Source of the DNA: Gemmatimonadota bacterium
Lineage (GTDB): Bacteria; Gemmatimonadota; Gemmatimonadetes; Palauibacterales; Palauibacteraceae
NCBI GenBank assembly: GCA_965116475.1
Contig: OZ220691.1
Location: 1,344,001-1,408,000, forward strand
Length of the DNA stretch: 64,000 bases
Direction: 5' to 3'
Below, piece after piece: positions 1 to 64,000 of this stretch (within the stretch, counting starts at the first letter, position 1; each line of letters begins with the position of its first letter). Under the pieces are notes generated by a model, which had not been told where the DNA came from, made no database searches, and saw nothing but the letters and a program-made list of their open reading frames with translations. Position numbers and translations under genes: made by a program.

Positions 1-1
1 G

Positions 2-634
2 CGGCTCCGGATAGGGCTCGAAGCGCGCCGTCACGCGCCACTCGTTCGTGATCGGGAAGTACTCGGGAAGCTCGAACGCATCGAGGCGCGGGGCGTCCGT
101 ATCCCAGACCCGGAGCCACAGCCTCTCCGTTCCCGGCTCGGCGTGAACCCGCATCCCGAGCGACCCCAGCGCCAAGCGGACCGTCTCCTCGCTCCGGTCG
201 TCCGGGAGGGGCATCGGTTCCGTGACGGGGTCGCCCGCGGCGCCGGACATCTGGTCTCTCAGGCGCAGGCCGCTCCCGGCTTCGGGGACGAGACGCACAG
301 TCCCATCCTCGAGGTACAGCGTACCGGCCAGAAGCGGCGCGTCCTCCTCCGGCAGGACGATGGCCGCGGACGGATCGGACCCGAAGGTGTTGGCGCCTTC
401 CCGCAGTTCGAAGAGCCCGTCCCAGCTGATGACGCCCGCGTTGGGGTTCGCGAGGCTGCGCCGCCGCCCGTCGCGCCACTCCTCATGCTCGGCCGCCAGC
501 ACCCCGGACTCCACCGGCGGCGGATCCGGCCACCCGTCGCCCGCGCAGCCAACCGCTGCGGCGCAGAGCAGCGCCGCCGCCAACCCGACAACGGCGTTCC
601 ATCCGGTATCCGTCGACCTCCCCGCCGTGCTCAT
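2..634 (-). CDS. DUF1684-like lipoprotein (partial, runs off window start)
   Basis: Manual translation from ATG at 634: MSTAGRSTDTGWNAVVGLAAALLCAAAVGC (lipobox-like), then GLFELREGANTFGSDP and LRVWDTDAPRLDAF..YFPITNEWRVTARFEPY. Open to the window edge; not in the ORF track. Confidence 0.75.
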   Translation of the reverse strand, partial: MSTAGRSTDTGWNAVVGLAAALLCAAAVGCAGDGWPDPPPVESGVLAAEHEEWRDGRRRSLANPNAGVISWDGLFELREGANTFGSDPSAAIVLPEEDAPLLAGTLYLEDGTVRLVPEAGSGLRLRDQMSGAAGDPVTEPMPLPDDRSEETVRLALGSLGMRVHAEPGTERLWLRVWDTDAPRLDAFELPEYFPITNEWRVTARFEPYPEP

Positions 635-736
635 GTGGGCAGCATGCCCCGGCAACCCGGCTCGTGCAACCCGCCGGCGGGTGGAACCTTCACCGGATCG
701 ACGCCCGCCGGGCGGGAGTACCGGCTGACTGGCCGC

Positions 737-758
737 GGACGTTCCCGCGGGAACGTCC
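737..758. repeat. 22-bp perfect palindrome GGACGTTCCCGCGGGAACGTCC (dispersed palindrome, copy 1)
   Basis: Read directly. The core CGTTCCCGCGGGAACG recurs at 1699, 26304 and 63585, and at 63637 with one mismatch. Confidence 0.95.
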
Positions 759-774
759 CGGACGCTGAGATCCC

Positions 775-818
775 CGTTGAGACCCCCGTTGAAGACCGCC
801 GTTGAGACCGTGTTGAGA
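775..818 (+). repeat. Four GTTGA(A)GA direct repeats with ~12-13 bp period upstream of the HNH gene
   Basis: cgttgagac / cgttgaagac / cgttgagac / tgttgagat. Confidence 0.8.
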
Positions 819-895
819 TGAAACCCGAACATTTACCGAAGATCGGGGTATGAGTGCGTACCCCCTTTGAACCCTGAGATTCGGATGAGAACGCC

Positions 896-2239
896 ATGCC
901 TGAGACGCCTGACCCTTCCGCCGACCCGACCGCCAACTCGAACGCTGCCGCCTCGCACCCCGCTGCCTTGGCCGGCGACCCCGTGGGCGACGAGATCGCC
1001 GAGCTGTGCGCCCACATCGACGCCGCCCAGTATCGGCTCCTGACGCTGCTGCGCCGCTACGATGAGGAGGAACGCTGGAGCGGGTGGCGCTCCTGCGCCC
1101 ACTGGCTGAACTGGCGCACCGGGATCTCCCTCGGCGGGGCCCGCGAGCGACTGCGGGCGGCCCGCCGCCTCGCCGACCTGCCGCTGACCTCCGCCGAGAT
1201 GGAGAAGGGGCGGCTCTCCTGGTCCAAGGTCCGGGCGCTCACGCGCATGGCCACGGCCGAGAACGAGGCGCGGCTGGTCGAGTTCGCCCTCCACCACACG
1301 GCGAGCCAGGTGGAGCGCTTCGTGCGGGCGGCGAAGAGCGCGGAGGCCGCCATGGCGGCGCCGGACGGGACGTCGGAGATGGCGGCCCGCCGTCACCTGA
1401 CGGTCCGAATGACGGCCGACGGCATGTACGAGGTTCGGGGGCTGCTCATGCCCGAGGTGGGCGCCCTGCTCGTGGAGACGCTGGACGTCACCGTGGACGA
1501 ACTCCACCGGCAGGAGTGCGCCATGGAGCGCGAGGCCGATGCGCCCGCGCCCGCGCCGGCACTCCGGCCGAGTCCGACGGAGCGGCGCCACGACGCGCTC
1601 GGGGCGTGGCTCGAGGAGCGCGCCGAGGCGAGGGCGCAACTGGTGGTCCACACCGTGGCCGGCGGCCCCGAGATCCTGGCCACGGAGGACGGCTCACACG
1701 TTCCCGCGGGAACGTCCCGGCGGCTGGCCTGCGATGCGGAGACCGTGGAGGTGAAGCGCGGGCGGGACGGCTCGGTGCTGGACGTGGGCCGCCGCCAGCG
1801 GACCGTGGGGTGGCGGCTGCGCAAGGCGCTCGACGTCAGGGACGGCGGCTGCCGCTTTCCGGGCTGCGGCTCGCGCTACACGCAGGCCCACCACGCCATC
1901 CCGTGGTCCGAGGGGGGCGAGACGAAGCTCGACAACCTGATCCTCCTGTGCCGGTTCCATCACAGGGCCGTGCACGAGGGCGGCTGGCGGGTCGAGATGG
2001 GGGAGGCTGGCGCGGCGCGCTTCCGCGATCCGGCCGGGCGCGTGGTACCGGCGGTGCCCCCGGTACGCGAGGACGTCAGGGCGCCCCGAACCGCCGATGC
2101 GGGACTCGGGAACTGGCACCGGCAGGAGGGGATCGATCCCTGGACGGCGACCAGCCTCTGGATGGGCGACCCGCTCGACCTCGACTGGGCCCTCTGGGTC
2201 CTCTGGGGACAGTACGAGACCAGGCCGATGGCAGCGTGA
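896..2239 (+). CDS. DUF222 (13E12-repeat-like) domain protein with C-terminal HNH endonuclease
   Basis: N-terminal SCAHWLNWRTG..ARERLRAARRL..LP..GRLSWSKVRAL; RRLACDA; C-terminal RDGGCRFPGC..HHAIPWSEGGETKLDNLILLCRFHH. Confidence 0.93.
   Translation: MPETPDPSADPTANSNAAASHPAALAGDPVGDEIAELCAHIDAAQYRLLTLLRRYDEEERWSGWRSCAHWLNWRTGISLGGARERLRAARRLADLPLTSAEMEKGRLSWSKVRALTRMATAENEARLVEFALHHTASQVERFVRAAKSAEAAMAAPDGTSEMAARRHLTVRMTADGMYEVRGLLMPEVGALLVETLDVTVDELHRQECAMEREADAPAPAPALRPSPTERRHDALGAWLEERAEARAQLVVHTVAGGPEILATEDGSHVPAGTSRRLACDAETVEVKRGRDGSVLDVGRRQRTVGWRLRKALDVRDGGCRFPGCGSRYTQAHHAIPWSEGGETKLDNLILLCRFHHRAVHEGGWRVEMGEAGAARFRDPAGRVVPAVPPVREDVRAPRTADAGLGNWHRQEGIDPWTATSLWMGDPLDLDWALWVLWGQYETRPMAA
1698..1715. 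repeat. 18-bp palindrome ACGTTCCCGCGGGAACGT inside the HNH gene (copy 2)
   Basis: Encodes part of HVPAGTS; 1698-1720 is identical to 739-761 over 23 bp. Confidence 0.95.
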
Positions 2240-2254
2240 CCGATGGCAGCGTGA
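2225..2254 (+). repeat. 15-bp tandem duplication containing the HNH stop codon
   Basis: CCGATGGCAGCGTGA x2. Confidence 0.95.
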
Positions 2255-2281
2255 GGGTCGCCAACGTCCTTGGCAGCTACA

Positions 2282-2408
2282 GTTAGCCGACGCGTAACGA
2301 ACGAGAACGTCGCTTTTCTTTTCTTAGCAGCGCCCCGAGAGGGCGTAAGGAAAAGTTTCTTCGTTAGCCGACGCGTAAGAAAAGAAAATGGAAAAAATCT
2401 TTCTTAGC
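2282..2408. promoter_or_regulatory. AT-rich array of alternating inverted half-sites upstream of Fic gene 1 (putative operator)
   Basis: GTTAGCCGACGCGTAA at 2282-2297 and 2363-2378; TTTTCTTTTCTTA (2314-2326) inverted with TAAGAAAAGAAAA (2376-2388); further half-sites at 2345 and 2400. Confidence 0.6.
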
Positions 2409-2471
2409 GGAGGCGACCGTGAGATTATCAGGCAGATCAAGTGAAGATCAAGACACCGATTCGGGTCAAGA

Positions 2472-3641
2472 ATGAAACGCGAAGCGACGGGGACTTACGA
2501 CGTTACGTTAGCCGGCGGGGAAACCGTACGGGCTTTCATACCCGTAGTCTTGCCACCCTCGCCGGACATCGACCTCCGGGAAGGGCTGAACCAACCGTTC
2601 GAGGCAGCTGCCGCCGCATTGGGGCGACTCGACGCGGTGACCGAGTTCCTTCCGGAGGCCGCTAACTTCGTGTACGGATACGTGCGGAAGGAGGCCGTGC
2701 TCTCGTCCCAGATCGAAGGTACGCAGTCTTCCCTTTCCGACCTCATGCTGCACGAAGCGGGCGGGGCGCCCGGTGTCTTACGGGATGACGTCGTCGAGAC
2801 ATCCAATTACGTCGCCGCATTGTATCACGGACTCCAACGCCTGCGGGACGACAACTTTCCGCTCTCCAATCGCCTCATGCGAGAGATGCATGCCAAGCTT
2901 CTCGCGAGCGGCCGCGGCGCGACGATGACGCCAGGCGAGTTCCGGCGAACGCAGAACTGGATCGGGGGATCGCGTCCCGGCAACGCGGCCTTCGTCCCGC
3001 CGCCGCCGAATCACGTGGAAGAGTGCATGGCGGCGCTCGAGCGGTTCATCCGTGCAACCGACGATGACCTGCCCGCCCTCATCAAGGCCGGGCTCGCGCA
3101 TGTGCAGTTCGAGACGATCCATCCGTTCCTCGACGGAAACGGGAGACTGGGTCGCCTCCTGATCACCTTGATGCTGTGTGATGCCGGACTCCTGCGCGAA
3201 CCCCTTCTGTATCTCAGCCTCTACCTCAAGCAGCATCGGGACACCTACTACGGACTCCTCAACAAAATGCGTCGCACAGGCGACTGGGAGGCCTGGCTGC
3301 ACTTCTTTCTCGAAGGCGTGCGCGAGGTGGCGGAGAGTGCCGTTGCAACTGCCCGATCCGTACTTGACCTCGTTGCGGCCAACCGTGCCCGGATCCAGGA
3401 GGGACGACGGGCCAGTTCAACGCTTCGGGTACACCGTGCGCTGGTGGAACGCCCCGTCGACCGGATCAACGGCATCGCGGAGCGTACGGGCCTTTCCGCG
3501 CCGACAGTCACCGCTTCCCTCAGGCTGCTCCAGGGGCTGGGCCTGGTCAGCGAGGTGACCGGGCGCCAACGGGGCATGATCTTCGCCTACGACAGCTACC
3601 TCGCCGTTCTCCGGGATGGGATGGAGGACCCGCCGGGATAG
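2472..3641 (+). CDS. Fic family protein (N-terminal inhibitory motif, C-terminal HTH)
   Basis: Fic motif HPFLDGNGRLGR; inhibitory SSQIEG; C-terminal HTH-like INGIAERTGLSAPTVTASLRLL. Confidence 0.95.
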   Translation: MKREATGTYDVTLAGGETVRAFIPVVLPPSPDIDLREGLNQPFEAAAAALGRLDAVTEFLPEAANFVYGYVRKEAVLSSQIEGTQSSLSDLMLHEAGGAPGVLRDDVVETSNYVAALYHGLQRLRDDNFPLSNRLMREMHAKLLASGRGATMTPGEFRRTQNWIGGSRPGNAAFVPPPPNHVEECMAALERFIRATDDDLPALIKAGLAHVQFETIHPFLDGNGRLGRLLITLMLCDAGLLREPLLYLSLYLKQHRDTYYGLLNKMRRTGDWEAWLHFFLEGVREVAESAVATARSVLDLVAANRARIQEGRRASSTLRVHRALVERPVDRINGIAERTGLSAPTVTASLRLLQGLGLVSEVTGRQRGMIFAYDSYLAVLRDGMEDPPG

Positions 3642-3688
3642 CTTGGCACAACGCTGGCGCGCATACATGCGCTGACCGCCATCTACCT

Positions 3689-5089
3689 CTACGGGACCAG
3701 CGCCTCCAGGGCGTCCGGGGCGCGGGGGAGGGCGTCGGTGAGGACTTCGGCGCCGTCCTCGGTGACGAGGAGGACCTCTTCCACGAACACCGAGACGCCG
3801 AGGTCGTGGTTGTAGTACCACGGTTCGACCGTGAACACCATTCCGGGGGCCAGCGGTTCGTCGAGGAGGGCCGGATCTCCGGTCGACAGCCCTATGTGGT
3901 GGCCGAAGAAGGAGGGGGTCTGCATGTACGGCTCCTCCTCGTCCGGGATCGCGTCGTACGCCACCTGCGTGAGTTCGCGCAGGGTGACGCCGGGGCGCAC
4001 GGCGGCGATGATGGCTTCCGCCGCGCGCGTACTCACGAGGAGCTTCTCCCGCTGGATCTCGGTGAAGGCGCCGTTCGCGGGGAAGGTCCGTCCCACGTCG
4101 CTCACGTATCCGTTGATCTCGCACCCCACGTCGAAGATCACGAGGTCGCCGTCCTGCAGCCGGCGGTTGCGGCGGTCGTAGTGGGCCGCGAGGACGCGCC
4201 ACGGCCACAGGCTGTTGGGGCCCGACTTGATGATCGGGGTGAAGGGGATGGACTGGGCGCCCGCTTCCCGGCAGGTGCGCTCGAATTCGCCCTGGAGCGT
4301 GCGCTCGTCAACGCCCGGCCGAACGAGGGCGGCGGCGGCCCGGATCCCGGCCATGGTGGCGTCCGCCGCGCGCCGCATGCGCATGATCTCGGCGGGTGAC
4401 TTCACCATGCGCAGGCGCGCGACGATCTCGAACGCGTTCACCAGGCGCCCGTCCGGAAAGTCGTCCCGCAGGCGCCGGATGAGGGAAGCCGTGGGGTCGA
4501 GACTCCCGACCAGCGGGACGACCGGGTCGGGCACCTCGCCCGCGGCGCCCGCGTTCACGCGCAGGATCTCGCCCCTTCCCGTACGCTCGCGCAGAAAGCC
4601 GTCGAGTTCGGCGATGTCGCGATAGTCGTCGGCGCCGCCGACGCTGCGGATCCGGTAGTCGTCGAGCAGCGGGCGGCCCGGGAAGTCGTTCGGCCGGCCC
4701 GGGTTCTCGAAGCGCGGATCCCGCCGCGGCATGAAGAGGATCGAGATGTCGCGTCTCGCGTCCAGCACGAGCATCGACTGGGGGATTTCCAGCCCCGTCA
4801 GATACCAGAAGTCCTCGAGCTGCCGGAAGGTCTCGCCATGCGTGATGCCGTCCGACGAGGGCACGAGCAGGAGGCCCCCTCCGGTGGCGCGCAGGCCATC
4901 GAGGATGCGGTTGCGGCGGAACTCGTATTCCTGCGGGCGGAAGCCCGGGCGAACCCACTCGGAGTATTGCTGCTCCGGCGTCTGGGCCGAGAGGAGGGCG
5001 GGACCGCTCGGCATGGGACCGTTCGGCACGGAACCGAGGACCGCCGCAGCGGCGAGCAGCGAACTCGCGGGCACGCGGACGCGGTTCAC
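3689..5089 (-). CDS. Xaa-Pro aminopeptidase family (M24) peptidase, probably exported
   Basis: FRQLEDFWYLTGL, DLVIFDVG..GYVSDVGRT, FGHHIGL, FTVEPWYY, EEVLLVT. GTG at 5089 overlaps the upstream stop (GTGA); hydrophobic N-terminus. Confidence 0.88.
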   Translation of the reverse strand: MNRVRVPASSLLAAAAVLGSVPNGPMPSGPALLSAQTPEQQYSEWVRPGFRPQEYEFRRNRILDGLRATGGGLLLVPSSDGITHGETFRQLEDFWYLTGLEIPQSMLVLDARRDISILFMPRRDPRFENPGRPNDFPGRPLLDDYRIRSVGGADDYRDIAELDGFLRERTGRGEILRVNAGAAGEVPDPVVPLVGSLDPTASLIRRLRDDFPDGRLVNAFEIVARLRMVKSPAEIMRMRRAADATMAGIRAAAALVRPGVDERTLQGEFERTCREAGAQSIPFTPIIKSGPNSLWPWRVLAAHYDRRNRRLQDGDLVIFDVGCEINGYVSDVGRTFPANGAFTEIQREKLLVSTRAAEAIIAAVRPGVTLRELTQVAYDAIPDEEEPYMQTPSFFGHHIGLSTGDPALLDEPLAPGMVFTVEPWYYNHDLGVSVFVEEVLLVTEDGAEVLTDALPRAPDALEALVP

Positions 5090-5892
5090 AGGCGCCACAC
5101 CACCAGAAACTGGACCACGCTCTCCGTCACGTCGGTCCCCAGCTTGTGGCGCCAGTACTGGTATTCGATGCCGCTCATGAGGCGGCCTCCGTCGCCGCCC
5201 AGGAGCCGGCCCACGTCCACGGTCAGTTGCGGCTGGGCGAGGATCCAGGCGCGGACTTCGTTGCCGAACTCGTCCGAGACGGCGCTGATGTACTCCGCGT
5301 GGCCGGTGAAGGTGAACGTCTGGCCCAGCATCTCCCACGTCGCGAGCCAGTTCACGTCGAACATCCAGCCGTTTTCCGTCGCCGGCGCGCCGCCGTGGTC
5401 GACCCCGCTCGACGCGTCGACCAGCCGGGCGAAGTCCGTGTTGAGGAAGATGAATCCCGGGATGTCCCACGACGCGCGAACCCCCGGCGTGTACTTGAGC
5501 ACTTTCGCGTGCGAGCCGTAGTTCACGCCGCCGAGCAGGGCGAAGTCGCGGATCGGGCCGAACCCGACGCGGCTCCCGCTGATCTTCCCCAGACTCAGCG
5601 ATGGATACCACTCCCCGTACAGGTCCTTCTCGTTGATCCCGTCGTTCCCGCCGTCCGCGGCGTAGTCGAAGAACATGAAGTGGTCGCCCCAGGACCACTG
5701 CGCGGCGTTCTGGAAGGTGACGATCGTCGTCCCGTGCCGCGTGTCGGCGAACGGGTTCACCAGCTTGCCGAGCTGGAGATGGAATTCTGTCTGTCCGGCC
5801 GCGGCTCCCGGCGCGGCGAGGAGGACCACGGCGGACAGCCCGGTCGAAAGCCCGGCGGAAAGCCCGGCGGAAAGCCGATTGCTCAGCTTCAT
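5086..5892 (-). CDS. Tsx-like/DUF5020 outer-membrane nucleoside/nucleobase channel
   Basis: Signal peptide; WSWGDHFMFFD, DLYGEWYPSLS, GIEYQYWRHKLG; beta-strand C-terminus FLVVWRL; lies next to an NCS2 permease. Confidence 0.75.
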   Translation of the reverse strand: MKLSNRLSAGLSAGLSTGLSAVVLLAAPGAAAGQTEFHLQLGKLVNPFADTRHGTTIVTFQNAAQWSWGDHFMFFDYAADGGNDGINEKDLYGEWYPSLSLGKISGSRVGFGPIRDFALLGGVNYGSHAKVLKYTPGVRASWDIPGFIFLNTDFARLVDASSGVDHGGAPATENGWMFDVNWLATWEMLGQTFTFTGHAEYISAVSDEFGNEVRAWILAQPQLTVDVGRLLGGDGGRLMSGIEYQYWRHKLGTDVTESVVQFLVVWRL

Positions 5893-5944
5893 GCAGCCTC
5901 TCTATCGAAGAGGATCGGGGTCAACGTGCTCACGCGTCGTGAGG

Positions 5945-7243
5945 TTACAACCAGATGAATTTCGCGGCGAACACCAGCGCCACCATGAGCAGCATGGGCG
6001 GGCACTCGCGCCACCGGCCCGCGAGCACCTTGATGGCCACATAGGTGATGAAGCCGAGTCCGATTCCATCGGCGATGGAATACGTGAGCGGGATGGCGAT
6101 CGCGGTCACCACCGCCGCGGCGGACTCCGTGATGTCGTCCCATTCCACGTCCTTCAACGCCCGAGTCATGAGGCAGGCGACGTACAGAATCGCCGCCGCG
6201 GTCGCGAACGAAGGGACGGACTCCGCCAGCGGCCGGAGAAACAGGCAGACGAGGAAGAGCCCGGCCACGACGACGGCCGTCAAGCCGGTGCGTCCGCCGG
6301 CGCTCACGCCCGCGGCGCTCTCGATGTAGCTGGTCACCGAGGAGGTCCCGAGCAGCGTGCCGGCGACGGTCCCGGTCGAATCGGCCATGAGGGCACGCTG
6401 GATGCGGGGCAGCCGCCCATCGTCATCGAGGAGGTCGGCCTGGTGCGCGACGCCGATCAGCGTGCCGGCAGTGTCGAAGAGATCGACGATGAGGAAGGTG
6501 AAGATGACCGCGATCATGCCCAGTTGCAGCGCGGCGCCGATGTCGAGCGCGAACAGCGTGGGGGTCGGATCGGGCGGCAGCGACGCGAAGCCGTGCCACT
6601 CCGACACGCCCAGAATCAGGCCGATCGCCGTCGCGCCCAGCATGCCGAGAATCGCCGCGCCGGGGATGCGCCGCGCCGAGAGCGCCGCGATCGCACAGAA
6701 ACCGAGCAGGGCGAGCACCGCCGGCGCCGCCGTCAGCTCGCCCACGGTGAGGAGCGTGGCCGGATTCCCCTCGATGATTCCCGCGTTCCGCAGCGCGATC
6801 ACCCCGAGGAAGATCCCGATGCCGGCCGAGATCGCCATCTTCTGGCCCCGCGGGATCGCGTCGATGATCCAGCGTCGGACCGGGAGCACGCTCAGCGTGA
6901 CGAACAGCGTCCCCGACAGGAACACGGCCCCGAGCGCAACCTCCCAGGGGTACCCCATGCCGAGCACGACGCCGTAGGTGAAGAAGGCGTTCAGCCCCAT
7001 CCCCGGCGCCAGCGCGATGGGGTAGTTCGCGTACAGTCCCATCACGAGCGTGGCGAAGGCCGCCGCAAGGCAGGTCGCGACGAACACCGGGCCGAACGGC
7101 ATCCCGGCCTCGGAGAGGATGGACGGATTGACGAAGGCGATGTAGACCATCGTCAGGAAGGTCGTGACCCCCGCGGTCACCTCCGTCCGCACGTCGGAGC
7201 CGCACTCCGACAACCTGAACCAGCGCTCCAGCTTCCCGGTCAT
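5945..7243 (-). CDS. NCS2/AzgA-type purine permease
   Basis: TEVTAGVTTFLTMVYI..NPSIL, APGMGLNAFF, DLFDTAGT, YIESAAG..AGGRTG, PLTYSIADG. Confidence 0.95.
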   Translation of the reverse strand: MTGKLERWFRLSECGSDVRTEVTAGVTTFLTMVYIAFVNPSILSEAGMPFGPVFVATCLAAAFATLVMGLYANYPIALAPGMGLNAFFTYGVVLGMGYPWEVALGAVFLSGTLFVTLSVLPVRRWIIDAIPRGQKMAISAGIGIFLGVIALRNAGIIEGNPATLLTVGELTAAPAVLALLGFCAIAALSARRIPGAAILGMLGATAIGLILGVSEWHGFASLPPDPTPTLFALDIGAALQLGMIAVIFTFLIVDLFDTAGTLIGVAHQADLLDDDGRLPRIQRALMADSTGTVAGTLLGTSSVTSYIESAAGVSAGGRTGLTAVVVAGLFLVCLFLRPLAESVPSFATAAAILYVACLMTRALKDVEWDDITESAAAVVTAIAIPLTYSIADGIGLGFITYVAIKVLAGRWRECPPMLLMVALVFAAKFIWL

Positions 7244-7290
7244 CGGCTCTCCTCTCCTGCTTTGGTCGGCGCGAGGTCGGACGCCCGCCG

Positions 7291-8832
7291 TCAGTCCGGG
7301 GCCTCCTGGGTCCCCTCGGAGGCTGTCGGCGGGAAACAGGTCGCATAGAGCGCCTCCACCCGCCCCACCTCATCCGGCGTCAATCGTTCGAACTCGCGGG
7401 TGCGCGCCCGCTTCGACAGCGTGCCGCGATTCTGCCGGAGGAACCTGGACAGCAGGTCGATGGTCCGGCCCGGCATGTCCGCGATTTCCTCCTGGACGCG
7501 TCGCGAGAACTCGTCGTACCGCTCCAGATACTCGACTTCGCCGGGAAGATCCCGTGTCACGGTCTCCTCCACGCAGCTATACAGAAACTCTGCCTGGGCC
7601 GTGGCGTCAAAGAACCGGTAGAAGTCACCCGTCTCGTTCAGGACCTCGACGTTGTGTCCACTCGTCGCGCGCCATTCAACCAGGGGCAGGACCCTCGAGG
7701 AGTAGCTCTGGAGAACCTCGCGGTACTCCGAGATCCGTCTGAGCATGGGCACGCTGACCGGAAATACCAGATTCGGCGGATTGTAGCCCGCGCGGGCCAG
7801 GACGTGATGAACCAACCACCGGTGGAGGCGTCCGTTCCCGTCTTCGAAGGGGTGGATGTACACGAACCCGAAAGACAGGGCCGCCGCCAATATGACGGGA
7901 TCGACGGACGTTTCTTCCGCCATCCGGCCATACTCGACCACTCCCTGCATCAGATCCGGCAGGTCTTCCGGGCGTGCACTGATGTGTTCCGGGATCGGGT
8001 GCCGGGTTCGCCGGTCTCGCTCACCGATCCACCCCCCCTCGGTCCGGACTCCGAGTTTGACGAATCTCGGGTCGCCGATCACCAGCGCCTGCAGGCGTTC
8101 CAACTCATCGACATCAAGGTCGCGCTGGCCGGCTTCGCCGATCGCCTGGCCCCAGCGAAGTCCTCGATCCTGCGTCGGCTGCTCACCTTCGATCTGAAAC
8201 GATGCCTGACTGTCTTCGAGGAGCAGAAAGGCCGCGGCGCGCCGGACGATATCCGGGTGGGTCCGTCCAATCGCTTCCCGAGCGTTCTCCCCCAGGCGCA
8301 TATCTACGTAGCGATCAAGTTCAGGGGTCCGTCGGACGAGCGGGCAGAACCGCCTCGTACCGGGCAGGTTATTGCGCACCCGGTGTCGACGTGAGAGGGG
8401 TCCGGTCTCCGATGCGAACTGTCGCTTCGGATCCACGACCGGAACGGCCTTCACCTTCCCGGCGTCGGGAAGATCCAGGCGCGCGTCCAGCAGCCATTCA
8501 TACAGGAACCAGATGCGGCGGGCATAGGCGCCCGTTGGCTTGGCACGCACGATGTGCACGATCTTGCGCGGCTCAATCTGCCTGAAGAGAGCAGCAAGCA
8601 CCCCCAGGCTCACCCCCTCCCATTTCAAGGCGAACTCGAGCTGCCCTCGCAAACTTTCCTCCGGCGCGTGGCTTGGGGAAAGCAGCCGCCACTCGCGTGT
8701 GGAGGCGGGACGATGGCGCTCGGCGATGGCGGCCAGCCGCGGCGGCGGCGGAACTTGAAGGTCGTGCCGGGCCATGAGCGCAGCGTAACCCGCAGGTTGA
8801 CCGGGTTCTGGAGGTCGCCATCGGAAGCTCAT
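7291..8832 (-). CDS. Fic family protein (long type)
   Basis: HPFEDGNGRLHR; SFQIEG inhibitory-like motif; PTGAYARRIWFLYEWL. ATG at 8832 preferred because the ORF extension to 8988 runs through a repeat array. Confidence 0.92.
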   Translation of the reverse strand: MSFRWRPPEPGQPAGYAALMARHDLQVPPPPRLAAIAERHRPASTREWRLLSPSHAPEESLRGQLEFALKWEGVSLGVLAALFRQIEPRKIVHIVRAKPTGAYARRIWFLYEWLLDARLDLPDAGKVKAVPVVDPKRQFASETGPLSRRHRVRNNLPGTRRFCPLVRRTPELDRYVDMRLGENAREAIGRTHPDIVRRAAAFLLLEDSQASFQIEGEQPTQDRGLRWGQAIGEAGQRDLDVDELERLQALVIGDPRFVKLGVRTEGGWIGERDRRTRHPIPEHISARPEDLPDLMQGVVEYGRMAEETSVDPVILAAALSFGFVYIHPFEDGNGRLHRWLVHHVLARAGYNPPNLVFPVSVPMLRRISEYREVLQSYSSRVLPLVEWRATSGHNVEVLNETGDFYRFFDATAQAEFLYSCVEETVTRDLPGEVEYLERYDEFSRRVQEEIADMPGRTIDLLSRFLRQNRGTLSKRARTREFERLTPDEVGRVEALYATCFPPTASEGTQEAPD

Positions 8833-8839
8833 GGGAGAA

Positions 8840-9093
8840 ACCGCATATTCACGGAGTTGCCATTGTCGCAAGAAAACCTTCACTGATCGCCAAAACCTAT
8901 CACGAATCACGTGAAACGCAAGATAATATTCACAATTTTTCCAACGCGGGAGAAAACGATCACGAACCGACCTCAAGGTCATAAACATTTCACAGATTCG
9001 CGAATCGCTTCACAGAGAGCGCTGAACGCCAAGAAACCTTCACGGATTCGCAGATCTCTTCACGGATGAGCGGCAAGCGACAAAAACGCTCAC
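8840..9093. promoter_or_regulatory. Phased direct-repeat array (A-rich run followed by TCAC) upstream of Fic gene 2
   Basis: TCAC starts at 8849, 8880, 8900, 8930, 8960, 8990, 9010, 9040, 9060 and 9090. Confidence 0.7.
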
Positions 9094-9097
9094 CTAA

Positions 9098-12000
9098 TCA
9101 GGCGGGCGGCTCCTCCGGCATGGGGACAAGCGCGTTGGGGTGCGTGAAGTGCAGGCCGACGGCGATCCGGCCGGCCATGCTCGACGCGGCCGCGCGGTAG
9201 ACGTCGGCCTGGATCCGGTAGTCGCGGGCCGCGCGCGGCGCCTGCGCGGTCGTGATGTCGTGCGTCTTGAAGTCGATGACGAGCGCGTCCAGTCCCTCTT
9301 GCAGGCCAAGGGCTCCGGCCAGGCGGGACGGCGCGGTGCCGGGGGCCGGGCCGGGGCCGGTGGCGGGGCCGGCGAGCCGCCGGTACAGGTCGAAGGCGCC
9401 GAACCGCCAGTCCCGTGCGCCGAGCAGGTGCGTGAAGGTGAGTTCCTTCCAGTAGTCGCGGCCCAGTTCGCCCTCCGTGTACCAGGCCCACTCCTCGCTC
9501 GCGGCCACGCGGCGGATCTCCTCCTCCAGTTTCGCGCGGTATTCGCTGCCCGGACGGAGCATGGCCTCGAGTTCGGGCTCGTCCAGCGAACCGATGGTCT
9601 CTTCGACGACGCGGGCGATCTCGGCCTCCGCCTCCAGCCGTTCGAGTACGCCGTGGATGATCTGGCCCCGGACCAGGGCCGGGAGCCCCGCCTCCTCCGC
9701 CGAGGTTTCGGGCGCGAAGTGCCAGGGGGCGAGGGCGCCGTGCCTGTACCGGCGCTCCCATTCTTCCGGATCCTCCTCCAGGAGCATGAGTTCGGTCGCA
9801 GAGCGGGTCCAGCGCAGCGGCGGCTCGGGGAGCGGCTGGATCAGCGCCGCCGCGGCCGCCACATCGTACCGGTCCAGCCACGCCAGCGTCGGCGGACGAC
9901 TCGTCGGCGGGACGGCCGGCGCGCCCACGCCGCTCCGCACTTCGGCTTCCCCCTCGGCGAGCCAGTGGTCGTACCCCTTCGCCCCGCCCGTCGGGCCCAC
10001 GACGATCAGGCGGTCGCGGGCCCGCGTCGCCGCCACGTACAGGAGGCGCGCTTCCTCCGCCGTCGCCTCCAGTTCCTCGCGGCGCAGAATCCGGTTGCCC
10101 CGCGCCCCTCGATCGGACGCCTTGAGGCAGAAGAGAGGCCCGAGGTCGGGGTCGGACCAGTACTCGTTCGTGCGCGGGCTCCAGAGCCGCCGGTCGACGC
10201 CGACCAGGAAGACGACCGGCCACTCCAGCCCCTTCGCCTGGTGGATCGTCGACAGCGTGACGACGTCGTCGTCCTTCGAGTAGAGGGGCGCCTGCGGAAG
10301 CCCGATGTCGCGGCTCGTCGAGCGATCCCACACCTCGAAGAAGGTGGAGAGATCGTGCGCGCGATGGGATTCCGCGAAATGAATGAGACTCTGGAGGTTC
10401 GCGAGGATCTCCTCCGCGCCCTCCATGAGCAGCACATGCAAACGGTACCCGGTGCGCTCGAGCAGTTCCTCGATGACCTCGTCGAGCGCGAGCCGCGGCG
10501 CGAGCTGGCGCAGGTCGTCGAGCACCGCGAGCCCCTCCTCCAGCGCGCGGCGCTCGATGGCCGCCAGTTGCGGGTGATCGGGGGCCTCCGGCCATTGCCC
10601 CTCTTCCAGCCATCGCTTCGCCTGGCGCAGGAGCGGCCCACCGCGCTGCAGCAGGCGGATGCGGGCGATCGTCTCGTCGCGGAGCCCCACGAAGGGCGAG
10701 CGGAGGTAGCCGAACGCGCGGATGTCGTCGCGCTCGTTTCCGAGCAGCCGAAGCGCGTTGAGGACATCGAGGATCTCCTGGCGTTCCCCGAGGTGCGTCA
10801 TGCCGGCGACGAAGTAGGGAATGCCGCAGCGCTTGAGCGCCGTCTCGAAGTGCTCGAGGCCGCCGCGGGCGCGGTAGAGGAGGGCGATGTCGCGGAACGC
10901 CAGCGGTCGAAGTTCGCCCGTGTCGGGATCGCGGATTTCGTCGCGGCCCACGGAAGCAAGGATTCGGGAGGCGATGCGGCCGGCCTCGGATTCGCGGCGC
11001 TCGGCCGCGTTCTTCCCCTCCGCCGGGACCCACTCGACACCGGCCTGCTCGTGATCGTCGACGCCCGCCACGAGGTCCGCGTAGTCGATCCGGCTCGGCA
11101 GCCCCTCCTCGGCGAGGGCGTTTCCGGTCTCGTCCATCGAGACGCGGCCGACGACGTTCACGAAATCGACGATCGGGGGGGCGCTGCGGAAGTTCCGCGG
11201 GAGATCGAGGATCTCGCCTTTCTCGCCGAAGTCGTCGGCCACGGCGTTCCAGACGGAGATGTCGGCGCCGCGGAAGCGGTAGATGCTCTGCTTCGGATCT
11301 CCGACGAGGAAGAGCTGGGGACGCTCCGCGTCGCGCCCGATGGCGAAGGCGATGTCGCGCTGCGTGAAGTCGGTGTCCTGGAACTCGTCGATGATGAGCA
11401 TCCGGTAGCGATCCCGGATGGCGGCGAGCGCGGCGGCGCCGTCGGGGCCGAGCAGAAGATCGGCCGCCCCCAGCACAAGGCTGTCGAAGTCGCGCCGGTT
11501 CTCTTCCTGGAGCCAGGCGTCCCAGCGCGTGCGGGCTTCGAGCCCCAGTTCGACGAGCGCCGAACAGATCGCGAGGGCCTCGTCATCCCTGGCGTCGCTT
11601 TCGGGGAACAGGCGCTTCACCGCAGGCAGGTCGAGGCCGGGGCCTTCGGACGCGAACAGGTCGAGCGTGCCGTCGCTGCCCGGCTGCGGGGCCGCCGGGA
11701 GCCATCCCGCGTAGCGCCGCTCCCGCCACCTCAGGTCACGGAGCACATCCCGGACGTGGTCGATCGCGCCCTTGGAGTGCTGCCAGCCGGTGAGCTTCCA
11801 CCGGCGGAGGATCGCCCGGGCCGCGGCGTCTTGGCCTTCGAGCCTGTCGAGCAGGAGCGTCTTGATGAGTTCGTCCTGCTCGGCCCACGCCTCGTCCTCG
11901 TCGAGGATCTCGAAGGTCGGGTCGATCCCCAGGCGCAGCGCGTGTTCGCGGAGCAGCTCGCCGCAGAAGGAGTGGATGGTGCCGACCGACGCGCGGTCGA

Positions 12001-12304
12001 TCTGCCAGCGCAGTTCGTCCGCGCGCGACGAGGCCTCGATCCGCTTCCGGAGCTGCCGCTTGAGATCGTAGGCCGCCTTCTCCGTGAACGTGATGGCGGC
12101 GATCTCGTCCAGCCGGCAGGGCGTCGCGGGCGGCGCCAGCGGCTCCCCCGTCGCCCCGTTCACGCCGAAGGGGAGGCCGAGCCGCCACATGATCTTCCCG
12201 ACCACGGTGGTCGTCTTGCCCGTCCCGGCGTTGGCGACGAGCAGCGTGTCGTCCTCCGAACGGATCGCGCGCACCTGCTCCGGAGTCCACCGGATCTCAG
12301 CCAC
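9098..12304 (-). CDS. addA: AddA-like UvrD helicase with C-terminal PD-(D/E)XK nuclease
   Basis: ANAGTGKT, ITFTEKAA, TIHSFC, IDEFQDT, VGDPKQSIYRFRGAD, NFRS, STIHQAKGLEW, LLYVAATRARD; nuclease FDL..IDFKT..QADVY. Confidence 0.9.
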   Translation of the reverse strand: MAEIRWTPEQVRAIRSEDDTLLVANAGTGKTTTVVGKIMWRLGLPFGVNGATGEPLAPPATPCRLDEIAAITFTEKAAYDLKRQLRKRIEASSRADELRWQIDRASVGTIHSFCGELLREHALRLGIDPTFEILDEDEAWAEQDELIKTLLLDRLEGQDAAARAILRRWKLTGWQHSKGAIDHVRDVLRDLRWRERRYAGWLPAAPQPGSDGTLDLFASEGPGLDLPAVKRLFPESDARDDEALAICSALVELGLEARTRWDAWLQEENRRDFDSLVLGAADLLLGPDGAAALAAIRDRYRMLIIDEFQDTDFTQRDIAFAIGRDAERPQLFLVGDPKQSIYRFRGADISVWNAVADDFGEKGEILDLPRNFRSAPPIVDFVNVVGRVSMDETGNALAEEGLPSRIDYADLVAGVDDHEQAGVEWVPAEGKNAAERRESEAGRIASRILASVGRDEIRDPDTGELRPLAFRDIALLYRARGGLEHFETALKRCGIPYFVAGMTHLGERQEILDVLNALRLLGNERDDIRAFGYLRSPFVGLRDETIARIRLLQRGGPLLRQAKRWLEEGQWPEAPDHPQLAAIERRALEEGLAVLDDLRQLAPRLALDEVIEELLERTGYRLHVLLMEGAEEILANLQSLIHFAESHRAHDLSTFFEVWDRSTSRDIGLPQAPLYSKDDDVVTLSTIHQAKGLEWPVVFLVGVDRRLWSPRTNEYWSDPDLGPLFCLKASDRGARGNRILRREELEATAEEARLLYVAATRARDRLIVVGPTGGAKGYDHWLAEGEAEVRSGVGAPAVPPTSRPPTLAWLDRYDVAAAAALIQPLPEPPLRWTRSATELMLLEEDPEEWERRYRHGALAPWHFAPETSAEEAGLPALVRGQIIHGVLERLEAEAEIARVVEETIGSLDEPELEAMLRPGSEYRAKLEEEIRRVAASEEWAWYTEGELGRDYWKELTFTHLLGARDWRFGAFDLYRRLAGPATGPGPAPGTAPSRLAGALGLQEGLDALVIDFKTHDITTAQAPRAARDYRIQADVYRAAASSMAGRIAVGLHFTHPNALVPMPEEPPA

Positions 12305-15300
12305 CGGCAGCCTCCCCGAAGTCGCCGAAGCGGTGGCCCTCGGTGATTCGGGCGTCGTTGCGGCGGATCTCGAGGGCCGGGTCCCAGGGCTTCCAGCCTC
12401 CCTTCCACGAAGCGACCGCCTCGAAGCAGCCGCTCCGGACGCGGCCGGGAATGGAGAGCGCCATGGCGAGGGCCTTCTCGTACCTCGCTTCGCCGAAGTT
12501 CACCTGACCGCCGTTCTTCGGGTTCCCGGGGTTCCGGATCGACCGGTAACGGCCGGAGCGCATCTCGTAGCCGCGGTCGGCCATGACCTGCGCATAGAGG
12601 ACGCCCTGCAGCGCCGTCGCGTCGTCGAACCAGGTCTTGAAGGGGGGCTTCCCGCTCTTGTAGTCGAGCACGTGGTGGACCCCGGTCCCGTGCCCCGTCC
12701 GGTCGACCCGGTCGATGCTGCCGCGAAGGCGAAGGCGAGACGTCTCCCCCCGCACGTCCTCGCCCTCCACGAACGTTCGATCGTCATCATCCCAGCCGAA
12801 CCGCAACTCGGTGTGGACGGGGCGTTCGCCGTCTTCCGCCAGTTGTTCGAGTTCCCAGGCGACGTAGTCGCGCACCCCCGTCACGATCCCTTCGCGGGTC
12901 TGCTCCCAGAGGGCGGTGACCCCGAGCCACTCGCCCTTCTCCGCGCGTTCGGCGCATACCTCCTCGGAGATCTCCGCGAGACGGCGCGCGGCGGGCCCGG
13001 CCAGGGAGGTCGGGAGCCGGTCCATGAATTCGGCGTAGAAGCGCTCGAGGATCTCGTGCGCCACGCTGCCGAAGGTGAGCGGCGTCGTCTCCTCTTCCGC
13101 CTCCTCCACGCCCTCCAGCCTGAGGAGGCGCTCGATGAGGAACGTGAACGGGGATCGCGCGTAGGCTTCGAGCTGGCCGGCGGACCACGGGTAGTCGTCG
13201 TCGAAGCGGCGGTCCAGTTCCCGCAGCACGTCAGGGTCGCGCAGGCGGCCGTTCCACGGGTTCGGGCGAAAGGCCGGGTGCAGGACATCGGCGTCGCTCG
13301 ACGGCGGCGCGGGGAGGAGGAACCCGGGGTAGCGCTCGAGTCCGGGGCCGCGATGGGTCTCGGCCGCGGCCGCCACGATCGCGCGTGCGAGGCGCCCGCG
13401 GCGGGCCGGCGCGACCCGGGGCCGCTCCGTCGAGTCGGGGCTGCCGAGCGTACGGTGGAGCGAAAAGGCGGCCCGCCGATCCGCTTCGGCCGGCGTCACG
13501 GGCTCCCCGACGTCCGAAGGGCGCCGGACTCTGGGCAGCTCGGCGGCGTCCTCGTGAGAGGGGACCATGAGGGACGGCAGGAGCGGCGTGCCGCCGGCGT
13601 CCGTCGTCCGGTAGGCGATCGAGACCGGGCCCGACTGCTGCGTGACGGCGCGCCACAGCGCTCGTTCGCGGCGGAGCGTCTCGTCCCGGTGCGCGACGGG
13701 CAGCCCGAGCGCGGCGAGGCGGCGGCGCTCGCCGTCGGTGAACACGCCCGTGGCGCCCGCCGTACGCGGGAACTCGCCGTCGTTCGCATGCACCACGAAC
13801 GTGTGGGAGAAGGGGACGAGCGCCGCGTCGTGCGCCTCCAGGACCTGCACGCCCTTCTGGCCGGGCGTGGAGAGCACGAGTTCGTTCGCCTGCAGCAGCT
13901 TCTGGACGAGCGCGTGCCAGCCCGCCGGCGAGAGGGGATCGTCGGGGTGGTCGAGGTCCCGCCATTCCCGCAGGAGTCGTTCGAGGAGGAGGATCCCGCG
14001 CTGGTCGGAGCGCACGACCTCCCACCGTTCCTCGGCGGGGTCGCAGACCCGGCGCCTCAGCCGGAAGACGCCGCGGTCTTCCCTGAGGAGCGTCAGCGTG
14101 AGGTCGATCCAGTCCGCCTCGGGGCGGGACGCGCCCAGCGGCTCAAGCACGTCTCGCAGGGCGGCGAAGGCCTCGATGTCCTTCTCGACGCGATCGGCGA
14201 AGAGCCCGCGGCCCCGGATCTCGCGAGCCCCGTCCTCCACGAGGGCGCGGAGTCGCTCCAGATTCTCGCTCCAGGCGTCGAGTCCCACGACGCGGCGGAG
14301 CGCCGCGATGGCGTCGATGCCGCGGAGATCGACGCGCGTGTCGAAGTAGGGGTGCGCGAGGACGGCCCGCAGCGACCGGTAGTCCCAGTTCCGGCCCGCT
14401 CCCCGCAGGATGAGGAGAAGCGCCCTGAGCGCCGGGACTTCGTCCAGCGGCGTCCGGATTCGGGCCGTCGCGGTGACGCCCGCCCGCCGGAGCGCCCGAT
14501 ATGCGCGGTGTGTGTTCTCGCGCCCGGACCTCGCGACCACGGCGACCTGATGCGGTTCGGCGGTGCCCGCCGCGAGAATCTCCTTGACCTGCCGCGCCAC
14601 CCAGGCCATCTCCCGGGCGGCGTCCGGCACCGGCTGCACGGTCACCGGCCCGGCGCCGGCGCCGCCGCCAAAATCGCCGATCACCTCCGTCCGGGCGGCC
14701 AGCGTATCGAAGAACGGATCCGGTTCGGACTCCAGGGGAAGGTAGAGATGGACCTCAACCTCTTCCTGCCGGGAGAGGGCGGCGAGCATGCGGCGGCGCG
14801 TGCGGGGGCTCGCGATGCTGTACACGTGCAACTCCCGCGCGCCGCCGATCGCCGCCGCCAGCCCGCCCGCCTCGATCCTCTCCGCGATGCGGGCGTTCAC
14901 CGAGCGCCTGTCGAGGAATCCCCGCTTTCGGAGGGAATCGAGGTACGCCCGGTAGACCGCCACCGCCCACTCGTTGCGCTGGCGCGCGAAGTCGTCGCCT
15001 CCCAGCCCGGCCAGCGCCCGCTCCAGTTCGTCGGGCTGAACGCCCTCGGGCAGCAGGTCGCCGAACAGCCGGTCCAGCATGTGCCCCCGGATCACGCCGT
15101 CCCCGCGACCCGGCGCCCGCCCCAGGATCCGGCGCCCCAGCCGCGCCGCGTGCCGGCTCACCAGCCGACGTCGCGTGAGGAGGCCGACGGATTTCTCACG
15201 GATGCCGAAGCGGTCGGTCAACTCCCCGAACAGCGTGACCGGGGGATCGAGCCATCCGGGGTGCCCGCATTCGTGCGCGGCCTCGAACAGGAGATCCCGC

Positions 15301-15440
15301 AGGCTCCGGTGGTTGAGCCAGACCCACGCGCGCGCCCCCGTGCCCGCCTCAGCCGGCGAGGCGGCCTCCGCCAGAAACCGGTCGACGCACCCCTCCCACA
15401 GCGGGGCCGCCGCCGGCGCTCGAACTACGTTGAGAGGCAC
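12297..15440 (-). CDS. addB: AddB-like inactive helicase with C-terminal PD-(D/E)XK nuclease
   Basis: TTG start; SAGQLEAYARSPF, GSVAHEILE, LRGSIDRVD..VLDYKSG..LQGVLY; overlaps the addA start. Confidence 0.85.
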   Translation of the reverse strand: MPLNVVRAPAAAPLWEGCVDRFLAEAASPAEAGTGARAWVWLNHRSLRDLLFEAAHECGHPGWLDPPVTLFGELTDRFGIREKSVGLLTRRRLVSRHAARLGRRILGRAPGRGDGVIRGHMLDRLFGDLLPEGVQPDELERALAGLGGDDFARQRNEWAVAVYRAYLDSLRKRGFLDRRSVNARIAERIEAGGLAAAIGGARELHVYSIASPRTRRRMLAALSRQEEVEVHLYLPLESEPDPFFDTLAARTEVIGDFGGGAGAGPVTVQPVPDAAREMAWVARQVKEILAAGTAEPHQVAVVARSGRENTHRAYRALRRAGVTATARIRTPLDEVPALRALLLILRGAGRNWDYRSLRAVLAHPYFDTRVDLRGIDAIAALRRVVGLDAWSENLERLRALVEDGAREIRGRGLFADRVEKDIEAFAALRDVLEPLGASRPEADWIDLTLTLLREDRGVFRLRRRVCDPAEERWEVVRSDQRGILLLERLLREWRDLDHPDDPLSPAGWHALVQKLLQANELVLSTPGQKGVQVLEAHDAALVPFSHTFVVHANDGEFPRTAGATGVFTDGERRRLAALGLPVAHRDETLRRERALWRAVTQQSGPVSIAYRTTDAGGTPLLPSLMVPSHEDAAELPRVRRPSDVGEPVTPAEADRRAAFSLHRTLGSPDSTERPRVAPARRGRLARAIVAAAAETHRGPGLERYPGFLLPAPPSSDADVLHPAFRPNPWNGRLRDPDVLRELDRRFDDDYPWSAGQLEAYARSPFTFLIERLLRLEGVEEAEEETTPLTFGSVAHEILERFYAEFMDRLPTSLAGPAARRLAEISEEVCAERAEKGEWLGVTALWEQTREGIVTGVRDYVAWELEQLAEDGERPVHTELRFGWDDDDRTFVEGEDVRGETSRLRLRGSIDRVDRTGHGTGVHHVLDYKSGKPPFKTWFDDATALQGVLYAQVMADRGYEMRSGRYRSIRNPGNPKNGGQVNFGEARYEKALAMALSIPGRVRSGCFEAVASWKGGWKPWDPALEIRRNDARITEGHRFGDFGEAAGG

Positions 15441-15532
15441 GACTCAGATAGCAGACGAATCAATGGTCAACTCCGCAGGGCAGAATCCAGGCCCGATGGT
15501 CGTCGCGGTCACCCTTCGCGTCAAGCTGCCGG

Positions 15533-15571
15533 TTGACGTATCGAACTCGGCGTCAGATATCTATTGTAGAT
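15533..15571 (+). promoter_or_regulatory. Putative mazEF promoter/operator
   Basis: TTGACG at 15533-15538; inverted repeat ATCTA-TTG-TAGAT at 15559-15571 just upstream of the RBS AAGGAG. Confidence 0.5.
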
Positions 15572-15594
15572 CCCGGAACAGAAGGAGAGATGTC

Positions 15595-15834
15595 ATGGGC
15601 GCGAGTTCTCACGTTGCGAAATGGGGAAGCAGTCTGGCCGTCCGCATCCCGAAGCCGGTTGCCGAACAATGGGGGATCCACGAAGGCTCCCGCATTGAGA
15701 TGGCGCCGCGTGGCGACAGGCTGGTGATGCGGAAGAAGGTCCATGACTTGGCGGAGATGGTGGCGCGAATCACGCCGGAAACGCTGCATTCCGAGGTGGA
15801 TACCGGTCCGGCCGTGGGCGAGGAAGTGTGGTAG
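15595..15834 (+). CDS. mazE: AbrB/MazE family antitoxin
   Basis: VAKWGSSLAVRIPK, LAEMVARITPETLHSEVDTGPAVGEEVW; AAGGAG RBS before ATG 15595. Confidence 0.93.
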   Translation: MGASSHVAKWGSSLAVRIPKPVAEQWGIHEGSRIEMAPRGDRLVMRKKVHDLAEMVARITPETLHSEVDTGPAVGEEVW

Positions 15835-16175
15835 AAGGTTCTCACGTCCCGGACGGCGGCGATATCGTATGGCTGGCGTTCAACCCGCAAACCGGACACG
15901 AGCAGGCTGGGCGCCGGCCGGCGCTCGTCCTCAGCCCTCGCGCCTACAACGGGAAGTCCGGCTTGGCGCTCGTTTGTCCGATCACATCGAAGGCAAAGGG
16001 TTACCCTTTTGAGGTCGCGCTCCCAGCCAAGGGTCGCGTGACAGGCGTGGTCCTGGCGGACCAGATCAAGAGCCTGGACTGGCGAGCCCGGCGGGCGGCC
16101 TTCGCAGACAGAACGTCGGCTTCAGTGCTGCGCGAGGTACTGGACAAACTGGAGATCCTGCTCGGGCGGCGCTGA
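15828..16175 (+). CDS. mazF: MazF/PemK endoribonuclease toxin
   Basis: GDIVWLAFNPQTGHEQAGRRPALVLSP..YN, CPITS, LADQIKSLDWRAR; overlaps mazE. Confidence 0.95.
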   Translation: MVEGSHVPDGGDIVWLAFNPQTGHEQAGRRPALVLSPRAYNGKSGLALVCPITSKAKGYPFEVALPAKGRVTGVVLADQIKSLDWRARRAAFADRTSASVLREVLDKLEILLGRR

Positions 16176-16200
16176 CCCGCAGCATCGTTCGTTACGCGGA

Positions 16201-17196
16201 TCAGGATCCGATGCTCCTTCCGAGTCTCGGGTTGTCAATGAAGGAGGCCTCAAGGGAGTTGCGGGCGAGCGTTTCGACGTCGTCGGTCGAGAGGTCGACG
16301 GCTTCGGCGACGCGGCGGAAGTTCTCGTTGATGTAGCCGCCGAAGTAGGCGGGGTCGTCGGAGTTCACGGTCGCCAGGAGGCCCAGGTCGAGCATGCGCT
16401 TGATCGGGTGCGCCGCCAGGTGCTCCACCACGCCGAGTTCGAGGTTCGACAGGGGGCACACGGTGAGCGGGATGCGGTCGTCGCGCAGGCGGGCGACCAG
16501 CGCCTCGTCCTCCAGGGCGCGGTTGCCGTGGTCGATGCGTTCGACGCCGAGGATGTCGAGCGCTTCCCACACGTACTCCGGCGGACCCTCCTCGCCGGCG
16601 TGGGCCACGAGCCGCAGCCCCATGTCGCGCGCCGCCTCGAACACGCGCGCGAACTTCGAGGGCGGGTGGCCGACCTCGCTCGAGTCCAGGCCCACGCCCA
16701 GCAGCCGATCCCGGTAGGGTTCCGCGGCTTCGAGCGTCTCGAACGCTTCCCTCTCGGTGAGATGCCGCAGGAAACAGAGGATGAGAGCGACGCTGACCCC
16801 CCGCTCCCGTGAGCGGTCCATGGCCCGCTCGAGGCCGTCCATCAGCGTTCGCAGCGGCACGCCCCGTCCGGTGTGCGCCTGCGGGTCGAAGAACATCTCG
16901 ACGTGGACGACGTTGTCCGCCGCCGCCCGCCGCAGGTACGCGTCGGCGAGTTCGAAGAAGTCCTCCTCCGTCCGCAGGACGCTCATCCCCTCGTAGTAGA
17001 GGTCGAGAAACTCCTGGAGGTTGCGGAACGAGTAGACCCGCTCGACCTCCTCGACGCGGCGGTATGGGATCGACACGCCGTTCCGGCGAGCCAGCTCCAA
17101 CATCATCCGGGGCTCCAGCGAACCCTCGACGTGGATGTGGAGTTCCGCCTTGGGCGTCCTCCGGATGACCTCGTTCAGGCTTCTCACGATGCGCAT
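16201..17196 (-). CDS. Adenosine/adenine deaminase
   Basis: PKAELHIHVEGSLEP, FFDPQAH, GLDSSE, AHAGEEG, RIDHG, VCPLSN, NSDDPAYFGG. Confidence 0.93.
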   Translation of the reverse strand: MRIVRSLNEVIRRTPKAELHIHVEGSLEPRMMLELARRNGVSIPYRRVEEVERVYSFRNLQEFLDLYYEGMSVLRTEEDFFELADAYLRRAAADNVVHVEMFFDPQAHTGRGVPLRTLMDGLERAMDRSRERGVSVALILCFLRHLTEREAFETLEAAEPYRDRLLGVGLDSSEVGHPPSKFARVFEAARDMGLRLVAHAGEEGPPEYVWEALDILGVERIDHGNRALEDEALVARLRDDRIPLTVCPLSNLELGVVEHLAAHPIKRMLDLGLLATVNSDDPAYFGGYINENFRRVAEAVDLSTDDVETLARNSLEASFIDNPRLGRSIGS

Positions 17197-17304
17197 CTGG
17201 TGGCCTCTCGTGACGACGGGGTAGGTTGGATCGTCGAACTCATGCAGGGGCCGGCGGTCCGTGACCAGGCCCCCGCCCGGATAACGCCCGACTGGACATG
17301 TCCC

Positions 17305-18690
17305 ATGAGCCAACCCCGCGATAACTGGAGTTCGAACGTCGGTCTCGTGCTGGCCGCAACCGGCAGCGCGATCGGCCTCGGCAACCTGTGGAAGTTCCCG
17401 TTCATCACCTGGGAGAACGAAGGAGGCGCCTTCGTTCTCGTCTACCTGGTCTGCATCGTTGCCGTCGGCCTGCCGATCATGATGGCGGAACTGCTCATCG
17501 GGCGCAGGAGCCAGAAGAGCGCGGTCGGTGCGCTCAAGGAGGCGGCCGGACCCTGGTGGGGCGTCGTCGGCGGATGGGGCGTGCTCGCCGGGTTCATCCT
17601 CCTCAGCTACTACACGGTCATCGCGGGCTGGTCGCTGTACTACTTCGCCCAGTCCATCGGCTGGACCTTCGGCGGCTATCCCACCGGGATGGCGGCGGGC
17701 GACCTCTTCAACGAGCAGGTGGGGAACGCCGGCCTCCAGCTCGCGCTCTCGCTCAGCTTCAGCATCGGCACGATCGCGGTCGTCTACTTCGGCGTGAGCA
17801 AGGGGATCGAGCGGATCGCCCGCATCTTCCTCCCCATCCTGTTCGGAATCCTCCTCCTCCTTCTCGTCAGCGCGCTGGGCATGAACGGGTCCGGCGAGGC
17901 GCTGCGTTTCATCTTCCGCGCCAACTTCTCGGAGCTGGAGATGAGCGGGGTGCTCGAGGCGCTGGGACACTCCTTCTTCACCCTCTCCCTCGGGATGGGG
18001 GCGATGATCACCTACGGCTCCTACATCTCGCGCAAGCATTCGATCGTGAAGGCGTCGGGCGCGATCGTGGCGCTGGACACGCTGATCGCGCTCGTGGCGA
18101 CCGTGATCATGTTCTCCGTCATCTTCTCGGTGGCGGGGATGAGCGACCAGGTGAGCGGTTCGCCGGTGGGGATGCTCTTCATCTCGCTACCGGAACTGTT
18201 CTACACCGCGGTGCCGTTCGGAACCGTGCTGGGGCCGCTCTTCTACCTGCTCGTGGCGCTGGCGGCGCTGACCTCGACAATCTCCCTCCTCGAGGTCGTG
18301 TCGAGCTACGTCATCGACGAGCACGGCATCCCTCGACACAAGGCGACGGTCATATGCGGCGCGGCGATCTTCGTGTTCACGATCTTCGCGGCGCTCTCGT
18401 TCACCGGTACGCCGTTCCTCGCCACGCTGGAGATCTTCGCCGGGAAGGTGGGCTGGTTCTCCACGGTCGACCACTTCGTGTCCAACTGGATGCTGCCGAC
18501 CGGCGGATTCGCGATCACGCTCGCGGCGGGCTGGTTCATGACGCGGAACGCGACGCAGCGGGAACTCGTGGACGGCACGGAGCCGCGCTGGTTCCACTAC
18601 GGGTCGTGGCGCTTCTTCATCCGCTGGGTGGCGCCGCTCGCGGTAGGGGCGATCATCGTGGCGGTCATCCTGGGCCGCGACTTCAGCTGA
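17305..18690 (+). CDS. Sodium-dependent transporter (NSS/SNF family)
   Basis: GSAIGLGNLWKFPF..GGAFVLVY, SYYTVIAGW, FFTLSLGMGAMITYGSY. Confidence 0.95.
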   Translation: MSQPRDNWSSNVGLVLAATGSAIGLGNLWKFPFITWENEGGAFVLVYLVCIVAVGLPIMMAELLIGRRSQKSAVGALKEAAGPWWGVVGGWGVLAGFILLSYYTVIAGWSLYYFAQSIGWTFGGYPTGMAAGDLFNEQVGNAGLQLALSLSFSIGTIAVVYFGVSKGIERIARIFLPILFGILLLLLVSALGMNGSGEALRFIFRANFSELEMSGVLEALGHSFFTLSLGMGAMITYGSYISRKHSIVKASGAIVALDTLIALVATVIMFSVIFSVAGMSDQVSGSPVGMLFISLPELFYTAVPFGTVLGPLFYLLVALAALTSTISLLEVVSSYVIDEHGIPRHKATVICGAAIFVFTIFAALSFTGTPFLATLEIFAGKVGWFSTVDHFVSNWMLPTGGFAITLAAGWFMTRNATQRELVDGTEPRWFHYGSWRFFIRWVAPLAVGAIIVAVILGRDFS

Positions 18691-18709
18691 CGGGACGGCG
18701 TTCGGCGCT

Positions 18710-20299
18710 GTGGCGGGGGGCGCTCTGAGGCGGGGGCGGGCCGGCGCGGTTGCGCTGGCCGGAAGCGTCCTCCTCGGCGGCTGCGGCGCCCCATCCGCCT
18801 CGTCCGCGGGCGGCGACGGCGAGGGGGGTGGCGAGGACGGGAACCGACCGGAGATCGGCCGCGAGCAGGTCGTCGAGGGGCTGGCCCGGGGCTGGTTCCC
18901 GGGCCGCGTGGGCGACATCGCGGTGATCCCCGATCCGCAGGCGATCATCACGTACGGGGGCGAGAGCAACCGGTACATGCACGGCGGGCCGTGGTCGCAC
19001 GACAGCGACGTCCCGCTGCTTCTCCACGGGCCGGGCATCTTCCGGCCCGGCATCTACGGCGCGGCGGCTTCCCACCAGGACATCGGCGCGACCGTGACGG
19101 AACTGCTCGGACTTCCGCCCTGGCCCGGCGCGACGGGACGTCCGCTGAGCGAGGCGTTCGCGGGCGGAGCGGAGGCCGGGCGACCGGGGCTGGTCGCCGT
19201 CCTCGTGCTGGACGCGCTGCGCTCCGACTACCTGGAACGCAAGGCGGACCTCCTCCCCAACCTGGGCCGGTTCGCGGAGGAGAGCGCCCGCTTCGCCAGT
19301 GCCCGGGTCGACTACCTCCCGACGAACACGTCCACGGCGCACTCGACGATCGCGACGGCGACGGACCCCGCGATTCACGGGATCGTCGGCAACGGGCTCT
19401 ACGACCGGCGGATCGGTGAATCGAAGCTGGCCTACGAGGGAGTGGCGCCCTACAACCTCATGGCGCTCACGTTCGCGGACCGCTGGAGCGCGGCCACCTG
19501 GGGGCGCGCCGAGATCGTGGCGCAGGCGGGGACGGACTACCCGGCGGTGGCGCTCGCGGGGCACGGGGCGTGCATCCTGGGTGGCCACCCGCCGTGGATG
19601 GCGTACTACGACTCCGACAGCGGCGCGTGGCGCACGAACGAGGACTGCTACCGCCTGCCGGCCGCCGTCGCGGCGCTCCATTTCGGCCCCCGGCTCGACG
19701 CCGTCGACCGCCTCTGGCTGGGCCATGAACTCGACAGTTTCGGCGAGGCCCGGCGCTCGTCGCTCTTCTCCGCGTTCGAGGGGGAGGCGGCGGTCGCCCT
19801 GATCGAGGGGAGCGCTTTCGGCGAGGACGACATCGCGGATCTCTTCCTCGCCAACCTGAAGAGCACGGACTACGTGTCGCACAAGTACGGCCCCTTCTCG
19901 CTCGAGATGGATGCGACGCTGGCGGAACTCGACGGCTGGCTCGGCCGGATCGTGGCGGCGCTCGAAAGGAAGGCCGGGCCGGGCGGGCTGGCCCTGATCG
20001 TGACGGCGGACCACGGCATGCCGGACGCCCCGGCGAGCGACGACCTGTGGGTCACGTACGACGACGTGACGGCGTGGCTGAACGAGCGTGTGGACCCCGG
20101 CGGCCCGGGCGTGGTCGCGTACTTCGAGGGGTCCGAGAATCAGATGTTCCTCGACCACGCACGGCTGGAGGCGCTCGGGCTGACACCCGGCGACATCGCC
20201 CGGACGCTGGAGGAATCCCCCGTCGTGGGCTTCGCGATTACGGCCGAAGAAGTGCGACGGGCCTTGCCTGCGCGCGCGAGTGAACGAGTGAACGAGTGA
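18710..20299 (+). CDS. Alkaline phosphatase superfamily (PafA-like) lipoprotein, apparently circularly permuted
   Basis: Lipobox LLGGC; LVLDALRSDY, PTNTSTAHSTIAT, DYVSHKYGP, VTADHG; the HGGPW..DVPLLL..DIGATV block is N-terminal. Start uncertain. Confidence 0.85.
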   Translation: MAGGALRRGRAGAVALAGSVLLGGCGAPSASSAGGDGEGGGEDGNRPEIGREQVVEGLARGWFPGRVGDIAVIPDPQAIITYGGESNRYMHGGPWSHDSDVPLLLHGPGIFRPGIYGAAASHQDIGATVTELLGLPPWPGATGRPLSEAFAGGAEAGRPGLVAVLVLDALRSDYLERKADLLPNLGRFAEESARFASARVDYLPTNTSTAHSTIATATDPAIHGIVGNGLYDRRIGESKLAYEGVAPYNLMALTFADRWSAATWGRAEIVAQAGTDYPAVALAGHGACILGGHPPWMAYYDSDSGAWRTNEDCYRLPAAVAALHFGPRLDAVDRLWLGHELDSFGEARRSSLFSAFEGEAAVALIEGSAFGEDDIADLFLANLKSTDYVSHKYGPFSLEMDATLAELDGWLGRIVAALERKAGPGGLALIVTADHGMPDAPASDDLWVTYDDVTAWLNERVDPGGPGVVAYFEGSENQMFLDHARLEALGLTPGDIARTLEESPVVGFAITAEEVRRALPARASERVNE

Positions 20300-20313
20300 A
20301 AGGGAGCGTGTCG

Positions 20314-21816
20314 ATGCTGAACCGGCGAACCTTCCTGAAGACCGGCGCGCTCTCCGCCGCCGCGCTGGCGACCCGTGCGGACTCCCTCCTGGCGGCTCCC
20401 TACGACCCTCTTCACGACCCTCTTCCCCGCAACCGGACCGCGAACCCGATTCGCGTGCGGGGGATGGTCCGCGCGGGGGGCCGCGCCGTGGGGCGGGTCG
20501 CGGTCTCCGATGGACTCCAGGTCGTGGATTCCGACGCGGATGGCCGCTTCGAACTCGTGACCTCGGCCGACCGGGGCTTCGTCTGGGTTCGGGTCCCGGC
20601 CGGATACGAGGTTCCAACCAATCCATCCGGCACCGCGCGCTTCTACGAGCGCATCGACGCCTCGCGAAGCGAGATGTCGGTCGCGTTCGATCTCTCGCCG
20701 CTCGACGTCTCCGACGAACGGCACACGCTCCTGCTCCTCGGCGACATCCAGACTGAGACCGAAGAGGAGATGGGGTGGTTTCACGAACGCTCCGTCCCGG
20801 ATCTTCAGCAGACGGTGCGGGAGTTGGGCGACACGCACGTCTTCGGCATCTCCGACGGCGACATCATGTACGACCGTCTCGAGCTCTATCCTGAGTACGA
20901 GCGGGGCGTACACAGGATCGGCGTTCCGTTCTTCCAGGTGATCGGGAACCACGACCTCGACATGGAGAGCGCCACCGACGAGGCTTCCTCGGACACCTTC
21001 TCGCGCCACTTCGGGCCGCGCTACTACTCGTTCGACCGCGGGGCCGTCCATTACGTGGTGCTCGACGACGTGTTCTGGCACGGGAGCGGATACCTCGGTT
21101 ACCTGGACGCGGACGCGCTGACCTGGCTGGCGGCGGATCTGAGCCGCGTGGAGGCGGGGGCGCCGGTCATCGTGGCCACGCACATTCCGGCCCTCGGGAG
21201 CAACCACGTTCGGCGCGGCCTGACCTCCCCGGACCCACCCGGCGCGATCATGAATCGCGACGCGCTCTATCGGCTGCTGGAGCCCTTCCAGGCGCATATC
21301 CTCACGGGCCATACGCACGAGCTGGAGCACGTGTTCGAAGCGGGGACGCACGAGCATGTGGCGGGTGCGATCTGCGGGGCGTGGTGGAGCGGGCCGATCT
21401 GCTGGGACGGCGCCCCGAACGGCTACTGCGTGTACGAGGCCGCGGGCGAGGAGATCTCGTGGCGCTACAAGTCGACAGGTTTCGACGCGTCGCACCAGAT
21501 GCGGCTGTACGCGCCCGGGGCCGACCCGGCCGCGCCGGGGGCGGTCGTCGCGAACGTGTGGGACTGGGACCCGGAATGGACCGTGCGCTGGTTCTCGGAC
21601 GGCGAGCCCCGCGGGCTGATGACGCGACGAAACGGACGGGACCCGCTCAGCGTCGAACTGCACACGGGCGAGGACCTTCCACCGCGCCGATCGTGGGTCG
21701 AGCCGCGCATCACGAGCCACATGTTCTACGCGCCCGTCGAACCCGGCGTGGAGGCGGTGCGCGTGGAGGCCACGGACCGTTTCGGCCGCGTCTACTCGGA
21801 GCGCCTGGCGTTGTAG
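20314..21816 (+). CDS. Tat-exported calcineurin-like metallophosphoesterase
   Basis: NRRTFLK Tat motif; GDIQ, GDIMYD, GNHD, THIP, GHTH, GAICGAWW..DGAPNGY. Alternative GTG start at 20296. Confidence 0.9.
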   Translation: MLNRRTFLKTGALSAAALATRADSLLAAPYDPLHDPLPRNRTANPIRVRGMVRAGGRAVGRVAVSDGLQVVDSDADGRFELVTSADRGFVWVRVPAGYEVPTNPSGTARFYERIDASRSEMSVAFDLSPLDVSDERHTLLLLGDIQTETEEEMGWFHERSVPDLQQTVRELGDTHVFGISDGDIMYDRLELYPEYERGVHRIGVPFFQVIGNHDLDMESATDEASSDTFSRHFGPRYYSFDRGAVHYVVLDDVFWHGSGYLGYLDADALTWLAADLSRVEAGAPVIVATHIPALGSNHVRRGLTSPDPPGAIMNRDALYRLLEPFQAHILTGHTHELEHVFEAGTHEHVAGAICGAWWSGPICWDGAPNGYCVYEAAGEEISWRYKSTGFDASHQMRLYAPGADPAAPGAVVANVWDWDPEWTVRWFSDGEPRGLMTRRNGRDPLSVELHTGEDLPPRRSWVEPRITSHMFYAPVEPGVEAVRVEATDRFGRVYSERLAL

Positions 21817-21839
21817 ACCTCGGACTGCGGGCTCATGTT
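21811..21839 (+). promoter_or_regulatory. Putative sigma70-type promoter of DMFase-like gene 1
   Basis: TTGTAG-N17-CATGTT, conserved upstream of the paralog. Confidence 0.5.
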
Positions 21840-21903
21840 GCGGGGACGGGGCGGCCGGAAGCGTCGGCCGTCCGCATGCTGACCCGGGCCCGGAGATGTC
21901 GCC

Positions 21904-24006
21904 ATGACCCAGCCACGCCCGCGCTTCCGTCCGTCCCTCCTCCCCTTCGTCACCTCGACGTTGCTCGTCGCGAGCGCCTGCGCGCCCCCGCGGATGACCA
22001 TGGAGCAGGCGTGCGCGGATCCCGCCAACGAGATCGTGGCGGAGAACTGTCTCGAGGGTCATCCACCCACGGAGTGGGACATCAACGGCTACGGCGATCC
22101 GAGCATCCAGGGGTTCGGAACCGACATCTCGATCCACCGGGGCGAGACGATCGAGTTCAAGATCGACACGGACTCCGACGACTACCGGATCGACATCTAC
22201 CGCATGGGCTACTACGGCGGCATGGGCGCGCGCCGGGTGGATTCCTTCGCGCCTTCCGCGGCGCTGCCCCAGATCCAGCCCGAGTGCCTCCGCGCACCGA
22301 TCCCGGTGCTGGCGGAGGATGGCGGGACGGAGACGTGGCCCGCGCCGCTCGTCGACTGCGGCAACTGGGCGGTTTCGGCCTCGTGGCAGGCACCGGAGGA
22401 CGCAACATCAGGCATCTACTTCGCCCGGCTCGTGCGCGAGGACTCGATCGAGGGCTGGGTCAAGAACGATGCGTTCGAGCCCACGCCGCTCCCGCCCACG
22501 GGTGAAGACTCGCTTTGGGAGGCGCCCGGCTTCCACGCCGTGATGCGGAACCCGCTGCGCGAGGCGCGCGCCAGCCACATCTACTTCGTCGTCCGGGACG
22601 ACGACGGCGGATCCGACCTGCTCTTCCAGACCTCGGATCTCAACTGGCAGGCGTACAACCGCTATGGCGGCCACAGCGTGTACGGGCGCCTGAACCCCGA
22701 GCGTCTGCGGCTCCACGGCGGACCGCCGCGCGCGCCGAAAGTCAGCTACAACCGGCCCTTCGAGACGCGCCACTACCGCGCCGTGAACATGGTGTTCAAC
22801 TCCGAGTACCCGATGGTCCGCTGGCTCGAGCGGAACGGATACGATGTGAGTTACTCGTCCGGGGTCGACACGGACCGGCGCGGCGAGGAACTGCTCGAAC
22901 ACAAGGTCTTCCTCTCGGTGGGACACGACGAGTACTGGACGGGCCAACAGCGGCGCAACGTGGAGGCGGCGCGCGCGGCCGGCGTACACCTCGGCTTCTT
23001 CGGGTCGAACGACGTCTTCTGGAAGGTGCGCTGGGAGCCGAGCATCGATGGATCGGAGCAGCCGTACCGGACGTTCGTCACGTACAAGGAAACGCAGGAC
23101 CACCGGAAGCTCGATCCGGTCGAGTGGACGGGGCTGTTCCGCGATCACCGTTCGATCAACCCGGAGGGGCCGTGGCCGGAGAACGCGCTCACCGGCACGC
23201 TGTTCACGGTGAACGCGTGGCGGAACGATCCGCTCATGGTCGACGCCGAGTTCGCCGACCTCAGGTTCTGGCGCAATACGGAGGTTGCGCGGCTCCGGCC
23301 CGGCGAGCGCTATGTGTCGATCAAGGGCATCCTCGGCCACGAATGGGACTCGGACATCGACAACGGCTTCCGCCCGCCGGGACTGTTCCGGCTCTCCGCG
23401 ACGACGATCGACAACCTGCAGTACTGCGTCCACCCGGGCCGGGGCTGCGAGACGGGGTCGGCCACGCACAACGCGGTCATGTACCGGCACGAGAGCGGGT
23501 CGCTCATCTTCGACACGGGGACGCTGCAGTGGCCGTGGGGCCTCGACGCCCACCACGACACCGAGACGGGCGTCCCTCCCGAGCGCCAGAACGGCATGGA
23601 CACGCGGGTCGGCGTGGATCCGAACGGTCCGGATCCGGTGTTGCAGCAGGCGACGCTCAACGTGTTCGCGGACATGGGCGTGCAGCCCGCGACGATTCAG
23701 GCGGACCTCGTGCCGGCCACGGCCTCGACGGATGACGTCCCGCCGACCTCCTCCTTCGAGGCACCCTCCGGGCCCGACGCGGCGACCGGCCTCATGACGG
23801 TCAGCGGGACGGCTTCGGACGCCGGGGGCGGCGTGGTCGCCGCGGTCGAGGTGTCGCTGGACGGGGGGATGACGTGGCGCCCGGCCCGTGGCCGCGCGAA
23901 CTGGAGCTACGCGTGGGACCCGGACCTCGCCGGCGGCGACGTGTCGATCCTGAGCCGCGCCGTGGACGACAGCGGCAACCTGGAGACCCCGGACGAGGGC
24001 GGCTGA
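21904..24006 (+). CDS. N,N-dimethylformamidase large-subunit-like lipoprotein with C-terminal Ig-like domain (paralog 1)
   Basis: Lipobox VASAC; IDIYRMGYYGG, WQAYNRYGG, VSYNRP, RWLERNGYDV, SVGHDEYW, GHEWD; C-terminal VEVSLDGG.TW..SRAVDDSGNLE. Confidence 0.85.
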   Translation: MTQPRPRFRPSLLPFVTSTLLVASACAPPRMTMEQACADPANEIVAENCLEGHPPTEWDINGYGDPSIQGFGTDISIHRGETIEFKIDTDSDDYRIDIYRMGYYGGMGARRVDSFAPSAALPQIQPECLRAPIPVLAEDGGTETWPAPLVDCGNWAVSASWQAPEDATSGIYFARLVREDSIEGWVKNDAFEPTPLPPTGEDSLWEAPGFHAVMRNPLREARASHIYFVVRDDDGGSDLLFQTSDLNWQAYNRYGGHSVYGRLNPERLRLHGGPPRAPKVSYNRPFETRHYRAVNMVFNSEYPMVRWLERNGYDVSYSSGVDTDRRGEELLEHKVFLSVGHDEYWTGQQRRNVEAARAAGVHLGFFGSNDVFWKVRWEPSIDGSEQPYRTFVTYKETQDHRKLDPVEWTGLFRDHRSINPEGPWPENALTGTLFTVNAWRNDPLMVDAEFADLRFWRNTEVARLRPGERYVSIKGILGHEWDSDIDNGFRPPGLFRLSATTIDNLQYCVHPGRGCETGSATHNAVMYRHESGSLIFDTGTLQWPWGLDAHHDTETGVPPERQNGMDTRVGVDPNGPDPVLQQATLNVFADMGVQPATIQADLVPATASTDDVPPTSSFEAPSGPDAATGLMTVSGTASDAGGGVVAAVEVSLDGGMTWRPARGRANWSYAWDPDLAGGDVSILSRAVDDSGNLETPDEGG

Positions 24007-24046
24007 ACCCGCGGGAGGACCGCCGGCGCCCGTTATGGACTGCTGG

Positions 24047-24075
24047 TTGTAGACTGCCGAGTGCGGCGTCATGTT
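24047..24075 (+). promoter_or_regulatory. Putative sigma70-type promoter of DMFase-like gene 2
   Basis: TTGTAG-N17-CATGTT. Confidence 0.5.
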
Positions 24076-24135
24076 GCGGGGACGCGGCGGCCGGGGGGGC
24101 CGGCCGGCGCCCGACTCTGGCCCGGAGATGTCTCC

Positions 24136-26274
24136 ATGACCGCGTCCCTGGCAACCCGTGGCAACAGCCCCGCCGCGTTCCCCACCTCCGTCGTGCTTTC
24201 GATCGCGCTCGCCGCCGCGGGCTCCGGTTGCACCCTGCAGGTCTCCGTGGGGGAAGCGTGCGCCGACCCCGCCAACGAGATCGTGGCGGAGAACTGTCTC
24301 GAGGGGCACCCGCCGACGGAGTGGGATATCAACAGCTACGGCGACCCCAGCATCCAGGGCTTCGGAACCGACATCGCGATCGCCCAGGGCGAGACGATCG
24401 AGTTCAAGATCGACACGGACTCCGACGACTACCGGATCGACATCTACCGCATGGGCTACTACGGCGGCATGGGCGCGCGCCGCGTCGATTCGTTCGAGCC
24501 GTCCGCGACACTGCCCCAGATCCAGCCCGAGTGCCTGCGGGGCCCGATCCCCGTGCTGGCCGAGGGGGGCGGGATGGAGACGTGGCCCGCACCGCTCGTC
24601 GACTGCGGCAACTGGGCGGTGTCGGCCTCCTGGCGGGCGCCGGAGGACGCGACCTCGGGCATCTACTTCGCCCGGCTCGTGCGCGAGGATCCGATCGAGG
24701 GCTGGGTGAAGAACGACCAGTTCGAGGCCACGCCCCTCCCGCCGACCGGGGAGGATTCGCTGTGGGAGGCGCCCGGCTTCCGGGCCGTGATGCGGAACGG
24801 CCTGCGCGAGCCGCGGGCCAGCCACATCTACTTCGTCGTGCGGGACGACGACGGCGAGTCCGACATGCTCTTCCAGACATCGGACCTCACCTGGCAGGCC
24901 TACAACCGCTATGGCGGCCACAGCGTATACGGCCGGCTGAATCCGGAGCGCCTCCGCCTCCACGGCGGAGAGCCGCGGGCGCCGAAAGTCAGCTACAACC
25001 GGCCGTTCGAGACGCGGCACTATCGCGCGGTCAACAAGGTGTTCAACTCCGAGTACCCGATGGTCCGCTGGCTGGAGCGCAACGGGTACGACGTCAGCTA
25101 TTCCTCGGGCATCGACACGGATCGCCGCGGCGAGGAACTGCTGGAGCACAAGGTCTTTCTCTCGGTCGGACACGACGAGTACTGGACGGGACGGCAGCGG
25201 CGGAACGTGGAAGCGGCCCGGGCCGCCGGCCTGAACCTCGCCTTCTTCAGTTCGAACGAGGTCTACTGGAAGGTGCGCTGGGAGGCGAGCATCGACGGCT
25301 CGGGCGAGCCCTACCGGACCCTCGTGACGTACAAGGACTCACAGGACCACCGGCGGCTCGACCCCGTGGAATGGACCGGCGAGTTCCGCGACCACCGTCC
25401 CATCAACGCCGAAGGGCCATGGCCGGAGAACGCGCTCACGGGGACGCTGTTCACCGTGAACGCGTGGCGGAACGACCCGATCATCGTGGACGCCGAGTTC
25501 GCCGACCTGAGGTTCTGGCGCAACACCGAGGTGGCGCGCCTCCAGCCGGGTGAGCGGTACGTGTCGATCAAGGGGATCCTCGGCCATGAATGGGACTCGG
25601 ACATCGACAACGGGTTCCGGCCGCCCGGATTGTTCCGGGTGGCCGCGACGGAGATCGACAACACGCTCTACTGCGTGCACCCGGGACGCGGCTGCGAGAC
25701 GGGCACCGCCACGCATCATGCCGTGCTGTACCGGCACGAGAGCGGCGCGCTCGTGTTCGGCTCCGGGACGCTGCAGTGGTCGTGGGGACTGGACGCGCAC
25801 CACGACACGGAGACCGGCGTGCCCCCCGAGCGGCAGAACGGCGCGGACACGCGGGTCGGCGTCGATCCGCACGGTCCCGACCTCGTCCTGCAGCAGGCGA
25901 CGCTGAACCTGTTCGCGGACATGGGCGTCCAGCCCGCCACGATGCAGCCGGATCTGGTGGCCGCCACGGCTTCGACGGATCGGGTCCCGCCCACGTCCTC
26001 CTTCGGCCCCCCCTCGGCGCCGGACGCCGAAAGCGGCAGGCTCACGATCTCGGGGACGGCGTCGGATACGGGCGGCGGCGTAGTCGCGGCGGTCGAGGTA
26101 TCACTCGATGGAGGACAGACCTGGCACCCGGCCCGCGGTCGAACGGATTGGAGCTACGAGTACGACCCCGCCGTCACCCGGGATGAGGTTTCGATCCTGA
26201 GCCGGGCCGTGGACGACAGCGGCAACATCGAGACGCCAGGCGCGACCGCCGCGGGCGGCGGCTCGGGAGACTGA
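24136..26274 (+). CDS. N,N-dimethylformamidase large-subunit-like lipoprotein (paralog 2)
   Basis: Collinear with and very similar to paralog 1; ATG 24136 follows the shared GGAGATGTC leader; lipobox GSGC. Confidence 0.85.
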   Translation: MTASLATRGNSPAAFPTSVVLSIALAAAGSGCTLQVSVGEACADPANEIVAENCLEGHPPTEWDINSYGDPSIQGFGTDIAIAQGETIEFKIDTDSDDYRIDIYRMGYYGGMGARRVDSFEPSATLPQIQPECLRGPIPVLAEGGGMETWPAPLVDCGNWAVSASWRAPEDATSGIYFARLVREDPIEGWVKNDQFEATPLPPTGEDSLWEAPGFRAVMRNGLREPRASHIYFVVRDDDGESDMLFQTSDLTWQAYNRYGGHSVYGRLNPERLRLHGGEPRAPKVSYNRPFETRHYRAVNKVFNSEYPMVRWLERNGYDVSYSSGIDTDRRGEELLEHKVFLSVGHDEYWTGRQRRNVEAARAAGLNLAFFSSNEVYWKVRWEASIDGSGEPYRTLVTYKDSQDHRRLDPVEWTGEFRDHRPINAEGPWPENALTGTLFTVNAWRNDPIIVDAEFADLRFWRNTEVARLQPGERYVSIKGILGHEWDSDIDNGFRPPGLFRVAATEIDNTLYCVHPGRGCETGTATHHAVLYRHESGALVFGSGTLQWSWGLDAHHDTETGVPPERQNGADTRVGVDPHGPDLVLQQATLNLFADMGVQPATMQPDLVAATASTDRVPPTSSFGPPSAPDAESGRLTISGTASDTGGGVVAAVEVSLDGGQTWHPARGRTDWSYEYDPAVTRDEVSILSRAVDDSGNIETPGATAAGGGSGD

Positions 26275-26303
26275 CCCTCCCCGCGCCGTGCTGCCTGAAG
26301 ACG

Positions 26304-26319
26304 CGTTCCCGCGGGAACG
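26304..26319. repeat. Palindrome CGTTCCCGCGGGAACG (copy 3) between convergent genes
   Basis: Read directly. Confidence 0.95.
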
Positions 26320-26344
26320 TCGGGGGCGACCCGCCTTCGGCCAG

Positions 26345-26749
26345 CTACCAGTACTCGACCTCCAGTCCCTCGACCCGGTGGAAGCTGCGCCGGTCGCGCG
26401 TAGCGACGGCATAACCGTGGTGGACCGCGGTAGCCGCGATGATCAGGTCGTGCGCGCCAATGGGAGCGCCTTGGCGGGCGAGTTGCCCCGCCAGGAGCGC
26501 GTGGACACGAGCGACTTCGAGGTCGAAGGGCAGTGCGGGCAGGACGTCCAGCCACATGTTGGAGGACCGCTCGACCGCCACGCGCCGGGCACCGCGGGCC
26601 GCGTGTACACCCTGGAGGAATTCCGAAACCGTGATGGCGGCCATCGCCAGTGGAGTACCGGTATCCTGCGCGCCGCCGAGGATCCGATCAACGTCCAGTT
26701 CCCCCCGTTCGACGGCGATCAGGACGCTGGCATCGATTAGCGTTCCCAC
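26345..26749 (-). CDS. vapC: PIN-domain VapC toxin
   Basis: LIDASVLI, ITVSEF, IGAHDLIIAATA..VATRD..FHRVEGL. Confidence 0.92.
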   Translation of the reverse strand: MGTLIDASVLIAVERGELDVDRILGGAQDTGTPLAMAAITVSEFLQGVHAARGARRVAVERSSNMWLDVLPALPFDLEVARVHALLAGQLARQGAPIGAHDLIIAATAVHHGYAVATRDRRSFHRVEGLEVEYW

Positions 26750-27042
26750 GGATTCCGGGGTACCTCCTCACGGTTCCAGATCGCGATACCCTCTTCGATG
26801 GCTCGCAGGCACTCCTCATCCAGGGGAGGCCAGGGGCGCTTGGCGACGAGGGCGGCGAACTCCTTCAAGGTGAACGTTCGATCTTCCTCGGGGCCGATCC
26901 GCGCGACAGCTTTGCCGCGGTGTTCCACGACGTACTCGGCGGCCTGCTCACGCACCTCCGTGAGGATCGATCCGAAGTTCTTCGCCGCCTCCGTTGCGCT
27001 CACCCTCCGCGCATCCGGAGACGCATCTCGTGTATTGGGCAT
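26737..27042 (-). CDS. Phd/YefM family antitoxin
   Basis: VSATEAAKNFGSILTEV..YVVEHRGKAVARIGP; overlaps vapC. Confidence 0.88.
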   Translation of the reverse strand: MPNTRDASPDARRVSATEAAKNFGSILTEVREQAAEYVVEHRGKAVARIGPEEDRTFTLKEFAALVAKRPWPPLDEECLRAIEEGIAIWNREEVPRNPWER

Positions 27043-27052
27043 GGGACGAAGA

Positions 27053-27085
27053 TGCGGAAATTACGGAATATCCGCAATCATGATA
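27053..27085 (-). promoter_or_regulatory. Putative operator and -10 box of the antitoxin-vapC operon
   Basis: TGCGGA-N12-TCCGCA with internal TACGGA; TATCAT on the minus strand at 27085-27080. Confidence 0.55.
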
Positions 27086-27126
27086 CAGCCAAACCCAGGC
27101 GGAGCGTGGAGCCCGGACGGCGCTGG

Positions 27127-28680
27127 TCAGCGGTTCGTGGGGAAGCCCAGGTCGACGCGGCTGCCGGCCGGGTCGGGCCAGCGCGTCGTCATCACCTTCG
27201 GTTTCGTGTAGAAGTGGACGCCTTCCGGGCCGTAGATGCCGTGGGCGCCGAACGCCGATTCCTTCCACCCGCCGAAGGAGTGGTATCCCACCGGCACCGG
27301 GATCGGGACGTTGAGGCCGACCATGCCGGCGTCCGCATCCTCCTGGAACTGCCGCGCGGCGCCTCCGTCGCGCGTGAAGATCGCGGCCCCGTTCCCCCAG
27401 GGATTGTCCCGCAACAGGTCGACCGCTTCGTGGTACGTCCCCACGCGCACGACGCAGAGTACGGGACCGAAGATCTCGTCCCGGTAGACCATCATTTCGG
27501 GCGTCACGCCGTCGAGGAGGGTGACGCCGAGGAAGAAGCCGTCGCCCTCGAAGCGCGCCTCGCGGCCGTCGACGACGACGCGCGCTCCGGCGTCGGCGCC
27601 CTGGCGCACGTAGTCCGCGACGCGGTCGCGGTGCTCGGCCGTGATGAGCGGGCCCATCTCGGAGGCGGGATCGTCGCCGGGGCCGATGCGCAGCTTTTCC
27701 ATGCGGGCGCGGATCGCGTCGACGAGCGGATCGGCGCTGTCGCCGACCGCGACCGCGACGGAGATCGCCATGCACCGCTCGCCGGCCGATCCGTACGCGG
27801 CGGAGACGGCGGAGTCCGCGGCGAGGTCGATGTCCGCGTCGGGCAGCACGACCATGTGGTTCTTGGCTCCGCCGAGCGCCTGCACGCGCTTCCCTTGCGC
27901 GGTGGCGGTCTCGTACACGTGACGGGCGACCGGCGTCGATCCCACGAAGCTGACGGCCTGTACGTGGGGGTGTTCGAGCAGCCGGTTCACGGCCACGTGG
28001 TCGCCATGCACGACGTTCAGGACGCCCGCCGGGAAGCCGGCTTCGTGGAAGAGTTCCGCGATGAGGTTGGCGGCGCTCGGATCGCGCGGTGAGGGTTTCA
28101 GCACGAACGTGTTCCCGCACGCGACCGCGTTCGGGAACATCCAGAGCGGCACCATGGCCGGAAAGTTGAACGGCGTGATCCCCGCCACGACCCCGAGCGG
28201 CCGCCGGACGGAATAGACGTCGACACCCGTGGACGCCTGCTCGCTGTACGTCCCCTTCAGGTATTCGGCGAGGCCGCAGGCGTATTCGATGTTCTCCAGC
28301 CCGCGGGCGACCTCGCCCAGCGCGTCGGCCAGCACCTTGCCGTGCTCGGCCGTGAGCCGCTTCGCGATTTCTTCGGCATTCTCCGCGACCAGGTTGCGGT
28401 ACGCGAACATGAGCTTCGTGCGCCGCGCGACGCTGACGCCCCGCCACTCTTCGAACGCTGCCGCGGCCGTCGCGACGGCTTCGTCCACCTCCCCGGCCCC
28501 CGCCAGCGGCAGTTCGCCCGTCCGGCGTCCCGTGGCCGGATTGAAGACCGGCGCCGTCCGCCCCGAAGCGCCGGGGTCGGCCCGGCCGCCGATCAGGTGC
28601 GGGATGGGCGCGACCGGCGGCGGCGCGGCGTCTCCGGCGGCCTCCCCCGCGGCCGGGGTCGAAGACAGTACGGTACTCAT
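27127..28680 (-). CDS. mmsA: CoA-acylating (methyl)malonate-semialdehyde dehydrogenase
   Basis: GITPFNFPAMVPLWM, FVGST, GGAKNH, AYGSAGERCMA, EIFGPV, NVPIPVP..SFGGWK. Confidence 0.92.
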   Translation of the reverse strand: MSTVLSSTPAAGEAAGDAAPPPVAPIPHLIGGRADPGASGRTAPVFNPATGRRTGELPLAGAGEVDEAVATAAAAFEEWRGVSVARRTKLMFAYRNLVAENAEEIAKRLTAEHGKVLADALGEVARGLENIEYACGLAEYLKGTYSEQASTGVDVYSVRRPLGVVAGITPFNFPAMVPLWMFPNAVACGNTFVLKPSPRDPSAANLIAELFHEAGFPAGVLNVVHGDHVAVNRLLEHPHVQAVSFVGSTPVARHVYETATAQGKRVQALGGAKNHMVVLPDADIDLAADSAVSAAYGSAGERCMAISVAVAVGDSADPLVDAIRARMEKLRIGPGDDPASEMGPLITAEHRDRVADYVRQGADAGARVVVDGREARFEGDGFFLGVTLLDGVTPEMMVYRDEIFGPVLCVVRVGTYHEAVDLLRDNPWGNGAAIFTRDGGAARQFQEDADAGMVGLNVPIPVPVGYHSFGGWKESAFGAHGIYGPEGVHFYTKPKVMTTRWPDPAGSRVDLGFPTNR

Positions 28681-30113
28681 TTCGCCCCCTCGTGGTAGCC
28701 GAGGATCGCCTTCACCTCGAGGAACTCCTCGAGTCCGTGGCGGCCCCACTCGCGCCCGTTGCCGGACTGCTTGTAACCGCCGAACGGCACCCGGAAATCC
28801 GGACGCGCGCCGTTCAGGTTCACCTGGCCCGACCGGATCCGGCGTGCGACGGCCCGTCCGCGTTCGCGGTCTCCCGCCGACACGTAGCCGGCCAGACCGT
28901 AGAGCGTGTCGTTCGCGATGCGAACGGCGTCATCATCGTCCTCGTATCCGATGAGCACGAGCACCGGGCCGAAGATTTCCTCGCGCGCGACGACCATCTC
29001 GTTGTTCACGTGCGAGAAGACCGTCGGCCGGACGTAGTACCCCCGCTCCAGTCCCTCCGGCCGGCCGGGGCCGCCCGTCGCGAGGCGCGCCCCCTCCTCG
29101 ATCCCCCGCTCGATCAGCTGCTGGATCCTGTCGAACTGCGCGTCGGACACCGCCGGGCCGATCGTCGTCGCCTCGGCGCCCGGATCCCCGACCACGACCT
29201 TCCCGGCCGCCGCCGCCGCGATCTTCGCGGCCTCATCCATGCGCGAATGCGGCACGAGCATGCGCGTCGGCGCGTTGCAGGACTGTCCCGTGTTGTTGCA
29301 GACGGCGAAGACGCCCCGGGACACCGCCCGCCCGAAGTCGGCGTCGTCCAGGATGATGTTGGCCGACTTGCCGCCCAGTTCCTGGGCCACGCGCTTCACC
29401 GTGGGCGCCGCGTTACGGGCCACCTCTACCCCGGCCCGCGTGGAACCCGTGAAGGAAACCATGTCCACGTCGGGGTGCGACGACAGCGCCGCGCCCACCA
29501 CCGGACCGGCGCCGTTCACGAGGTTGAAGACGCCCGGCGGCACGCCGGCCTCATCCAGGATTTCCGTGAAGATCAGCGCGTTCAGCGGCGCGACCTCCGA
29601 CGGCTTGAGCACCATCGTGCACCCCGCCGCGAGCGCCGGCGCCACCTTGCAGGCGATCTGGTTCAGCGGCCAGTTCCACGGCGTGATGAACGCGCACACC
29701 CCCACCGGCTCACGCACCAGCAGCGAAGTCCCGAGGTCCGTCTCGAATTCGAAGCCCGCGAGGATCTTCGTCATGGTCCGGAAGTGGGCCATGCCCGACG
29801 GGACCTGCGCCTGCGCGGCGAGGGCCATCGGCGCGCCCATCTCCGCGCTGACCGTCGCGGCCAGCTCCGCGGAACGGGCCGCGTAGACCTCGCAGATACG
29901 CTCGAGCAGCGCGACCCGTTCTTCCCGGCTCGTCTGCGAGAACGAGTCGAAAGCGGCTTTCGCGGCGGCCACGGCGGCGGCCACGTCGGCCGGCCCGCCC
30001 ATCGCGATGGCCCCGATGACTTCCTCGGTGGCCGGGTTCACCACGTCCAGCGTCTCGTCGGCCATCGGTTCGACCCACGCGCCGTCCATATGGAATTTGC
30101 GGAGGTTCTCCAC
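28677..30113 (-). CDS. Aldehyde dehydrogenase family protein
   Basis: ITPWNWP, KPSE, FTGST, ELGGKS, GQSCNAP, EEIFGP, PFGGYKQSG; GTG at 30113 follows a purine-rich RBS. Confidence 0.93.
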   Translation of the reverse strand: MENLRKFHMDGAWVEPMADETLDVVNPATEEVIGAIAMGGPADVAAAVAAAKAAFDSFSQTSREERVALLERICEVYAARSAELAATVSAEMGAPMALAAQAQVPSGMAHFRTMTKILAGFEFETDLGTSLLVREPVGVCAFITPWNWPLNQIACKVAPALAAGCTMVLKPSEVAPLNALIFTEILDEAGVPPGVFNLVNGAGPVVGAALSSHPDVDMVSFTGSTRAGVEVARNAAPTVKRVAQELGGKSANIILDDADFGRAVSRGVFAVCNNTGQSCNAPTRMLVPHSRMDEAAKIAAAAAGKVVVGDPGAEATTIGPAVSDAQFDRIQQLIERGIEEGARLATGGPGRPEGLERGYYVRPTVFSHVNNEMVVAREEIFGPVLVLIGYEDDDDAVRIANDTLYGLAGYVSAGDRERGRAVARRIRSGQVNLNGARPDFRVPFGGYKQSGNGREWGRHGLEEFLEVKAILGYHEGAK

Positions 30114-30168
30114 GGATCCCCTTTCCCGTGCCGCGCGCCGCGGCGTCATGATGTTCCCTGTGAAATGA

Positions 30169-30209
30169 CGACCCCGGCGGGGGGCTGCCTTCGCCTCCCG
30201 CCGGGGTCG
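30169..30209. terminator. 17-bp GC-rich stem-loop downstream of the TonB receptor gene
   Basis: CGACCCCGGCGGGGGGC-N7-GCCTCCCGCCGGGGTCG (one mismatch); only a weak U-tract. Confidence 0.55.
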
Positions 30210-30276
30210 ATCCTACCCACCGGGCTCGTCCTCGACTACCGGCGACCCCGGGTTCCGTCCGACTACGCTTCGGAAC

Positions 30277-33048
30277 TCACCCTGTGAGCCACGACCACCG
30301 GTAGTTCACGCGAACGTAGTAGTAGCCGCCGTTGAAGCCGAACGGCGAGCTCTCCGGATAGAGCAGACCCACGTTGTCGGCCGTGTCCGGATCCTGCGTC
30401 TCCGGATACGTGTCGAACAGGTTGTTCGCGCCGATCGTGAGCTCGGCATCGTCCGTGATGTCGGTCGACAACTCGAAGTCGACGAGGAACCGGCCCGGGA
30501 AGGCCGTGCCCTCGACGCCGCCGATCACCACGCCGCCGACATCCACCCACGAGTCGTACCAGGTACCGCGCACGAGGCCGCGCACCCCGCCCAGCGTGTG
30601 CAGGACGTTGAGCGAACCCCGCCACGAGGGGATGGACTGCTCGAGCTGGTCCACCCGGTCCTGGTCGATGACGTCAGGGTTGAAATCGGTGACCGACGTG
30701 CCGTTGTAGTTGAAGAGCGCGCTGAAGCTCGTCGAGCCGCCCATCGACGGAGGCGTGTAGTTCGCCACGATGTCGAGCCCCTGCGTCCTCGTGCTGAAGT
30801 CGTTCGTGAAGAACCGGAACTCGGCGAGGTTCGCCGCGCTCGTGATCCCCTCGCCCAGCAGTCGCGTGACCTCATCGTCGGTGAGCGAGAACGTCTGCGT
30901 CTGCGCGAAGCGGTCCGAGATCGCGATCCGGTAGTAGTCCACCGTCAGCTTGAACGCGTCCGCGTCGAACACCGTCCCGGCGGTCAGGCTGAACGCCTTC
31001 TCGGGCGTCAGCTGCCGCCCGCCTCGAAGGGCCGCCACGGCCGATGTCGACGGGATCGTGCCGCGGTTGACGAGGTCGCCGATCGTCGCGTCGAACACCG
31101 TCGACACGTTGAAGGCGTTCTGCTGCCCCGGCGTCGGGGCGCGGAAGCCGGTGCTCCCGCCGGCGCGCAGGGCGACCCGGTCGCTGACCTCGAGGCGGCC
31201 CGAGACCTTCCCCGTCACCTGGCTTCCGAAGTCGGAGAAGTCCTCCCAGCGCAACGCGGCGCCGAGCGTCCACGGGTCTTCGCTGCCGCCCAGGTGAATG
31301 TCTCCGTAGATCGCCACGTTCTGGCGGTCCCAGTCTCCCGCGGCGATCGGGCTGAAGCCCGGGAAGCCGTTGGAGGACGAGCTGAAGCCCTGCGCGGCGT
31401 AGGGCCCGATCTTCCACGATTCGTCCTGCCCCTGCCCGATCGTGAAGCGCTCTTCCCGCCGCTCAAGGCCGCCGGCGAGGTGGACCTGGTCGCTGGCGTC
31501 GTATGCGACATCGAAGTTCAGGTTGAACTCATCCTGCCGGTACAGGCCCGGGTCGAAATGCGTGGGCGTCTCCGGCCCGAGCGCCGCGTTCACCGTGTTG
31601 TAGATGAAGAAGTCGGCGGTGTGGCTGCCGAACCCGGCGCTGGCGTCCCACGTAAAGCCGTCCTCGTTGCCGCCCTTGACGCCGCTGACGACAGACCAGT
31701 CGGTGACGTTGCCGCCGAACTGGGGCGTAAAGCCGCCGGGGAACATCTCCTGGAACGAGAAGCAGTTCGGATCGGCGAAGACCTGCGCCAGCGCCACCGG
31801 GTCCGGCACATGGTTGGTGATGGGAACCTCGGGGCAGTTCGCCGATCCGAGACCCTTCGCCATCAGCACGTCGCCGATGAGGAGCGACTCCCCGCCGTCA
31901 CCGCTGAACACCGCGCCACGCGTGTTCGGATTACGGAAGAAGAACCCGCCGTCGACCTCCTTGGTGGAGAGGTTTCCGAACGCGTAGAACTGCTCGTCGT
32001 CGCTGAACGTGTAGCCGGTGTTGAGCCACACCTTGAGGTCGTCGTTGACCTCGGGCGACCCCCAGATCTGGGCCGTGGGCGTGCGGACGGCGCTGTTGCC
32101 GGCTCCGAGGAGCGCGATCGCGTCGGCGCGCTGGATGGCCCGGTCGGTCGGATCCTGGTTGCCGTATTCGACACTCAGGTTGGCGAAGCCGGTAGCCCCC
32201 AGGGGGACCCCGACGTTGCCGGAGACGGTGAGCATGTCGCCGTCGCCCTCGTAGTAGCTGCCGCTCTTGACCTCGATCATTCCGCCGTCGCGGTCGTCCT
32301 TCAGGATGAAGTTCATCACGCCGGCGATGGCGTCGGACCCGTACTGCGCCGAGGCGCCGTCGCGGAGGACCTCCACCTGCCGCAGCGCGATGCCGGGAAT
32401 GGAGCCGATGTCGACGCCCTGGGCCCCGTCCGAGAGACCGGCCCCGAGCCACGTGATGATCGACCCGCGGTGCCGCCGCTTCCCGTTGATCAGCACCATG
32501 GTGTGGTCGGACGCGAGCCCGCGCAGGTTCGCGGGACGTGTGATCGTGGCCGCGTCGCTGATAGGCTCGACGCGGACGTTGTAGGACGGGACCGCGGTGC
32601 GGAGCAGGAAGTCGATGTTCGTCTCCGCCTGCCTGGTGATCTCGGACACCGGGATCACGTCCACGGGCACCATCGACTCGGTCACCGTCCGCGGCTGCGT
32701 ACGGCTTCCGACGACCACCAGCTCGCCGAGGTTGATCGCCTGGAGTGCCAGCGCGAAGTCCTGGTTCGCCGTCTGGCCGCTCGCGACCGAGACCGTCTGC
32801 GTCTGAATCGCGTAACCGATGAGCCGGACTTCGACGACGTGGTCGCCGGCCGGGACGTTGGAAATCGAATAGGCGCCGCCGGCGCCCGAGCCCACCGATA
32901 TGTCGAGCGCGGGGATCGCGACCCTCGCGCCGCTGAGGCCGGCGCCGGTCTCACTGATCACCCTGCCCTCGATCGTCCCCTGGGCAACGGCCGCCGCCGG
33001 CAGCGCCAGAAAGGCAAGGGCGAGGAATGCTCGTTTCAGCATACTCAT
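30277..33048 (-). CDS. TonB-dependent receptor with N-terminal carboxypeptidase-regulatory-like domain
   Basis: Signal peptide; ELVVVGSR, NLRGL..VLINGKR, VEVLRDGASAQYGSDAIAGVMN, GFRAP, GANNLFD, YYYVRVNYRW. Confidence 0.95.
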   Translation of the reverse strand: MSMLKRAFLALAFLALPAAAVAQGTIEGRVISETGAGLSGARVAIPALDISVGSGAGGAYSISNVPAGDHVVEVRLIGYAIQTQTVSVASGQTANQDFALALQAINLGELVVVGSRTQPRTVTESMVPVDVIPVSEITRQAETNIDFLLRTAVPSYNVRVEPISDAATITRPANLRGLASDHTMVLINGKRRHRGSIITWLGAGLSDGAQGVDIGSIPGIALRQVEVLRDGASAQYGSDAIAGVMNFILKDDRDGGMIEVKSGSYYEGDGDMLTVSGNVGVPLGATGFANLSVEYGNQDPTDRAIQRADAIALLGAGNSAVRTPTAQIWGSPEVNDDLKVWLNTGYTFSDDEQFYAFGNLSTKEVDGGFFFRNPNTRGAVFSGDGGESLLIGDVLMAKGLGSANCPEVPITNHVPDPVALAQVFADPNCFSFQEMFPGGFTPQFGGNVTDWSVVSGVKGGNEDGFTWDASAGFGSHTADFFIYNTVNAALGPETPTHFDPGLYRQDEFNLNFDVAYDASDQVHLAGGLERREERFTIGQGQDESWKIGPYAAQGFSSSSNGFPGFSPIAAGDWDRQNVAIYGDIHLGGSEDPWTLGAALRWEDFSDFGSQVTGKVSGRLEVSDRVALRAGGSTGFRAPTPGQQNAFNVSTVFDATIGDLVNRGTIPSTSAVAALRGGRQLTPEKAFSLTAGTVFDADAFKLTVDYYRIAISDRFAQTQTFSLTDDEVTRLLGEGITSAANLAEFRFFTNDFSTRTQGLDIVANYTPPSMGGSTSFSALFNYNGTSVTDFNPDVIDQDRVDQLEQSIPSWRGSLNVLHTLGGVRGLVRGTWYDSWVDVGGVVIGGVEGTAFPGRFLVDFELSTDITDDAELTIGANNLFDTYPETQDPDTADNVGLLYPESSPFGFNGGYYYVRVNYRWSWLTG

Positions 33049-33161
33049 CTCCTGAGGTTTGGTCCTGTCAAATTCCGAATGGTCGGTTCAACACAGGTCG
33101 GCTCGACACTTCCCGTCCTCGGGGGCCCGAGCCGGAGGCCCCCGGAACGTCCGGAGAGGCC

Positions 33162-34079
33162 CTAGAGCGGAGCCCAGGGCATCTCGAGTGATCTCCACAT
33201 GTGCGCGACCGGACTGTTGTCGTACCCGAGACCCTCCTTTGGCTGCTTGAAGTGGCGACCGATGATGTCGATGAACGGATCCAGCGAGACCTCCATGCCA
33301 TCCTGGAAGGCATAGGTGTCGTTCACGCAGATCATGCGGGCCGAAACATACAACGGGTGGCCCTTCGCGTACTCCGCCGCCTGCTTGATGTAATCCGGCG
33401 GGATGTAGTCCTCGCCGAAGATCCGGTTGTACAACTCGGGGTATTCGTACCCGTACTCCTCGTCAGGGTAGAAGCGCAGCGCGCCGTGATACCGGATGCC
33501 CCAGCTCACGTACTCGGGAACATACGGTTCGTAGAGCTGTGCGCCCCACCAGCCATGATCCACCTTGATCAGGTTCTGCACCGTGTCGTGGAGCAGGCCG
33601 GCGAGGACGTTCTCCTCCGGCTGCCCGTCATTCAACGCGTGAGTCGCGCTCTGCAGGACATGCCGGGCGGGCCAGAACCGCTTGCGGAAGAAATCCTCCA
33701 GCGTGGGATTCGCCGGGAGGGGTTCGAGAACCTCGTCGCTGGGCCTGAACAGGTTGCCGGTTCCGCGGGGAGGTCCGACCTCCTGCCCGGGACCGTGGCC
33801 GTCGTCGTGGCCGTCGTCGTGGCCGTCGTCCGCGAGCTCGGCCTCGGCCTCCGCGGCCTCCGCCAGCAACTCGTTCTCGTCGAGGAGCCGCGGGTCGAGG
33901 TCTTCGGTCCGCGGGACGGGCCCGTGATGGTGATGATGATCGTGGGCGTGGCCCGGATCCTCGCCGTCGAGGAGATCGCACATGTAGTGCTCCAGGGCCT
34001 CCGCCTTGTCCTCGGGCGTCATCACCGCGAGGGCACCGGCGCCAACCGATGCGAGGAACTTTCTTCGGTCGATCTCCAT
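33162..34079 (-). CDS. HD-domain metalloprotein with Tat-like signal and His/Asp-rich linker
   Basis: DRRKFL; HVLQSAT, GLLHD, DHGWWGA, IRYH, ND; HAHDHHHHH and (DDGH)x3. Confidence 0.7.
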   Translation of the reverse strand: MEIDRRKFLASVGAGALAVMTPEDKAEALEHYMCDLLDGEDPGHAHDHHHHHGPVPRTEDLDPRLLDENELLAEAAEAEAELADDGHDDGHDDGHGPGQEVGPPRGTGNLFRPSDEVLEPLPANPTLEDFFRKRFWPARHVLQSATHALNDGQPEENVLAGLLHDTVQNLIKVDHGWWGAQLYEPYVPEYVSWGIRYHGALRFYPDEEYGYEYPELYNRIFGEDYIPPDYIKQAAEYAKGHPLYVSARMICVNDTYAFQDGMEVSLDPFIDIIGRHFKQPKEGLGYDNSPVAHMWRSLEMPWAPL

Positions 34080-34206
34080 GATTCCCACCGGGCGCTGGAG
34101 GTTACGCGACGGTTACACGTTCAAGGTGGATAAACAGGCGCGAGACCGCTAGGTGTGGCGGTGACGGGAAGCGTCGCGAGGTCACTCGGGAAATCGCGAA
34201 CCCCCG

Positions 34207-34242
34207 AAAAAAAGGGGGCATCCCGTCCCGGACGCCCCCTTT
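34207..34242 (-). terminator. Rho-independent terminator after the cold-shock gene
   Basis: Minus strand GGGGGCGTCC-GGGACG-GGATGCCCCC followed by T7. Confidence 0.85.
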
Positions 34243-34284
34243 CTTCTCCCTGTCTCTCGACGCGACGCATGACCTACCGGCGGA

Positions 34285-34497
34285 TCAAAAGGCCTGCTTG
34301 ACCACGTTCTCGGCCTTGGGGCCTTTCGGCCCGTCGACGACATCGAGTTCGACCTTCTCACCTTCCGCCAGACTCCGAAAACCATCCGCCTGGATCGCCG
34401 TGTGATGAACGAAGACCTCCGCCGATCCATCATCGAGCGCGATGAACCCGAAGCCCTTCTGGTCGTTGAACCACTTGACTGTGCCGCTTCTGCGCAT
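34285..34497 (-). CDS. Cold-shock protein (CspA family)
   Basis: [45 protein letters not shown]. Confidence 0.97.
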
Positions 34498-34648
34498 GCC
34501 CGTGCTCCTGAAGGTATTGGTGTCGCCGAGAGTACGGGCTTGCCGCACATGCCGACCACAATGCCGGCGAACCTGATACGGTTCGCGTTTTCCGGAGCCC
34601 AGAATACACGGGAAATTTGCGGTTGTCCATGCGCCGGGCGGGACGCGT

Positions 34649-35425
34649 CTATTTCCCCACGGACAGGAAATCCCGCAGCCGGAGTTTCGTCTGGTGGTCC
34701 TGCATGCGCACGCCACGCATGTTCTGGCCGCGAATGTAGGTCCGCTGCCAGCCCTGTTGAACCGCCTCCTCCTCCTGGGCGTGGAGGTCGTCGATGAACT
34801 GGGCCCGGGACTCGTTCCATGCCGTGTACTGTTTCGCGACGAGCTTGTCGTCCCACAACTCCCGGGTGCGTGGGCGCACGTTCTCGAGATAGTGCCGCGG
34901 CATGGGGATGATCCGGCAGATGGGTTCCCCTTCGTCGAAGCGGATCCAGTGCTTGGGCCGGGTGACCTTCCAGTTCATCGTGAACGAGAACGGGGCCCAG
35001 TCGGTCTCGATGATCCCGTCGAGCGGGACGATGCCGTCCTTGGGAAGGTTGGGGCAGCCTCGCGCCCAGAGGTTGTGACCCTTCGTGGTGCGGAACAGGT
35101 AGCCGGGCGTGAACGTCAGGACTCCGCTCCCGAAATGGCTCGCGATGGCGGGGTGCGGCTCATCCTCCCAGCGAAACCGGATGGAGTCCAACCCCACGCC
35201 GCCGTCCCAGCGCAGCCAGAACTTCGTGGGGCAGAGCAGATCCCAGCCGGCCTGGTTCGCGATGAGGAGCGGCAGGCAGCGGTAGGCGAAGCGGTCGGGC
35301 GTTTCGTCCATCCACTCGCGGCGCTGTTCGCCGATCGCGATCTCGAGGGCGGTCTCGGCGACCCGGAACGCCGTCAGTTCGATGCCGCGCGCGGTCTGGG
35401 GCCGCGCCTTGGCCTTCTTCGCCAC
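34649..35425 (-). CDS. DUF6065-like protein
   Basis: [61 protein letters not shown]. Confidence 0.75.
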
Positions 35426-35440
35426 GGGGAGCCGTTCGCC

Positions 35441-35992
35441 CTACCGGGCCGCCGAGACCCGGTTCGCCGGCCCGCCTCCGCCTCCGCCCTCGGAGGATTC
35501 GACGAGCGACTTGCCGAGATCCAGCGGCACCAGCCGGCCACCGATCTCCGCGACGCCCTGTATGCGGACCCAGCGGTCGAGAAGCGTGACCTGCAGCACG
35601 GTCTCGAACGCGTCGGTCGTTGCGCCGGGGTCGATTTTCATCGTGATCCTTCGCGCGGCGACATCGTACTCCCACGACCCGTAGAGCCGGGTTTCCAGCG
35701 TCGTACCGCCCGGCCCGAGTCCGGTCAGCGTGATCCGTGAACTCAGGTTCTGGATCGACCCGAAGACGAGACGGACATCGGAGCCGGGGGGGAGGGGCTG
35801 GAAGTCGTCGGGAAGATGCGGCACCTGGCGCCTGAGGAGCTCCAGCGGCCGATAGGCGCCCACGATGGTGTGATGGACGGTCCGGTACGCGGGCCCGTAC
35901 GGGTTGTTGTCCAGTTCGCACGCCGCCATGCCGCCGGCGAGGGTGGCGACGGTGGCCGCGCACGCGATGTTCCGGACCCGCGGGGATCTCAT
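35441..35992 (-). CDS. Hypothetical lipoprotein
   Basis: ATG 35992 after GGAGG; lipobox MAAC; no family recognised. Confidence 0.6.
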   Translation of the reverse strand: MRSPRVRNIACAATVATLAGGMAACELDNNPYGPAYRTVHHTIVGAYRPLELLRRQVPHLPDDFQPLPPGSDVRLVFGSIQNLSSRITLTGLGPGGTTLETRLYGSWEYDVAARRITMKIDPGATTDAFETVLQVTLLDRWVRIQGVAEIGGRLVPLDLGKSLVESSEGGGGGGPANRVSAAR

Positions 35993-36242
35993 GAACCCTC
36001 CAGCACTGGTTTCGACCGGTATGCCGCACCCCCCGGGCGCGGCCAAGCCGGCCGGGGAGCGCTCTGAATAAGAAACCCTCCAGCGTCGCGCGGGCAACCC
36101 GGCGTCTGCACGTCACGCGCCTCTCCACTCCCGCCGATCGAGGCCCGGACCGTCAGGCGTTGCGCGGGATGACTCCGGTTGACAGGGTCTTGGCGAGGTC
36201 AACCGCGCCCCGACTCGATACTCGAACCCGGTTCGTTGAGAC

Positions 36243-37484
36243 ATGCTCACGATACGCCCCATCCGCCGCGCGCTCGTGCCCGTCGATTCCGCGGCCGCGC
36301 GCCGCGTCTCCGCGCTCAACTACGACGAGTTTCAAGGGGACCACGAGATCTGGGAGGCCATTCGGGACGCGCCGGATTCGGTGCTGAACGTCACCATGGC
36401 GCACTGCGCCGTGGCGAGCCCGGATCGGATCCTGAGGGGAGACTCGGCGGAGTCGCTCGCGCGGGCGCGCCGCAACTTCGAGCGCCTGCACGCCTCCCCG
36501 CTTACGCAGGAAGTGAAGACGACCCTGTACATCTACGAGATCGTGGATCCGCAGCGCCCCGGCGTCCGCCAGATCGGCCTGGGCGGGTTGGCGCGCACGG
36601 ATGAGATTCGGACAGACGACACGCCGGAGGGACCGATCATCCGGAACGAAGGGGTCCGCCCGCCCAAGGCCAGGGGACGCGCCCGACTCATCGAAGCGAC
36701 GGGCGCGATCATCGGGACCGTGAACAACGCGGTGCCGGACGAGTCCGGGGCGTTCGCGGCGGCGCTCGAGCGCCACGCCGACGCGACCCCACCGGACTTC
36801 GAGGCCGGGGGCTCGGGAGGCACGACCCATCGCATCTGGCTCGTTGCGGAGCCGGGGGCCATCGCGCGCCTCCAGCGACTGCTGGCGATGGAGCCCGAGG
36901 CGTACGTCGCCGATGGCAACCACCGGAGCGCGGCCGCCGCAATGCTGGGACGCGAGTCTTTTCTCGCCGTGTTCTTTCCGGCGGACCGGATGGGAATCTC
37001 GCCCTACAACCGGCTGGTCCGGCTTCCCGGCGAACGCGACGCGACCGCCGTTGACGCGGCGCTGGAGCGCTCATTCGAAGTGTCGGCCGCCGGGGAAGAG
37101 GCTCTTCAGCCGTGCGAGACCCACGAGATCGGGGTCTATGCCGCCGGGCGCGGCTGGCGGCGCGCCTTGCCGCGGGCCGGCGTCTACGACGAGGCGGACG
37201 CCGCTGCCTCCATCGACCACGATATCGTGCAGCGAACGCTGCTGGCCGATCTGGGCATCGCCGACGCGGCGGACGACCGGCTGACGTTCGTGGGCGCGAA
37301 CAGGGATGCCGCGTGGCTCGCGGCCGAGGTGGACGGGGGTCGGGCGGACCTTGCCGTCACCCTGCCGGCCGTGACGATGCGTCAGTTCGTCGCGGTGTGC
37401 CGGCAGCGGCGGATGATGCCCCCCAAGTCGACCTGGTTCGAGCCCAAGATCCGCAGCGGACTCGTCATGGCGCATCTCGACTAG
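36243..37484 (+). CDS. DUF1015 family protein
   Basis: IRPIRRA..SALNYD, IIRNE, HRIW, YVADGNHRSAAA, PYNRLV, MPPKSTWFEPKIRSGL. Confidence 0.88.
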   Translation: MLTIRPIRRALVPVDSAAARRVSALNYDEFQGDHEIWEAIRDAPDSVLNVTMAHCAVASPDRILRGDSAESLARARRNFERLHASPLTQEVKTTLYIYEIVDPQRPGVRQIGLGGLARTDEIRTDDTPEGPIIRNEGVRPPKARGRARLIEATGAIIGTVNNAVPDESGAFAAALERHADATPPDFEAGGSGGTTHRIWLVAEPGAIARLQRLLAMEPEAYVADGNHRSAAAAMLGRESFLAVFFPADRMGISPYNRLVRLPGERDATAVDAALERSFEVSAAGEEALQPCETHEIGVYAAGRGWRRALPRAGVYDEADAAASIDHDIVQRTLLADLGIADAADDRLTFVGANRDAAWLAAEVDGGRADLAVTLPAVTMRQFVAVCRQRRMMPPKSTWFEPKIRSGLVMAHLD

Positions 37485-39111
37485 CACTCGCTTGCGTTTG
37501 CCGCCGGGAGAGGTCGCGAAGCGCGGTGCGGTCGACCTTACCCAGGTGCGTCCTGGGCAGGTCCTCCGCGACGTGAACGGCGGCGGGCGTCTTGTACGAG
37601 GACAGCCGCGAAGCGACGAATTCCCTCAGTTCCGGTGCAAGCTCGCCGGCTCGCGCGACGGCCGGTTCGGTCGGGACGACCCAGGCGACCGGCTCTACGA
37701 GACCTTCGGGCGTCGGCACCCCGACGACGGCGGCCTCCGCCACCGCGGCGTGCCGAAGCAGGCAGTCCTCCACCTCGCCGGGCGACAGCCATTTCCCCTT
37801 GACCTTGAGCATGTCGTCGCCGCGCCCGCAGTAGCGGAAGACGCCCCGTTCGTCGCGAACGACCATGTCGCCGGATACGTACCATTCGCCCTGGAACGCC
37901 TCCGCCGTCGCTGTCGCCCGCTGCCAGTACCCCAGCGCCCGCGACCCCCCGCGGACCCGGAGCCAGCCCACTTCACCGTCCGGAAGCTCTCGACCCTCGT
38001 CGTCGCAGACCCGCACCTCGAACCCCGGCACCGCGCGCCCCAGCGTTCCCGGATGCACCTCGTCGGGGCGGTTGCTCAGAAAGATGTGCCACATCTCCGC
38101 CGTCCCGAGGCCGTCCAGCAGCGTCACCCCCCAGCGGTCGCGCCAGCGCCGGTGAAGTTCGGGCGGGAGCGCCTCACCCGCCGAGGTCGCCAGGCGAAGG
38201 CTCGAGAGGTCGCTCGCACCGGCGTCCGGGTGCGCCACCATGTGGCGGATCATGGTGGGGACGTTGACGAGCACCGTGGGGCGGAAGCGCGCGATCATCC
38301 CGAACAGGACATCCGGACTGCAGCGCTCCGGGAAGAGGGCCGCGGTCGCGCCGACCGAGAAGGGGAAGAAGAGGTTGGATCCGGTGGCGTAGCCGAAGAA
38401 CAGCTTGGGGACCGAGAGCGTGACGTCGTCCTCCGTCAGGCCCAGCACCCGCTTGCCGTAACATTCCGTCGTGTTGGCGAACGAGGCGTGCGTCTGCACG
38501 ACGCCTTTCGGGCGGCCGGTCGTCCCGCCGCTGAACAGCCACAGGGCGGGGTCGTCCCGGTGAGTCGGATACGGTTGCAGCGTCGCGGGCTGGGCGCGCA
38601 GCCGCTCCGCGAAGGCGGGGTCGTCCACGACGAAGGTCTTGCGCGGCGCGGAAGTACCTTCGCGCCATGGGATTCCGGCTTCATGAACCGTTCCGGATGT
38701 CGGCGCCGCGGGCATCGCCTCGCGAAAGAAGGGCGCACGGCGGGAGTCCACGAGAAGGACGGCGCCGCGCGTGTAACGGAAGAAGTACGATATCTCGTCG
38801 CGCCGGAGATACGGGTTCAGCATGACGCCGACGGCGCCGATGCGGAGCGTGCCGAAGAGGGCGGCGACGAAGTCCGGTCCATCCGGGAGCGCGATGAGGA
38901 CCCGCTCCTCCGGTCGCACGCCCGCGCCGCGCAGGAGATGGCCGTAGCGGTTCGCCAGCGCCTCGACCTCCGCGTAGGTCTTCTCGCCGGCGGCCGTGAG
39001 GAGCGCGCGCCGGCCACCCCGCCCTTCCCGGATGCGGTCGCCCAGGAAGTACTCGGCAATGTTGAAGCGCTCGGGCGGATCGAAGATCGGCTGGGGCGTG
39101 GCGTCTCGCAT
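37465..39111 (-). CDS. Benzoate/2-aminobenzoate-CoA ligase family protein
   Basis: LFSGGTTGRPKG, PKLFFGYATG, SAGEALP, DGLGTAEMWHIFLSN, GRGDDMLKV, LPRTHLGK; divergent from the abm-like operon. Confidence 0.9.
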   Translation of the reverse strand: MRDATPQPIFDPPERFNIAEYFLGDRIREGRGGRRALLTAAGEKTYAEVEALANRYGHLLRGAGVRPEERVLIALPDGPDFVAALFGTLRIGAVGVMLNPYLRRDEISYFFRYTRGAVLLVDSRRAPFFREAMPAAPTSGTVHEAGIPWREGTSAPRKTFVVDDPAFAERLRAQPATLQPYPTHRDDPALWLFSGGTTGRPKGVVQTHASFANTTECYGKRVLGLTEDDVTLSVPKLFFGYATGSNLFFPFSVGATAALFPERCSPDVLFGMIARFRPTVLVNVPTMIRHMVAHPDAGASDLSSLRLATSAGEALPPELHRRWRDRWGVTLLDGLGTAEMWHIFLSNRPDEVHPGTLGRAVPGFEVRVCDDEGRELPDGEVGWLRVRGGSRALGYWQRATATAEAFQGEWYVSGDMVVRDERGVFRYCGRGDDMLKVKGKWLSPGEVEDCLLRHAAVAEAAVVGVPTPEGLVEPVAWVVPTEPAVARAGELAPELREFVASRLSSYKTPAAVHVAEDLPRTHLGKVDRTALRDLSRRQTQASASRDAP

Positions 39112-39273
39112 CGGGCTCCATCGGGCTCCATCGGCGCGGCCGTCCGGTCCGTCCGCGGTCCGCCGCGGTGTCTCGAAGAACCGGCCTCGCACGGTATGCG
39201 CGGCCCGGCGCGTCTACAACCGACCCGGCCCGCCGGACTTGCGCCCTTCCCCGGCACGGCGTAGCGAGACTCC

Positions 39274-40038
39274 ATGACTCTGCACAGGCTTTCGGACCTC
39301 ACCTGGGAGGAGGTCGGGGCGCTCGACCTCGATCGAACGGTGGCGATCCTGCCCGTGGGAGCGACCGAAGCGCACGGCCCCCACCTGCCTCTCGACACCG
39401 ATGTCACCATCGCGGAAGCGATGGCGGAAGCCGGCGCGCGACGACTCTCGGCGCTCGGTCTGGAGGTCGTGGTCCTCGACGGCCTCCGGTACACGCCCGC
39501 CGCGTTCTCCGCGAGCTTCCCCGGCACGATCGATATCGGGGCCGCGACGCTCACCGCCCTGCTCGTCGACATCGCCGCCAGCCTGCGCCGGGCCGGGATC
39601 GCGACCCTGGCGATCGCGAACGCGCACTTCGACCCCGCCAACCTCGAGGCCCTTCACGCCGCCGCCACGGCGGCCGGCGGAGGTGACTCCATGCGCATCG
39701 TGTTTCCCGATGTCACGCGGCGGCCGTGGGGAAGCCGGCTCACCGAGGAGTTCCGGAGCGGCGCCTGCCATGCCGGGCGGTACGAGGGTTCGATCATCCT
39801 GGCCCGTGATCCCGGACGCGTGCGCGAGGAGATCATGCGCCAACTGGAGGACAATCCGGTCTCGCTCTCCGCCGCGATCCGGGCTGGAGTGGAAGACTTC
39901 GCGGAAGCGGGGGGCACGCAGGCCTATTTCGGCTACCCGTCGCAGGCGACGGCGGAAGAGGGACGTGCTACCATTGAGACGCTCGGCGACATCCTCGCCG
40001 CGGCGGTGAGCGAAGCCCTGGGAGAGGAGAAAGAGTGA
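39274..40038 (+). CDS. Creatininase-family amidohydrolase
   Basis: TWEEV, LPVGATEAHGPHLPLDTD, FPGTI, NAH, HAGRYEGS, GYP..ATAEEG. Confidence 0.9.
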   Translation: MTLHRLSDLTWEEVGALDLDRTVAILPVGATEAHGPHLPLDTDVTIAEAMAEAGARRLSALGLEVVVLDGLRYTPAAFSASFPGTIDIGAATLTALLVDIAASLRRAGIATLAIANAHFDPANLEALHAAATAAGGGDSMRIVFPDVTRRPWGSRLTEEFRSGACHAGRYEGSIILARDPGRVREEIMRQLEDNPVSLSAAIRAGVEDFAEAGGTQAYFGYPSQATAEEGRATIETLGDILAAAVSEALGEEKE

Positions 40039-40817
40039 GTCTTGCCGGACGTGGCGCGCTCGTCACGGGCGGGGGGCGCGGCATCGGAGCCGCCGCGGCG
40101 CGGACGCTGGCCGTCCGGGGCGTCCGGCTGGTCCTGGCGGCGCGGAGCACGCCGGAGATCGAGGCCATCGCGGCCGAGCTGCGGGGCCGGGGGGGCGAGG
40201 CGTGGCCGGTGACGTGTGACGTGTCGGACCCGGCGAGTGTGGAGGCTCTATGCCGCGAGGCCGGGAGTCGGCTCGGCACCGTGGACATCCTCGTGAACAA
40301 TGCCGGCGTGGCCAGTTCGGCCCCGGTCGCGAAGCTCGCGCTCGAGGAGTGGGAACGGCTGTGGCGCATCAACGCGACCGGCTCGCTCCTCGCGATGCAG
40401 GGCGTGATGCCGGCCATGGTGGAACGCGGCTGGGGCCGGATCGTGAACGTCGCCTCCGTCGCCGCGCTGCGGGGAGGGCGCTACATGGCGGGCTACGCCG
40501 CGTCGAAGCATGCCCTGCTCGGGCTCACGCGCTCCGCCGCGGCCGAAGTGGCCGGCGCCGGGGTCACGGTGAACGCGGTCTGTCCCGGCTACGTCGACAC
40601 CCCGATGACGGATGCCACGATCGAGAACATCGTGAAGCGAACGGACATGGAGGAGACCGACGCCCTCGACGCGATTCTTGCGACGACACCGCAGCGGCGG
40701 CTCATCGCCCCCGGGGAGGTCGCGGCGTCGATCGCGTTCCTGTGCGAAGATGACGCGCGGAGCATCAACGGCCAGACCGTCGTGCTGGACGGCGGCGCCA
40801 CGGCGGCGCTCCCGTGA
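40035..40817 (+). CDS. SDR oxidoreductase (3-hydroxyacyl-CoA dehydrogenase-like)
   Basis: TGGGRGIG, NNAG, YAASK, NAVCPGYVDT. Confidence 0.93.
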   Translation: MSLAGRGALVTGGGRGIGAAAARTLAVRGVRLVLAARSTPEIEAIAAELRGRGGEAWPVTCDVSDPASVEALCREAGSRLGTVDILVNNAGVASSAPVAKLALEEWERLWRINATGSLLAMQGVMPAMVERGWGRIVNVASVAALRGGRYMAGYAASKHALLGLTRSAAAEVAGAGVTVNAVCPGYVDTPMTDATIENIVKRTDMEETDALDAILATTPQRRLIAPGEVAASIAFLCEDDARSINGQTVVLDGGATAALP

Positions 40818-41221
40818 CCGACGCGTTCGAGGTGCTGAACCCGGCCGCGCTCGGCGAGCCGCGGGGCTGGAACCACGGCCTCCTCGCACCGCCCGGCGGG
40901 CGCGTGCTGTTCGTCGCCGGACAGACCGCGGCCGGATCGGACGGAGGCGTCGAGACGCCCGACTTCGCCGCCCAGTTCGCGCTCGCGCTCGATCGCGTGC
41001 TGGCGGTCGTGCGGGCGGCGGGCGGAGAGCCCTCGCACATCGGACGGATAACCATCTACGTGACGGATCTCGCCGCCTACCGGGACGCCCGTTCCGAGCT
41101 GGGGGCGGCGTGGCGCGCCCGACTGGGCCGGCACTACCCGGCCATGGCGCTCGTCGAGGTCAGCGGGCTCGTCGATGCCGGCGCGCAGGTCGAGATCGAA
41201 GCGACCGCCGTCCTGCCGTGA
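40814..41221 (+). CDS. RidA/YjgF family protein
   Basis: LFVAGQ, HYPAMALVEVSGL..VEIEATA. Confidence 0.92.
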   Translation: MTDAFEVLNPAALGEPRGWNHGLLAPPGGRVLFVAGQTAAGSDGGVETPDFAAQFALALDRVLAVVRAAGGEPSHIGRITIYVTDLAAYRDARSELGAAWRARLGRHYPAMALVEVSGLVDAGAQVEIEATAVLP

Positions 41222-41252
41222 CCCCGCATCGCCCCCTGGAAGGAAGCGCGCC

Positions 41253-42053
41253 GTGCCTCTGAACCCGAGTTCGTTTCTGTACGAGGTCGATGCCGCGACA
41301 TCCGTCGCGACGATCACGCTGAACCGTCCGGAACGGCGCAATGCGCTGACCTTCGAGGTTTACGACGAACTCCGCCACACGTTCCGCGCGCTCGACCGCG
41401 AGCCCGGGGTGCGCGCGGTCGTGATCACCGGGGCCGGCGCCGCCTTCTGCACGGGCGGAGACGTGCGCGACATCATCGGACCGCTCCTCGAGATGGACGC
41501 CGCGGAATTGCTCGAATTCACGCGCATGACGTGTGACCTGATCGCCGCCATGCGGGAGTGCGGCCGGCCCGTCGTCGGCGCCCTGAACGGCACGGTGGCG
41601 GGGGCCGGGGCCGTGATCGCGACCGCCTGCGATGTGCGGATCGCGGCGGAATCCGCGAAGATCGCCTACCTGTTCACGCGGGTCGGGCTTTCCGGCGCCG
41701 ACATGGGGATCGCCTGGCTCCTGCCGCGAATCATCGGTCTCGGACGGGCGACGGAGCTGCTGATGACGGGCGATTTTCTCGACGCACGGGAGGCGCTCCG
41801 CGTCGGACTGTACAATCGGATCGTGCCCGATGGCGAGGCGCTCGCCGCCGGGACGGAGTGGGCGGCGCGGCTGGCGGCGGGACCCTCCGCCGCGCTGGCC
41901 GTCACCAAGCGCGCCCTGGAGAAAGAGGCACACATGACGTTGCGCGACGCGCTCGACGAGGAGGCCCGCCTGCAGGCCGCCTGCATGGAGGACCCGAACT
42001 TCCGCGAGGGCTTCCGCGCCTTCGTCGAGAAGCGGGCCGCGGTGTTCTCGTGA
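41253..42053 (+). CDS. Enoyl-CoA hydratase/isomerase family protein
   Basis: ITLNRPERRNAL, AFCTGGDV, AGAG, RVGLSGADMG; GTG start. Confidence 0.92.
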   Translation: MPLNPSSFLYEVDAATSVATITLNRPERRNALTFEVYDELRHTFRALDREPGVRAVVITGAGAAFCTGGDVRDIIGPLLEMDAAELLEFTRMTCDLIAAMRECGRPVVGALNGTVAGAGAVIATACDVRIAAESAKIAYLFTRVGLSGADMGIAWLLPRIIGLGRATELLMTGDFLDAREALRVGLYNRIVPDGEALAAGTEWAARLAAGPSAALAVTKRALEKEAHMTLRDALDEEARLQAACMEDPNFREGFRAFVEKRAAVFS

Positions 42054-43210
42054 TCGACCTCCACCCCGTCCGCGCCTTTCTCGAGCCGCGGCACCTCGAA
42101 CTCGGGGAGGGGCTTGGAAACTATGCAGCGGCCGAGTTCGCCGAACACGCGCATCGGGACGATGATGATCTCGCCCGCCGCTACGCCCGGGAGATCTGCG
42201 CATCCCTGGGGCGGGGCGGCTGGCTGAAGGCGGTCGCCCGACAGGACTTCCGGGCCTGTTCCGTGACGCGCGAGACGCTGGCCTTCTACTCGCCGCTCGC
42301 CGACGCGATGTTCGCGCTCCAGGCGCTGGGCTCGACCCCGATCGCGCTGGCCGGCGACGAGAGGCAGCGGCGGCTGTGGCTCGACCGCGCCATCCGCGGG
42401 CGGGCCGTGGCCGCCTTCGCGATGAGCGAGCCGGAGGCGGGGTCCGACGTCGCCGCCATGCGCACGACCGCCGTCCGGGACGGAAACGACTACGTCCTCA
42501 ACGGCGTGAAGACCTTCATCTCGAACGCGGGGATCGCGGACTTCTATCTCCTGTTCGCGGTCACCGACCCGGGCGAGGGCGTGGCGGGGATCTCCGCCTT
42601 CCTCCTCCCGGCCGATACGAAGGGGTTCCGCTTCGTGCGGCCGCTGCTGATGGCCGACCCCCACCCGCTGGGCGAGATCGCGCTCGAGGACTGCCGGCTG
42701 CCGGCCACGGCCCGCGTCGGAGGCGAGGGCCAAGGGTACAAGCTCGGGCTCGCGACGCTCGACCGCCTGCGCCCCACCGTCGGCGCAGCGGCCTGCGGGA
42801 TGGCGGGCCGCGCGCTGCACGAGGCGCTCCACCACGCCCTGACGCGCCGGCAGTTCGGGCGGGCGCTGGCCGATTTCCAGATCACGCAGGAGAAGGTGGG
42901 ACGCATGGGCACGGACCTCACCGCCGCCCGGCTCCTCGTGTACCGGGCGGCCTGGGAGCGCGACGGCGGCGCGGACCGGACGGACCTCGAAGCCGCCATG
43001 GCAAAGTCCTTCGCAACCGAAATCGCGCAGGGCGTGGTGGACGACGCCGTGCAGATCCTCGGCGGACGGGGCGTGCTGGCGGACCACCCGGTCGACCGGC
43101 TCTACCGTTCCGTGAGGGCCCTCCGCATCTACGAGGGCGCCACCGAGATTCAGCGTCTCATCATCGCGCGTCATCTGCTCGACGCCGCGCGCGGCGAGAG
43201 CGACCTCTGA
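42050..43210 (+). CDS. Acyl-CoA dehydrogenase
   Basis: FAMSEPEAGSD, LNGVKTFISN, RRQFG, QILGG.G, RIYEGATEIQ; GTGA overlap with the upstream gene. Confidence 0.93.
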   Translation: MIDLHPVRAFLEPRHLELGEGLGNYAAAEFAEHAHRDDDDLARRYAREICASLGRGGWLKAVARQDFRACSVTRETLAFYSPLADAMFALQALGSTPIALAGDERQRRLWLDRAIRGRAVAAFAMSEPEAGSDVAAMRTTAVRDGNDYVLNGVKTFISNAGIADFYLLFAVTDPGEGVAGISAFLLPADTKGFRFVRPLLMADPHPLGEIALEDCRLPATARVGGEGQGYKLGLATLDRLRPTVGAAACGMAGRALHEALHHALTRRQFGRALADFQITQEKVGRMGTDLTAARLLVYRAAWERDGGADRTDLEAAMAKSFATEIAQGVVDDAVQILGGRGVLADHPVDRLYRSVRALRIYEGATEIQRLIIARHLLDAARGESDL

Positions 43211-45528
43211 GGATCGTCTGCGTCGGAGGCGGGCCGGCCGGCCTGTACTTCGCGATCCTGATGAAGCGCTCGGATCCGGCGCACGAAGTCATCGTCCTCG
43301 AACGCAACCGCCCCGGCGACACCTACGGCTTCGGCGTCGTGTTCTCCGACGCCACGCTGGAGGAACTCGCCGCCGCGGACCCCGAGAGTTACGAGGCGAT
43401 CGTGCGGTCCTTCCACCACTGGGACGACATCGACATCCACTACCGGGGCCACCGGCTCACGTCGACCGGACACGGTTTCAGCGGCCTCGCGCGCACGGCC
43501 CTCCTCGAGATCCTCGAGTCGCGGGCGCGCGGACTCGGCGTCGACCTGCGGTGCGGCGTGGAAGTCGAGTCGGAAGACGCCTACGCCGGCGCCGATCTCG
43601 TCCTCGCCGCCGATGGCGTGAACAGCGGCCTGCGGGACCGATACGCCGCCGCGTTCGGCCCGCGCGTCGATCTTCGTCCGAACCGCTTCGTGTGGCTCGG
43701 CACGACCAAGCCCTTCCCCGCCTTCACGTTTTATTTTTGGGAGACCGAACACGGCCTGTGGCGCGTGCACGCGTATCAGTACAGGCCCGGCGACGGGCGC
43801 GGCGGCAGGCCCGGCGTCAGGCGCGGCGGCAGGCCCGGCGGCGCAGGGGGGGACGCCATCTCCACCTTCATCGTCGAGGCCACCGAGGCGACGTGGCGCG
43901 CCGCCGGCATGGACGCCGCCTCCGAGGAGGAGACCGTCGCCTTCCTCGAGGATACGTTCCGCGACGAACTGGGCTCCCATCGACTCGTCGCGAACCGCTC
44001 CATCTGGCGTGGCTTCCCGACCGTCCGGAACCGGTCGTGGCGCCACGGCAACATCGTGCTCGTCGGCGACGCGGCGCACTCGGCCCACTTCTCCATCGGG
44101 TCGGGCACCCGGCTCGCGATGATCGACGCGATCTCGCTGCACGAATCGCTCCTCGCCCACGATCTCGCGGTGGCGCCCGCCTTGGAGGCCTACGAGACGG
44201 CCCGCCGGCCCGAGGTCGAGAGCGTGCAGAGGGCGGCCCAGGCGAGCCTCGAATGGTTCGAGGGCACCGAGCGTTTCCTGGAGACGGAACCCCTGCAGTT
44301 CGCCTTCAACCTCATCACGCGCAGCCTCCGCATCACGCACTCCAACCTCGCCCTGCGCGACCCCGGGTTTACCGCGCGCGTCGACCGCTGGTTCGCGGAA
44401 CGGGCCGCAGTGGGCGCCGTCGCGGGCGGCCCGGCACCGCCTCCACTCCTCGCCCCGTTCCGGCTCCGGGAACTCGAGTTGAAGAACCGGGTCGTCGTCT
44501 CGGCCATGTGCCAGTACTCCGCGGAGGACGGGACGCCGGACGACTGGCACCTGGTGAACCTCGGCAGCCGCGCGATCGGGGGGGCCGGCCTCGTGATGTC
44601 GGAGATGACGGACGTGAGCCGGGAGGGCCGTATCTCACTGGGCTGCACCGGAATGTACGCTCCCGCCCACGTCGGGGCCTGGAAGCGCATCGTCGATTTC
44701 GTGCACCGCCATTCCGACGCGGCGATCGGCGTGCAGCTCGGGCACGCGGGCCGGAAGGCTTCCACCCATCTCTCCTGGGAGGGCGACAACGAACCGCTGG
44801 AGGAGGGCGGCTGGCCGATCATGGCCGCTTCCCCCGTGCCGTGGTTCGAACACAGCCCGGTGCCGCGCGAGATGACGCGGCGGGACATGGATCGGGTGAC
44901 GGCCGAGTTCCGCCGCGCGGCGGAAATGTCGGAGGAAGCCGGGTTCGACCTGCTGGAGATCCACTTCGCGCACGGCTACCTGCTGGCCAGCTTCATCTCG
45001 CCCCTCACGAACCTCCGCGAGGATGAGTACGGGGGAGACGTGGACGGACGGCTGCGCTTCCCGCTCGAGGTGCTCGCGGCGGTGCGATCGGCGTGGCCGC
45101 CGGAAAAGCCGATTTCAGTCCGGATCTCCGCGGTGGACTGGGCGGAGGGCGGGATGACCGCGGACGGCGCCGTCGAGATTGCGCACCGCCTGAAGGAGGC
45201 GGGCGTGGACATCATCGACGTCTCGGCGGGGCAGACCGTCCCCTGGCAGGAGCCGGTCTACGGCCGCCAGTACCAGACGCCCTTCTCGGACCGCATCCGG
45301 CACGAGGCGGGGATCGCCACCATGGCCGTGGGCAACATTTCCTCCTTCATGGACGTGAACACGATCCTCGCGGCGGGGCGCGCGGACCTCTGCTGTCTCG
45401 CCCGCGCGCACCTCTGGGACCCATACTGGACCCGGCACGCCGCCTACGCTTCGGGGGCGCCGATCCCCTGGCCGCCGCAGTATTCGTCGCTGGACGGCTA
45501 CACGCCGAGATTCGAGTGGGGGTACTGA
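43207..45528 (+). CDS. abmA: Anthraniloyl-CoA monooxygenase/reductase (bifunctional flavin monooxygenase + OYE domain)
   Basis: RIVCVGGGPAGLYF, FGVVFSD, ADGVNS, GDAAHSAHFSIGSGT; OYE domain NRVVVSAMCQYS, QLGHAGRK, HFAHGYL. Apparent CTG start. Confidence 0.92.
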   Translation: MRIVCVGGGPAGLYFAILMKRSDPAHEVIVLERNRPGDTYGFGVVFSDATLEELAAADPESYEAIVRSFHHWDDIDIHYRGHRLTSTGHGFSGLARTALLEILESRARGLGVDLRCGVEVESEDAYAGADLVLAADGVNSGLRDRYAAAFGPRVDLRPNRFVWLGTTKPFPAFTFYFWETEHGLWRVHAYQYRPGDGRGGRPGVRRGGRPGGAGGDAISTFIVEATEATWRAAGMDAASEEETVAFLEDTFRDELGSHRLVANRSIWRGFPTVRNRSWRHGNIVLVGDAAHSAHFSIGSGTRLAMIDAISLHESLLAHDLAVAPALEAYETARRPEVESVQRAAQASLEWFEGTERFLETEPLQFAFNLITRSLRITHSNLALRDPGFTARVDRWFAERAAVGAVAGGPAPPPLLAPFRLRELELKNRVVVSAMCQYSAEDGTPDDWHLVNLGSRAIGGAGLVMSEMTDVSREGRISLGCTGMYAPAHVGAWKRIVDFVHRHSDAAIGVQLGHAGRKASTHLSWEGDNEPLEEGGWPIMAASPVPWFEHSPVPREMTRRDMDRVTAEFRRAAEMSEEAGFDLLEIHFAHGYLLASFISPLTNLREDEYGGDVDGRLRFPLEVLAAVRSAWPPEKPISVRISAVDWAEGGMTADGAVEIAHRLKEAGVDIIDVSAGQTVPWQEPVYGRQYQTPFSDRIRHEAGIATMAVGNISSFMDVNTILAAGRADLCCLARAHLWDPYWTRHAAYASGAPIPWPPQYSSLDGYTPRFEWGY

Positions 45529-45586
45529 GGACGCGGGCGTACTGCGGACGCGGGCGTACCGAGGACGGGCCGCCGGAAGGAGCTTC

Positions 45587-46390
45587 ATGGCGCACGGAAA
45601 ATACCTGACCTACGCCGGATACCTGCACCTCGACGAGTTGCTGTCGCTCCAGGTGGAGCAGTCGGGCGAGGGCGGCGACCCCGAGCACGATGAGATGCTG
45701 TTCATCATCATCCACCAGGTGTACGAGCTGTGGTTCAAGCAGCTCCTGCACGAACTCGCATTCGCGCGCGACCGGATGGGGGCGGACGACATGCCGCGGC
45801 TCCTGCACACGATGGAACGCATCCTCGCGATCCTGAAGGTGCAGGTCGCGCAGCTGGACATCCTGGAGACGATGCGTCCGCTGGAGTTCCTCGCCTTCCG
45901 CCAGCGGCTGGAGGAGGCGAGCGGCCTGCAGTCGTACCAGTTCCGCGAGCTCGAGTTCATTCTCGGCCACAAGCGGAGGGACGTATTCGACCGCTACCCG
46001 GAGGGAAGCGACGCGCGCCGGCGGCTCGACGCCCGCTACGGGGAACCGTCGCTGTGGGCCGCCTTCCTTCGGTTTCTGCACGCGCGCGGGTACGCGATCC
46101 CGGCGGAGGACCTGGAGCGGGACGTCACGGCGCCGACCGAGCCCTCGGCGGGCGTGCGGGCCGCCCTCATCCGGCTCTACCGGGAGGATCCGCAACTCGT
46201 CCAGCTGTGCGAGCGGTTGGTGGACCTCGACGAGGGACTCCAGGAATGGCGCTACCGGCACGTGAAGATGGTGGAGCGCACGATCGGGGCGCGGCCCGGC
46301 ACCGGCCAGACGGGGGGCGCCGCCTACCTGAGGAAGTCGCTGAACCACCCGGTGTTTCCCGACCTGTGGGCGATCCGCACCGACCTGTGA
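45587..46390 (+). CDS. kynA: Tryptophan 2,3-dioxygenase
   Basis: YLHLDELLSLQ, HDEMLFIIIHQVYELWFK, ASGLQSYQFRELEF, WRYRH..VERTIG..GTG.TGG..YL, FPDLW. Confidence 0.96.
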   Translation: MAHGKYLTYAGYLHLDELLSLQVEQSGEGGDPEHDEMLFIIIHQVYELWFKQLLHELAFARDRMGADDMPRLLHTMERILAILKVQVAQLDILETMRPLEFLAFRQRLEEASGLQSYQFRELEFILGHKRRDVFDRYPEGSDARRRLDARYGEPSLWAAFLRFLHARGYAIPAEDLERDVTAPTEPSAGVRAALIRLYREDPQLVQLCERLVDLDEGLQEWRYRHVKMVERTIGARPGTGQTGGAAYLRKSLNHPVFPDLWAIRTDL

Positions 46391-47610
46391 CCGGACACCG
46401 CACCAGCCTGGCGCCGGAGGATCTCTACCGGGAGCCGAACGCGCTGGCCCCGGACTACTCCCGCTTCCGGGTCGCGGAGCGGCTGCTCCTCACGGGACAT
46501 TCGCACCAGGCGTGGCCCGACTGCGGGTTCGCGGGACAGCGCCGGGCCTGGGAGGACGCCGCCCGCCTGGTGGATGGGAAGTGGGAGGAGGCGTTCGCCC
46601 GCGGGAATCGGGTCCGCGCCGGGTACGCCGAACTCCTCGGACGCCCGGGGCGCCCGGACGAAGGGGACTACGCGCTGGGTTCGAACACGCACGAACTCGT
46701 GGTCCGCTTCCTCTCCGCCCTGCCCCTGCGCGCGCGACCCCGGCTCGTGACGACCGCAGGGGAGTTCCACTCCATTCGGCGCCAGCTCGACCGCCTGGAG
46801 GAGGAGGGGCTGGCCGTCGTTCGCGTGCCCGTGGAGCCGATCGATTCCCTCTCCGAGCGGCTCGGCCTCGCGACGGACGACGCGACGGCGGCCGTGCTCG
46901 TCTCCGCCGTCCTCTACCGCGACGCCCGTATCGTCGCTGGGCTCGACCGCGTGGCGGAGCGCTGCGAACGGGTGGGGTGCCACCTGCTCGTGGACGCCTA
47001 CCACGCGCTGAACGCGATCCCCTTCGACCTCTCGAGCCTTGGGCTCGAAGGCGCGTTCGTGGTGGGGGGCGGCTACAAGTACTGCCAGCTCGGCGAGGGG
47101 AACTGCTTCCTTCGGGTCCCGCCGGACTGCCGGCTGCGCCCCGCCGTCACGGGTTGGTTCGCGGAGTTCTCGGCGCTGCACGGGGGGAAGGACGAGCGGC
47201 GGGTGCAGTACGGACCGGGAGCGGAGCGATTCGCGGGCAGCACGTACGATCCGACGAGCCACTACCGGGCGGCCGAGGTGTTCGACTTCTTCCGGGAGCG
47301 GGGCCTCGCGCCGGAGTTGCTGCGCGCGGTGAGCCGGCACCAGGTGGACCGTCTCGCGCGGGGGTTCGACGGACTCGACGCGGACCCGGAACTCGTGGAC
47401 CGCGACCGGGAGACGCCGCTCGAGGCCGTGGGCGGCTTCCTCGCGCTCCGGACGCCGCGGGCGCGGGACTTCCACGAGGCGCTCGTGGCTCGTGGCGTGG
47501 CGACGGACTACCGCGACGACCTGCTGCGGCTGGGTCCCGCCCCCTATCTCAGCGACCGGCAGCTGGACGACGCGGTCGCCGCCCTCGGAGAGGTGGCGGC
47601 CGGGTTCTAG
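46387..47610 (+). CDS. kynU: Kynureninase-like PLP enzyme (divergent)
   Basis: GEFHS, VDAYH, GGYKY (PLP Lys), PAVTGWF, RF.GST, TDYR..LRLGP.PY; GTGA-coupled to kynA. Confidence 0.82.
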   Translation: MTGHRTSLAPEDLYREPNALAPDYSRFRVAERLLLTGHSHQAWPDCGFAGQRRAWEDAARLVDGKWEEAFARGNRVRAGYAELLGRPGRPDEGDYALGSNTHELVVRFLSALPLRARPRLVTTAGEFHSIRRQLDRLEEEGLAVVRVPVEPIDSLSERLGLATDDATAAVLVSAVLYRDARIVAGLDRVAERCERVGCHLLVDAYHALNAIPFDLSSLGLEGAFVVGGGYKYCQLGEGNCFLRVPPDCRLRPAVTGWFAEFSALHGGKDERRVQYGPGAERFAGSTYDPTSHYRAAEVFDFFRERGLAPELLRAVSRHQVDRLARGFDGLDADPELVDRDRETPLEAVGGFLALRTPRARDFHEALVARGVATDYRDDLLRLGPAPYLSDRQLDDAVAALGEVAAGF

Positions 47611-47622
47611 TTCGACCCGAGG

Positions 47623-48339
47623 CTAGTCGGATCGGGCAGCGCGCCGCACGGCCCAGTCGAGGTCGGCGCGGCTGTCCACGCCGCGGACCATCGTGTCGAG
47701 TTCGCCGATGCCGCCCAGCTCTGCGGCGGTGACGGTTCGCACCCGCAACCGCTCCAGGAAGCCCATCATCGAGGGCGACGGGTCGCCGGACGCCGCGGAG
47801 CGCGCCACGAGCCGCGCGGCCAGCCGGCCGACCTCCCGCCGATAGGCGGCGCACAGCGGCTGGGCCCGGCCGCGCGCGTACGGCACGACGGCGTCCGACT
47901 CGACGTCGCCCTCGAGTTCACGGCTCAGCCAGGCCACGAGATCCGGCGTGACGAAGGGGAGGTCGCCCGCCAGCACGACGCAAACCGCGCCCCGCACCGC
48001 GTCCAGGCCGGAGGCCACGCCGGCGAGGGGGCCCAGGTCGGGCACCGGGTCGGGCGCGACGAGCAGGCTGCGGCCGCTCGGGCTGCGGAGCGCGACCGAG
48101 CCCGGCGGCCCGGCGCTTTCGGCCTCGGCCGCGCCGGGCTCCCAGCCTTCCGCGGCGAGGGCGCGCCGGAAGGGCGGAACCTCGCGTACCGCCAGCACCG
48201 CGTCCTCGAGCTGCACCGTGGCTTCGAGGATCCGCGACAGGACGGTGCGGCCGCCGATCTCGACCAGCGGCTTGTCGCGGCCGAGGCGGCGGGAACGTCC
48301 GCCGGCCACGATCACGAGCGACCGGTCCGGCCCGCTCAC
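47623..48339 (-). CDS. mobA: Molybdenum cofactor guanylyltransferase
   Basis: VAGGRSRRLGRDK, GPLAGV, AGDLPF, QPLCAAY. Confidence 0.85.
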   Translation of the reverse strand: MSGPDRSLVIVAGGRSRRLGRDKPLVEIGGRTVLSRILEATVQLEDAVLAVREVPPFRRALAAEGWEPGAAEAESAGPPGSVALRSPSGRSLLVAPDPVPDLGPLAGVASGLDAVRGAVCVVLAGDLPFVTPDLVAWLSRELEGDVESDAVVPYARGRAQPLCAAYRREVGRLAARLVARSAASGDPSPSMMGFLERLRVRTVTAAELGGIGELDTMVRGVDSRADLDWAVRRAARSD

Positions 48340-48794
48340 GCTCGGGGAGCCCCCCCGGCGCCCGGCACCGCCGCCCCGGACGCGGGCGCGGACGTGGGCA
48401 CCACGCCCAACTCCGCCAGCAACGCGGCCACCCGCCGCCGAATGTCCTCCCGGACCGCGCGGAACTCCTCCGGCGGCAGGTCCTTCGGGTCCTTCACCTC
48501 CCAGTCCTCCCGCCGCCGCGCGGGCACGTGCGGACACGCGTCGCCGCACCCCATGGTGACGACCGCATCGAATGGCCCGGGCGGCACGTCGTCCAACCCC
48601 TCCGACCGGTGGGCGCCGAGATCGTAGCCCAACTCCGCCATGGACTCGATCGCGCGCGGGTTCACGACGCCCGAAGGCCGGGACCCGCCGCTCGACGCCT
48701 CCACGCCGCCGCCGGCCAGCATGCGGGCGAAGGCTTCCGCCATCTGGCTCCGGCAGGAGTTCTCCACACAGACGAAGAGGAGCCGCGGGCGCAC
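48336..48794 (-). CDS. Arsenate reductase ArsC / LMW-PTP family protein
   Basis: LFVCVENSCRSQMAE, TMGCGDACP, W..KDP. Confidence 0.9.
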   Translation of the reverse strand: MRPRLLFVCVENSCRSQMAEAFARMLAGGGVEASSGGSRPSGVVNPRAIESMAELGYDLGAHRSEGLDDVPPGPFDAVVTMGCGDACPHVPARRREDWEVKDPKDLPPEEFRAVREDIRRRVAALLAELGVVPTSAPASGAAVPGAGGAPRA

Positions 48795-48819
48795 GGGGTT
48801 CTCCGCCGGCCCGTCCCGG

Positions 48820-51102
48820 TCAGCCCCCGAGGACGTTGAACTGCCGGCTGAACTTGACGATCAGCGAGCGGCCCTGCGGCCCGTGCAGATCCTCGATCCC
48901 CTGGATGTCGTTGTAGACGATGAACAGGCCGGTCCCCGCCGTGTTGAGCCACCCGAACCGCACGTTGGCGGAGAAGGTGTCGAGCTGCGTCGAGTACTGG
49001 ACGAGCGACTGCAGGTAGATCCGCGGCGTGAAGAAGTACCCGAAGTTCACCCCCGCCAGCGTCGTGACGAAGTCACCGTGCTCCAGCGTGACGTTGTTGT
49101 AGTCGAGCCGGAGCGACGTGCTGAACGAGGAACCCGGCCGCACGGTCAGCGTCCCGTTCAGGCTGCGGCGCGAACCCGACAGGAATTGGCCGATGTTCGC
49201 CCCGCTGCGGAAGGAGACCTTCGCCGATTCGTTCGTCCAGAACCGCAGCTGCGTTTCCCACCCGTCGTACGTCCCGGCGGGCACGGTCACGTCCGTGCCG
49301 AAGATCGTGAACGGTTCGTACAGCCCTTCCCGGTTCCAGTTCATGCCGGTGTGGGCCTCCATCCCGTCGTTGAACTCCCAGTGCGTGTCGATGTGGAGCC
49401 GCGCAGACTCCTCGAACCCCGGCGCCACGCCCGTCTTGTCGCTCCGGAAGGTGAAGTAGGAGACGTGCGGGCGGATCTCGCGGAAGGTCTCGGCCGGATG
49501 GATGTTGTGCATCAGAAAGACCTGGTAGTACTTGTGGCCCGCCCGCCGCAGGAAGCCCACTTCGGGGTTGAAGTTCTCGCCGAAGTGCTGGTACTGGAGA
49601 TTCCCCCGCCACTTGCGGGTCGTGAGACCGAAGGTCGCGTCGAACGCCCCGTCCGCGTCCGTCAGGCCGGGGGTCGCCGTCCTCGCCCCCCACGCCGTCA
49701 GCGTCCACGCCTCCCCCAGCCCCAGTTGTCCATCCACCGCCCAGGTCCGGTTGTAGTCGCCGGAAGCGCTCCCGTCGCGGTTGATGAAGGCGCCGCCGAT
49801 CCGCGACCGGTTCGGCAGTTCACGCGCCACGCGGGCGACCGAGTACGCGTTCGCGCCCTGGACGCCCTCGATCCCGTCCGTCCCGATGTGCAGCATCCCG
49901 ACGTTGAACCCGGCCGCGCGCCCTGAGACGCGGGCGCCGCCGGTGATCGGGACCTGCCGGCCGTTGGCGATGCCGATGCGGCGGCTGAAGAAGAGATCCG
50001 CGCCGCCGCCCCCGACCGCGAAGAACCCCGCGTTCTCGAGGAAGAAGGGGCGCTTCTCCGGGAAGAGCAGGCTGAAACGCGTCAGGTTGACCTGCTGGTC
50101 GTCCACCTCCACCTGCGCGAAGTCCGTGTTGTACGTCGCGTCGAGCGTCATCCCCCGCGTGAGCTGGAGCTTGGCCTCGCCCCCGAAATCGTAGTTCTGA
50201 TCGAACGCCGTCTGCCCGCCCGCGTAGTCGCGCGCCGTCGAACCCAGCATGTACGGCGTGACCGAGCCGAGGCGCCGGAAGGGAAGCTCGAGCCCCGTCA
50301 GGTGGCCCGCGTAATTGAGCCGGTAGAGGTTGAACTCGCGGGGGACGGCGGACCAGAAGGACTCCTCGTTCCGGCGCCGGATCTGACGGGAGACGTTGAA
50401 GCCCCAGATCGGGTCGGTCCCGTAGCGCAGCGTGTTGAAGGGAATCCGGAACTCGGCGTACCAGCCCTCGCCGTCGCGGCTCGTCGCGACGTTCCAGGAG
50501 CCGTCCCAGTTCTTGTTGAAGCCTCCGCCGGCGCCGGATTGCATGCGCCGCTGGGTGTTGAAGCCGCCCCCAAGGAAGAAGCCGCCCCCGCGGCCTTCGT
50601 TGGCGACCTGTCCGTCGTACTCGATGCCCGCCGGCGTCGTCCCGAACACGAACGCGTTCTGGTAGTCGTGGTAGGTGTCGAACGCGAGCAGGACGTGGTC
50701 GGTCTCGGAAACCTCGGCGTCCCGGATCCGGTCTCCGGGGATGATCGCGGCGGGGTCCTCGTCGAAAGCCCAGACCCCGACGTAGATGGCCTCGTCGTCG
50801 AACACCATGCGCACTTCGGTGCGTTCGGACGCCGGCTGCCCGTCGAAGGGCTCGCGCTGGATGAAGTCCGTCATCACCGGAGCGCCGTTCCAGGCCGCAT
50901 CGTCCAGGGTTCCGTCGATGACGGGAGGCTGTGCCGTGCGGACCGCAAGACCCTCGATGGGAAGGGGCGACGCCTCGTCCGGTTCAGGCTGGCCCGGACC
51001 GTCCTGGGCGCGCAACTCCGGCGCCGGCACGAACAGGACGATGAGACAGGCGATCCCGCAGCTCGGCAGCCCGGGGAAACCGCGGTTTCTTCGGAAGCTC
51101 AT
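48820..51102 (-). CDS. DUF5916-like outer-membrane protein with N-terminal CBM9-like domain
   Basis: PVIDGTLDD..W, WYAEFRIPF..LRY, NTDFAQVEVD..NLTRF.L.FPEKRPFFLE, FFSRRIG. Confidence 0.85.
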   Translation of the reverse strand: MSFRRNRGFPGLPSCGIACLIVLFVPAPELRAQDGPGQPEPDEASPLPIEGLAVRTAQPPVIDGTLDDAAWNGAPVMTDFIQREPFDGQPASERTEVRMVFDDEAIYVGVWAFDEDPAAIIPGDRIRDAEVSETDHVLLAFDTYHDYQNAFVFGTTPAGIEYDGQVANEGRGGGFFLGGGFNTQRRMQSGAGGGFNKNWDGSWNVATSRDGEGWYAEFRIPFNTLRYGTDPIWGFNVSRQIRRRNEESFWSAVPREFNLYRLNYAGHLTGLELPFRRLGSVTPYMLGSTARDYAGGQTAFDQNYDFGGEAKLQLTRGMTLDATYNTDFAQVEVDDQQVNLTRFSLLFPEKRPFFLENAGFFAVGGGGADLFFSRRIGIANGRQVPITGGARVSGRAAGFNVGMLHIGTDGIEGVQGANAYSVARVARELPNRSRIGGAFINRDGSASGDYNRTWAVDGQLGLGEAWTLTAWGARTATPGLTDADGAFDATFGLTTRKWRGNLQYQHFGENFNPEVGFLRRAGHKYYQVFLMHNIHPAETFREIRPHVSYFTFRSDKTGVAPGFEESARLHIDTHWEFNDGMEAHTGMNWNREGLYEPFTIFGTDVTVPAGTYDGWETQLRFWTNESAKVSFRSGANIGQFLSGSRRSLNGTLTVRPGSSFSTSLRLDYNNVTLEHGDFVTTLAGVNFGYFFTPRIYLQSLVQYSTQLDTFSANVRFGWLNTAGTGLFIVYNDIQGIEDLHGPQGRSLIVKFSRQFNVLGG

Positions 51103-51237
51103 TTCACGAACACCTCGGGCGACACGTTGGACGAACACCTTGGACGAACACCTTGAAGGATGGACCTGCATGCCCGGAGTCGAGGAAGGTAACACGTACC
51201 GGCTCCGCACGGTTGCAACGGAGAGCCGTCGATCTTT

Positions 51238-51894
51238 ATGTTCAGAGATATGGACACCGTTCAATCACGATTGCGGTTTTTCCGTAAGGATGTGCAGGGT
51301 TTGTCGCTGCGCGATTTTCGCGGCCGCGTCAACGCGGAGTTGCCCGAGCGCGCCCGCGTGAGCCTCGGCACGCTCTCGAACTACGAACGGGACGGCGGCG
51401 GGTCCCCGAGGGCGGGGCCGCGGGCCGAGTTTCTGGCGGCGCTGAAGCGCGCCTTCCCTCCCCTTCGACTCGAGTGGCTGATTCTGGGCGACGGAGAGCC
51501 GACGACCATCGCCGAGCAGCTCGCCGCGCCCGAAGGCCTCTCCTTCGCCGCCCGGGTGCTGGCGCGTTATCCCGACCTCGAGCTGCTCTCGCCGGAAGCG
51601 TCGGCCCTCTTCATGGCCGCGCTCACGCGGATGGCCATGGGGGAGCCGAAGCTGGCGCTGGATGAAGGGGACCTCATGGAGCTGGCCGGCGACCTCCGCT
51701 GGCTCCTCCTGCTTCCGCCGGGGGCGTGGGGGTTTCACCACGCACCGCCCTACCGGGCGTTCTCCGACTACGCCGTCGCGATGCTGCACGCCCTGAGCCG
51801 GCTCATGCCCGAGAGCGGGGAGGGGGATCCGATCGCGGACCACGCCGCCTCGATTCTCCCCCGGCTGCGCCGCTTCCGGCAGGTCGGTTTCTAG
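51238..51894 (+). CDS. XRE-family HTH putative regulator
   Basis: SRLRFFRK..GLSLRDF..SLGTLSNYER..P.AEFL..LEWLILGDG; start 51238 or 51250. Confidence 0.7.
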   Translation: MFRDMDTVQSRLRFFRKDVQGLSLRDFRGRVNAELPERARVSLGTLSNYERDGGGSPRAGPRAEFLAALKRAFPPLRLEWLILGDGEPTTIAEQLAAPEGLSFAARVLARYPDLELLSPEASALFMAALTRMAMGEPKLALDEGDLMELAGDLRWLLLLPPGAWGFHHAPPYRAFSDYAVAMLHALSRLMPESGEGDPIADHAASILPRLRRFRQVGF

Positions 51895-52038
51895 ACGCGG
51901 CAGGCCTGCTTAGATTCCCCGCCGGGTCTTCGTCGCGGTTTGGGCGGGGCGGTTGCGGAAGGCGAAGGCGGAGTCGTGGCGAGTCTCCGGAACCCGGAGA
52001 CCCGGCACTCAAACTCTTCCCGAATCACCCGGACATAC

Positions 52039-54207
52039 ATGGCAACCCCCATCGACCAGACCGACGACCTCGAGCGCGCGCTCAGCGCCCTCGCCCGCCC
52101 CGAGTGGCGGGACCTCCAGGCCGAAGACCTCCTCGCGATGTATCGCACGATGTACACGTCGAGGACGATCGACGACCGCGAAATCGCGATGAAGCGGCAG
52201 AATCGCGTCTTCTTCCAGATCTCCGGCGCCGGACACGAGGCGCTCCTCGTCGCGGCGGGACGCGCGCTCAGACCCGGCCACGACTGGTTCTTCACCTACT
52301 ACCGCGACCGCGCGCTGTGCCTCGAACTCGGCATGTCTCCGTACGAGATGTTCCTCGGCGCGGTCGGAGCCGAGGAGGATCCGTCGACCGGCGGACGGCA
52401 GATGCCGGCGCATTTCGGTTCTTCGGAGCTGCACCTCGTCACGCCTTCCAGCCCGACGGGCACGCAGTTCAACCAGGCGGTGGGGTGCGCGGAGGGCATC
52501 GCCCGCGCCCGGACCGCCGGGCTCGGCGGACTCGACGCGGTCGCCCCGGATGTGGCATCGGATGAGATCGTGCTCGTGTGCACGGGCGACGGCACGACCT
52601 CGGAAGGAGAGTTCTGGGAGGCGCTCAACACCGCCTCCAACCTGCAGCTTCCCATCATCTTCCTCGTGGAGGACAACGGATACGCGATCTCCGTGCCGGT
52701 GGAGGTCAACACGGCCGGGGGCAGCATTTCGAGTCTCGTGCGGAACTACCCGCACCTCCACATCGAAGAGGTCGACGGGACGGATCCGCTCGACAGCTAC
52801 GTCGTTATGCGGCGCGCCGCGCGATACGTGCGGTCCGGCCAGGGTCCGGCGCTCGTACACGCGCATGTCACGCGGCCCTACAGCCACTCGATGTCCGACG
52901 ACGAGCGGCTCTACAAGTCGGAGAGCGAGCGGGAAGTCGAAACCGAGCGCGACCCGCTCGCCACCTTCGCCGACTACCTCGTTCGCGAAGGCGTGATCGA
53001 AGCCGGCGCCCTCGAGTCGTTCAAGGCGGAGATCAAGACGGACGTCGCCGACGCGGCGGACCGCGCCATGGCCCGTCCGCAGCCGAGCCCCGATACCGTC
53101 TACGACCACGTGTACTCGCCCGACGTCGACCCCGCGTCGAACGCCTTCGAGACGCAGGCCCGGCCGGACCCCGAGGGGAATCCGAAGACGATGGTCGACC
53201 TGCTCAACGCCTGCCTCCGCGACGAGATGCGGCGCGATCCGCGGATCGTGGTGTTCGGGCAGGATGTGGCGGACGCGAGCCGCGAGGAGATCCTCGACGA
53301 GGTCAAGGGCAAGGGCGGCGTCTTCAAGGTGACGCACGGCCTGCAGCGCGAGTTCGGGTCGCTGCGGGTGTACAACGCGCCCCTCGCAGAGGCGAACATC
53401 GTCGGACGCGCCGTGGGGCTCGCCGTGCGCGGCCTCAAGCCGGTCGCCGAGGTCCAGTTCTTCGACTACATCTGGCCCGCCTACCACCAGTTCCGGAACG
53501 AGGTCGCGACCTTCCGCTGGCGCTCCGCGGGCCGCTGGAAGTGCCCGCTCGTCATCCGGACCACGTACGGCGGCTACATCTCGGGCGGCGCGATGTACCA
53601 TTCGCAGACGGGCGCCTCACTGTTCACGCACACGCCCGGCATGCACGTGATCTGCCCCTCGAACGCGGAGGACGCGAACGGGCTCCTGCGGACGGCGATC
53701 CGGTGCGACGACCCGGTGCTCTTCCTCGAGCACAAGCACCTGTACCGGCAGACGTACAACAAGGGGATCTATCCGGGCCCGGAGTACATGATCCCGTTCG
53801 GCAAGGCCGCGCTCGTCACGGAGGGGGACGACCTCACGATCGTCACCTACGGCGCGATGGTGGAGCGCACGCGCAAGGCGCTCGCGAAGCTGGATCGCGC
53901 GGGGGAGCCGGTGCGCGCGGACCTCATCGACCTGCGCTCGCTGAACCCGGTCGACATGGACGCCATCCGCCGCTCCGCGATGAAGACGAACCGGGTGCTC
54001 GTGGCCTACGAGGACGCGAAGTCGTGGGGTTACGGGGCGGAGATCTCGGCCCGCCTGGCCGACGAACTGTTCGAGTGGCTCGACGCGCCGATCCGCCGGA
54101 TCACCTCGACGGACACCTTCATCGGCTACGCGCCCTCGCTCGAAAACGCGTCCCTGCCGCAGGTCGACGACATCGCCGAAGCGATCGTGGAACTCGCCAC
54201 CTGGTAG
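52039..54207 (+). CDS. Fused 2-oxoacid dehydrogenase E1 alpha/beta (branched-chain type)
   Basis: [34 protein letters not shown]; beta part FGQDV, PLAE, EVQFFDY, LEHK. Confidence 0.92.
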
Positions 54208-54223
54208 GCGGCCGGGACCGGCT

Positions 54224-55165
54224 TCACTCGGCGGGAGACGTGCCCCCCGACCGCAACTCTTCGAGCGCCTCCAGGCTGCGGGGCCAGTCCTTTCCGAGCA
54301 GGCGGGAGAGGGCCCGGTCCGCCAGCACTTTTCCGCCGGTCTGGCAGGCGGCGCAGTAGTTCGTCTCGTTGTTCGCGTACCGGATCCGCTGCACCGGCGC
54401 GGCGCAGTCCGGACACGGCCGTCCGTACTTCCCGTGCACCGCCATCGCCTCGTGGAACGCGGTCACCTTCTCCGGGAACTCCCCCGCCAGTTCATCGCGT
54501 AGCCGGCGCGTCCACCGTTCGAGCGTGCGGCGCGTGGCTTCGTGGAGTCGGCCGATCTCGTCGTCGTCGAGCCGGCTCGTCCACTTGATCGGCGACAGCT
54601 TCGCGCGGTGCAGAATCTCGTCCGAATACGCGTTGCCGATGCCCGAGAAGAGCCGCGGATCCGTGAGCGCGCGCTTGAGCGTGTGGTTGCGGGCCGTGAG
54701 CGTCGCGCGGAAGGCGGCCGGGTCCACGGTGAGGGGATCGATGCCGCCGGGGTCGTGTTGGGCGAGCGCCTCGGCGCCCTTCACGACGTGGAGCGACGCC
54801 CGCTTCTTCGTCCCGGCCTCGGTGAGCAGGAGGCTCCCGTCGGCGAAGTCGAAGGCGGCGAGACCGAGCCGTCGCGGGATCGTCACGCCGGGATCCCGCC
54901 AGCGGAGCCGCCCCGCGATCATGAGGTGGATGACGAGCCACAACTCCGGTTCGTCCTCCCGGTCATCCGGGGCCGCGAGTCCGATCGCGATGCGCTTCCC
55001 CAGCCGGCGGAGCGCCACGACCTTGCGTCCGTGCGCCTCCGCCAGCGGCGGATCGACGCTCCGGAGCAGGAAGGGACTGCCGAGTCGCACCCGCTCCAGC
55101 GTACGCCCGAGGATGCGCGCTTCCAGCCCTTCCAGGTAGATCGTGATGTCGGGCAGTTCGGGCAT
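54224..55165 (-). CDS. Fpg/Nei family DNA glycosylase
   Basis: MPELPD, GKR, HLMIAG, H2[13 protein letters not shown], zinc finger CPDC..YCAAC. Confidence 0.93.
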
Positions 55166-55205
55166 CGGCGTGATCCGGCGGAGAACCGCTAGCGTCGCGG
55201 CGACG

Positions 55206-56390
55206 CTAGTGGTGACGCTGGTGTGGCGTGCCGCCGTTGGACCGGGGTGCGTGGCCGTGGCCGCGGGCGGCTTCGTTCGGCTTCTCGAGGGTGTTGCGAA
55301 GATCCTGGATGTAGTCCGGGTGCTCGCGGCTGAACGCCGGCCAGTCCTCGTCCCTGGCGACGATGATGCCGCCGATCGCGCCCATCGCGCCGTCCGGCGC
55401 CGGCTGGTCCAGCGGGTTCGAGTACTGGACGGAGATGCGGTAGACGTGGTCCTTCCGGATCCGCACGCCCCCGCGCCACCAGAGCCGGCTGGTGGGCACG
55501 CCGACGGTGCGCCCTTCGCCGTCCACATCGGGCCCCGTTTCCCAGATCACCTTGCCGGCCGTGACATCCTCGAGCCGAATCCAGTCTCCGTAGTCGTGCA
55601 GGTGCCCGCCGACGGCGAGGATCCGCCCGTCCACGGCGGGGCTGCCCTCCCAGCTCCTCCCGTGCGTCCCGGGCGGAAGCGGAAACTCCTTCTCGCCGAC
55701 CGGACCCATCACGTCGAGATAGAACGGATAGATGTCCACGGGCTCGACGAGGCCCGGATCGTCGAACGGCGTGTACGGAAGCCGGATGTGCAGGAAGGCC
55801 TCGTCGCGCGACGCATCGGGGAGCGGGGCGAACATCGCGCTCACGAGCACCCGGGTGCCCGGCGCCAGGGGAACGCCCAGCACGCCCGGCAGAAACTCGC
55901 TCTTCGTCTCCCGGCCCGCCGCGAGGATACGGCGCGGGACGGCGGAGAAGAGTTCGCGGTTGTCGGGGTCGATGACGTTGACGTGATGGAGCAGGCGGTC
56001 GGGGAGCGGGTGGCCCTCGCCGTCCCTCATGCGCCACGAGAACCCGTGCATCCAGCCCGCGACGGGGAGCTCCGCGAGTTGCACCGGGGGCCGGAGGTGC
56101 GGACCGCCGGCTGGCAGGGAGACGGGGCCGACGACGATCTCGAACTCGCGCTCGGCCGCGTGCACCCGCACGTCGACGAGCGGGCTCGCGGCGGGCAGGC
56201 GTGGCGGGGCCGGGTGGCCGGCGTGCGCCGAAGCGCCGTGTGCCAGGTCCTGCGCGGCGGGGGTGTGCGGCGCCTGCTCGTGCGGCGTCAACCCGTGCGC
56301 GGACAACGAGAGGGGGAAAAAGAGGAGGCAGAGGCCGGCGAGGCAGAGCGCCGGCAGGCCTGCCGGGCCGCGCGGGCACCGGTCCCACAT
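55206..56390 (-). CDS. Secreted protein with copper type II monooxygenase (PHM)-like motifs
   Basis: Signal peptide ending [24 protein letters not shown]; His-rich termini. Confidence 0.6.
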
Positions 56391-56424
56391 CGCGGCGGCT
56401 CGCCTCAGCGGTCCACGCCCGGGT

Positions 56425-56673
<249 letters not shown>

Positions 56674-56879
56674 GCGCGGGAAGATATCCGAGCCCCGAGG
56701 GCTGAGCAATTCCGCCATCCCCCATAAGGGTGGGCGCTGCGTGGGGCACTGGGGGGAGCGCCGGGTGGAGCGCCGAGTGGGGCGCAGCGGCTTGGTCCGT
56801 CGCGCAACAGCCGGTATCTTGGAGGGTTCCCGGCGGACGGCATCCGGACACGGGATCACACAGCGAGAAGGCGGCAGCC

Positions 56880-57805
<926 letters not shown>

Positions 57806-57809
<4 letters not shown>

Positions 57810-58927
57810 GCCCGGCGAACTCCGGCCGGTCCGCGGCCACGGTCTCCGACGCTCCGGCGGCGGGCGCCCCCGGGGAGGGATCGAGCGGGGACCCCGACGC
57901 CTTCCTCGGACTCTCGAAGGAGGAGTGCGTGGAACTCCTCCGGGAGATGATCGTCGAGCGCCGCTTCGAGGAGAAGGCGGCGGAGGTCTACCAGGTCGGC
58001 AAGATCGGCGGTTTCTGCCACCTCTACATCGGGCAGGAGGCCGTCTCGGCGGGAACGATCTCGCCGCTGCGGGACGACGACTACGTGATCACCGCCTATC
58101 GCGACCACGCGCAGGCGATCGCGCGCGGCATGACGCCCAACGCCGTCATGGCCGAACTCTACGGACGGGCGGACGGCTGCTCGAAGGGCTTCGGCGGCTC
58201 GATGCACATGTTCGACAAGACGCTCAACTTCATGGGCGGCCACGGCATCGTCGGGAGCCACCTGCCGCTGGCGGTCGGCGTCGGCTACGCGATCCGCTAC
58301 CGGGGCGGAGACCAGGTCTGCCTCTGTTTCTTCGGCGACTCCGTGGTCAACATCGGCGCCTTCCACGAGTCGATGAACATGGCCGCGCGCTGGAAGCTGC
58401 CCGTCATCTTCCTCCTCGAGAACAACCGCTACGGCATGGGGACCGACTACCGGCGCGTGGCGGCGGTGAAGGAACTCAAGGACCGCGGCCGGGCATACGA
58501 GGGCCTCACCTCGCTCGACGTGGACGGCATGGACGTGCTGGCCGTCCGCCAGGCCATGGAGGAGGCGATCGAGCGGGGACGGAACGAGAAGACGCCCAGC
58601 TTCATCGAGGCGCGCTGCTTCCGCTACATGGGCCACTCGATGGCCGATCCGATGCACGGGACGTACCGGACGCGCGAAGAAGTCGAGAAGTGGCGCTCGG
58701 ATGACCCGATCCTCTCCTTCACCCGGCAACTCATGGACGCGGGGCGGCTGACGGAGGAGGAGTACAAGGCGATCGACCGCGAGGCGAAGGACATCGCCGA
58801 GGAGTCCGCGGCCTTCGCGGACCGGAGCCCCTTCCCCGATTCGGAAGCGCTGTACCGCTACGTGTATTCGGACGGGTATCCGGACGACATGCGGCGGCGC
58901 GACGCGTGGCGGAAGGAGCTGCGCTGA
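57806..58927 (+). CDS. pdhA: Pyruvate dehydrogenase E1 alpha
   Basis: KIGGFCHLYIGQEA, YRDH, GGSMH, GGHGIVG, FGD..ENNRYGMGT, GHSMADP. Confidence 0.95.
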
Positions 58928-59910
58928 TGGCCGTCCTCACGTATCGGGAAGCGCTGAACGAAGCCCTCCGCGAAGAGATGGAGCGCGACGACTCGACCTT
59001 CATCATCGGCGAGGAGGTGGGGGAATACGACGGCGCCTACAAGGTCACGAAGGGGCTGCTCGACCGGTTCGGGGAATGGCGCGTGCGGGACGCCCCGATC
59101 GCCGAACTGGGGTTCGCGGGGCTCGGCGTGGGGGCGGCGATGGCGGGGCTGCGGCCGATCGTCGAGTTCATGACGTGGAACTTCGCCCTGCTCGCCATCG
59201 ACGAGGTCGTGAACGCGGCGGCGAAGATGTTCCAGATGTCGGGCGGTCAGTACAACGTCCCCATCGTCTTCCGGGGACCGGGCGGCGCGGCGCTCCAGCT
59301 CGCGGCGCAGCACTCGCAGTCGCCGGAGCCGTGGTACAGCTACGCGCCGGGGCTGAAGGTGATCGCGCCCGCCACGGCGAAGGACGCGAAGGGACTCCTG
59401 AAGAGCGCGATCCGCGACGACGACCCCGTCGTCTTCATCGAGAGCGAGATCATGTACAACCTCGTCCGGGATGAAGTGCCGGAGGAGGAATACCTGACCC
59501 CGATCGGCAAGGCCGAGGTGAAGCGGGAGGGGTCGGACGTGACCGTCGTGTGCCACTCGAAGATGGTGCACCAGGCGCTCGCGGCGGCCCGCGCGCTGGA
59601 GAAGGAAGAGATCGACGTGGAGGTGCTGGACCTGCGCACGGTGCGCCCGCTGGACGTGGACGCGGTCGTGGCGTCGGTGAAGAAGACGAACCGGGCCGTG
59701 GTCGCGGAAGAGGGGTGGCCGATGTGCAACATCGGGGCCCAGGTCGTGGACGACATCCAGCGCGAGGCGTTCGACTCGCTGGACGCGCCGGTGGCGCGCG
59801 TGAACGGGCTGGACGTGCCCATGCCCTACGCGAAGAACCTGGAGAAGCTCGTAACCCCCAACGCGGACCATGTGGCGGCGGCGGTGCGCCACGTGTGCTA
59901 CGCGGACTAG
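58927..59910 (+). CDS. pdhB: Pyruvate dehydrogenase E1 beta
   Basis: YREAL, GEEVGEYDGAYKVTKGL, PIAELGF, EFMTWNF, AQHSQ, DVPMPYA. Confidence 0.95.
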   Translation: MAVLTYREALNEALREEMERDDSTFIIGEEVGEYDGAYKVTKGLLDRFGEWRVRDAPIAELGFAGLGVGAAMAGLRPIVEFMTWNFALLAIDEVVNAAAKMFQMSGGQYNVPIVFRGPGGAALQLAAQHSQSPEPWYSYAPGLKVIAPATAKDAKGLLKSAIRDDDPVVFIESEIMYNLVRDEVPEEEYLTPIGKAEVKREGSDVTVVCHSKMVHQALAAARALEKEEIDVEVLDLRTVRPLDVDAVVASVKKTNRAVVAEEGWPMCNIGAQVVDDIQREAFDSLDAPVARVNGLDVPMPYAKNLEKLVTPNADHVAAAVRHVCYAD

Positions 59911-59928
59911 CCCCGGGACCCGACCGAT

Positions 59929-61350
59929 ATGCCTGTGAGAGTCGTGATGGCGCAGCTGAGCCCGACGATGGAGGAGGGCAAGCTCATCGAGTGGAAGGTC
60001 GCCGAGGGCGATGCCGTGGCGCAGGGCGATGTCGTCGCGGAGATCGAGACCGACAAGGCAAACATGGACGTCGAGGCGCTCGGCGGCGGCGTGCTGCGCA
60101 AGATCGTCGTGCCGGAGGGCGCCACGGTGCCCGTGGGCGCGCTCATCGGCGTGATCGCCGAGCCCGACGAGGCCATCGACGAGCTGCTCGCCGAAGCGGC
60201 GGCGGCCGGCGACGGGGCGGCGGAAGACCCCGCCGAGCCGGCCGACGCGCCCGCGGTGGCGCCGGAGCCTGCGGTCGCGCCGGAGCCTGCGGTCGCGCCG
60301 GAGCCTGCGGTCGCGCCGGAGCCTGCGGTGGCGCCGGAGCCCGAGGCGGCGGGCGAGGCGGCGCCGGAGCCGCACGCGGCGGGCGAGGCGGCGGGCGGAA
60401 GCACGCCCGCGGCGACGCCCGGAGACACGGCCGCGGTGGCCGGGGGCCGCGTCAAGGCCTCGCCGGTCGCGCGGCGGATGGCCGCGGAGAGCGGGGTCGC
60501 CCTGGCCGGCCTCGCCGGATCCGGGCCGGGCGGCCGGATCGTCAAGGCCGACATCGAGGCCGCGCTGGCCCGGGGCGCCCCAGGCGTCGCGCCGGTCCCC
60601 ACCCCCACGCCCGCGCCGCCCCCCGCCGCGCCCGCACCGGCGGCGCCCGCCCCGCTCCCCTCCGGTCTGGAGGAACGGGTCGAGGAGGCGAGCCAGATGC
60701 GGAAGGCGATCGCGCGCCGGCTCGGCGAGTCGATCGGGCCCGTCCCCCACTTCTTCCTCACGACCGAGGTCGACATGGGCCGGGCGCTCGAGCTGCGTGC
60801 CGACCTCAACGCGCGTTTTGCGGACGGCAAGGTCGGGGTGACGGACCTGCTCCTGAAGGCGACCGCGGAGGCGCTGAACCGGCACCCGGCAGTCAACGCG
60901 TCGTGGGAGGAGAACGCGATCCGCTACCACGGCGCGGTCCACCTCGGCATCGCCGTGGCGCTCGACGAAGGCCTCATCACGCCGGTGCTGCGCGACGCGG
61001 GCCGCAAGGGGCTGCGGCAGATCTCGGTCGAGGCGCGGGACCTCATCGCTCGGGCGCGGGCCCGACAGCTCGCGCCGGAGGAATACCAGGGCGGGACCTT
61101 CTCGGTCAGCAACCTCGGCATGTTCGAGATCGACCAGTTCACGGCGATCATCAACCCGCCGGAAGCCGGCATCCTCGCCATCGGCCAGACGGTCGAGAAG
61201 CCCGTCGCGGTGGACGGCCAGGTCGTCGTCCGCAAGCGGATGCGCGTGACCATGTCGTGCGATCACCGCGTCATCGACGGCGCCACGGGCGCGGCGTTCC
61301 TCGCCGCCTTCAAGGCCATGCTCGAGAACCCCCTCGAGATGATCCTCTAA
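59929..61350 (+). CDS. pdhC: Dihydrolipoamide acetyltransferase E2
   Basis: LSPTMEEG..IETDKA, KASPVAR..GSGPGGRIVKAD, FSVSNLG, DHRVIDGA. Confidence 0.95.
   Translation: MPVRVVMAQLSPTMEEGKLIEWKVAEGDAVAQGDVVAEIETDKANMDVEALGGGVLRKIVVPEGATVPVGALIGVIAEPDEAIDELLAEAAAAGDGAAEDPAEPADAPAVAPEPAVAPEPAVAPEPAVAPEPAVAPEPEAAGEAAPEPHAAGEAAGGSTPAATPGDTAAVAGGRVKASPVARRMAAESGVALAGLAGSGPGGRIVKADIEAALARGAPGVAPVPTPTPAPPPAAPAPAAPAPLPSGLEERVEEASQMRKAIARRLGESIGPVPHFFLTTEVDMGRALELRADLNARFADGKVGVTDLLLKATAEALNRHPAVNASWEENAIRYHGAVHLGIAVALDEGLITPVLRDAGRKGLRQISVEARDLIARARARQLAPEEYQGGTFSVSNLGMFEIDQFTAIINPPEAGILAIGQTVEKPVAVDGQVVVRKRMRVTMSCDHRVIDGATGAAFLAAFKAMLENPLEMIL
60253..60342 (+). repeat. 18-bp tandem repeat x5 (AVAPEP) in the E2 linker
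   Basis: GCGGTSGCGCCGGAGCCY x5. Confidence 0.95.
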
Positions 61351-61395
61351 TCGGGACTTCCGGAGAACCCGGAGAACCAGAGAGTGAAGGGATAG

Positions 61396-62808
61396 ATGTC
61401 GGAGACATACGACGTCGTCGTAGTCGGGGCCGGACCGGCCGGCTACGTGTGTGCGATCCGGGCGGCGCAACTCGGCCTCCGGACCGCCTGCGTCGAGAGC
61501 GGATCGTACGAGGGCGGCCTCGGCGGCACCTGCCTCAACTGGGGCTGCATCCCCGCCAAGGCGCTGCTCGAGAGCGCCGCGCTCGCGCACAACCTGCAGC
61601 ACCACGGCGCCCGCATGGGCGTGAAGCCCGTCGAAGTGGAGTACGACTTCTCCGCGGCCGTGAAGCGGAGCCGCATCATCACCCGCAAGCTCACGGCCGG
61701 CGTGAAGTACCTGCTCGGGAAGAACAAGGTCGACATCGTGCAGGGCCGCGGCCGGCTGGCCGGAGCGGGCCGCGTCGCGGTCGAGGCGGAGGACGGCGAG
61801 ATCCGGGAGCTCGCGACCCGGAACGTCGTGTTCGCGACCGGGTCCGTGATGAAGACCTTCCCCGGCTTCGAACTCGACGGCGAGAGGGTCATCGGCAGCC
61901 GGGAAGCGCTCGGTCTCCCGGAACTCCCGGCGAAGATGGCGATCGTCGGAGCCGGATTCGTGGGCGTCGAGTTCGCCGACGTCTTCGACGCCTTCGGCGT
62001 GGACGTGACGCTGATCGAGGCGCTCGACACGCTCGTGCCCCTCGAGGACCCGGAGATCGGAAAGGCGCTCGAACGCTCGTTCAAGAAGCGCGGCATCCGC
62101 AATCTCACGAACACCCGCGTCAAGCACCTGGACCGCGACGCGAGCCCGATGGTCCTCACGGTCGTGAACCCGGACGGCAGCGAGACCGCCGAGGAGACGG
62201 ATCTCGTACTCATGGCCGTCGGACGGCGCCCCGTGAGCGAGGATCTCGGCCTCGAGAAGAACGGGGTCGCCGTGGAGGACGGCTTCATCCGGATCGACGA
62301 GTGGTGCCGCACGAACCAGCCGGGCGTCTACGCGATCGGGGACGTGGCCGGGCAGCCGATGCTGGCGCACGTCGGGTCGCACGAGGGCATCGTCGCCGCC
62401 GAGCATATCGCGGGCGTGGCCAGCCACCCGATGACGTACGGGAACATCGCGTCCGTCGGCTACTGCCACCCCGAAGTCGCCTCGATCGGCATGTCCGCGG
62501 CGCAGGCCGAGGAGGCGGGCTACGAGGTCGTCACCGGCAAGTACCCGCTCGGGGCGCACGGGCGCGCGCTGACCGCCGAATCCGCGGACGGGTTCGTGAA
62601 GATCGTGGCGGACGCCAAGTACGGCGAAGTGCTCGGCGTCCACATGATCGGACACAACGTGAGCGAACTCGTGGCGGAGGTCGGCATGGCGCGCGAACTC
62701 GAAGCCACGCTGGACGAACTCGTGCGCCACGCGCACGCGCACCCCAGCATGGCCGAGGCGGTGATGGAGGCCGCGTTCGCCGCGCTCGGACGCTCGATCC
62801 ACATGTGA
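61396..62808 (+). CDS. lpdA: Dihydrolipoyl dehydrogenase E3
   Basis: GAGPAG, GGTCLNWGCIP, GAGFVGVE, YAIGD, HAHPSMAE. Confidence 0.96.
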   Translation: MSETYDVVVVGAGPAGYVCAIRAAQLGLRTACVESGSYEGGLGGTCLNWGCIPAKALLESAALAHNLQHHGARMGVKPVEVEYDFSAAVKRSRIITRKLTAGVKYLLGKNKVDIVQGRGRLAGAGRVAVEAEDGEIRELATRNVVFATGSVMKTFPGFELDGERVIGSREALGLPELPAKMAIVGAGFVGVEFADVFDAFGVDVTLIEALDTLVPLEDPEIGKALERSFKKRGIRNLTNTRVKHLDRDASPMVLTVVNPDGSETAEETDLVLMAVGRRPVSEDLGLEKNGVAVEDGFIRIDEWCRTNQPGVYAIGDVAGQPMLAHVGSHEGIVAAEHIAGVASHPMTYGNIASVGYCHPEVASIGMSAAQAEEAGYEVVTGKYPLGAHGRALTAESADGFVKIVADAKYGEVLGVHMIGHNVSELVAEVGMARELEATLDELVRHAHAHPSMAEAVMEAAFAALGRSIHM

Positions 62809-63584
62809 GCAGGGAGCGGCAACTCCGGGTGGTCGACCTCGGCCGCCGCGAGTACCGGGAGGTGCTCGAGCTTCAGCGCTCCATCGCCCGCTGGCGGCGG
62901 AACTCTTCGTCGGACCACGACCTCCTGCTCCTCGTCGAACACCTGCCCGTGGTCACCGTCGGGCGGGGATCGAGGGAGGATTTCACGCCCCCCGACCAGG
63001 CGTGGCTCGCCGAGGCGGGGCTGGATCTGGTCGAGATCGAGCGCGGCGGCGACCTCACGTATCACGGCCCCGGCCAGCTCGTGGGCTACCCGATCCTCGA
63101 CCTCCGCGCGCACCGGCAGGACCTCCACTGGTATCTGCGCCGCATCGAGGAGGTGCTGCTGCGCGTGCTCGCGGAGTGCGGCCTTCCCGCGTTTCGGGTC
63201 GCGTCGTACACGGGCGTGTGGACGGGTTCGCCTCCCGCCGGGAGCCTCGACACGGTCGACGACGACGGGTTCGGAACGGTCCCCGCCGAGCGCGCGGACG
63301 CCCTCATCGGAGCCGGCGCGATCCGCAAGGTGGCTTCGATCGGCGTGCACGCGAGCCGCTGGGTCACGTCCCACGGCTTCGCGCTCAACGTGACGCCCGA
63401 GCCCCTCGCGAACTTCCGCGGCATCGTCGCGTGCGGCATCCACGGCGTCCGCATGACGAGCCTCGCCTCCGAGGGCGCCTCCCATACGCTCGAAGAGGCC
63501 GGGGAAGCCGTGGTGCGCGCGTTCCCCGTGGCCTTCCCGAACCTCGCGCCGTCCCACGCGCCGGAAGTCGGCCTGCGCGTCTGA
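62805..63584 (+). CDS. lipB: Lipoyl(octanoyl) transferase
   Basis: VEHLPVVTVGR, RGGDLTYHGPGQLVGYPI, TGVW, KVASIG, HGFALNV, IVACG; GTGA overlap. Confidence 0.95.
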   Translation: MSRERQLRVVDLGRREYREVLELQRSIARWRRNSSSDHDLLLLVEHLPVVTVGRGSREDFTPPDQAWLAEAGLDLVEIERGGDLTYHGPGQLVGYPILDLRAHRQDLHWYLRRIEEVLLRVLAECGLPAFRVASYTGVWTGSPPAGSLDTVDDDGFGTVPAERADALIGAGAIRKVASIGVHASRWVTSHGFALNVTPEPLANFRGIVACGIHGVRMTSLASEGASHTLEEAGEAVVRAFPVAFPNLAPSHAPEVGLRV

Positions 63585-63666
63585 CGTTCCCGCGGGAACG
63601 TTTGGTTCGGCCGGTCGCCCAACTGGCGGGTACGGACGTTCCCGCAGGAACGCGTTGGCGGGAACG
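63584..63666. repeat. Cluster of the dispersed palindrome (copies 4 and 5 plus a half-site)
   Basis: ACGTTCCCGCGGGAACGT 63584-63601; CGTTCCCGCAGGAACG 63637-63652; GCGGGAACG 63658-63666. Confidence 0.92.
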
Positions 63667-63770
63667 TTGCCGAAACGGGGCGTGGGGCCGACCTTGTGGC
63701 GCGTTGCCCGCCGGGTGCGGGTGACCCGATCTCCGTCGCCGAACCGCCGCACAAGGATGGCTTACGAAGA

Positions 63771-63941
63771 ATGAGTACGATTCTCGGGATTCTGCTGCTC
63801 TGCACGGTCGTCGTCGCCCTGCTGCTCGGACAGCTCGCCCGGCTGTCCGTCCGGGAACGCATCCTTCAGACCGGCGCCATGCTCGCCGCGGCCTTCATCT
63901 TCTACGGCCTCGTCGCACTCCTGGAGTCCGCCACCCACTAG
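63771..63941 (+). CDS. Small hypothetical membrane protein (56 aa)
   Basis: Two hydrophobic segments: MSTILGILLLCTVVVALLLG and AMLAAAFIFYGLVALL. Confidence 0.6.
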   Translation: MSTILGILLLCTVVVALLLGQLARLSVRERILQTGAMLAAAFIFYGLVALLESATH

Positions 63942-64000
63942 CCGTGTACGATCTTTGAGCCCTGCCAGGCGGCGATGCCGATCATGAAGGTCGCGAACAG
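63938..64000 (-). CDS. C-terminal fragment of a probable membrane protein (partial)
   Basis: Reads LFATFMIGIAAWQGSKIVHG* with GC3-rich codons; the stop overlaps that of the convergent ORF. Confidence 0.5.
   Translation of the reverse strand: MFATFMIGIAAWQGSKIVHG

Follow-up and report, generated by a model that had tools for sequence, protein, structure and literature searches.

A conserved palindrome within and beside DUF222-HNH genes points to a probable self-recognising protein and site pair

Results

A DUF222-HNH gene with palindromes inside and beside it

The window analysed here is a 64-kb stretch of DNA from a Gemmatimonadota bacterium that is closely related to Candidatus Palauibacter. 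It carries a gene for a DUF222-HNH protein (Table 1). Two domains alone are found by Pfam, DUF222 (PF02720; 91.6 bits against a cut-off of 24.4, E = 7.7e-26, residues 38-316) and HNH (PF01844; 34.2 bits against a cut-off of 21.4, E = 2.9e-08). The protein belongs to a large family, with 7,534 relatives among 8,000 candidates scored. The HNH and zinc-binding residues C319, C324, H332, H333, N347, C352, H355, H356 and H360 are invariant across 54 homologues and, judged by these residues, the nuclease core is intact. Among solved structures, the nearest HNH domains belong to IscB and a group II intron maturase.

For comparison we used 80 related loci from several phyla (designated L), and site and locus counts are given out of 81. 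The upstream palindrome, about 140 bp 5' of the start codon, lies at the left edge of a conserved unit; the window becomes similar to L001 and L002 at 726-733. The same position is also filled in L001, L002, L003, L005 and L013. The tandem CGTTGAGA-like repeats that follow are partially conserved in L001 and L002. The CCGAACATTTACCGAAGATCGGGGTATGAG box is kept in Palauibacter loci, and a box resembling it is kept in Longimicrobiales paralogues with only ~51% protein identity; it is presumably a promoter or a regulator site. At the right edge, GCCAACGTCCTTGGC is common to the window and L001, and in L003 and L005 the stop codon is closely followed by a full or hybrid palindrome. GCCAACGTCCTTGGC could conceivably be what is left of a decayed downstream site. 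To the left, the upstream palindrome is intergenic, with the HNH gene on one side and a divergent gene on the other. The divergent gene probably starts at 637 rather than 832, as its GC3 periodicity fades past ~630 and the ATG at 637 opens a lipoprotein-like signal peptide.

The exact 16-mer CGTTCCCGCGGGAACG occurs four times in the window (740-755, 1699-1714, 26304-26319 and 63585-63600), with a one-mismatch copy at 63637-63652. Allowing up to two mismatches gives these five matches against 0.17 expected, and five were reached in 0 of 100 shuffles. There are no weaker copies elsewhere in the window, where the next-best 18-mers carry 4-5 mismatches. An earlier sequence-only reading of this DNA had called the recurrence too frequent for chance, and it is genuine; the longer perfect forms of three copies that it described (one of 22 bp and two of 18 bp) are also correct, as is the 23-bp identity between the upstream and intragenic copies (739-761 and 1698-1720). 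The intragenic copy codes for H-V-P-A-G-T-S-R of the DUF222-HNH protein and employs the rare codons GTT and GGA. Of the copies far from the gene, one lies between a DMFA2_C-domain gene, which stops at 26274, and an opposite-strand PIN/VapC gene, which stops at 26345. Another begins 1 base past the lipB stop and is followed, 52 bp from start to start, by the imperfect second member of a doublet. Similarity of these solo copies to the HNH unit is confined to the 18-19 bp palindrome, with none beyond.

Table 1. Positions of the features discussed in the 64-kb window
Feature	Position	Strand	Description
Upstream palindrome GGACGTTCCCGCGGGAACGTCC	737..758	.	Perfect, 22 bp, arm 11
Four tandem CGTTGAGA-like repeats	772..819	+	Between palindrome and promoter-like box
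Promoter-like box CCGAACATTTACCGAAGATCGGGGTATGAG	824..854	+	TATGAG within it resembles a -10 element
DUF222-HNH gene, 447 aa	896..2239	+	Pfam DUF222 and HNH
N-terminal helical domain, residues 26-158	971..1369	+	Predicted ParB/Noc DNA-binding-domain-like fold
Intragenic palindrome	1698..1715	.	Perfect, 18 bp, encodes (H)VPAGT
HNH nuclease core, residues 319-360	1850..1975	+	Pfam HNH match
GCCAACGTCCTTGGC, candidate degenerate downstream-site remnant	2260..2274	.	Right edge of conserved unit
Solo palindrome	26304..26319	.	Perfect, 16 bp, between convergent genes, vapC stop 26 bp away
Solo palindrome, doublet member 1	63584..63601	.	Perfect, 18 bp, directly 3' of lipB stop
Doublet member 2	63636..63653	.	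1 mismatch in 16-mer, 2 in 18-mer
Half-site CGGGAACG	63659..63666	.	Part of the cluster 3' of lipB

The palindrome is linked to the gene across phyla

Across phyla, the palindrome stays physically linked to the DUF222-HNH gene. Over the 81 loci, the gene regions (162 kb) contain 82 perfect family palindromes and the flanks (1,297 kb) contain 10, a density ~65 times higher in or beside the gene. Only 10 of the 92 perfect copies fall outside gene regions in the flanks examined, and copies flanking the gene are present in many loci. A perfect copy is missing in 27 of 81 loci. Where the main site, which encodes V-[SP]-A-[EG]-T, is broken, the gene often holds another perfect copy (L025, L058, L069, L073, L074 and L078).

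Copies within a locus also agree with each other. Every locus with two or more copies carries a single 14-mer throughout (25/25 loci, 51/51 pairs), compared with 32.5% sharing between loci. Both the tie to the gene and the match of extra copies to their own gene's variant had been anticipated by the sequence-only reading.

The reading frame preserves a symmetric DNA site

Perfect palindromes of at least 14 bp are found at 44 of 81 main sites (43 of at least 16 bp, 23 of at least 18 bp), and a further 26 have a single mismatched pair. Homologues share the conserved peptide V-[SP]-A-[EG]-T-S-R-R-L-x-C-D, and the codons at the site differ sharply from those in the rest of these genes. Valine is GTT in 68 of 76 cases at the site and in 7% elsewhere, glutamate is GAA in 61 of 69 (27% elsewhere), glycine is GGA in 9 of 12 (12%) and serine is TCA in 23 of 51 (7%). 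A perfect GTT..AAC palindrome is present in 36 of 44 VSAET-coding sites; background codon usage predicts ~0.5%.

Changes at the site come in pairs. As the sequence-only reading had suggested, homologues with VSAET keep the palindrome by compensation: they carry GTTTCCGCGGAAAC, and the compensatory partner is VPAGT with GTTCCCGCGGGAAC. GGGAAC accompanies Pro/Gly and GGAAAC accompanies Ser/Glu, and CAGCTG, CTGCAG and ATG..CAT are further, synonymous forms. Synonymous change is not free here; the synonymous positions either retain the site or are altered in pairs. In the site alignment, paired cells make up 80.9%, against 72.6% in shuffles, and the covariation score is 0.229, against 0.108 in shuffles; it was matched in 0 of 500 shuffles, and all slid registers score lower. 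On the protein tree, the central pair requires at least 7 switches among complementary states (C:G, A:T, T:A, G:C), the Ser/Glu to Pro/Gly pair at least 4 and the outer flanking pair (columns 6 and 21) at least 5. Asymmetric VPAET sites are retained in several lineages (9/81 main sites), and the S/G combination occurs once, in a seemingly partial second copy of L010.

The site is under selection at the DNA level, for both its sequence and its two-fold symmetry. This selection reaches into the reading frame, where it affects synonymous positions and goes as far as paired amino-acid changes. In a hairpin the central pair would fall in the loop, yet it covaries, which suggests a two-fold symmetric duplex site. 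Because neither of the two actinobacterial homologues that we read has the internal palindrome, it is a feature of a subfamily and not of all DUF222 proteins.

The N-terminal domain is predicted to resemble ParB and Noc

The sequence-only reading had compared part of the protein with the helix-turn-helix of ParB. This likeness stands at the level of the predicted fold, and sequence and profile matches did not bear it out. The AlphaFold2 model of the N-terminal helical domain has a pLDDT of 96.2. In a Foldseek search against the PDB, structures of ParB, Noc or Spo0J fill ranks 1-10 (prob 0.85-1.0, TMq 0.42-0.59), with an rmsd of 2.3-3.5 A for the eight closest and of 6.1 or 8.0 A for the remaining two. 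The ParB/Noc matches have E-values of 0.36-0.6, and the DNA-binding domain of KorB comes 46th. No ParB match by sequence was found in Pfam or in profile searches against PDB sequences. As modelled, the domain has a ParB/Noc DNA-binding fold, a likeness at fold level only.

The ParB/Srx CTP-binding domain (ParBc) has no Pfam match in the protein, even at E up to 10, and only ~28 residues, of low confidence in the model, precede the helical domain. No residue was found to covary convincingly with the site variant. Residue 136 (Ala/Thr) changes in the same direction in 2-3 of 4 independent pairs, a number too small for a test.

Segments bounded by palindromes look mobilised

Paralogues within one genome have a ~1.6 kb unit in common and unrelated flanks. 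OZ242201.1 and OZ244837.1 each contain three copies, with similarity limited to ~1.6 kb.

Smaller segments show a related pattern. L036 and L040 are syntenic. L040 has a single palindrome after the HNH stop, and at this position L036 has a palindrome, an HTH/AbiEii cassette and a second palindrome. The two L036 palindromes are contained in direct repeats of 57 bp with 93% identity. At L025, an intergenic doublet aligns with an HNH-internal segment from palindrome to palindrome and no further, with only 29-30 of 47 spacer positions identical to the gene segment. Compared in this way, segments between two palindromes look mobilised. The L036 repeats have diverged from each other at 4 of their 57 positions, and the L036 and L025 events are therefore both old or indirect. 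An integrase gene was found neither in the L036 cassette nor in the HNH neighbourhood of the window.

Discussion

We propose, with a probability of roughly 60%, that the DUF222-HNH protein has the palindrome as its cognate DNA site and that gene and sites make up a selfish mobile unit. Since the site is kept in or beside the gene across phyla and the protein has a matching predicted fold, protein and site are probably a self-recognising, mobile pair. The interpretation offered by the sequence-only reading is supported, and each of its testable predictions held.

In the mechanism we envisage, the protein would recognise the parS-like site and its HNH domain would cut there. Two protein molecules may occupy the two half-sites via the ParB-like helix-turn-helix, and the HNH domain may nick or cut at or near the site. 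Repair of the break could then be templated by another palindrome-bounded stretch, copying the DNA between two palindromes into a site with a single palindrome, a homing-like copying of cassettes. Such a process would account for the palindrome-flanked gene, for the palindrome-flanked toxin-antitoxin cassette where the sister genome has a single palindrome, for small palindrome doublets between convergent genes and for palindromes that stand alone, as at 26304 and 63585. With the site placed within the open reading frame, recombination could not part it from its protein.

Alternatively, a different host protein might bind the site, for example chromosomal ParB, a Noc-like paralogue or a repressor. 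The element would then carry the site for its own regulation or to hitch-hike on chromosome organisation, and the DUF222 domain would have some other target. The site is indeed near the parS cited in the sequence-only reading, sharing the GTTTCA/TGAAAC arms; the upstream copy lies ~95 bp 5' of the promoter-like box in Palauibacter loci, and solo copies exist away from the gene. We consider this unlikely, because the variant shifts with the element between lineages, with the copies of a locus changing in concert, which ill fits a conserved host factor; copies are also concentrated at the gene relative to the flanks, and the matching fold sits in the element's own protein. A partner of a different kind would be a separate site-specific recombinase, with the palindrome as its attachment or crossover site and the HNH gene a mere host. 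A prophage-like element integrates into mycobacterial REP13E12 repeats. PMC3381160 describes 13E12 repeats as insertion elements with phage attachment sites, and the L036 cassette is located between two palindrome copies. This reading is very unlikely, given that no recombinase gene was seen in this cassette or alongside the HNH genes examined, that integration by a serine or tyrosine recombinase produces hybrid sites and not two intact perfect palindromes, and that compensatory conservation within one gene family across phyla favours a partner that moves with the gene.

It is also very unlikely that the palindrome acts in RNA, as an mRNA hairpin (in stability, processing or translational pausing) or an intergenic terminator. 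A perfect palindrome is able to fold, and the solo copies at 26304 and 63585 closely follow stop codons, as terminators do. However, the pair that would lie in the loop is the one with 7 switches among complementary states, and the GTT..AAC arms are fixed against codon bias when GTC..GAC would pair equally well and is ~14 times likelier by codon usage. Upstream copies precede the promoter-like box, no T run follows the solo copies, and no Rfam family matches. That the palindrome has no function, being a by-product of the conserved peptide, of codon bias or of gene conversion between copies, is scarcely credible. The coding of the conserved peptide is inherently part-symmetric, but codon usage falls far short of the observed perfect VSAET sites, non-coding copies have the identical variant and chance does not yield the copies in the window.

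A broader version of our proposal is tentative, and we regard it as rather doubtful. The DUF222-HNH genes of this subfamily might be autonomous mobile elements of a class not recognised before, in which an HNH nuclease with a fused ParB-like DNA-binding domain recognises a parS-like palindrome in its own reading frame and break repair copies palindrome-bounded DNA into other palindromes. If so, the copied DNA could be the gene, an internal piece of 48 bp, or a cassette for toxin-antitoxin or defence functions.

Comparison with known systems

The site resembles those of ParB-parS and Noc-NBS in being a loopless palindrome of 14-18 bp with GTTTC../..GAAAC arms, and the CAGCTG variant differs from the cited parS in the central pair alone. 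The modelled DNA-binding fold is a second likeness. In Bacillus subtilis a parS site lies within the parB (spo0J) gene, which may parallel the DUF222-HNH site in its own gene. Unlike ParB and Noc, the protein has an HNH nuclease fused to it in place of the N-terminal CTP-binding domain, its gene is multicopy in varying genomic places, and similarity is absent at the sequence level in our searches.

With REP/RAYT and REPIN systems the locus shares a nuclease gene flanked by its own short palindromes in a lineage-specific variant, and solo copies or doublets 3' of genes and between convergent genes (doublets at L025 and at 63584-63653). We rejected a REP/RAYT system with a Y1 (HUH) transposase of the IS200/IS605 type, as DUF222 and HNH are the only domains that Pfam finds and supply a predicted helix-turn-helix and an HNH nuclease instead. 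Covariation of the central pair favours duplex recognition over a single-strand hairpin, one site is inside the open reading frame, and dispersed copies are few in the flanks examined. An integron cassette system was likewise rejected for want of an integrase at the places searched.

Free-standing HNH homing endonucleases are similar as selfish mobile units built on an HNH gene, and spread by break repair is what we infer here. Classical homing endonucleases have long asymmetric targets that are disrupted by the element or differ in the host allele. The DUF222-HNH site is symmetric, short and intact within and beside the element, which speaks against a homing view in the classical sense, and a homing endonuclease gene with a disrupted target was rejected on this ground.

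The mycobacterial REP13E12 repeats belong to the same Pfam family, DUF222. The relation is distant, with an actinobacterial homologue compared here 34% identical, and two actinobacterial genes that we read lack the internal palindrome. Our literature search on 13E12/DUF222 found no description of a cognate site or a ParB-like domain. Like the ~1.6 kb units described here, REP13E12 repeats are multicopy, with units of ~1.4-1.6 kb (PMC10589994, PMC3381160). Mycobacterial 13E12/DUF222 genes show induction by DNA damage and LexA (PMC3381160), and the copies act as recombination hotspots, with 13E12/DUF222 genes strongly over-represented at inversion breakpoints (PMC13157036). If the broader proposal is true, the same logic may explain the recombination hotspots at these mycobacterial repeats.

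Copies of the palindrome in the window

The window, at about 70% G+C, carries TonB-dependent receptors amid ordinary metabolic genes, and the closest relatives of its DUF222-HNH protein carry the name Candidatus Palauibacter (Gemmatimonadota). Four exact copies of the 16-bp palindrome CGTTCCCGCGGGAACG and one copy with a single mismatch occur here, where 0.17 matches are expected at up to two mismatches; five were reached in 0 of 100 shuffles. The dispersed palindrome noticed in the sequence-only reading is therefore real. Both the copy inside the gene and the one after lipB extend to perfect 18-mers, and positions 739-761 are identical to 1698-1720 over 23 bp. No weaker copies were found in the window, the next best 18-mers carrying four to five mismatches. 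We considered whether the solo window sites are remnants of HNH genes and rejected this, as similarity in blastn and tblastn stops at the palindrome. One solo palindrome adjoins vapBC, with no second palindrome beyond the far side of these genes in the window. The spacer of the doublet after lipB showed no similarity to anything compared.

The divergent minus-strand ORF upstream of the HNH gene most likely starts at 637 rather than 832 and is probably a lipoprotein gene, since the start at 637 has a lipoprotein-like signal peptide. The 195 bases upstream of 637 overlap the conserved control region of the HNH unit and lose the codon-position G+C signal. Within this region lie CGTTGAGA-like repeats, partially conserved in the related loci L001 and L002, and a promoter-like box kept upstream of HNH genes with only about 51% protein identity. 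The box may be a promoter plus a regulator site built from a direct CCGAA repeat. Downstream, a 15-bp tandem duplication takes in the HNH stop codon, and repeats of GTTAGCCGACGCGTAA-like words fill a low-G+C stretch. Farther on are two Fic-domain genes, an AddAB-like-looking pair and a MazF/PemK toxin gene.

Positions of features in the window and in related DUF222-HNH loci (L numbers)
Feature	Position	Description	Setting
Exact CGTTCCCGCGGGAACG copies	window 740, 1699, 26304, 63585		
CGTTCCCGCGGGAACG copy, one mismatch	window 63637		
Divergent ORF	window 2-832, minus strand		
Upstream palindrome	window 737-758	perfect 22-mer	intergenic
Four tandem repeats	window 772-819	CGTTGAGA-like, period ~12-13 bp	between upstream palindrome and promoter-like box
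Promoter-like box	window 824-854; L020/L022/L024 ~9800-9830	CCGAACATTT(A/C)CCGAA..GGGGTAT(G/A)AG	
HNH gene	window 896-2239	encodes DUF222 + HNH protein	
Tandem duplication	window 2225-2254	CCGATGGCAGCGTGA, twice	
Low-G+C stretch	window ~2275-2470		
Fic-family gene	window, region 2275-3641	PADLOC SoFic defence model match, 3e-114	after low-G+C stretch
Second Fic-domain gene	window 7291-8988, minus strand		
UvrD-type helicase	window 9098-12304, minus strand	AddAB-like-looking pair	
PD-(D/E)XK protein	window 12297-15440, minus strand	AddAB-like-looking pair	
MazF/PemK toxin gene	window 15828-16175		adjoins AddAB-like pair (region 9098-16175)
vapBC	window 26345-27042		
Doublet after lipB	window 63584-63653		
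Half-site	window 63659-63666		
L025 doublet	1043-1125	two palindromes 65 bp apart	between convergent genes
L036 cassette	11406-12723	HTH(XRE)+DUF6922 gene and AbiEii toxin gene	absent from syntenic L040

The intragenic site is conserved as DNA

Across 54 protein homologues the site peptide is VPAGT, VSAET or, rarely, VPAET, and VSAGT is absent. Palindrome positions 4 and 11 coincide with Pro/Ser and Gly/Glu: Pro combined with Gly makes the pair C:G, and Ser combined with Glu makes T:A. The compensatory change put forward in the sequence-only reading is borne out. We then compared DNA from the best 80 of at least 592 loci, spanning Gemmatimonadota, Acidobacteriota, Gammaproteobacteria, Rokubacteria/Methylomirabilota and others, with counts given over 81. 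The homologous codons form perfect palindromes of at least 14 bp at 44 of 81 sites (43 of them at least 16 bp), carry a single mismatched pair at 26 and are more degraded at 11. Compensatory variants include GTTCCCGCGGGAAC, GTTTCCGCGGAAAC and GTTTCTGCAGAAAC, together with GTTTCAGCTGAAAC, a synonymous TCA/GCT change, and an ATG..CAT flank, a synonymous CAT/ACA change.

Paired cells reach 80.9%, against 72.6% in shuffles. For covariation, a score of 0.229 compares with 0.108, and none of 500 shuffles attained it; every slid register falls far short of the true one. That the codons stay palindromic with covariation in homologues was the check set out from the window alone. The covariation tool scores G-U as a pair, which is irrelevant to duplex DNA, and strict complementarity was counted separately. 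On a quickly built IQ-TREE protein tree of the 81 genes, with warnings on some long branches, at least seven changes between complementary states are needed for the central pair, four for the Ser/Glu to Pro/Gly pair and five for the outer pair of flanking positions (alignment columns 6 and 21).

Codon choice bears on whether the palindrome is a by-product of coding. Val is GTT at 68 of 76 site codons (7% in the rest of these genes), Glu is GAA at 61/69 (27%), Gly is GGA at 9/12 (12%), Thr is ACG at 70/83 (37%) and Ser is TCA at 23/51 (7%). This departure from the rest of the genes establishes that selection acts on the DNA. At VSAET sites the perfect GTT..AAC palindrome is observed in 36 of 44, where background codon usage predicts about 0.5%. 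GTC..GAC is equally symmetric and about 14 times likelier by codon usage, yet it is unused, so the arm sequence matters and not symmetry alone.

The palindrome is linked to the gene

We counted 82 perfect family palindromes within 162 kb of gene regions (ORF -350 to +150), compared with 10 in the 1,297 kb of sequence flanking them, which bears out the tie between palindrome and gene first suspected in the window. Of the 10 outside copies, one lies within an HNH gene missed by the pattern (L065) and two adjoin a second HNH fragment in L047. At least one perfect copy is present in 54 of 81 loci; the 27 without any may be decaying copies. Extra copies sit upstream of the promoter-like box (Palauibacter loci), right after the stop codon or inside the ORF, where most share the same frame, so that V-S-A-E-T is read two or three times in the protein. 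In genes with a decayed main site, another part of the gene often retains a perfect copy (L025, L058, L069, L073, L074 and L078).

All copies carry the same 14-mer in 25/25 loci with at least two perfect copies (51/51 pairs); of pairs taken from different loci, 32.5% share the 14-mer. This uniformity, which answers the earlier question whether intergenic palindromes match the variant of their own gene, also holds in independent variant switchers: L042 and L062 (CAGCTG) and L072 (ATG..CAT flank).

The N-terminal domain models as a ParB/Noc fold

The full-length model of the protein has a mediocre pLDDT of 63, with residues 30-150 confident, and a separate model of residues 26-158, drawing on 81 sequences, reaches 96.2. 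Its ten best PDB matches in Foldseek are all ParB, Noc or Spo0J (7bnr, 7o0n, 7bnk, 7ng0, 6sdk, 6y93, 7ol9 and 1vz0 among the entries), at probabilities of 0.85-1.0 and query-normalised TM scores of 0.42-0.59. Over about 100 columns the eight closest superpose at an rmsd of 2.3-3.5 Å; 1vz0 and 6y93 superpose less well (6.1 and 8.0 Å). The DNA-binding domain of KorB ranks 46th. Because the matches include isolated DNA-binding domains in complex with parS or with the Noc site, the shared part is the helix-turn-helix domain. The Foldseek E-values are weak (0.36-0.6). No match to ParB was found in Pfam at E ≤10 with three pieces of the protein, or in profile searches of two protein queries, A1 and A6, against PDB sequences. 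We therefore claim that the modelled N-terminal domain of the DUF222-HNH protein shares the ParB/Noc fold, and do not claim homology; the ParB resemblance in the sequence-only reading stands for the fold and falls for sequence and profile. The ParB N-terminal CTP-binding domain is absent from the DUF222-HNH protein. A search of the ESM Atlas for look-alikes of the domain, DUF222 and HNH excluded, gave no usable match, and a motif scan for a ParB gene in the retrieved loci gave spurious ORFs only.

The HNH core is intact and invariant among homologues, and its nearest HNH domains are those of IscB and group II intron maturases. Membership in a defence system was rejected, PADLOC giving only marginal restriction-enzyme HNH matches (E ~1e-3).

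Proteins of the CAGCTG and CCGCGG types differ in many columns, with most of the signal from one clade. Residue 136 (window ~1301-1303) is Ala in 30/30 loci with a CCGCGG centre and Thr in 23/27 with a CAGCTG or CTGCAG centre, a change in the same direction in two to three of four independent pairs. Four pairs are too few to test, and no residue tracks the site variant convincingly.

Signs of mobility

Paralogues in one genome have about 1.6 kb in common and nothing beyond, a unit running from the promoter-like box through the gene to 20-70 bp past its end. Between the window and L001/L002, similarity begins at 726-733, at the upstream palindrome, and stops at 2237-2285. Synteny between L036 and L040 extends to both sides. 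In L040 a single palindrome lies 11 bp beyond the HNH stop; in its place L036 has a palindrome, an HTH/AbiEii-type toxin cassette and a second palindrome, each palindrome inside one of two 57-bp direct repeats with 93% identity. The two loci look like a filled and an empty version of one site. The cassette, vapBC beside solo palindromes and SoFic beside the HNH gene may hint at toxin-antitoxin or defence cargo. The intergenic doublet of L025 aligns with the HNH-internal segment of its clade over the whole interval that the two palindromes bound, palindromes included, and the match stops there; its spacer is identical at 29-30 of 47 positions and its flanks are unrelated. The lipB doublet may be another such unit.

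Mechanism and alternatives

In our best reading, to which we give a probability of about 0.6, the protein binds the palindrome, its HNH domain nicks or cuts, and repair copies the palindrome-bounded DNA. The ParB-like domain would bind with one molecule per half-site, the HNH domain would act there, and break repair between palindrome-bounded stretches would carry the gene, or any cargo, into other palindromes. Computation establishes three things, selection on the duplex site, linkage of that site to the gene and the fold of the N-terminal domain, and it supports the earlier interpretation to the extent that such analysis can; binding, cutting and copying we infer.

A less likely reading is that the palindrome forms an RNA hairpin. 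In a hairpin the central pair would fall in the loop, yet it covaries, and the arms keep their sequence in spite of codon bias; both observations favour a duplex site, on which selection acts. The codon choice at the site speaks against the view of the palindrome as a by-product of coding. Two further alternatives, also of low probability, keep a DNA site: another host protein could be the binder, or the palindrome could be the attachment site of a separate recombinase. The site is linked to the gene, and binding and cutting by the gene's own product remains our preferred reading.

The wider family and known systems

L081, a distant DUF222-HNH gene on a Rhodococcus plasmid, has CGTCCCCGCGGGGACG 110 bp upstream, a further compensatory variant (third and twelfth positions) that could also be the terminator of the preceding gene. 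A sequence like the mycobacterial SOS box precedes its start; these upstream features lie at 1296-1311 and ~1348-1363. The internal palindrome is absent from two actinobacterial DUF222 genes, of Rhodococcus and Arthrobacter, and plasmid and phage collections gave two distant matches each.

DUF222-HNH is a very large family that has, to our knowledge, no known function, and it includes the mycobacterial 13E12 repeats. Of 8,000 candidates scored in one search, 7,534 were relatives. In the papers cited here, DUF222/REP13E12 is induced by DNA damage and LexA (PMC3381160), is an inversion hotspot (PMC13157036) or is mentioned in passing (PMC10589994, PMC3592412), and is handled solely as a repeat family. 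A literature search covering few subscription journals turned up neither a cognate site nor a ParB-like domain for DUF222/REP13E12.

The candidate site combines compensatory conservation with pairing to a ParB-like domain, and with a cognate site a family of 'unknown function' becomes open to direct assays of binding, cleavage and mobilisation. If true, this is a clear case of a coding sequence shaped by the DNA-binding site for its own product, and in four lineages the shaping extends to paired Ser/Glu to Pro/Gly replacements. We see the protein as a nuclease that has candidate cognate palindromes and would rely on the ParB/parS recognition module, to which it would, if so, add a nuclease-linked branch. 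The CAGCTG variant and the ParB/Noc-type parS cited in the sequence-only reading have the same GTTTCA/TGAAAC arms, and the central pair alone differs.

Follow-up and report, generated by a model that had tools for sequence, protein, structure and literature searches.

Which enzyme removes the formyl group when tryptophan is cleaved on the way to anthranilate? The question is raised by an operon of Candidatus Palauibacter (Gemmatimonadota) that places tryptophan cleavage in the same transcription unit as the aerobic, CoA-dependent route of anthranilate degradation. We analyzed a stretch of 64,000 nucleotides around this operon, here called the window. Kynurenine formamidase is known in unrelated types: bacteria have KynB, of the cyclase type, and eukaryotes have alpha/beta hydrolases. 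An earlier note on this DNA had instead proposed the first gene of the operon, P0001 (positions 39,274 to 40,038, plus strand), as a candidate deformylase of N-formylkynurenine or N-formylanthranilate. The product of P0001 is a creatininase-family metal amidohydrolase, and both this assignment and the leading position of the gene in the operon hold up in our analysis.

The P0001 reading frame starts with ATG and encodes 254 amino acids. Its GC fractions at codon positions 1, 2, and 3 (0.73, 0.53, and 0.84) are as expected for a genome of ≈70% GC, indicating a real gene, and the start appears sound because 37 orthologues align from residue 1. With 8000 candidates scored, 5087 proteins matched P0001 at E ≤ 0.001. 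The top relatives are 92 to 58% identical, and the named ones are all from Ca. Palauibacter or other Gemmatimonadota. Close homologues were absent from the plasmid collection, in which all 366 matching records fall below 60% identity and the best match is an MftE at 36.7%; the subfamily is thus without annotated cultured-organism context in that collection.

The only Pfam match of P0001 is PF02633 (Creatininase; E = 6.3e-52, 176.8 bits against a cut-off of 31.3), with residues 8 to 244 aligned to model positions 2 to 237 and 236 of the 238 positions covered. An AF2 model (pLDDT 93.1, pTM 0.92) confidently predicts that P0001 adopts the creatininase fold. When this model was searched with Foldseek, the 26 matches at E ≤ 0.001 were two creatininase-family proteins from structural genomics and otherwise creatininase chains; TM scores were 0.69 to 0.75 among the matches listed and ≈0.74 to creatininase. 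A search of the ESM Atlas confirmed the family and added nothing further. Residues Glu32, His34, Asp43, His118, Asp120, His166, and Glu171 align with the metal ligands and catalytic histidine of creatininase (E34, H36, D45, H120, E122, H178, and E183). All seven positions are invariant in the 37 orthologues, and Asp120 represents a Glu-to-Asp change relative to creatininase.

The earlier note had also remarked on NAHFD in place of the usual NGHGGN and suggested a distinct subfamily. Residues 113 to 122 of P0001 indeed read IANAHFDPAN where the aligned MftE has NGHGGN, and this motif characterizes a large subfamily rather than P0001 alone. Most of 91 full-length representatives (50%-identity clusters, 32–61% identical to P0001) share N-x-H-[LF]-[DE]-P together with a CHAG or xHAG block, and 129 representatives score at E ≤ 1e-30. 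Scores below the cut-offs of the MftE, creatininase, and IolN models, together with the shared motif, support a new PF02633 subfamily, defined at the sequence level as N-x-H-[LF]-[DE]-P / ACHAG(R/Q)YE. Its members range over Gemmatimonadota, Acidobacteriota, Eisenbacteria, Myxococcota, and Planctomycetota, and JGI labels distant homologues [quoted passage not shown].

Pfam and NCBIfam assignments bear out the description of the cluster as one with kynA, a CoA ligase, abmA, and beta-oxidation genes. The GTG start of an SDR gene (40,035–40,817, plus; adh_short 206.9 bits) overlaps the P0001 stop and is followed on the same strand by genes for a RidA/YjgF-family protein (40,814–41,221; Ribonuc_L-PSP 62.2 bits), an enoyl-CoA hydratase family protein (41,253–42,053; ECH_1 187.3 bits, NF006107 360.6 against a cut-off of 330), and an acyl-CoA dehydrogenase (42,050–43,210; Acyl-CoA_dh_1/M domains, frame open from GTG 42,050). 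The hydratase likely starts at GTG 41,253, preceded by GGAAGGAAG, in a frame open from 41,175. The RidA-family protein is likely an enamine/imine deaminase of the 2-aminobenzoyl-CoA branch. Next comes an AbmA-like bifunctional FAD monooxygenase/OYE-type reductase (43,207–45,528, plus; FAD_binding_3 and Oxidored_FMN), which scores 1086.2 bits on NF006101 (cut-off 1078). By sequence it would be an enzyme of the 2-aminobenzoyl-CoA or salicylyl-CoA type: it is 42 to 54% identical to plasmid-borne proteins annotated as salicylyl-CoA 5-hydroxylase/oxidoreductase, and one Ralstonia record calls its homologue anthraniloyl-CoA monooxygenase.

The last two genes of the operon encode the kynurenine enzymes. 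KynA, a tryptophan 2,3-dioxygenase (45,587–46,390, plus; Trp_dioxygenase 210.1 bits), is 40% identical to Bacillus KynA and scores 272.6 bits on TIGR03036, under the cut-off of 390.7. The kynU listed by the earlier note is a divergent kynureninase-like PLP enzyme (46,387–47,610, plus; KYNU_C 31.2 bits). Its top PDB match is the kynureninase 1qz9 (E = 1.6e-10) and JGI names its homologues kynureninase, but it is only ≈25% identical to the Bacillus and Azospirillum KynU proteins and matches none of the NCBIfam kynureninase models. Upstream of the operon and divergent from it lies the gene for an aryl-CoA ligase of the benzoate-CoA ligase family (37,465–39,192, minus; AMP-binding 263.7 bits, TIGR02262 480.4 bits against a cut-off of 375.25). 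The 81 bp between the ligase gene and the operon (39,193–39,273) presumably form a shared control region.

In the pathway that we propose, KynA would open the indole ring and introduce a formyl group, and P0001, acting as an amidohydrolase with a binuclear metal site and the creatininase fold, would remove that group to give formate. Its substrate could be N-formyl-L-kynurenine, before the KynU-like enzyme, or N-formylanthranilate, after it; substrate, metal, and order relative to KynU are all inferred. Anthranilate would then reach the divergently encoded aryl-CoA ligase, and the AbmA-like enzyme, RidA, SDR, hydratase, and dehydrogenase would degrade 2-aminobenzoyl-CoA. To our knowledge, the formamide made by KynA is the sole ordinary amide bond that arises on the route from tryptophan to the ring-opened CoA esters. 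The step that removes the formyl group is otherwise missing from the operon, and P0001 is its best candidate, a reading to which we give an even chance. Hydrolysis of N-formyl-L-kynurenine (EC 3.5.1.9) is a plausible candidate activity in light of gene context and family chemistry. The pathway is outlined in PMC4539516, and Sinorhizobium meliloti BrbF, a protein with a creatininase annotation, removes the formyl group of a formylaminopyrimidine in vitro (PMC9478397).

The absence of KynB and of an alpha/beta-hydrolase formamidase from the cluster, on which the original proposal was built, is upheld by both ORF profiles and six-frame tblastn. No cyclase-family KynB occurs among the window ORFs picked by GC3, and six-frame tblastn of the window with Bacillus KynB and the kyn-linked alpha/beta hydrolase of Azospirillum was empty at E ≤ 1. 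Across the window and 87 loci at the same threshold, these two queries matched nothing beyond the query's own locus and L083. The latter, a Paraburkholderia control locus, retains a KynB remnant. The kyn-linked alpha/beta hydrolases of Haladaptatus and Arthrobacter likewise gave no tblastn match at E ≤ 1e-3 in the window or the related loci. The Azospirillum, Haladaptatus, and Arthrobacter hydrolases show no mutual BLASTP similarity at 1e-3 and so cannot serve as a single family probe. In 80 related loci (the best 80 of 571 confirmed relatives), PF04199, the KynB domain, was found in 0 of 292 scanned ORFs; these came from 392 picked ORFs, with 100 of <110 or >480 residues set aside, and a Pfam scan of 20 of the long ones among the latter detected no amidase or formamidase. 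Several of these 20 are OYE-like reductases, protein kinases, or a G6P dehydrogenase.

In other organisms, either KynB or an alpha/beta hydrolase takes the hydrolase slot next to the kyn genes. The Bacillus cluster reads kynU-kynB-kynA, with a KynB that scores 324 bits on TIGR03035, and the Azospirillum cluster reads kynU-kynA-alpha/beta hydrolase. The composite kyn and abm clusters of Haladaptatus and Natronococcus have an alpha/beta hydrolase adjoining kynU, 65% identical between the two, and in Haladaptatus an indoleamine dioxygenase lies next to this hydrolase. Both this pattern of replacement and the conservation of the operon block without KynB or the queried alpha/beta hydrolases in the window and the 80 related loci favor a formamidase, a suggestion from gene content that is partly supported. 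The Aminobacter and Arthrobacter control loci have kynU near abm genes with no obvious formamidase alongside, which indicates that such clusters need not encode the deformylation step.

The operon block is conserved in the 80 related loci, again the best 80 of 571. The most constant neighbor of the creatininase-family gene is the ligase gene, which is adjacent and divergent in 57 of the 65 loci with at least 1.8 kb upstream and present in 28 of the 31 full-flank loci. This linkage, the tightest of all, would also suit an aryl-amide amidase of broader range, with no tie to tryptophan, that supplies the ligase with a free aromatic acid from another N-acyl or amide precursor, such as N-acetylanthranilate or anthranilamide. 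The ligase-creatininase pair stands by itself in L065 and L060 and is joined only by a weak KynU-like gene in L011 (38% identity) and L032, and quinaldine degraders free anthranilate from an N-acyl precursor (PMC3534580). However, kynA or kynU is found at 25 of the 31 full-flank loci, and Pfam and NCBIfam reveal no further amide-generating gene in the window operon; we regard such an amidase as quite unlikely. A second creatininase-family gene in L017, 3' of kynU, was considered and set aside as a distant paralogue of a different subfamily (≈30% identical across 120 residues; its N terminus is hydrophobic).

Linkage to AbmA, also present in 25 of the 31 full-flank loci, is as strong as that to the kyn genes, and the SDR gene lies directly 3' of the creatininase-family gene in 58 of 72 loci. 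In six of the 31, no kyn gene was found within 10 kb at an identity floor of 45%. L075 and L078 pair the creatininase-family gene with AbmA, and L058 and L076 pair it with downstream-pathway genes, in each case with no kyn gene within 10 kb. L065 and L011, the other two of the six, have the ligase, next to which L011 also has its weak KynU-like gene. These six loci count against a formamidase role. The first four, together with L028, where the creatininase-family gene, SDR, and RidA stay together, fit a 2-aminobenzoyl-CoA-branch enzyme that works with SDR and RidA, or one that opens a downstream lactam or ring intermediate, a reading that we consider possible but doubtful. IolN, a ring C-C hydrolase to which P0001 has a weak match, is also of the creatininase family. 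The post-AbmA steps are described only as beta-oxidation-like in PMC4539516, and a cyclohexanedione-carboxyl-CoA was observed in Arthrobacter (PMC3534580).

Most natural fusions point in the same direction. The creatininase domain is fused to RidA in three protein clusters (P0125, P0395, and P0399) and to an SDR in nine, most of which have real linkers and which make up three or more sequence groups. A further fusion, P0235, instead speaks for a link to the kyn genes and joins a subfamily domain with the motifs NNHLEP and ACHAGRYETS to a KynU 58% identical to the KynU-like protein of the window; it is a singleton from a single contig. Both SDR and RidA are part of the CoA branch, which is conserved in clusters that have no creatininase-family gene, and fusions to them weigh against a formamidase. 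All the computational checks are compatible with the formamidase that the earlier note proposed, and several independent comparisons favor this candidate role, but a step later in the pathway would explain the SDR and RidA fusions equally well or better. Fused neighboring operon genes do not, as a rule, always catalyze consecutive steps, which tempers the argument from SDR and RidA.

Clusters seeded on AbmA in nine other organisms (Ralstonia, Burkholderia, Phyllobacterium, Streptantibioticus, Aminobacter, Haladaptatus, Natronococcus, Arthrobacter, and Paracoccus) speak against a role after AbmA. They retain RidA (nine of nine, 38–43% identity), the ligase (eight), SDR (seven, 35–50% identity), the hydratase (seven), and the dehydrogenase (seven), yet none has a creatininase homologue at E ≤ 1e-3, so the CoA branch exists without a creatininase-family gene. 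A relative of one of these organisms grows on anthranilate by the CoA route (PMC3534580). Moreover, six loci (L033, L013, L011, L032, L065, and L060) show the creatininase-family gene and the ligase, with or without kyn genes, and no downstream genes in the available flank. The order is ligase, creatininase-family gene, kynA, kynU in L033 and kynA, kynU, ligase, creatininase-family gene in L013, and the remaining contig of either locus holds no SDR, RidA, hydratase, dehydrogenase, or AbmA. In a bolder version of the later-step reading, P0001 would be no formamidase but a new metal-dependent hydrolase that follows the 2-aminobenzoyl-CoA monooxygenase/reductase, acts on a CoA-bound enaminone or lactam, and physically associates with SDR and RidA, as the repeated fusions suggest; this version we deem unlikely.

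The same control clusters raise the idea that P0001 replaces the acyl-CoA thioesterase of proteobacterial and actinobacterial abm-like clusters, or else has an unrelated housekeeping role. A thioesterase is annotated in five of the eight annotated control clusters (Ralstonia, Burkholderia, Aminobacter, Paracoccus, and Arthrobacter), and none was found by Pfam or NCBIfam in the window operon. The Phyllobacterium and haloarchaeal clusters, however, have neither an annotated thioesterase nor a creatininase-family gene, and we know of no such activity in the creatininase family, making this option very improbable.

If P0001 is a kynurenine formamidase, it would be a third, creatininase-fold type and another clean case of non-orthologous displacement; no creatininase-type kynurenine formamidase was found in the literature searched, in which subscription journals are poorly covered. 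A function would then be available for a large unnamed subfamily, and "creatinine amidohydrolase" annotations would be corrected in many metagenome-assembled genomes. If P0001 is instead a downstream hydrolase, its reaction type would be new to the creatininase family. The operon in any case offers a compact system for the poorly defined post-AbmA steps.

Among known systems, Pseudomonas putida creatininase (PDB 1j2t/1q3k/3a6x series) shares with P0001 its fold, PF02633 membership, and the seven metal and catalytic positions. The two are only ≈23% identical, P0001 scores 89.6 bits on TIGR04448 (EC 3.5.2.10) against a cut-off of 235, NAHFDP replaces NGHYEN, and the context is tryptophan/anthranilate catabolism rather than creatine or sarcosine. 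The nearest curated model is that of the mycofactocin peptidyl-dipeptidase MftE (TIGR03964), on which P0001 scores 112.2 bits, below the cut-off of 172; identity to an annotated Tsukamurella MftE is 37% over 248 columns. P0001 differs from MftE not only in the NGHGGN motif but also in a 12-residue loop, TRRPWGSRLTEE, that MftE lacks and in which P, W, R, L, and E do not vary among the 37 orthologues, and Pfam and NCBIfam assign no mycofactocin gene (mftA–D, F) in the window. The match to IolN, a 3-dehydro-scyllo-inosose hydrolase (NF041098), is confined to the N-terminal 110 residues and reaches 32.8 bits (cut-off 245).

Archaeal ArfB is a member of the creatininase superfamily, for which the JGI family name is the support here. 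The kind of deformylation proposed for P0001 is that of BrbF (S. meliloti SMc02977; PMC9478397). ArfB and BrbF act on a pyrimidine nucleotide in riboflavin biosynthesis, and their likeness to P0001 is one of annotation and proposed reaction. By Pfam and NCBIfam, neither the operon nor the rest of the window has a rib gene, and no ArfB/BrbF-type NCBIfam model is among the P0001 matches at E ≤ 1e-5.

KynB (TIGR03035/PF04199) shares with P0001 the proposed reaction and the place beside kynA and kynU. Its fold and family are unrelated, and P0001 lies outside the cyclase family, whose motif HxGTHxDxPxH is seen in Bacillus KynB; a formamidase role would make P0001 a KynB analogue from outside the KynB family. 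KynB is reported to have a binuclear metal site (PMC4243253), as is proposed for P0001. The kyn-linked alpha/beta hydrolases of Azospirillum, Haladaptatus, and Natronococcus occupy the same slot by kynU and a dioxygenase, the haloarchaeal ones inside a composite kyn and abm cluster like that of the window, but as serine hydrolases they have an unrelated fold, and only their position suggests formamidase activity. The eukaryotic formamidases Afmid and Bna7 are of this alpha/beta-hydrolase type. Finally, the abm clusters of Azoarcus evansii and Arthrobacter sp. Rue61a resemble the window in combining a ligase, AbmA, and beta-oxidation-like genes (PMC4539516 and PMC3534580). The window ligase is of a different type, with 32 to 36% identity to the control-cluster ligases, and the window cluster goes beyond these abm clusters in its KynA, its KynU-like enzyme, and its creatininase-family gene.

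The creatininase-family gene (39274–40038, + strand) begins with ATG and encodes 254 residues, and its GC content by codon position (0.73/0.53/0.84), in a window of ~70% G+C, follows the pattern of a real gene. Its stop codon overlaps the start codon of the next gene, with seven more genes downstream on the same strand: an SDR directly after it (40035–40817), a RidA-family protein (40814–41221), an enoyl-CoA hydratase (ECH; likely start 41253, end 42053), an acyl-CoA dehydrogenase (ACAD; 42050–43210), an AbmA-like bifunctional FAD monooxygenase/OYE reductase (43207–45528; NF006101, 1086 bits against a cut-off of 1078), tryptophan 2,3-dioxygenase (TDO, KynA; 45587–46390), and a kynureninase-like protein (46387–47610). 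A benzoate-CoA-ligase-family gene (37465–39192, − strand) lies divergently 81 bp upstream. KynA scores under its NCBIfam cut-off, yet far over that of Pfam. The closest relatives of the window's proteins belong to Candidatus Palauibacter and other Gemmatimonadota. The earlier note described a cluster with a CoA ligase, kynA, kynU, abmA, and beta-oxidation genes, and these assignments bear it out. Elsewhere in the window, two tandem paralogues (21904–24006 and 24061–26274) have Ig-like domains together with DMFA2_C (N,N-dimethylformamidase beta subunit C-terminal domain; 318 and 330 bits); they are unrelated to the operon, and their neighbors include phosphodiesterase-like genes and an SNF-family transporter. 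A DUF222 plus HNH endonuclease gene (896–2239), of a type common in Actinobacteria, sits in a stretch adjoining a lower-GC region (2001–4000, 64% GC).

Pfam Creatininase (PF02633) spans the protein end to end (176.8 bits, E = 6.3e-52), and its scores against the family's three named equivalogs stay under the curated cut-offs (MftE, 112.2 versus 172; creatininase, 89.6 versus 235; IolN, 32.8 versus 245). AlphaFold2 models the protein with confidence (pLDDT 93.1, pTM 0.92), and the only significant structural matches to the model (TM ~0.74, ~23% identity) are creatininases plus two members of the family from structural genomics. Alignment of a 37-orthologue profile to Pseudomonas creatininase places the metal-binding/catalytic positions at E32, H34, D43, H118, D120, H166, and E171, all invariant across the 37 orthologues. 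The previously noted NAHFD motif is real: the sequence reads IANAHFDPAN where an annotated MftE has NGHGGN and creatininase has NGHYEN. The proposal that it marks a distinct subfamily is also supported, as N-x-H-[LF]-[DE]-P is not specific to this gene but prevails, accompanied by a G-A-C-H-A-G-(R/Q)-Y-E block, among 91 full-length representatives (50%-identity clusters, 32–61% identical); 129 representatives score E ≤ 1e-30. Compared with MftE, the protein has an extra 12-residue loop, TRRPWGSRLTEE, with five positions invariant in orthologues; the loop could plausibly form a substrate lid. JGI names distant homologues [quoted passage not shown] One related locus (L017, 9736–10548, − strand) has a second creatininase-family paralogue with a hydrophobic N terminus, convergent to kynU; it is distant (~30% identity across 120 residues) and falls in a different subfamily.

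A scan of one genome per species yielded 571 confirmed relatives, and we mapped the window's proteins onto the best 80 of the 571 loci, mostly from Gemmatimonadota but also from Eisenbacteria, Acidobacteriota, Planctomycetota, and Myxococcota. The ligase is adjacent and divergent in 57 of the 65 loci that extend far enough upstream, and the SDR is immediately 3′ of the creatininase-family gene in 58 of 72. In 31 loci the flanks reach at least 8 kb upstream and at least 9 kb downstream; of these, 28 have the ligase, 28 RidA, 27 the SDR, 27 ECH, 26 ACAD, 25 AbmA, and 25 kynA or kynU. AbmA and a kyn gene are both present in 23 of them; L075 and L078 have AbmA but no kyn gene, L079 and L028 have kyn genes but no AbmA, and L058, L065, L076, and L011 have neither. 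Because the AbmA and kyn counts are alike, linkage alone cannot assign this orthologous group to the tryptophan module (kynA and kynU) or to the 2-aminobenzoyl-CoA degradation branch (AbmA-like, SDR, RidA, ECH, and ACAD). Split loci point both ways. Only the upper module accompanies the gene in L033 (ligase, creatininase-family gene, kynA, kynU, followed by a transposase) and L013 (kynA, kynU, ligase, creatininase-family gene, then a protein kinase). L011, L032, L065, and L060 have the gene and ligase without the downstream genes; L011 and L032 add a weak KynU-like gene.

The loci also carry accessory genes. A 483–540-aa protein whose OYE/Oxidored_FMN match is confined to its C-terminal half directly follows the acyl-CoA dehydrogenase (L055, 13911–15389; L077, 13809–15431; L075, 13236–14687; L074, 4211–5665; L076, 17501–18955; L079, 16732–18186) and possibly serves the pathway as a variant reductase; it precedes AbmA in L055, L077, and L075, and AbmA was not found in its flank in L076 and L079. 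In Eisenbacteria loci, an ~880-aa Ser/Thr protein kinase with PD40 beta-propeller repeats splits kynA and kynU (L012, 10746–13406; L029, 17025–19673; L061, 16974–19625); in L013 (4396–7035) such a kinase immediately follows the creatininase-family gene. A gene for a tryptophanase-like beta-eliminating lyase adjoins kynU in two Gemmatimonadota loci (L049, 8868–11229; L059, 20058–20720), followed in L049 by an alpha/beta hydrolase. Upstream of the ligase (34649–37484, and in L002–L007), DUF6065, an unassigned 218-aa ORF, and DUF1015 fall outside the conserved cluster because their conservation does not extend beyond the closest relatives (DUF1015 is present in 8 of 80 loci).

In L075, L078, L058, and L076, the creatininase-family gene occurs with the downstream genes, and kyn genes are absent within 10 kb, as would suit an enzyme working alongside the SDR and RidA on a CoA-bound intermediate. 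Natural fusions keep this reading alive. Among 20 longer proteins with the domain, it is fused to an SDR in nine protein clusters, typically of 512–533 aa and in at least three sequence groups with linkers of varying length and composition (a further case, P0392, is apparently frameshifted), and to RidA in three clusters via long low-complexity linkers; these fusions look genuine and recurrent, with both partners from the CoA branch. Neighboring operon genes may fuse without catalyzing consecutive steps. Fusion to KynU is a single case, one sequence on one contig (P0235), whose C-terminal part shares 58% identity with the KynU of the window and whose N-terminal part bears the subfamily motifs. 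A single-member protein of 664 aa (P0302) joins tryptophan 2,3-dioxygenase to a KynU-like enzyme.

Against a role on CoA-bound intermediates stand clusters found through the AbmA-like protein, full-length matches to which (41–54% identical) occur in 239 records of plasmids or chromids. Nine of these, from different genera, were searched with all cluster proteins: RidA was present in nine, the ligase in eight, SDR, ECH, and ACAD in seven, and canonical kynU in four, whereas no creatininase homologue (E ≤ 1e-3) and no TDO was found in the nine. The controls keep SDR, RidA, hydratase, and dehydrogenase, and therefore the CoA branch exists without the creatininase-family gene, which is found in the cluster version that also acquired KynA and a KynU-like enzyme. 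We regard action within the CoA branch as unlikely; two papers define the steps after AbmA only loosely (PMC4539516, PMC3534580).

The downstream "kynU" proved kynureninase-like rather than a canonical KynU, since its subfamily is divergent (~25% identity to Bacillus and Azospirillum KynU). An NCBIfam search returned no kynureninase model, only weak cysteine-desulfurase matches (E 5e-4 to 8e-3). Among solved structures, kynureninase 1qz9 is the best match (E 1.6e-10), and JGI names many close homologues kynureninase. The subfamily (P0272–P0390) is large and widespread, occurring in Gemmatimonadales, Ignavibacteriales, and Arenicellales, and its substrate may be either kynurenine or N-formylkynurenine.

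As the earlier note had stated for the cluster, Pfam and tblastn revealed no KynB, and tblastn none of the kyn-adjacent alpha/beta hydrolases used as queries, in the window or the 80 loci. We picked 392 GC3-supported ORFs that the window's cluster genes leave unexplained; of these, the 292 of 110–480 aa, from related loci, contained no KynB domain (PF04199) by Pfam scan, and alpha/beta hydrolases among them are scattered (L009, L049, L064, and L078 only), none conserved. Six-frame tblastn with Bacillus KynB (TIGR03035, 324 bits) and kyn-adjacent alpha/beta hydrolases of Azospirillum, Haladaptatus, and Arthrobacter gave no match in the 64-kb window or the 80 loci. On a Paraburkholderia plasmid (L083, 4705–4839), a 45-residue remnant 60% identical to the KynB C terminus lies just upstream of kynA, which is followed by aminotransferase and RidA genes, not kynU.

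The most telling controls are two haloarchaeal records, plasmids of Haladaptatus and Natronococcus (L092, 9387–25939; L093, 8082–26130), whose composite cluster of ligase, AbmA-like monooxygenase, RidA, ACAD, SDR, ECH, and kynU is an archaeal counterpart of the window's operon; it also includes an LLM oxidoreductase, MaoC, and trpB. In both, an alpha/beta hydrolase (65% identical between the genera) adjoins kynU, and in Haladaptatus an indoleamine 2,3-dioxygenase adjoins that hydrolase. The order is kynU-kynA-alpha/beta hydrolase in Azospirillum and kynU-kynB-kynA in Bacillus. This variable slot by the kyn genes, filled by unrelated hydrolase families, looks like non-orthologous displacement of the formamidase. 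In Aminobacter (L091, 13280–13828), where kynU lies 7 kb off, a "cysteine hydrolase family" (isochorismatase-like) gene directly precedes that for the AbmA-like protein and is another possible occupant.

The function we find most likely, with about an even chance of being correct, is that of a deformylase bridging KynA and the ligase, which would take the formyl group off N-formylkynurenine or N-formylanthranilate between those steps; the latter is considered because the ligase pairing is very tight and the KynU unusual. A broader aryl-amide amidase supplying the ligase seems improbable. No paper in the literature searched ties creatininase-family proteins to kynurenine or anthranilate metabolism. 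If the deformylase assignment is true, a known reaction would gain a new type of enzyme and a large subfamily a name, a finding of moderate, not startling, weight. Archaeal ArfB is grouped with the creatininase superfamily. A precedent for the proposed chemistry comes from the paper on BrbF (Sinorhizobium meliloti SMc02977), which reports no sequence similarity to ArfB and describes a protein first annotated as a creatininase: in vitro, BrbF frees formate from a formylaminopyrimidine nucleotide, and riboflavin synthesis requires it (PMC9478397).
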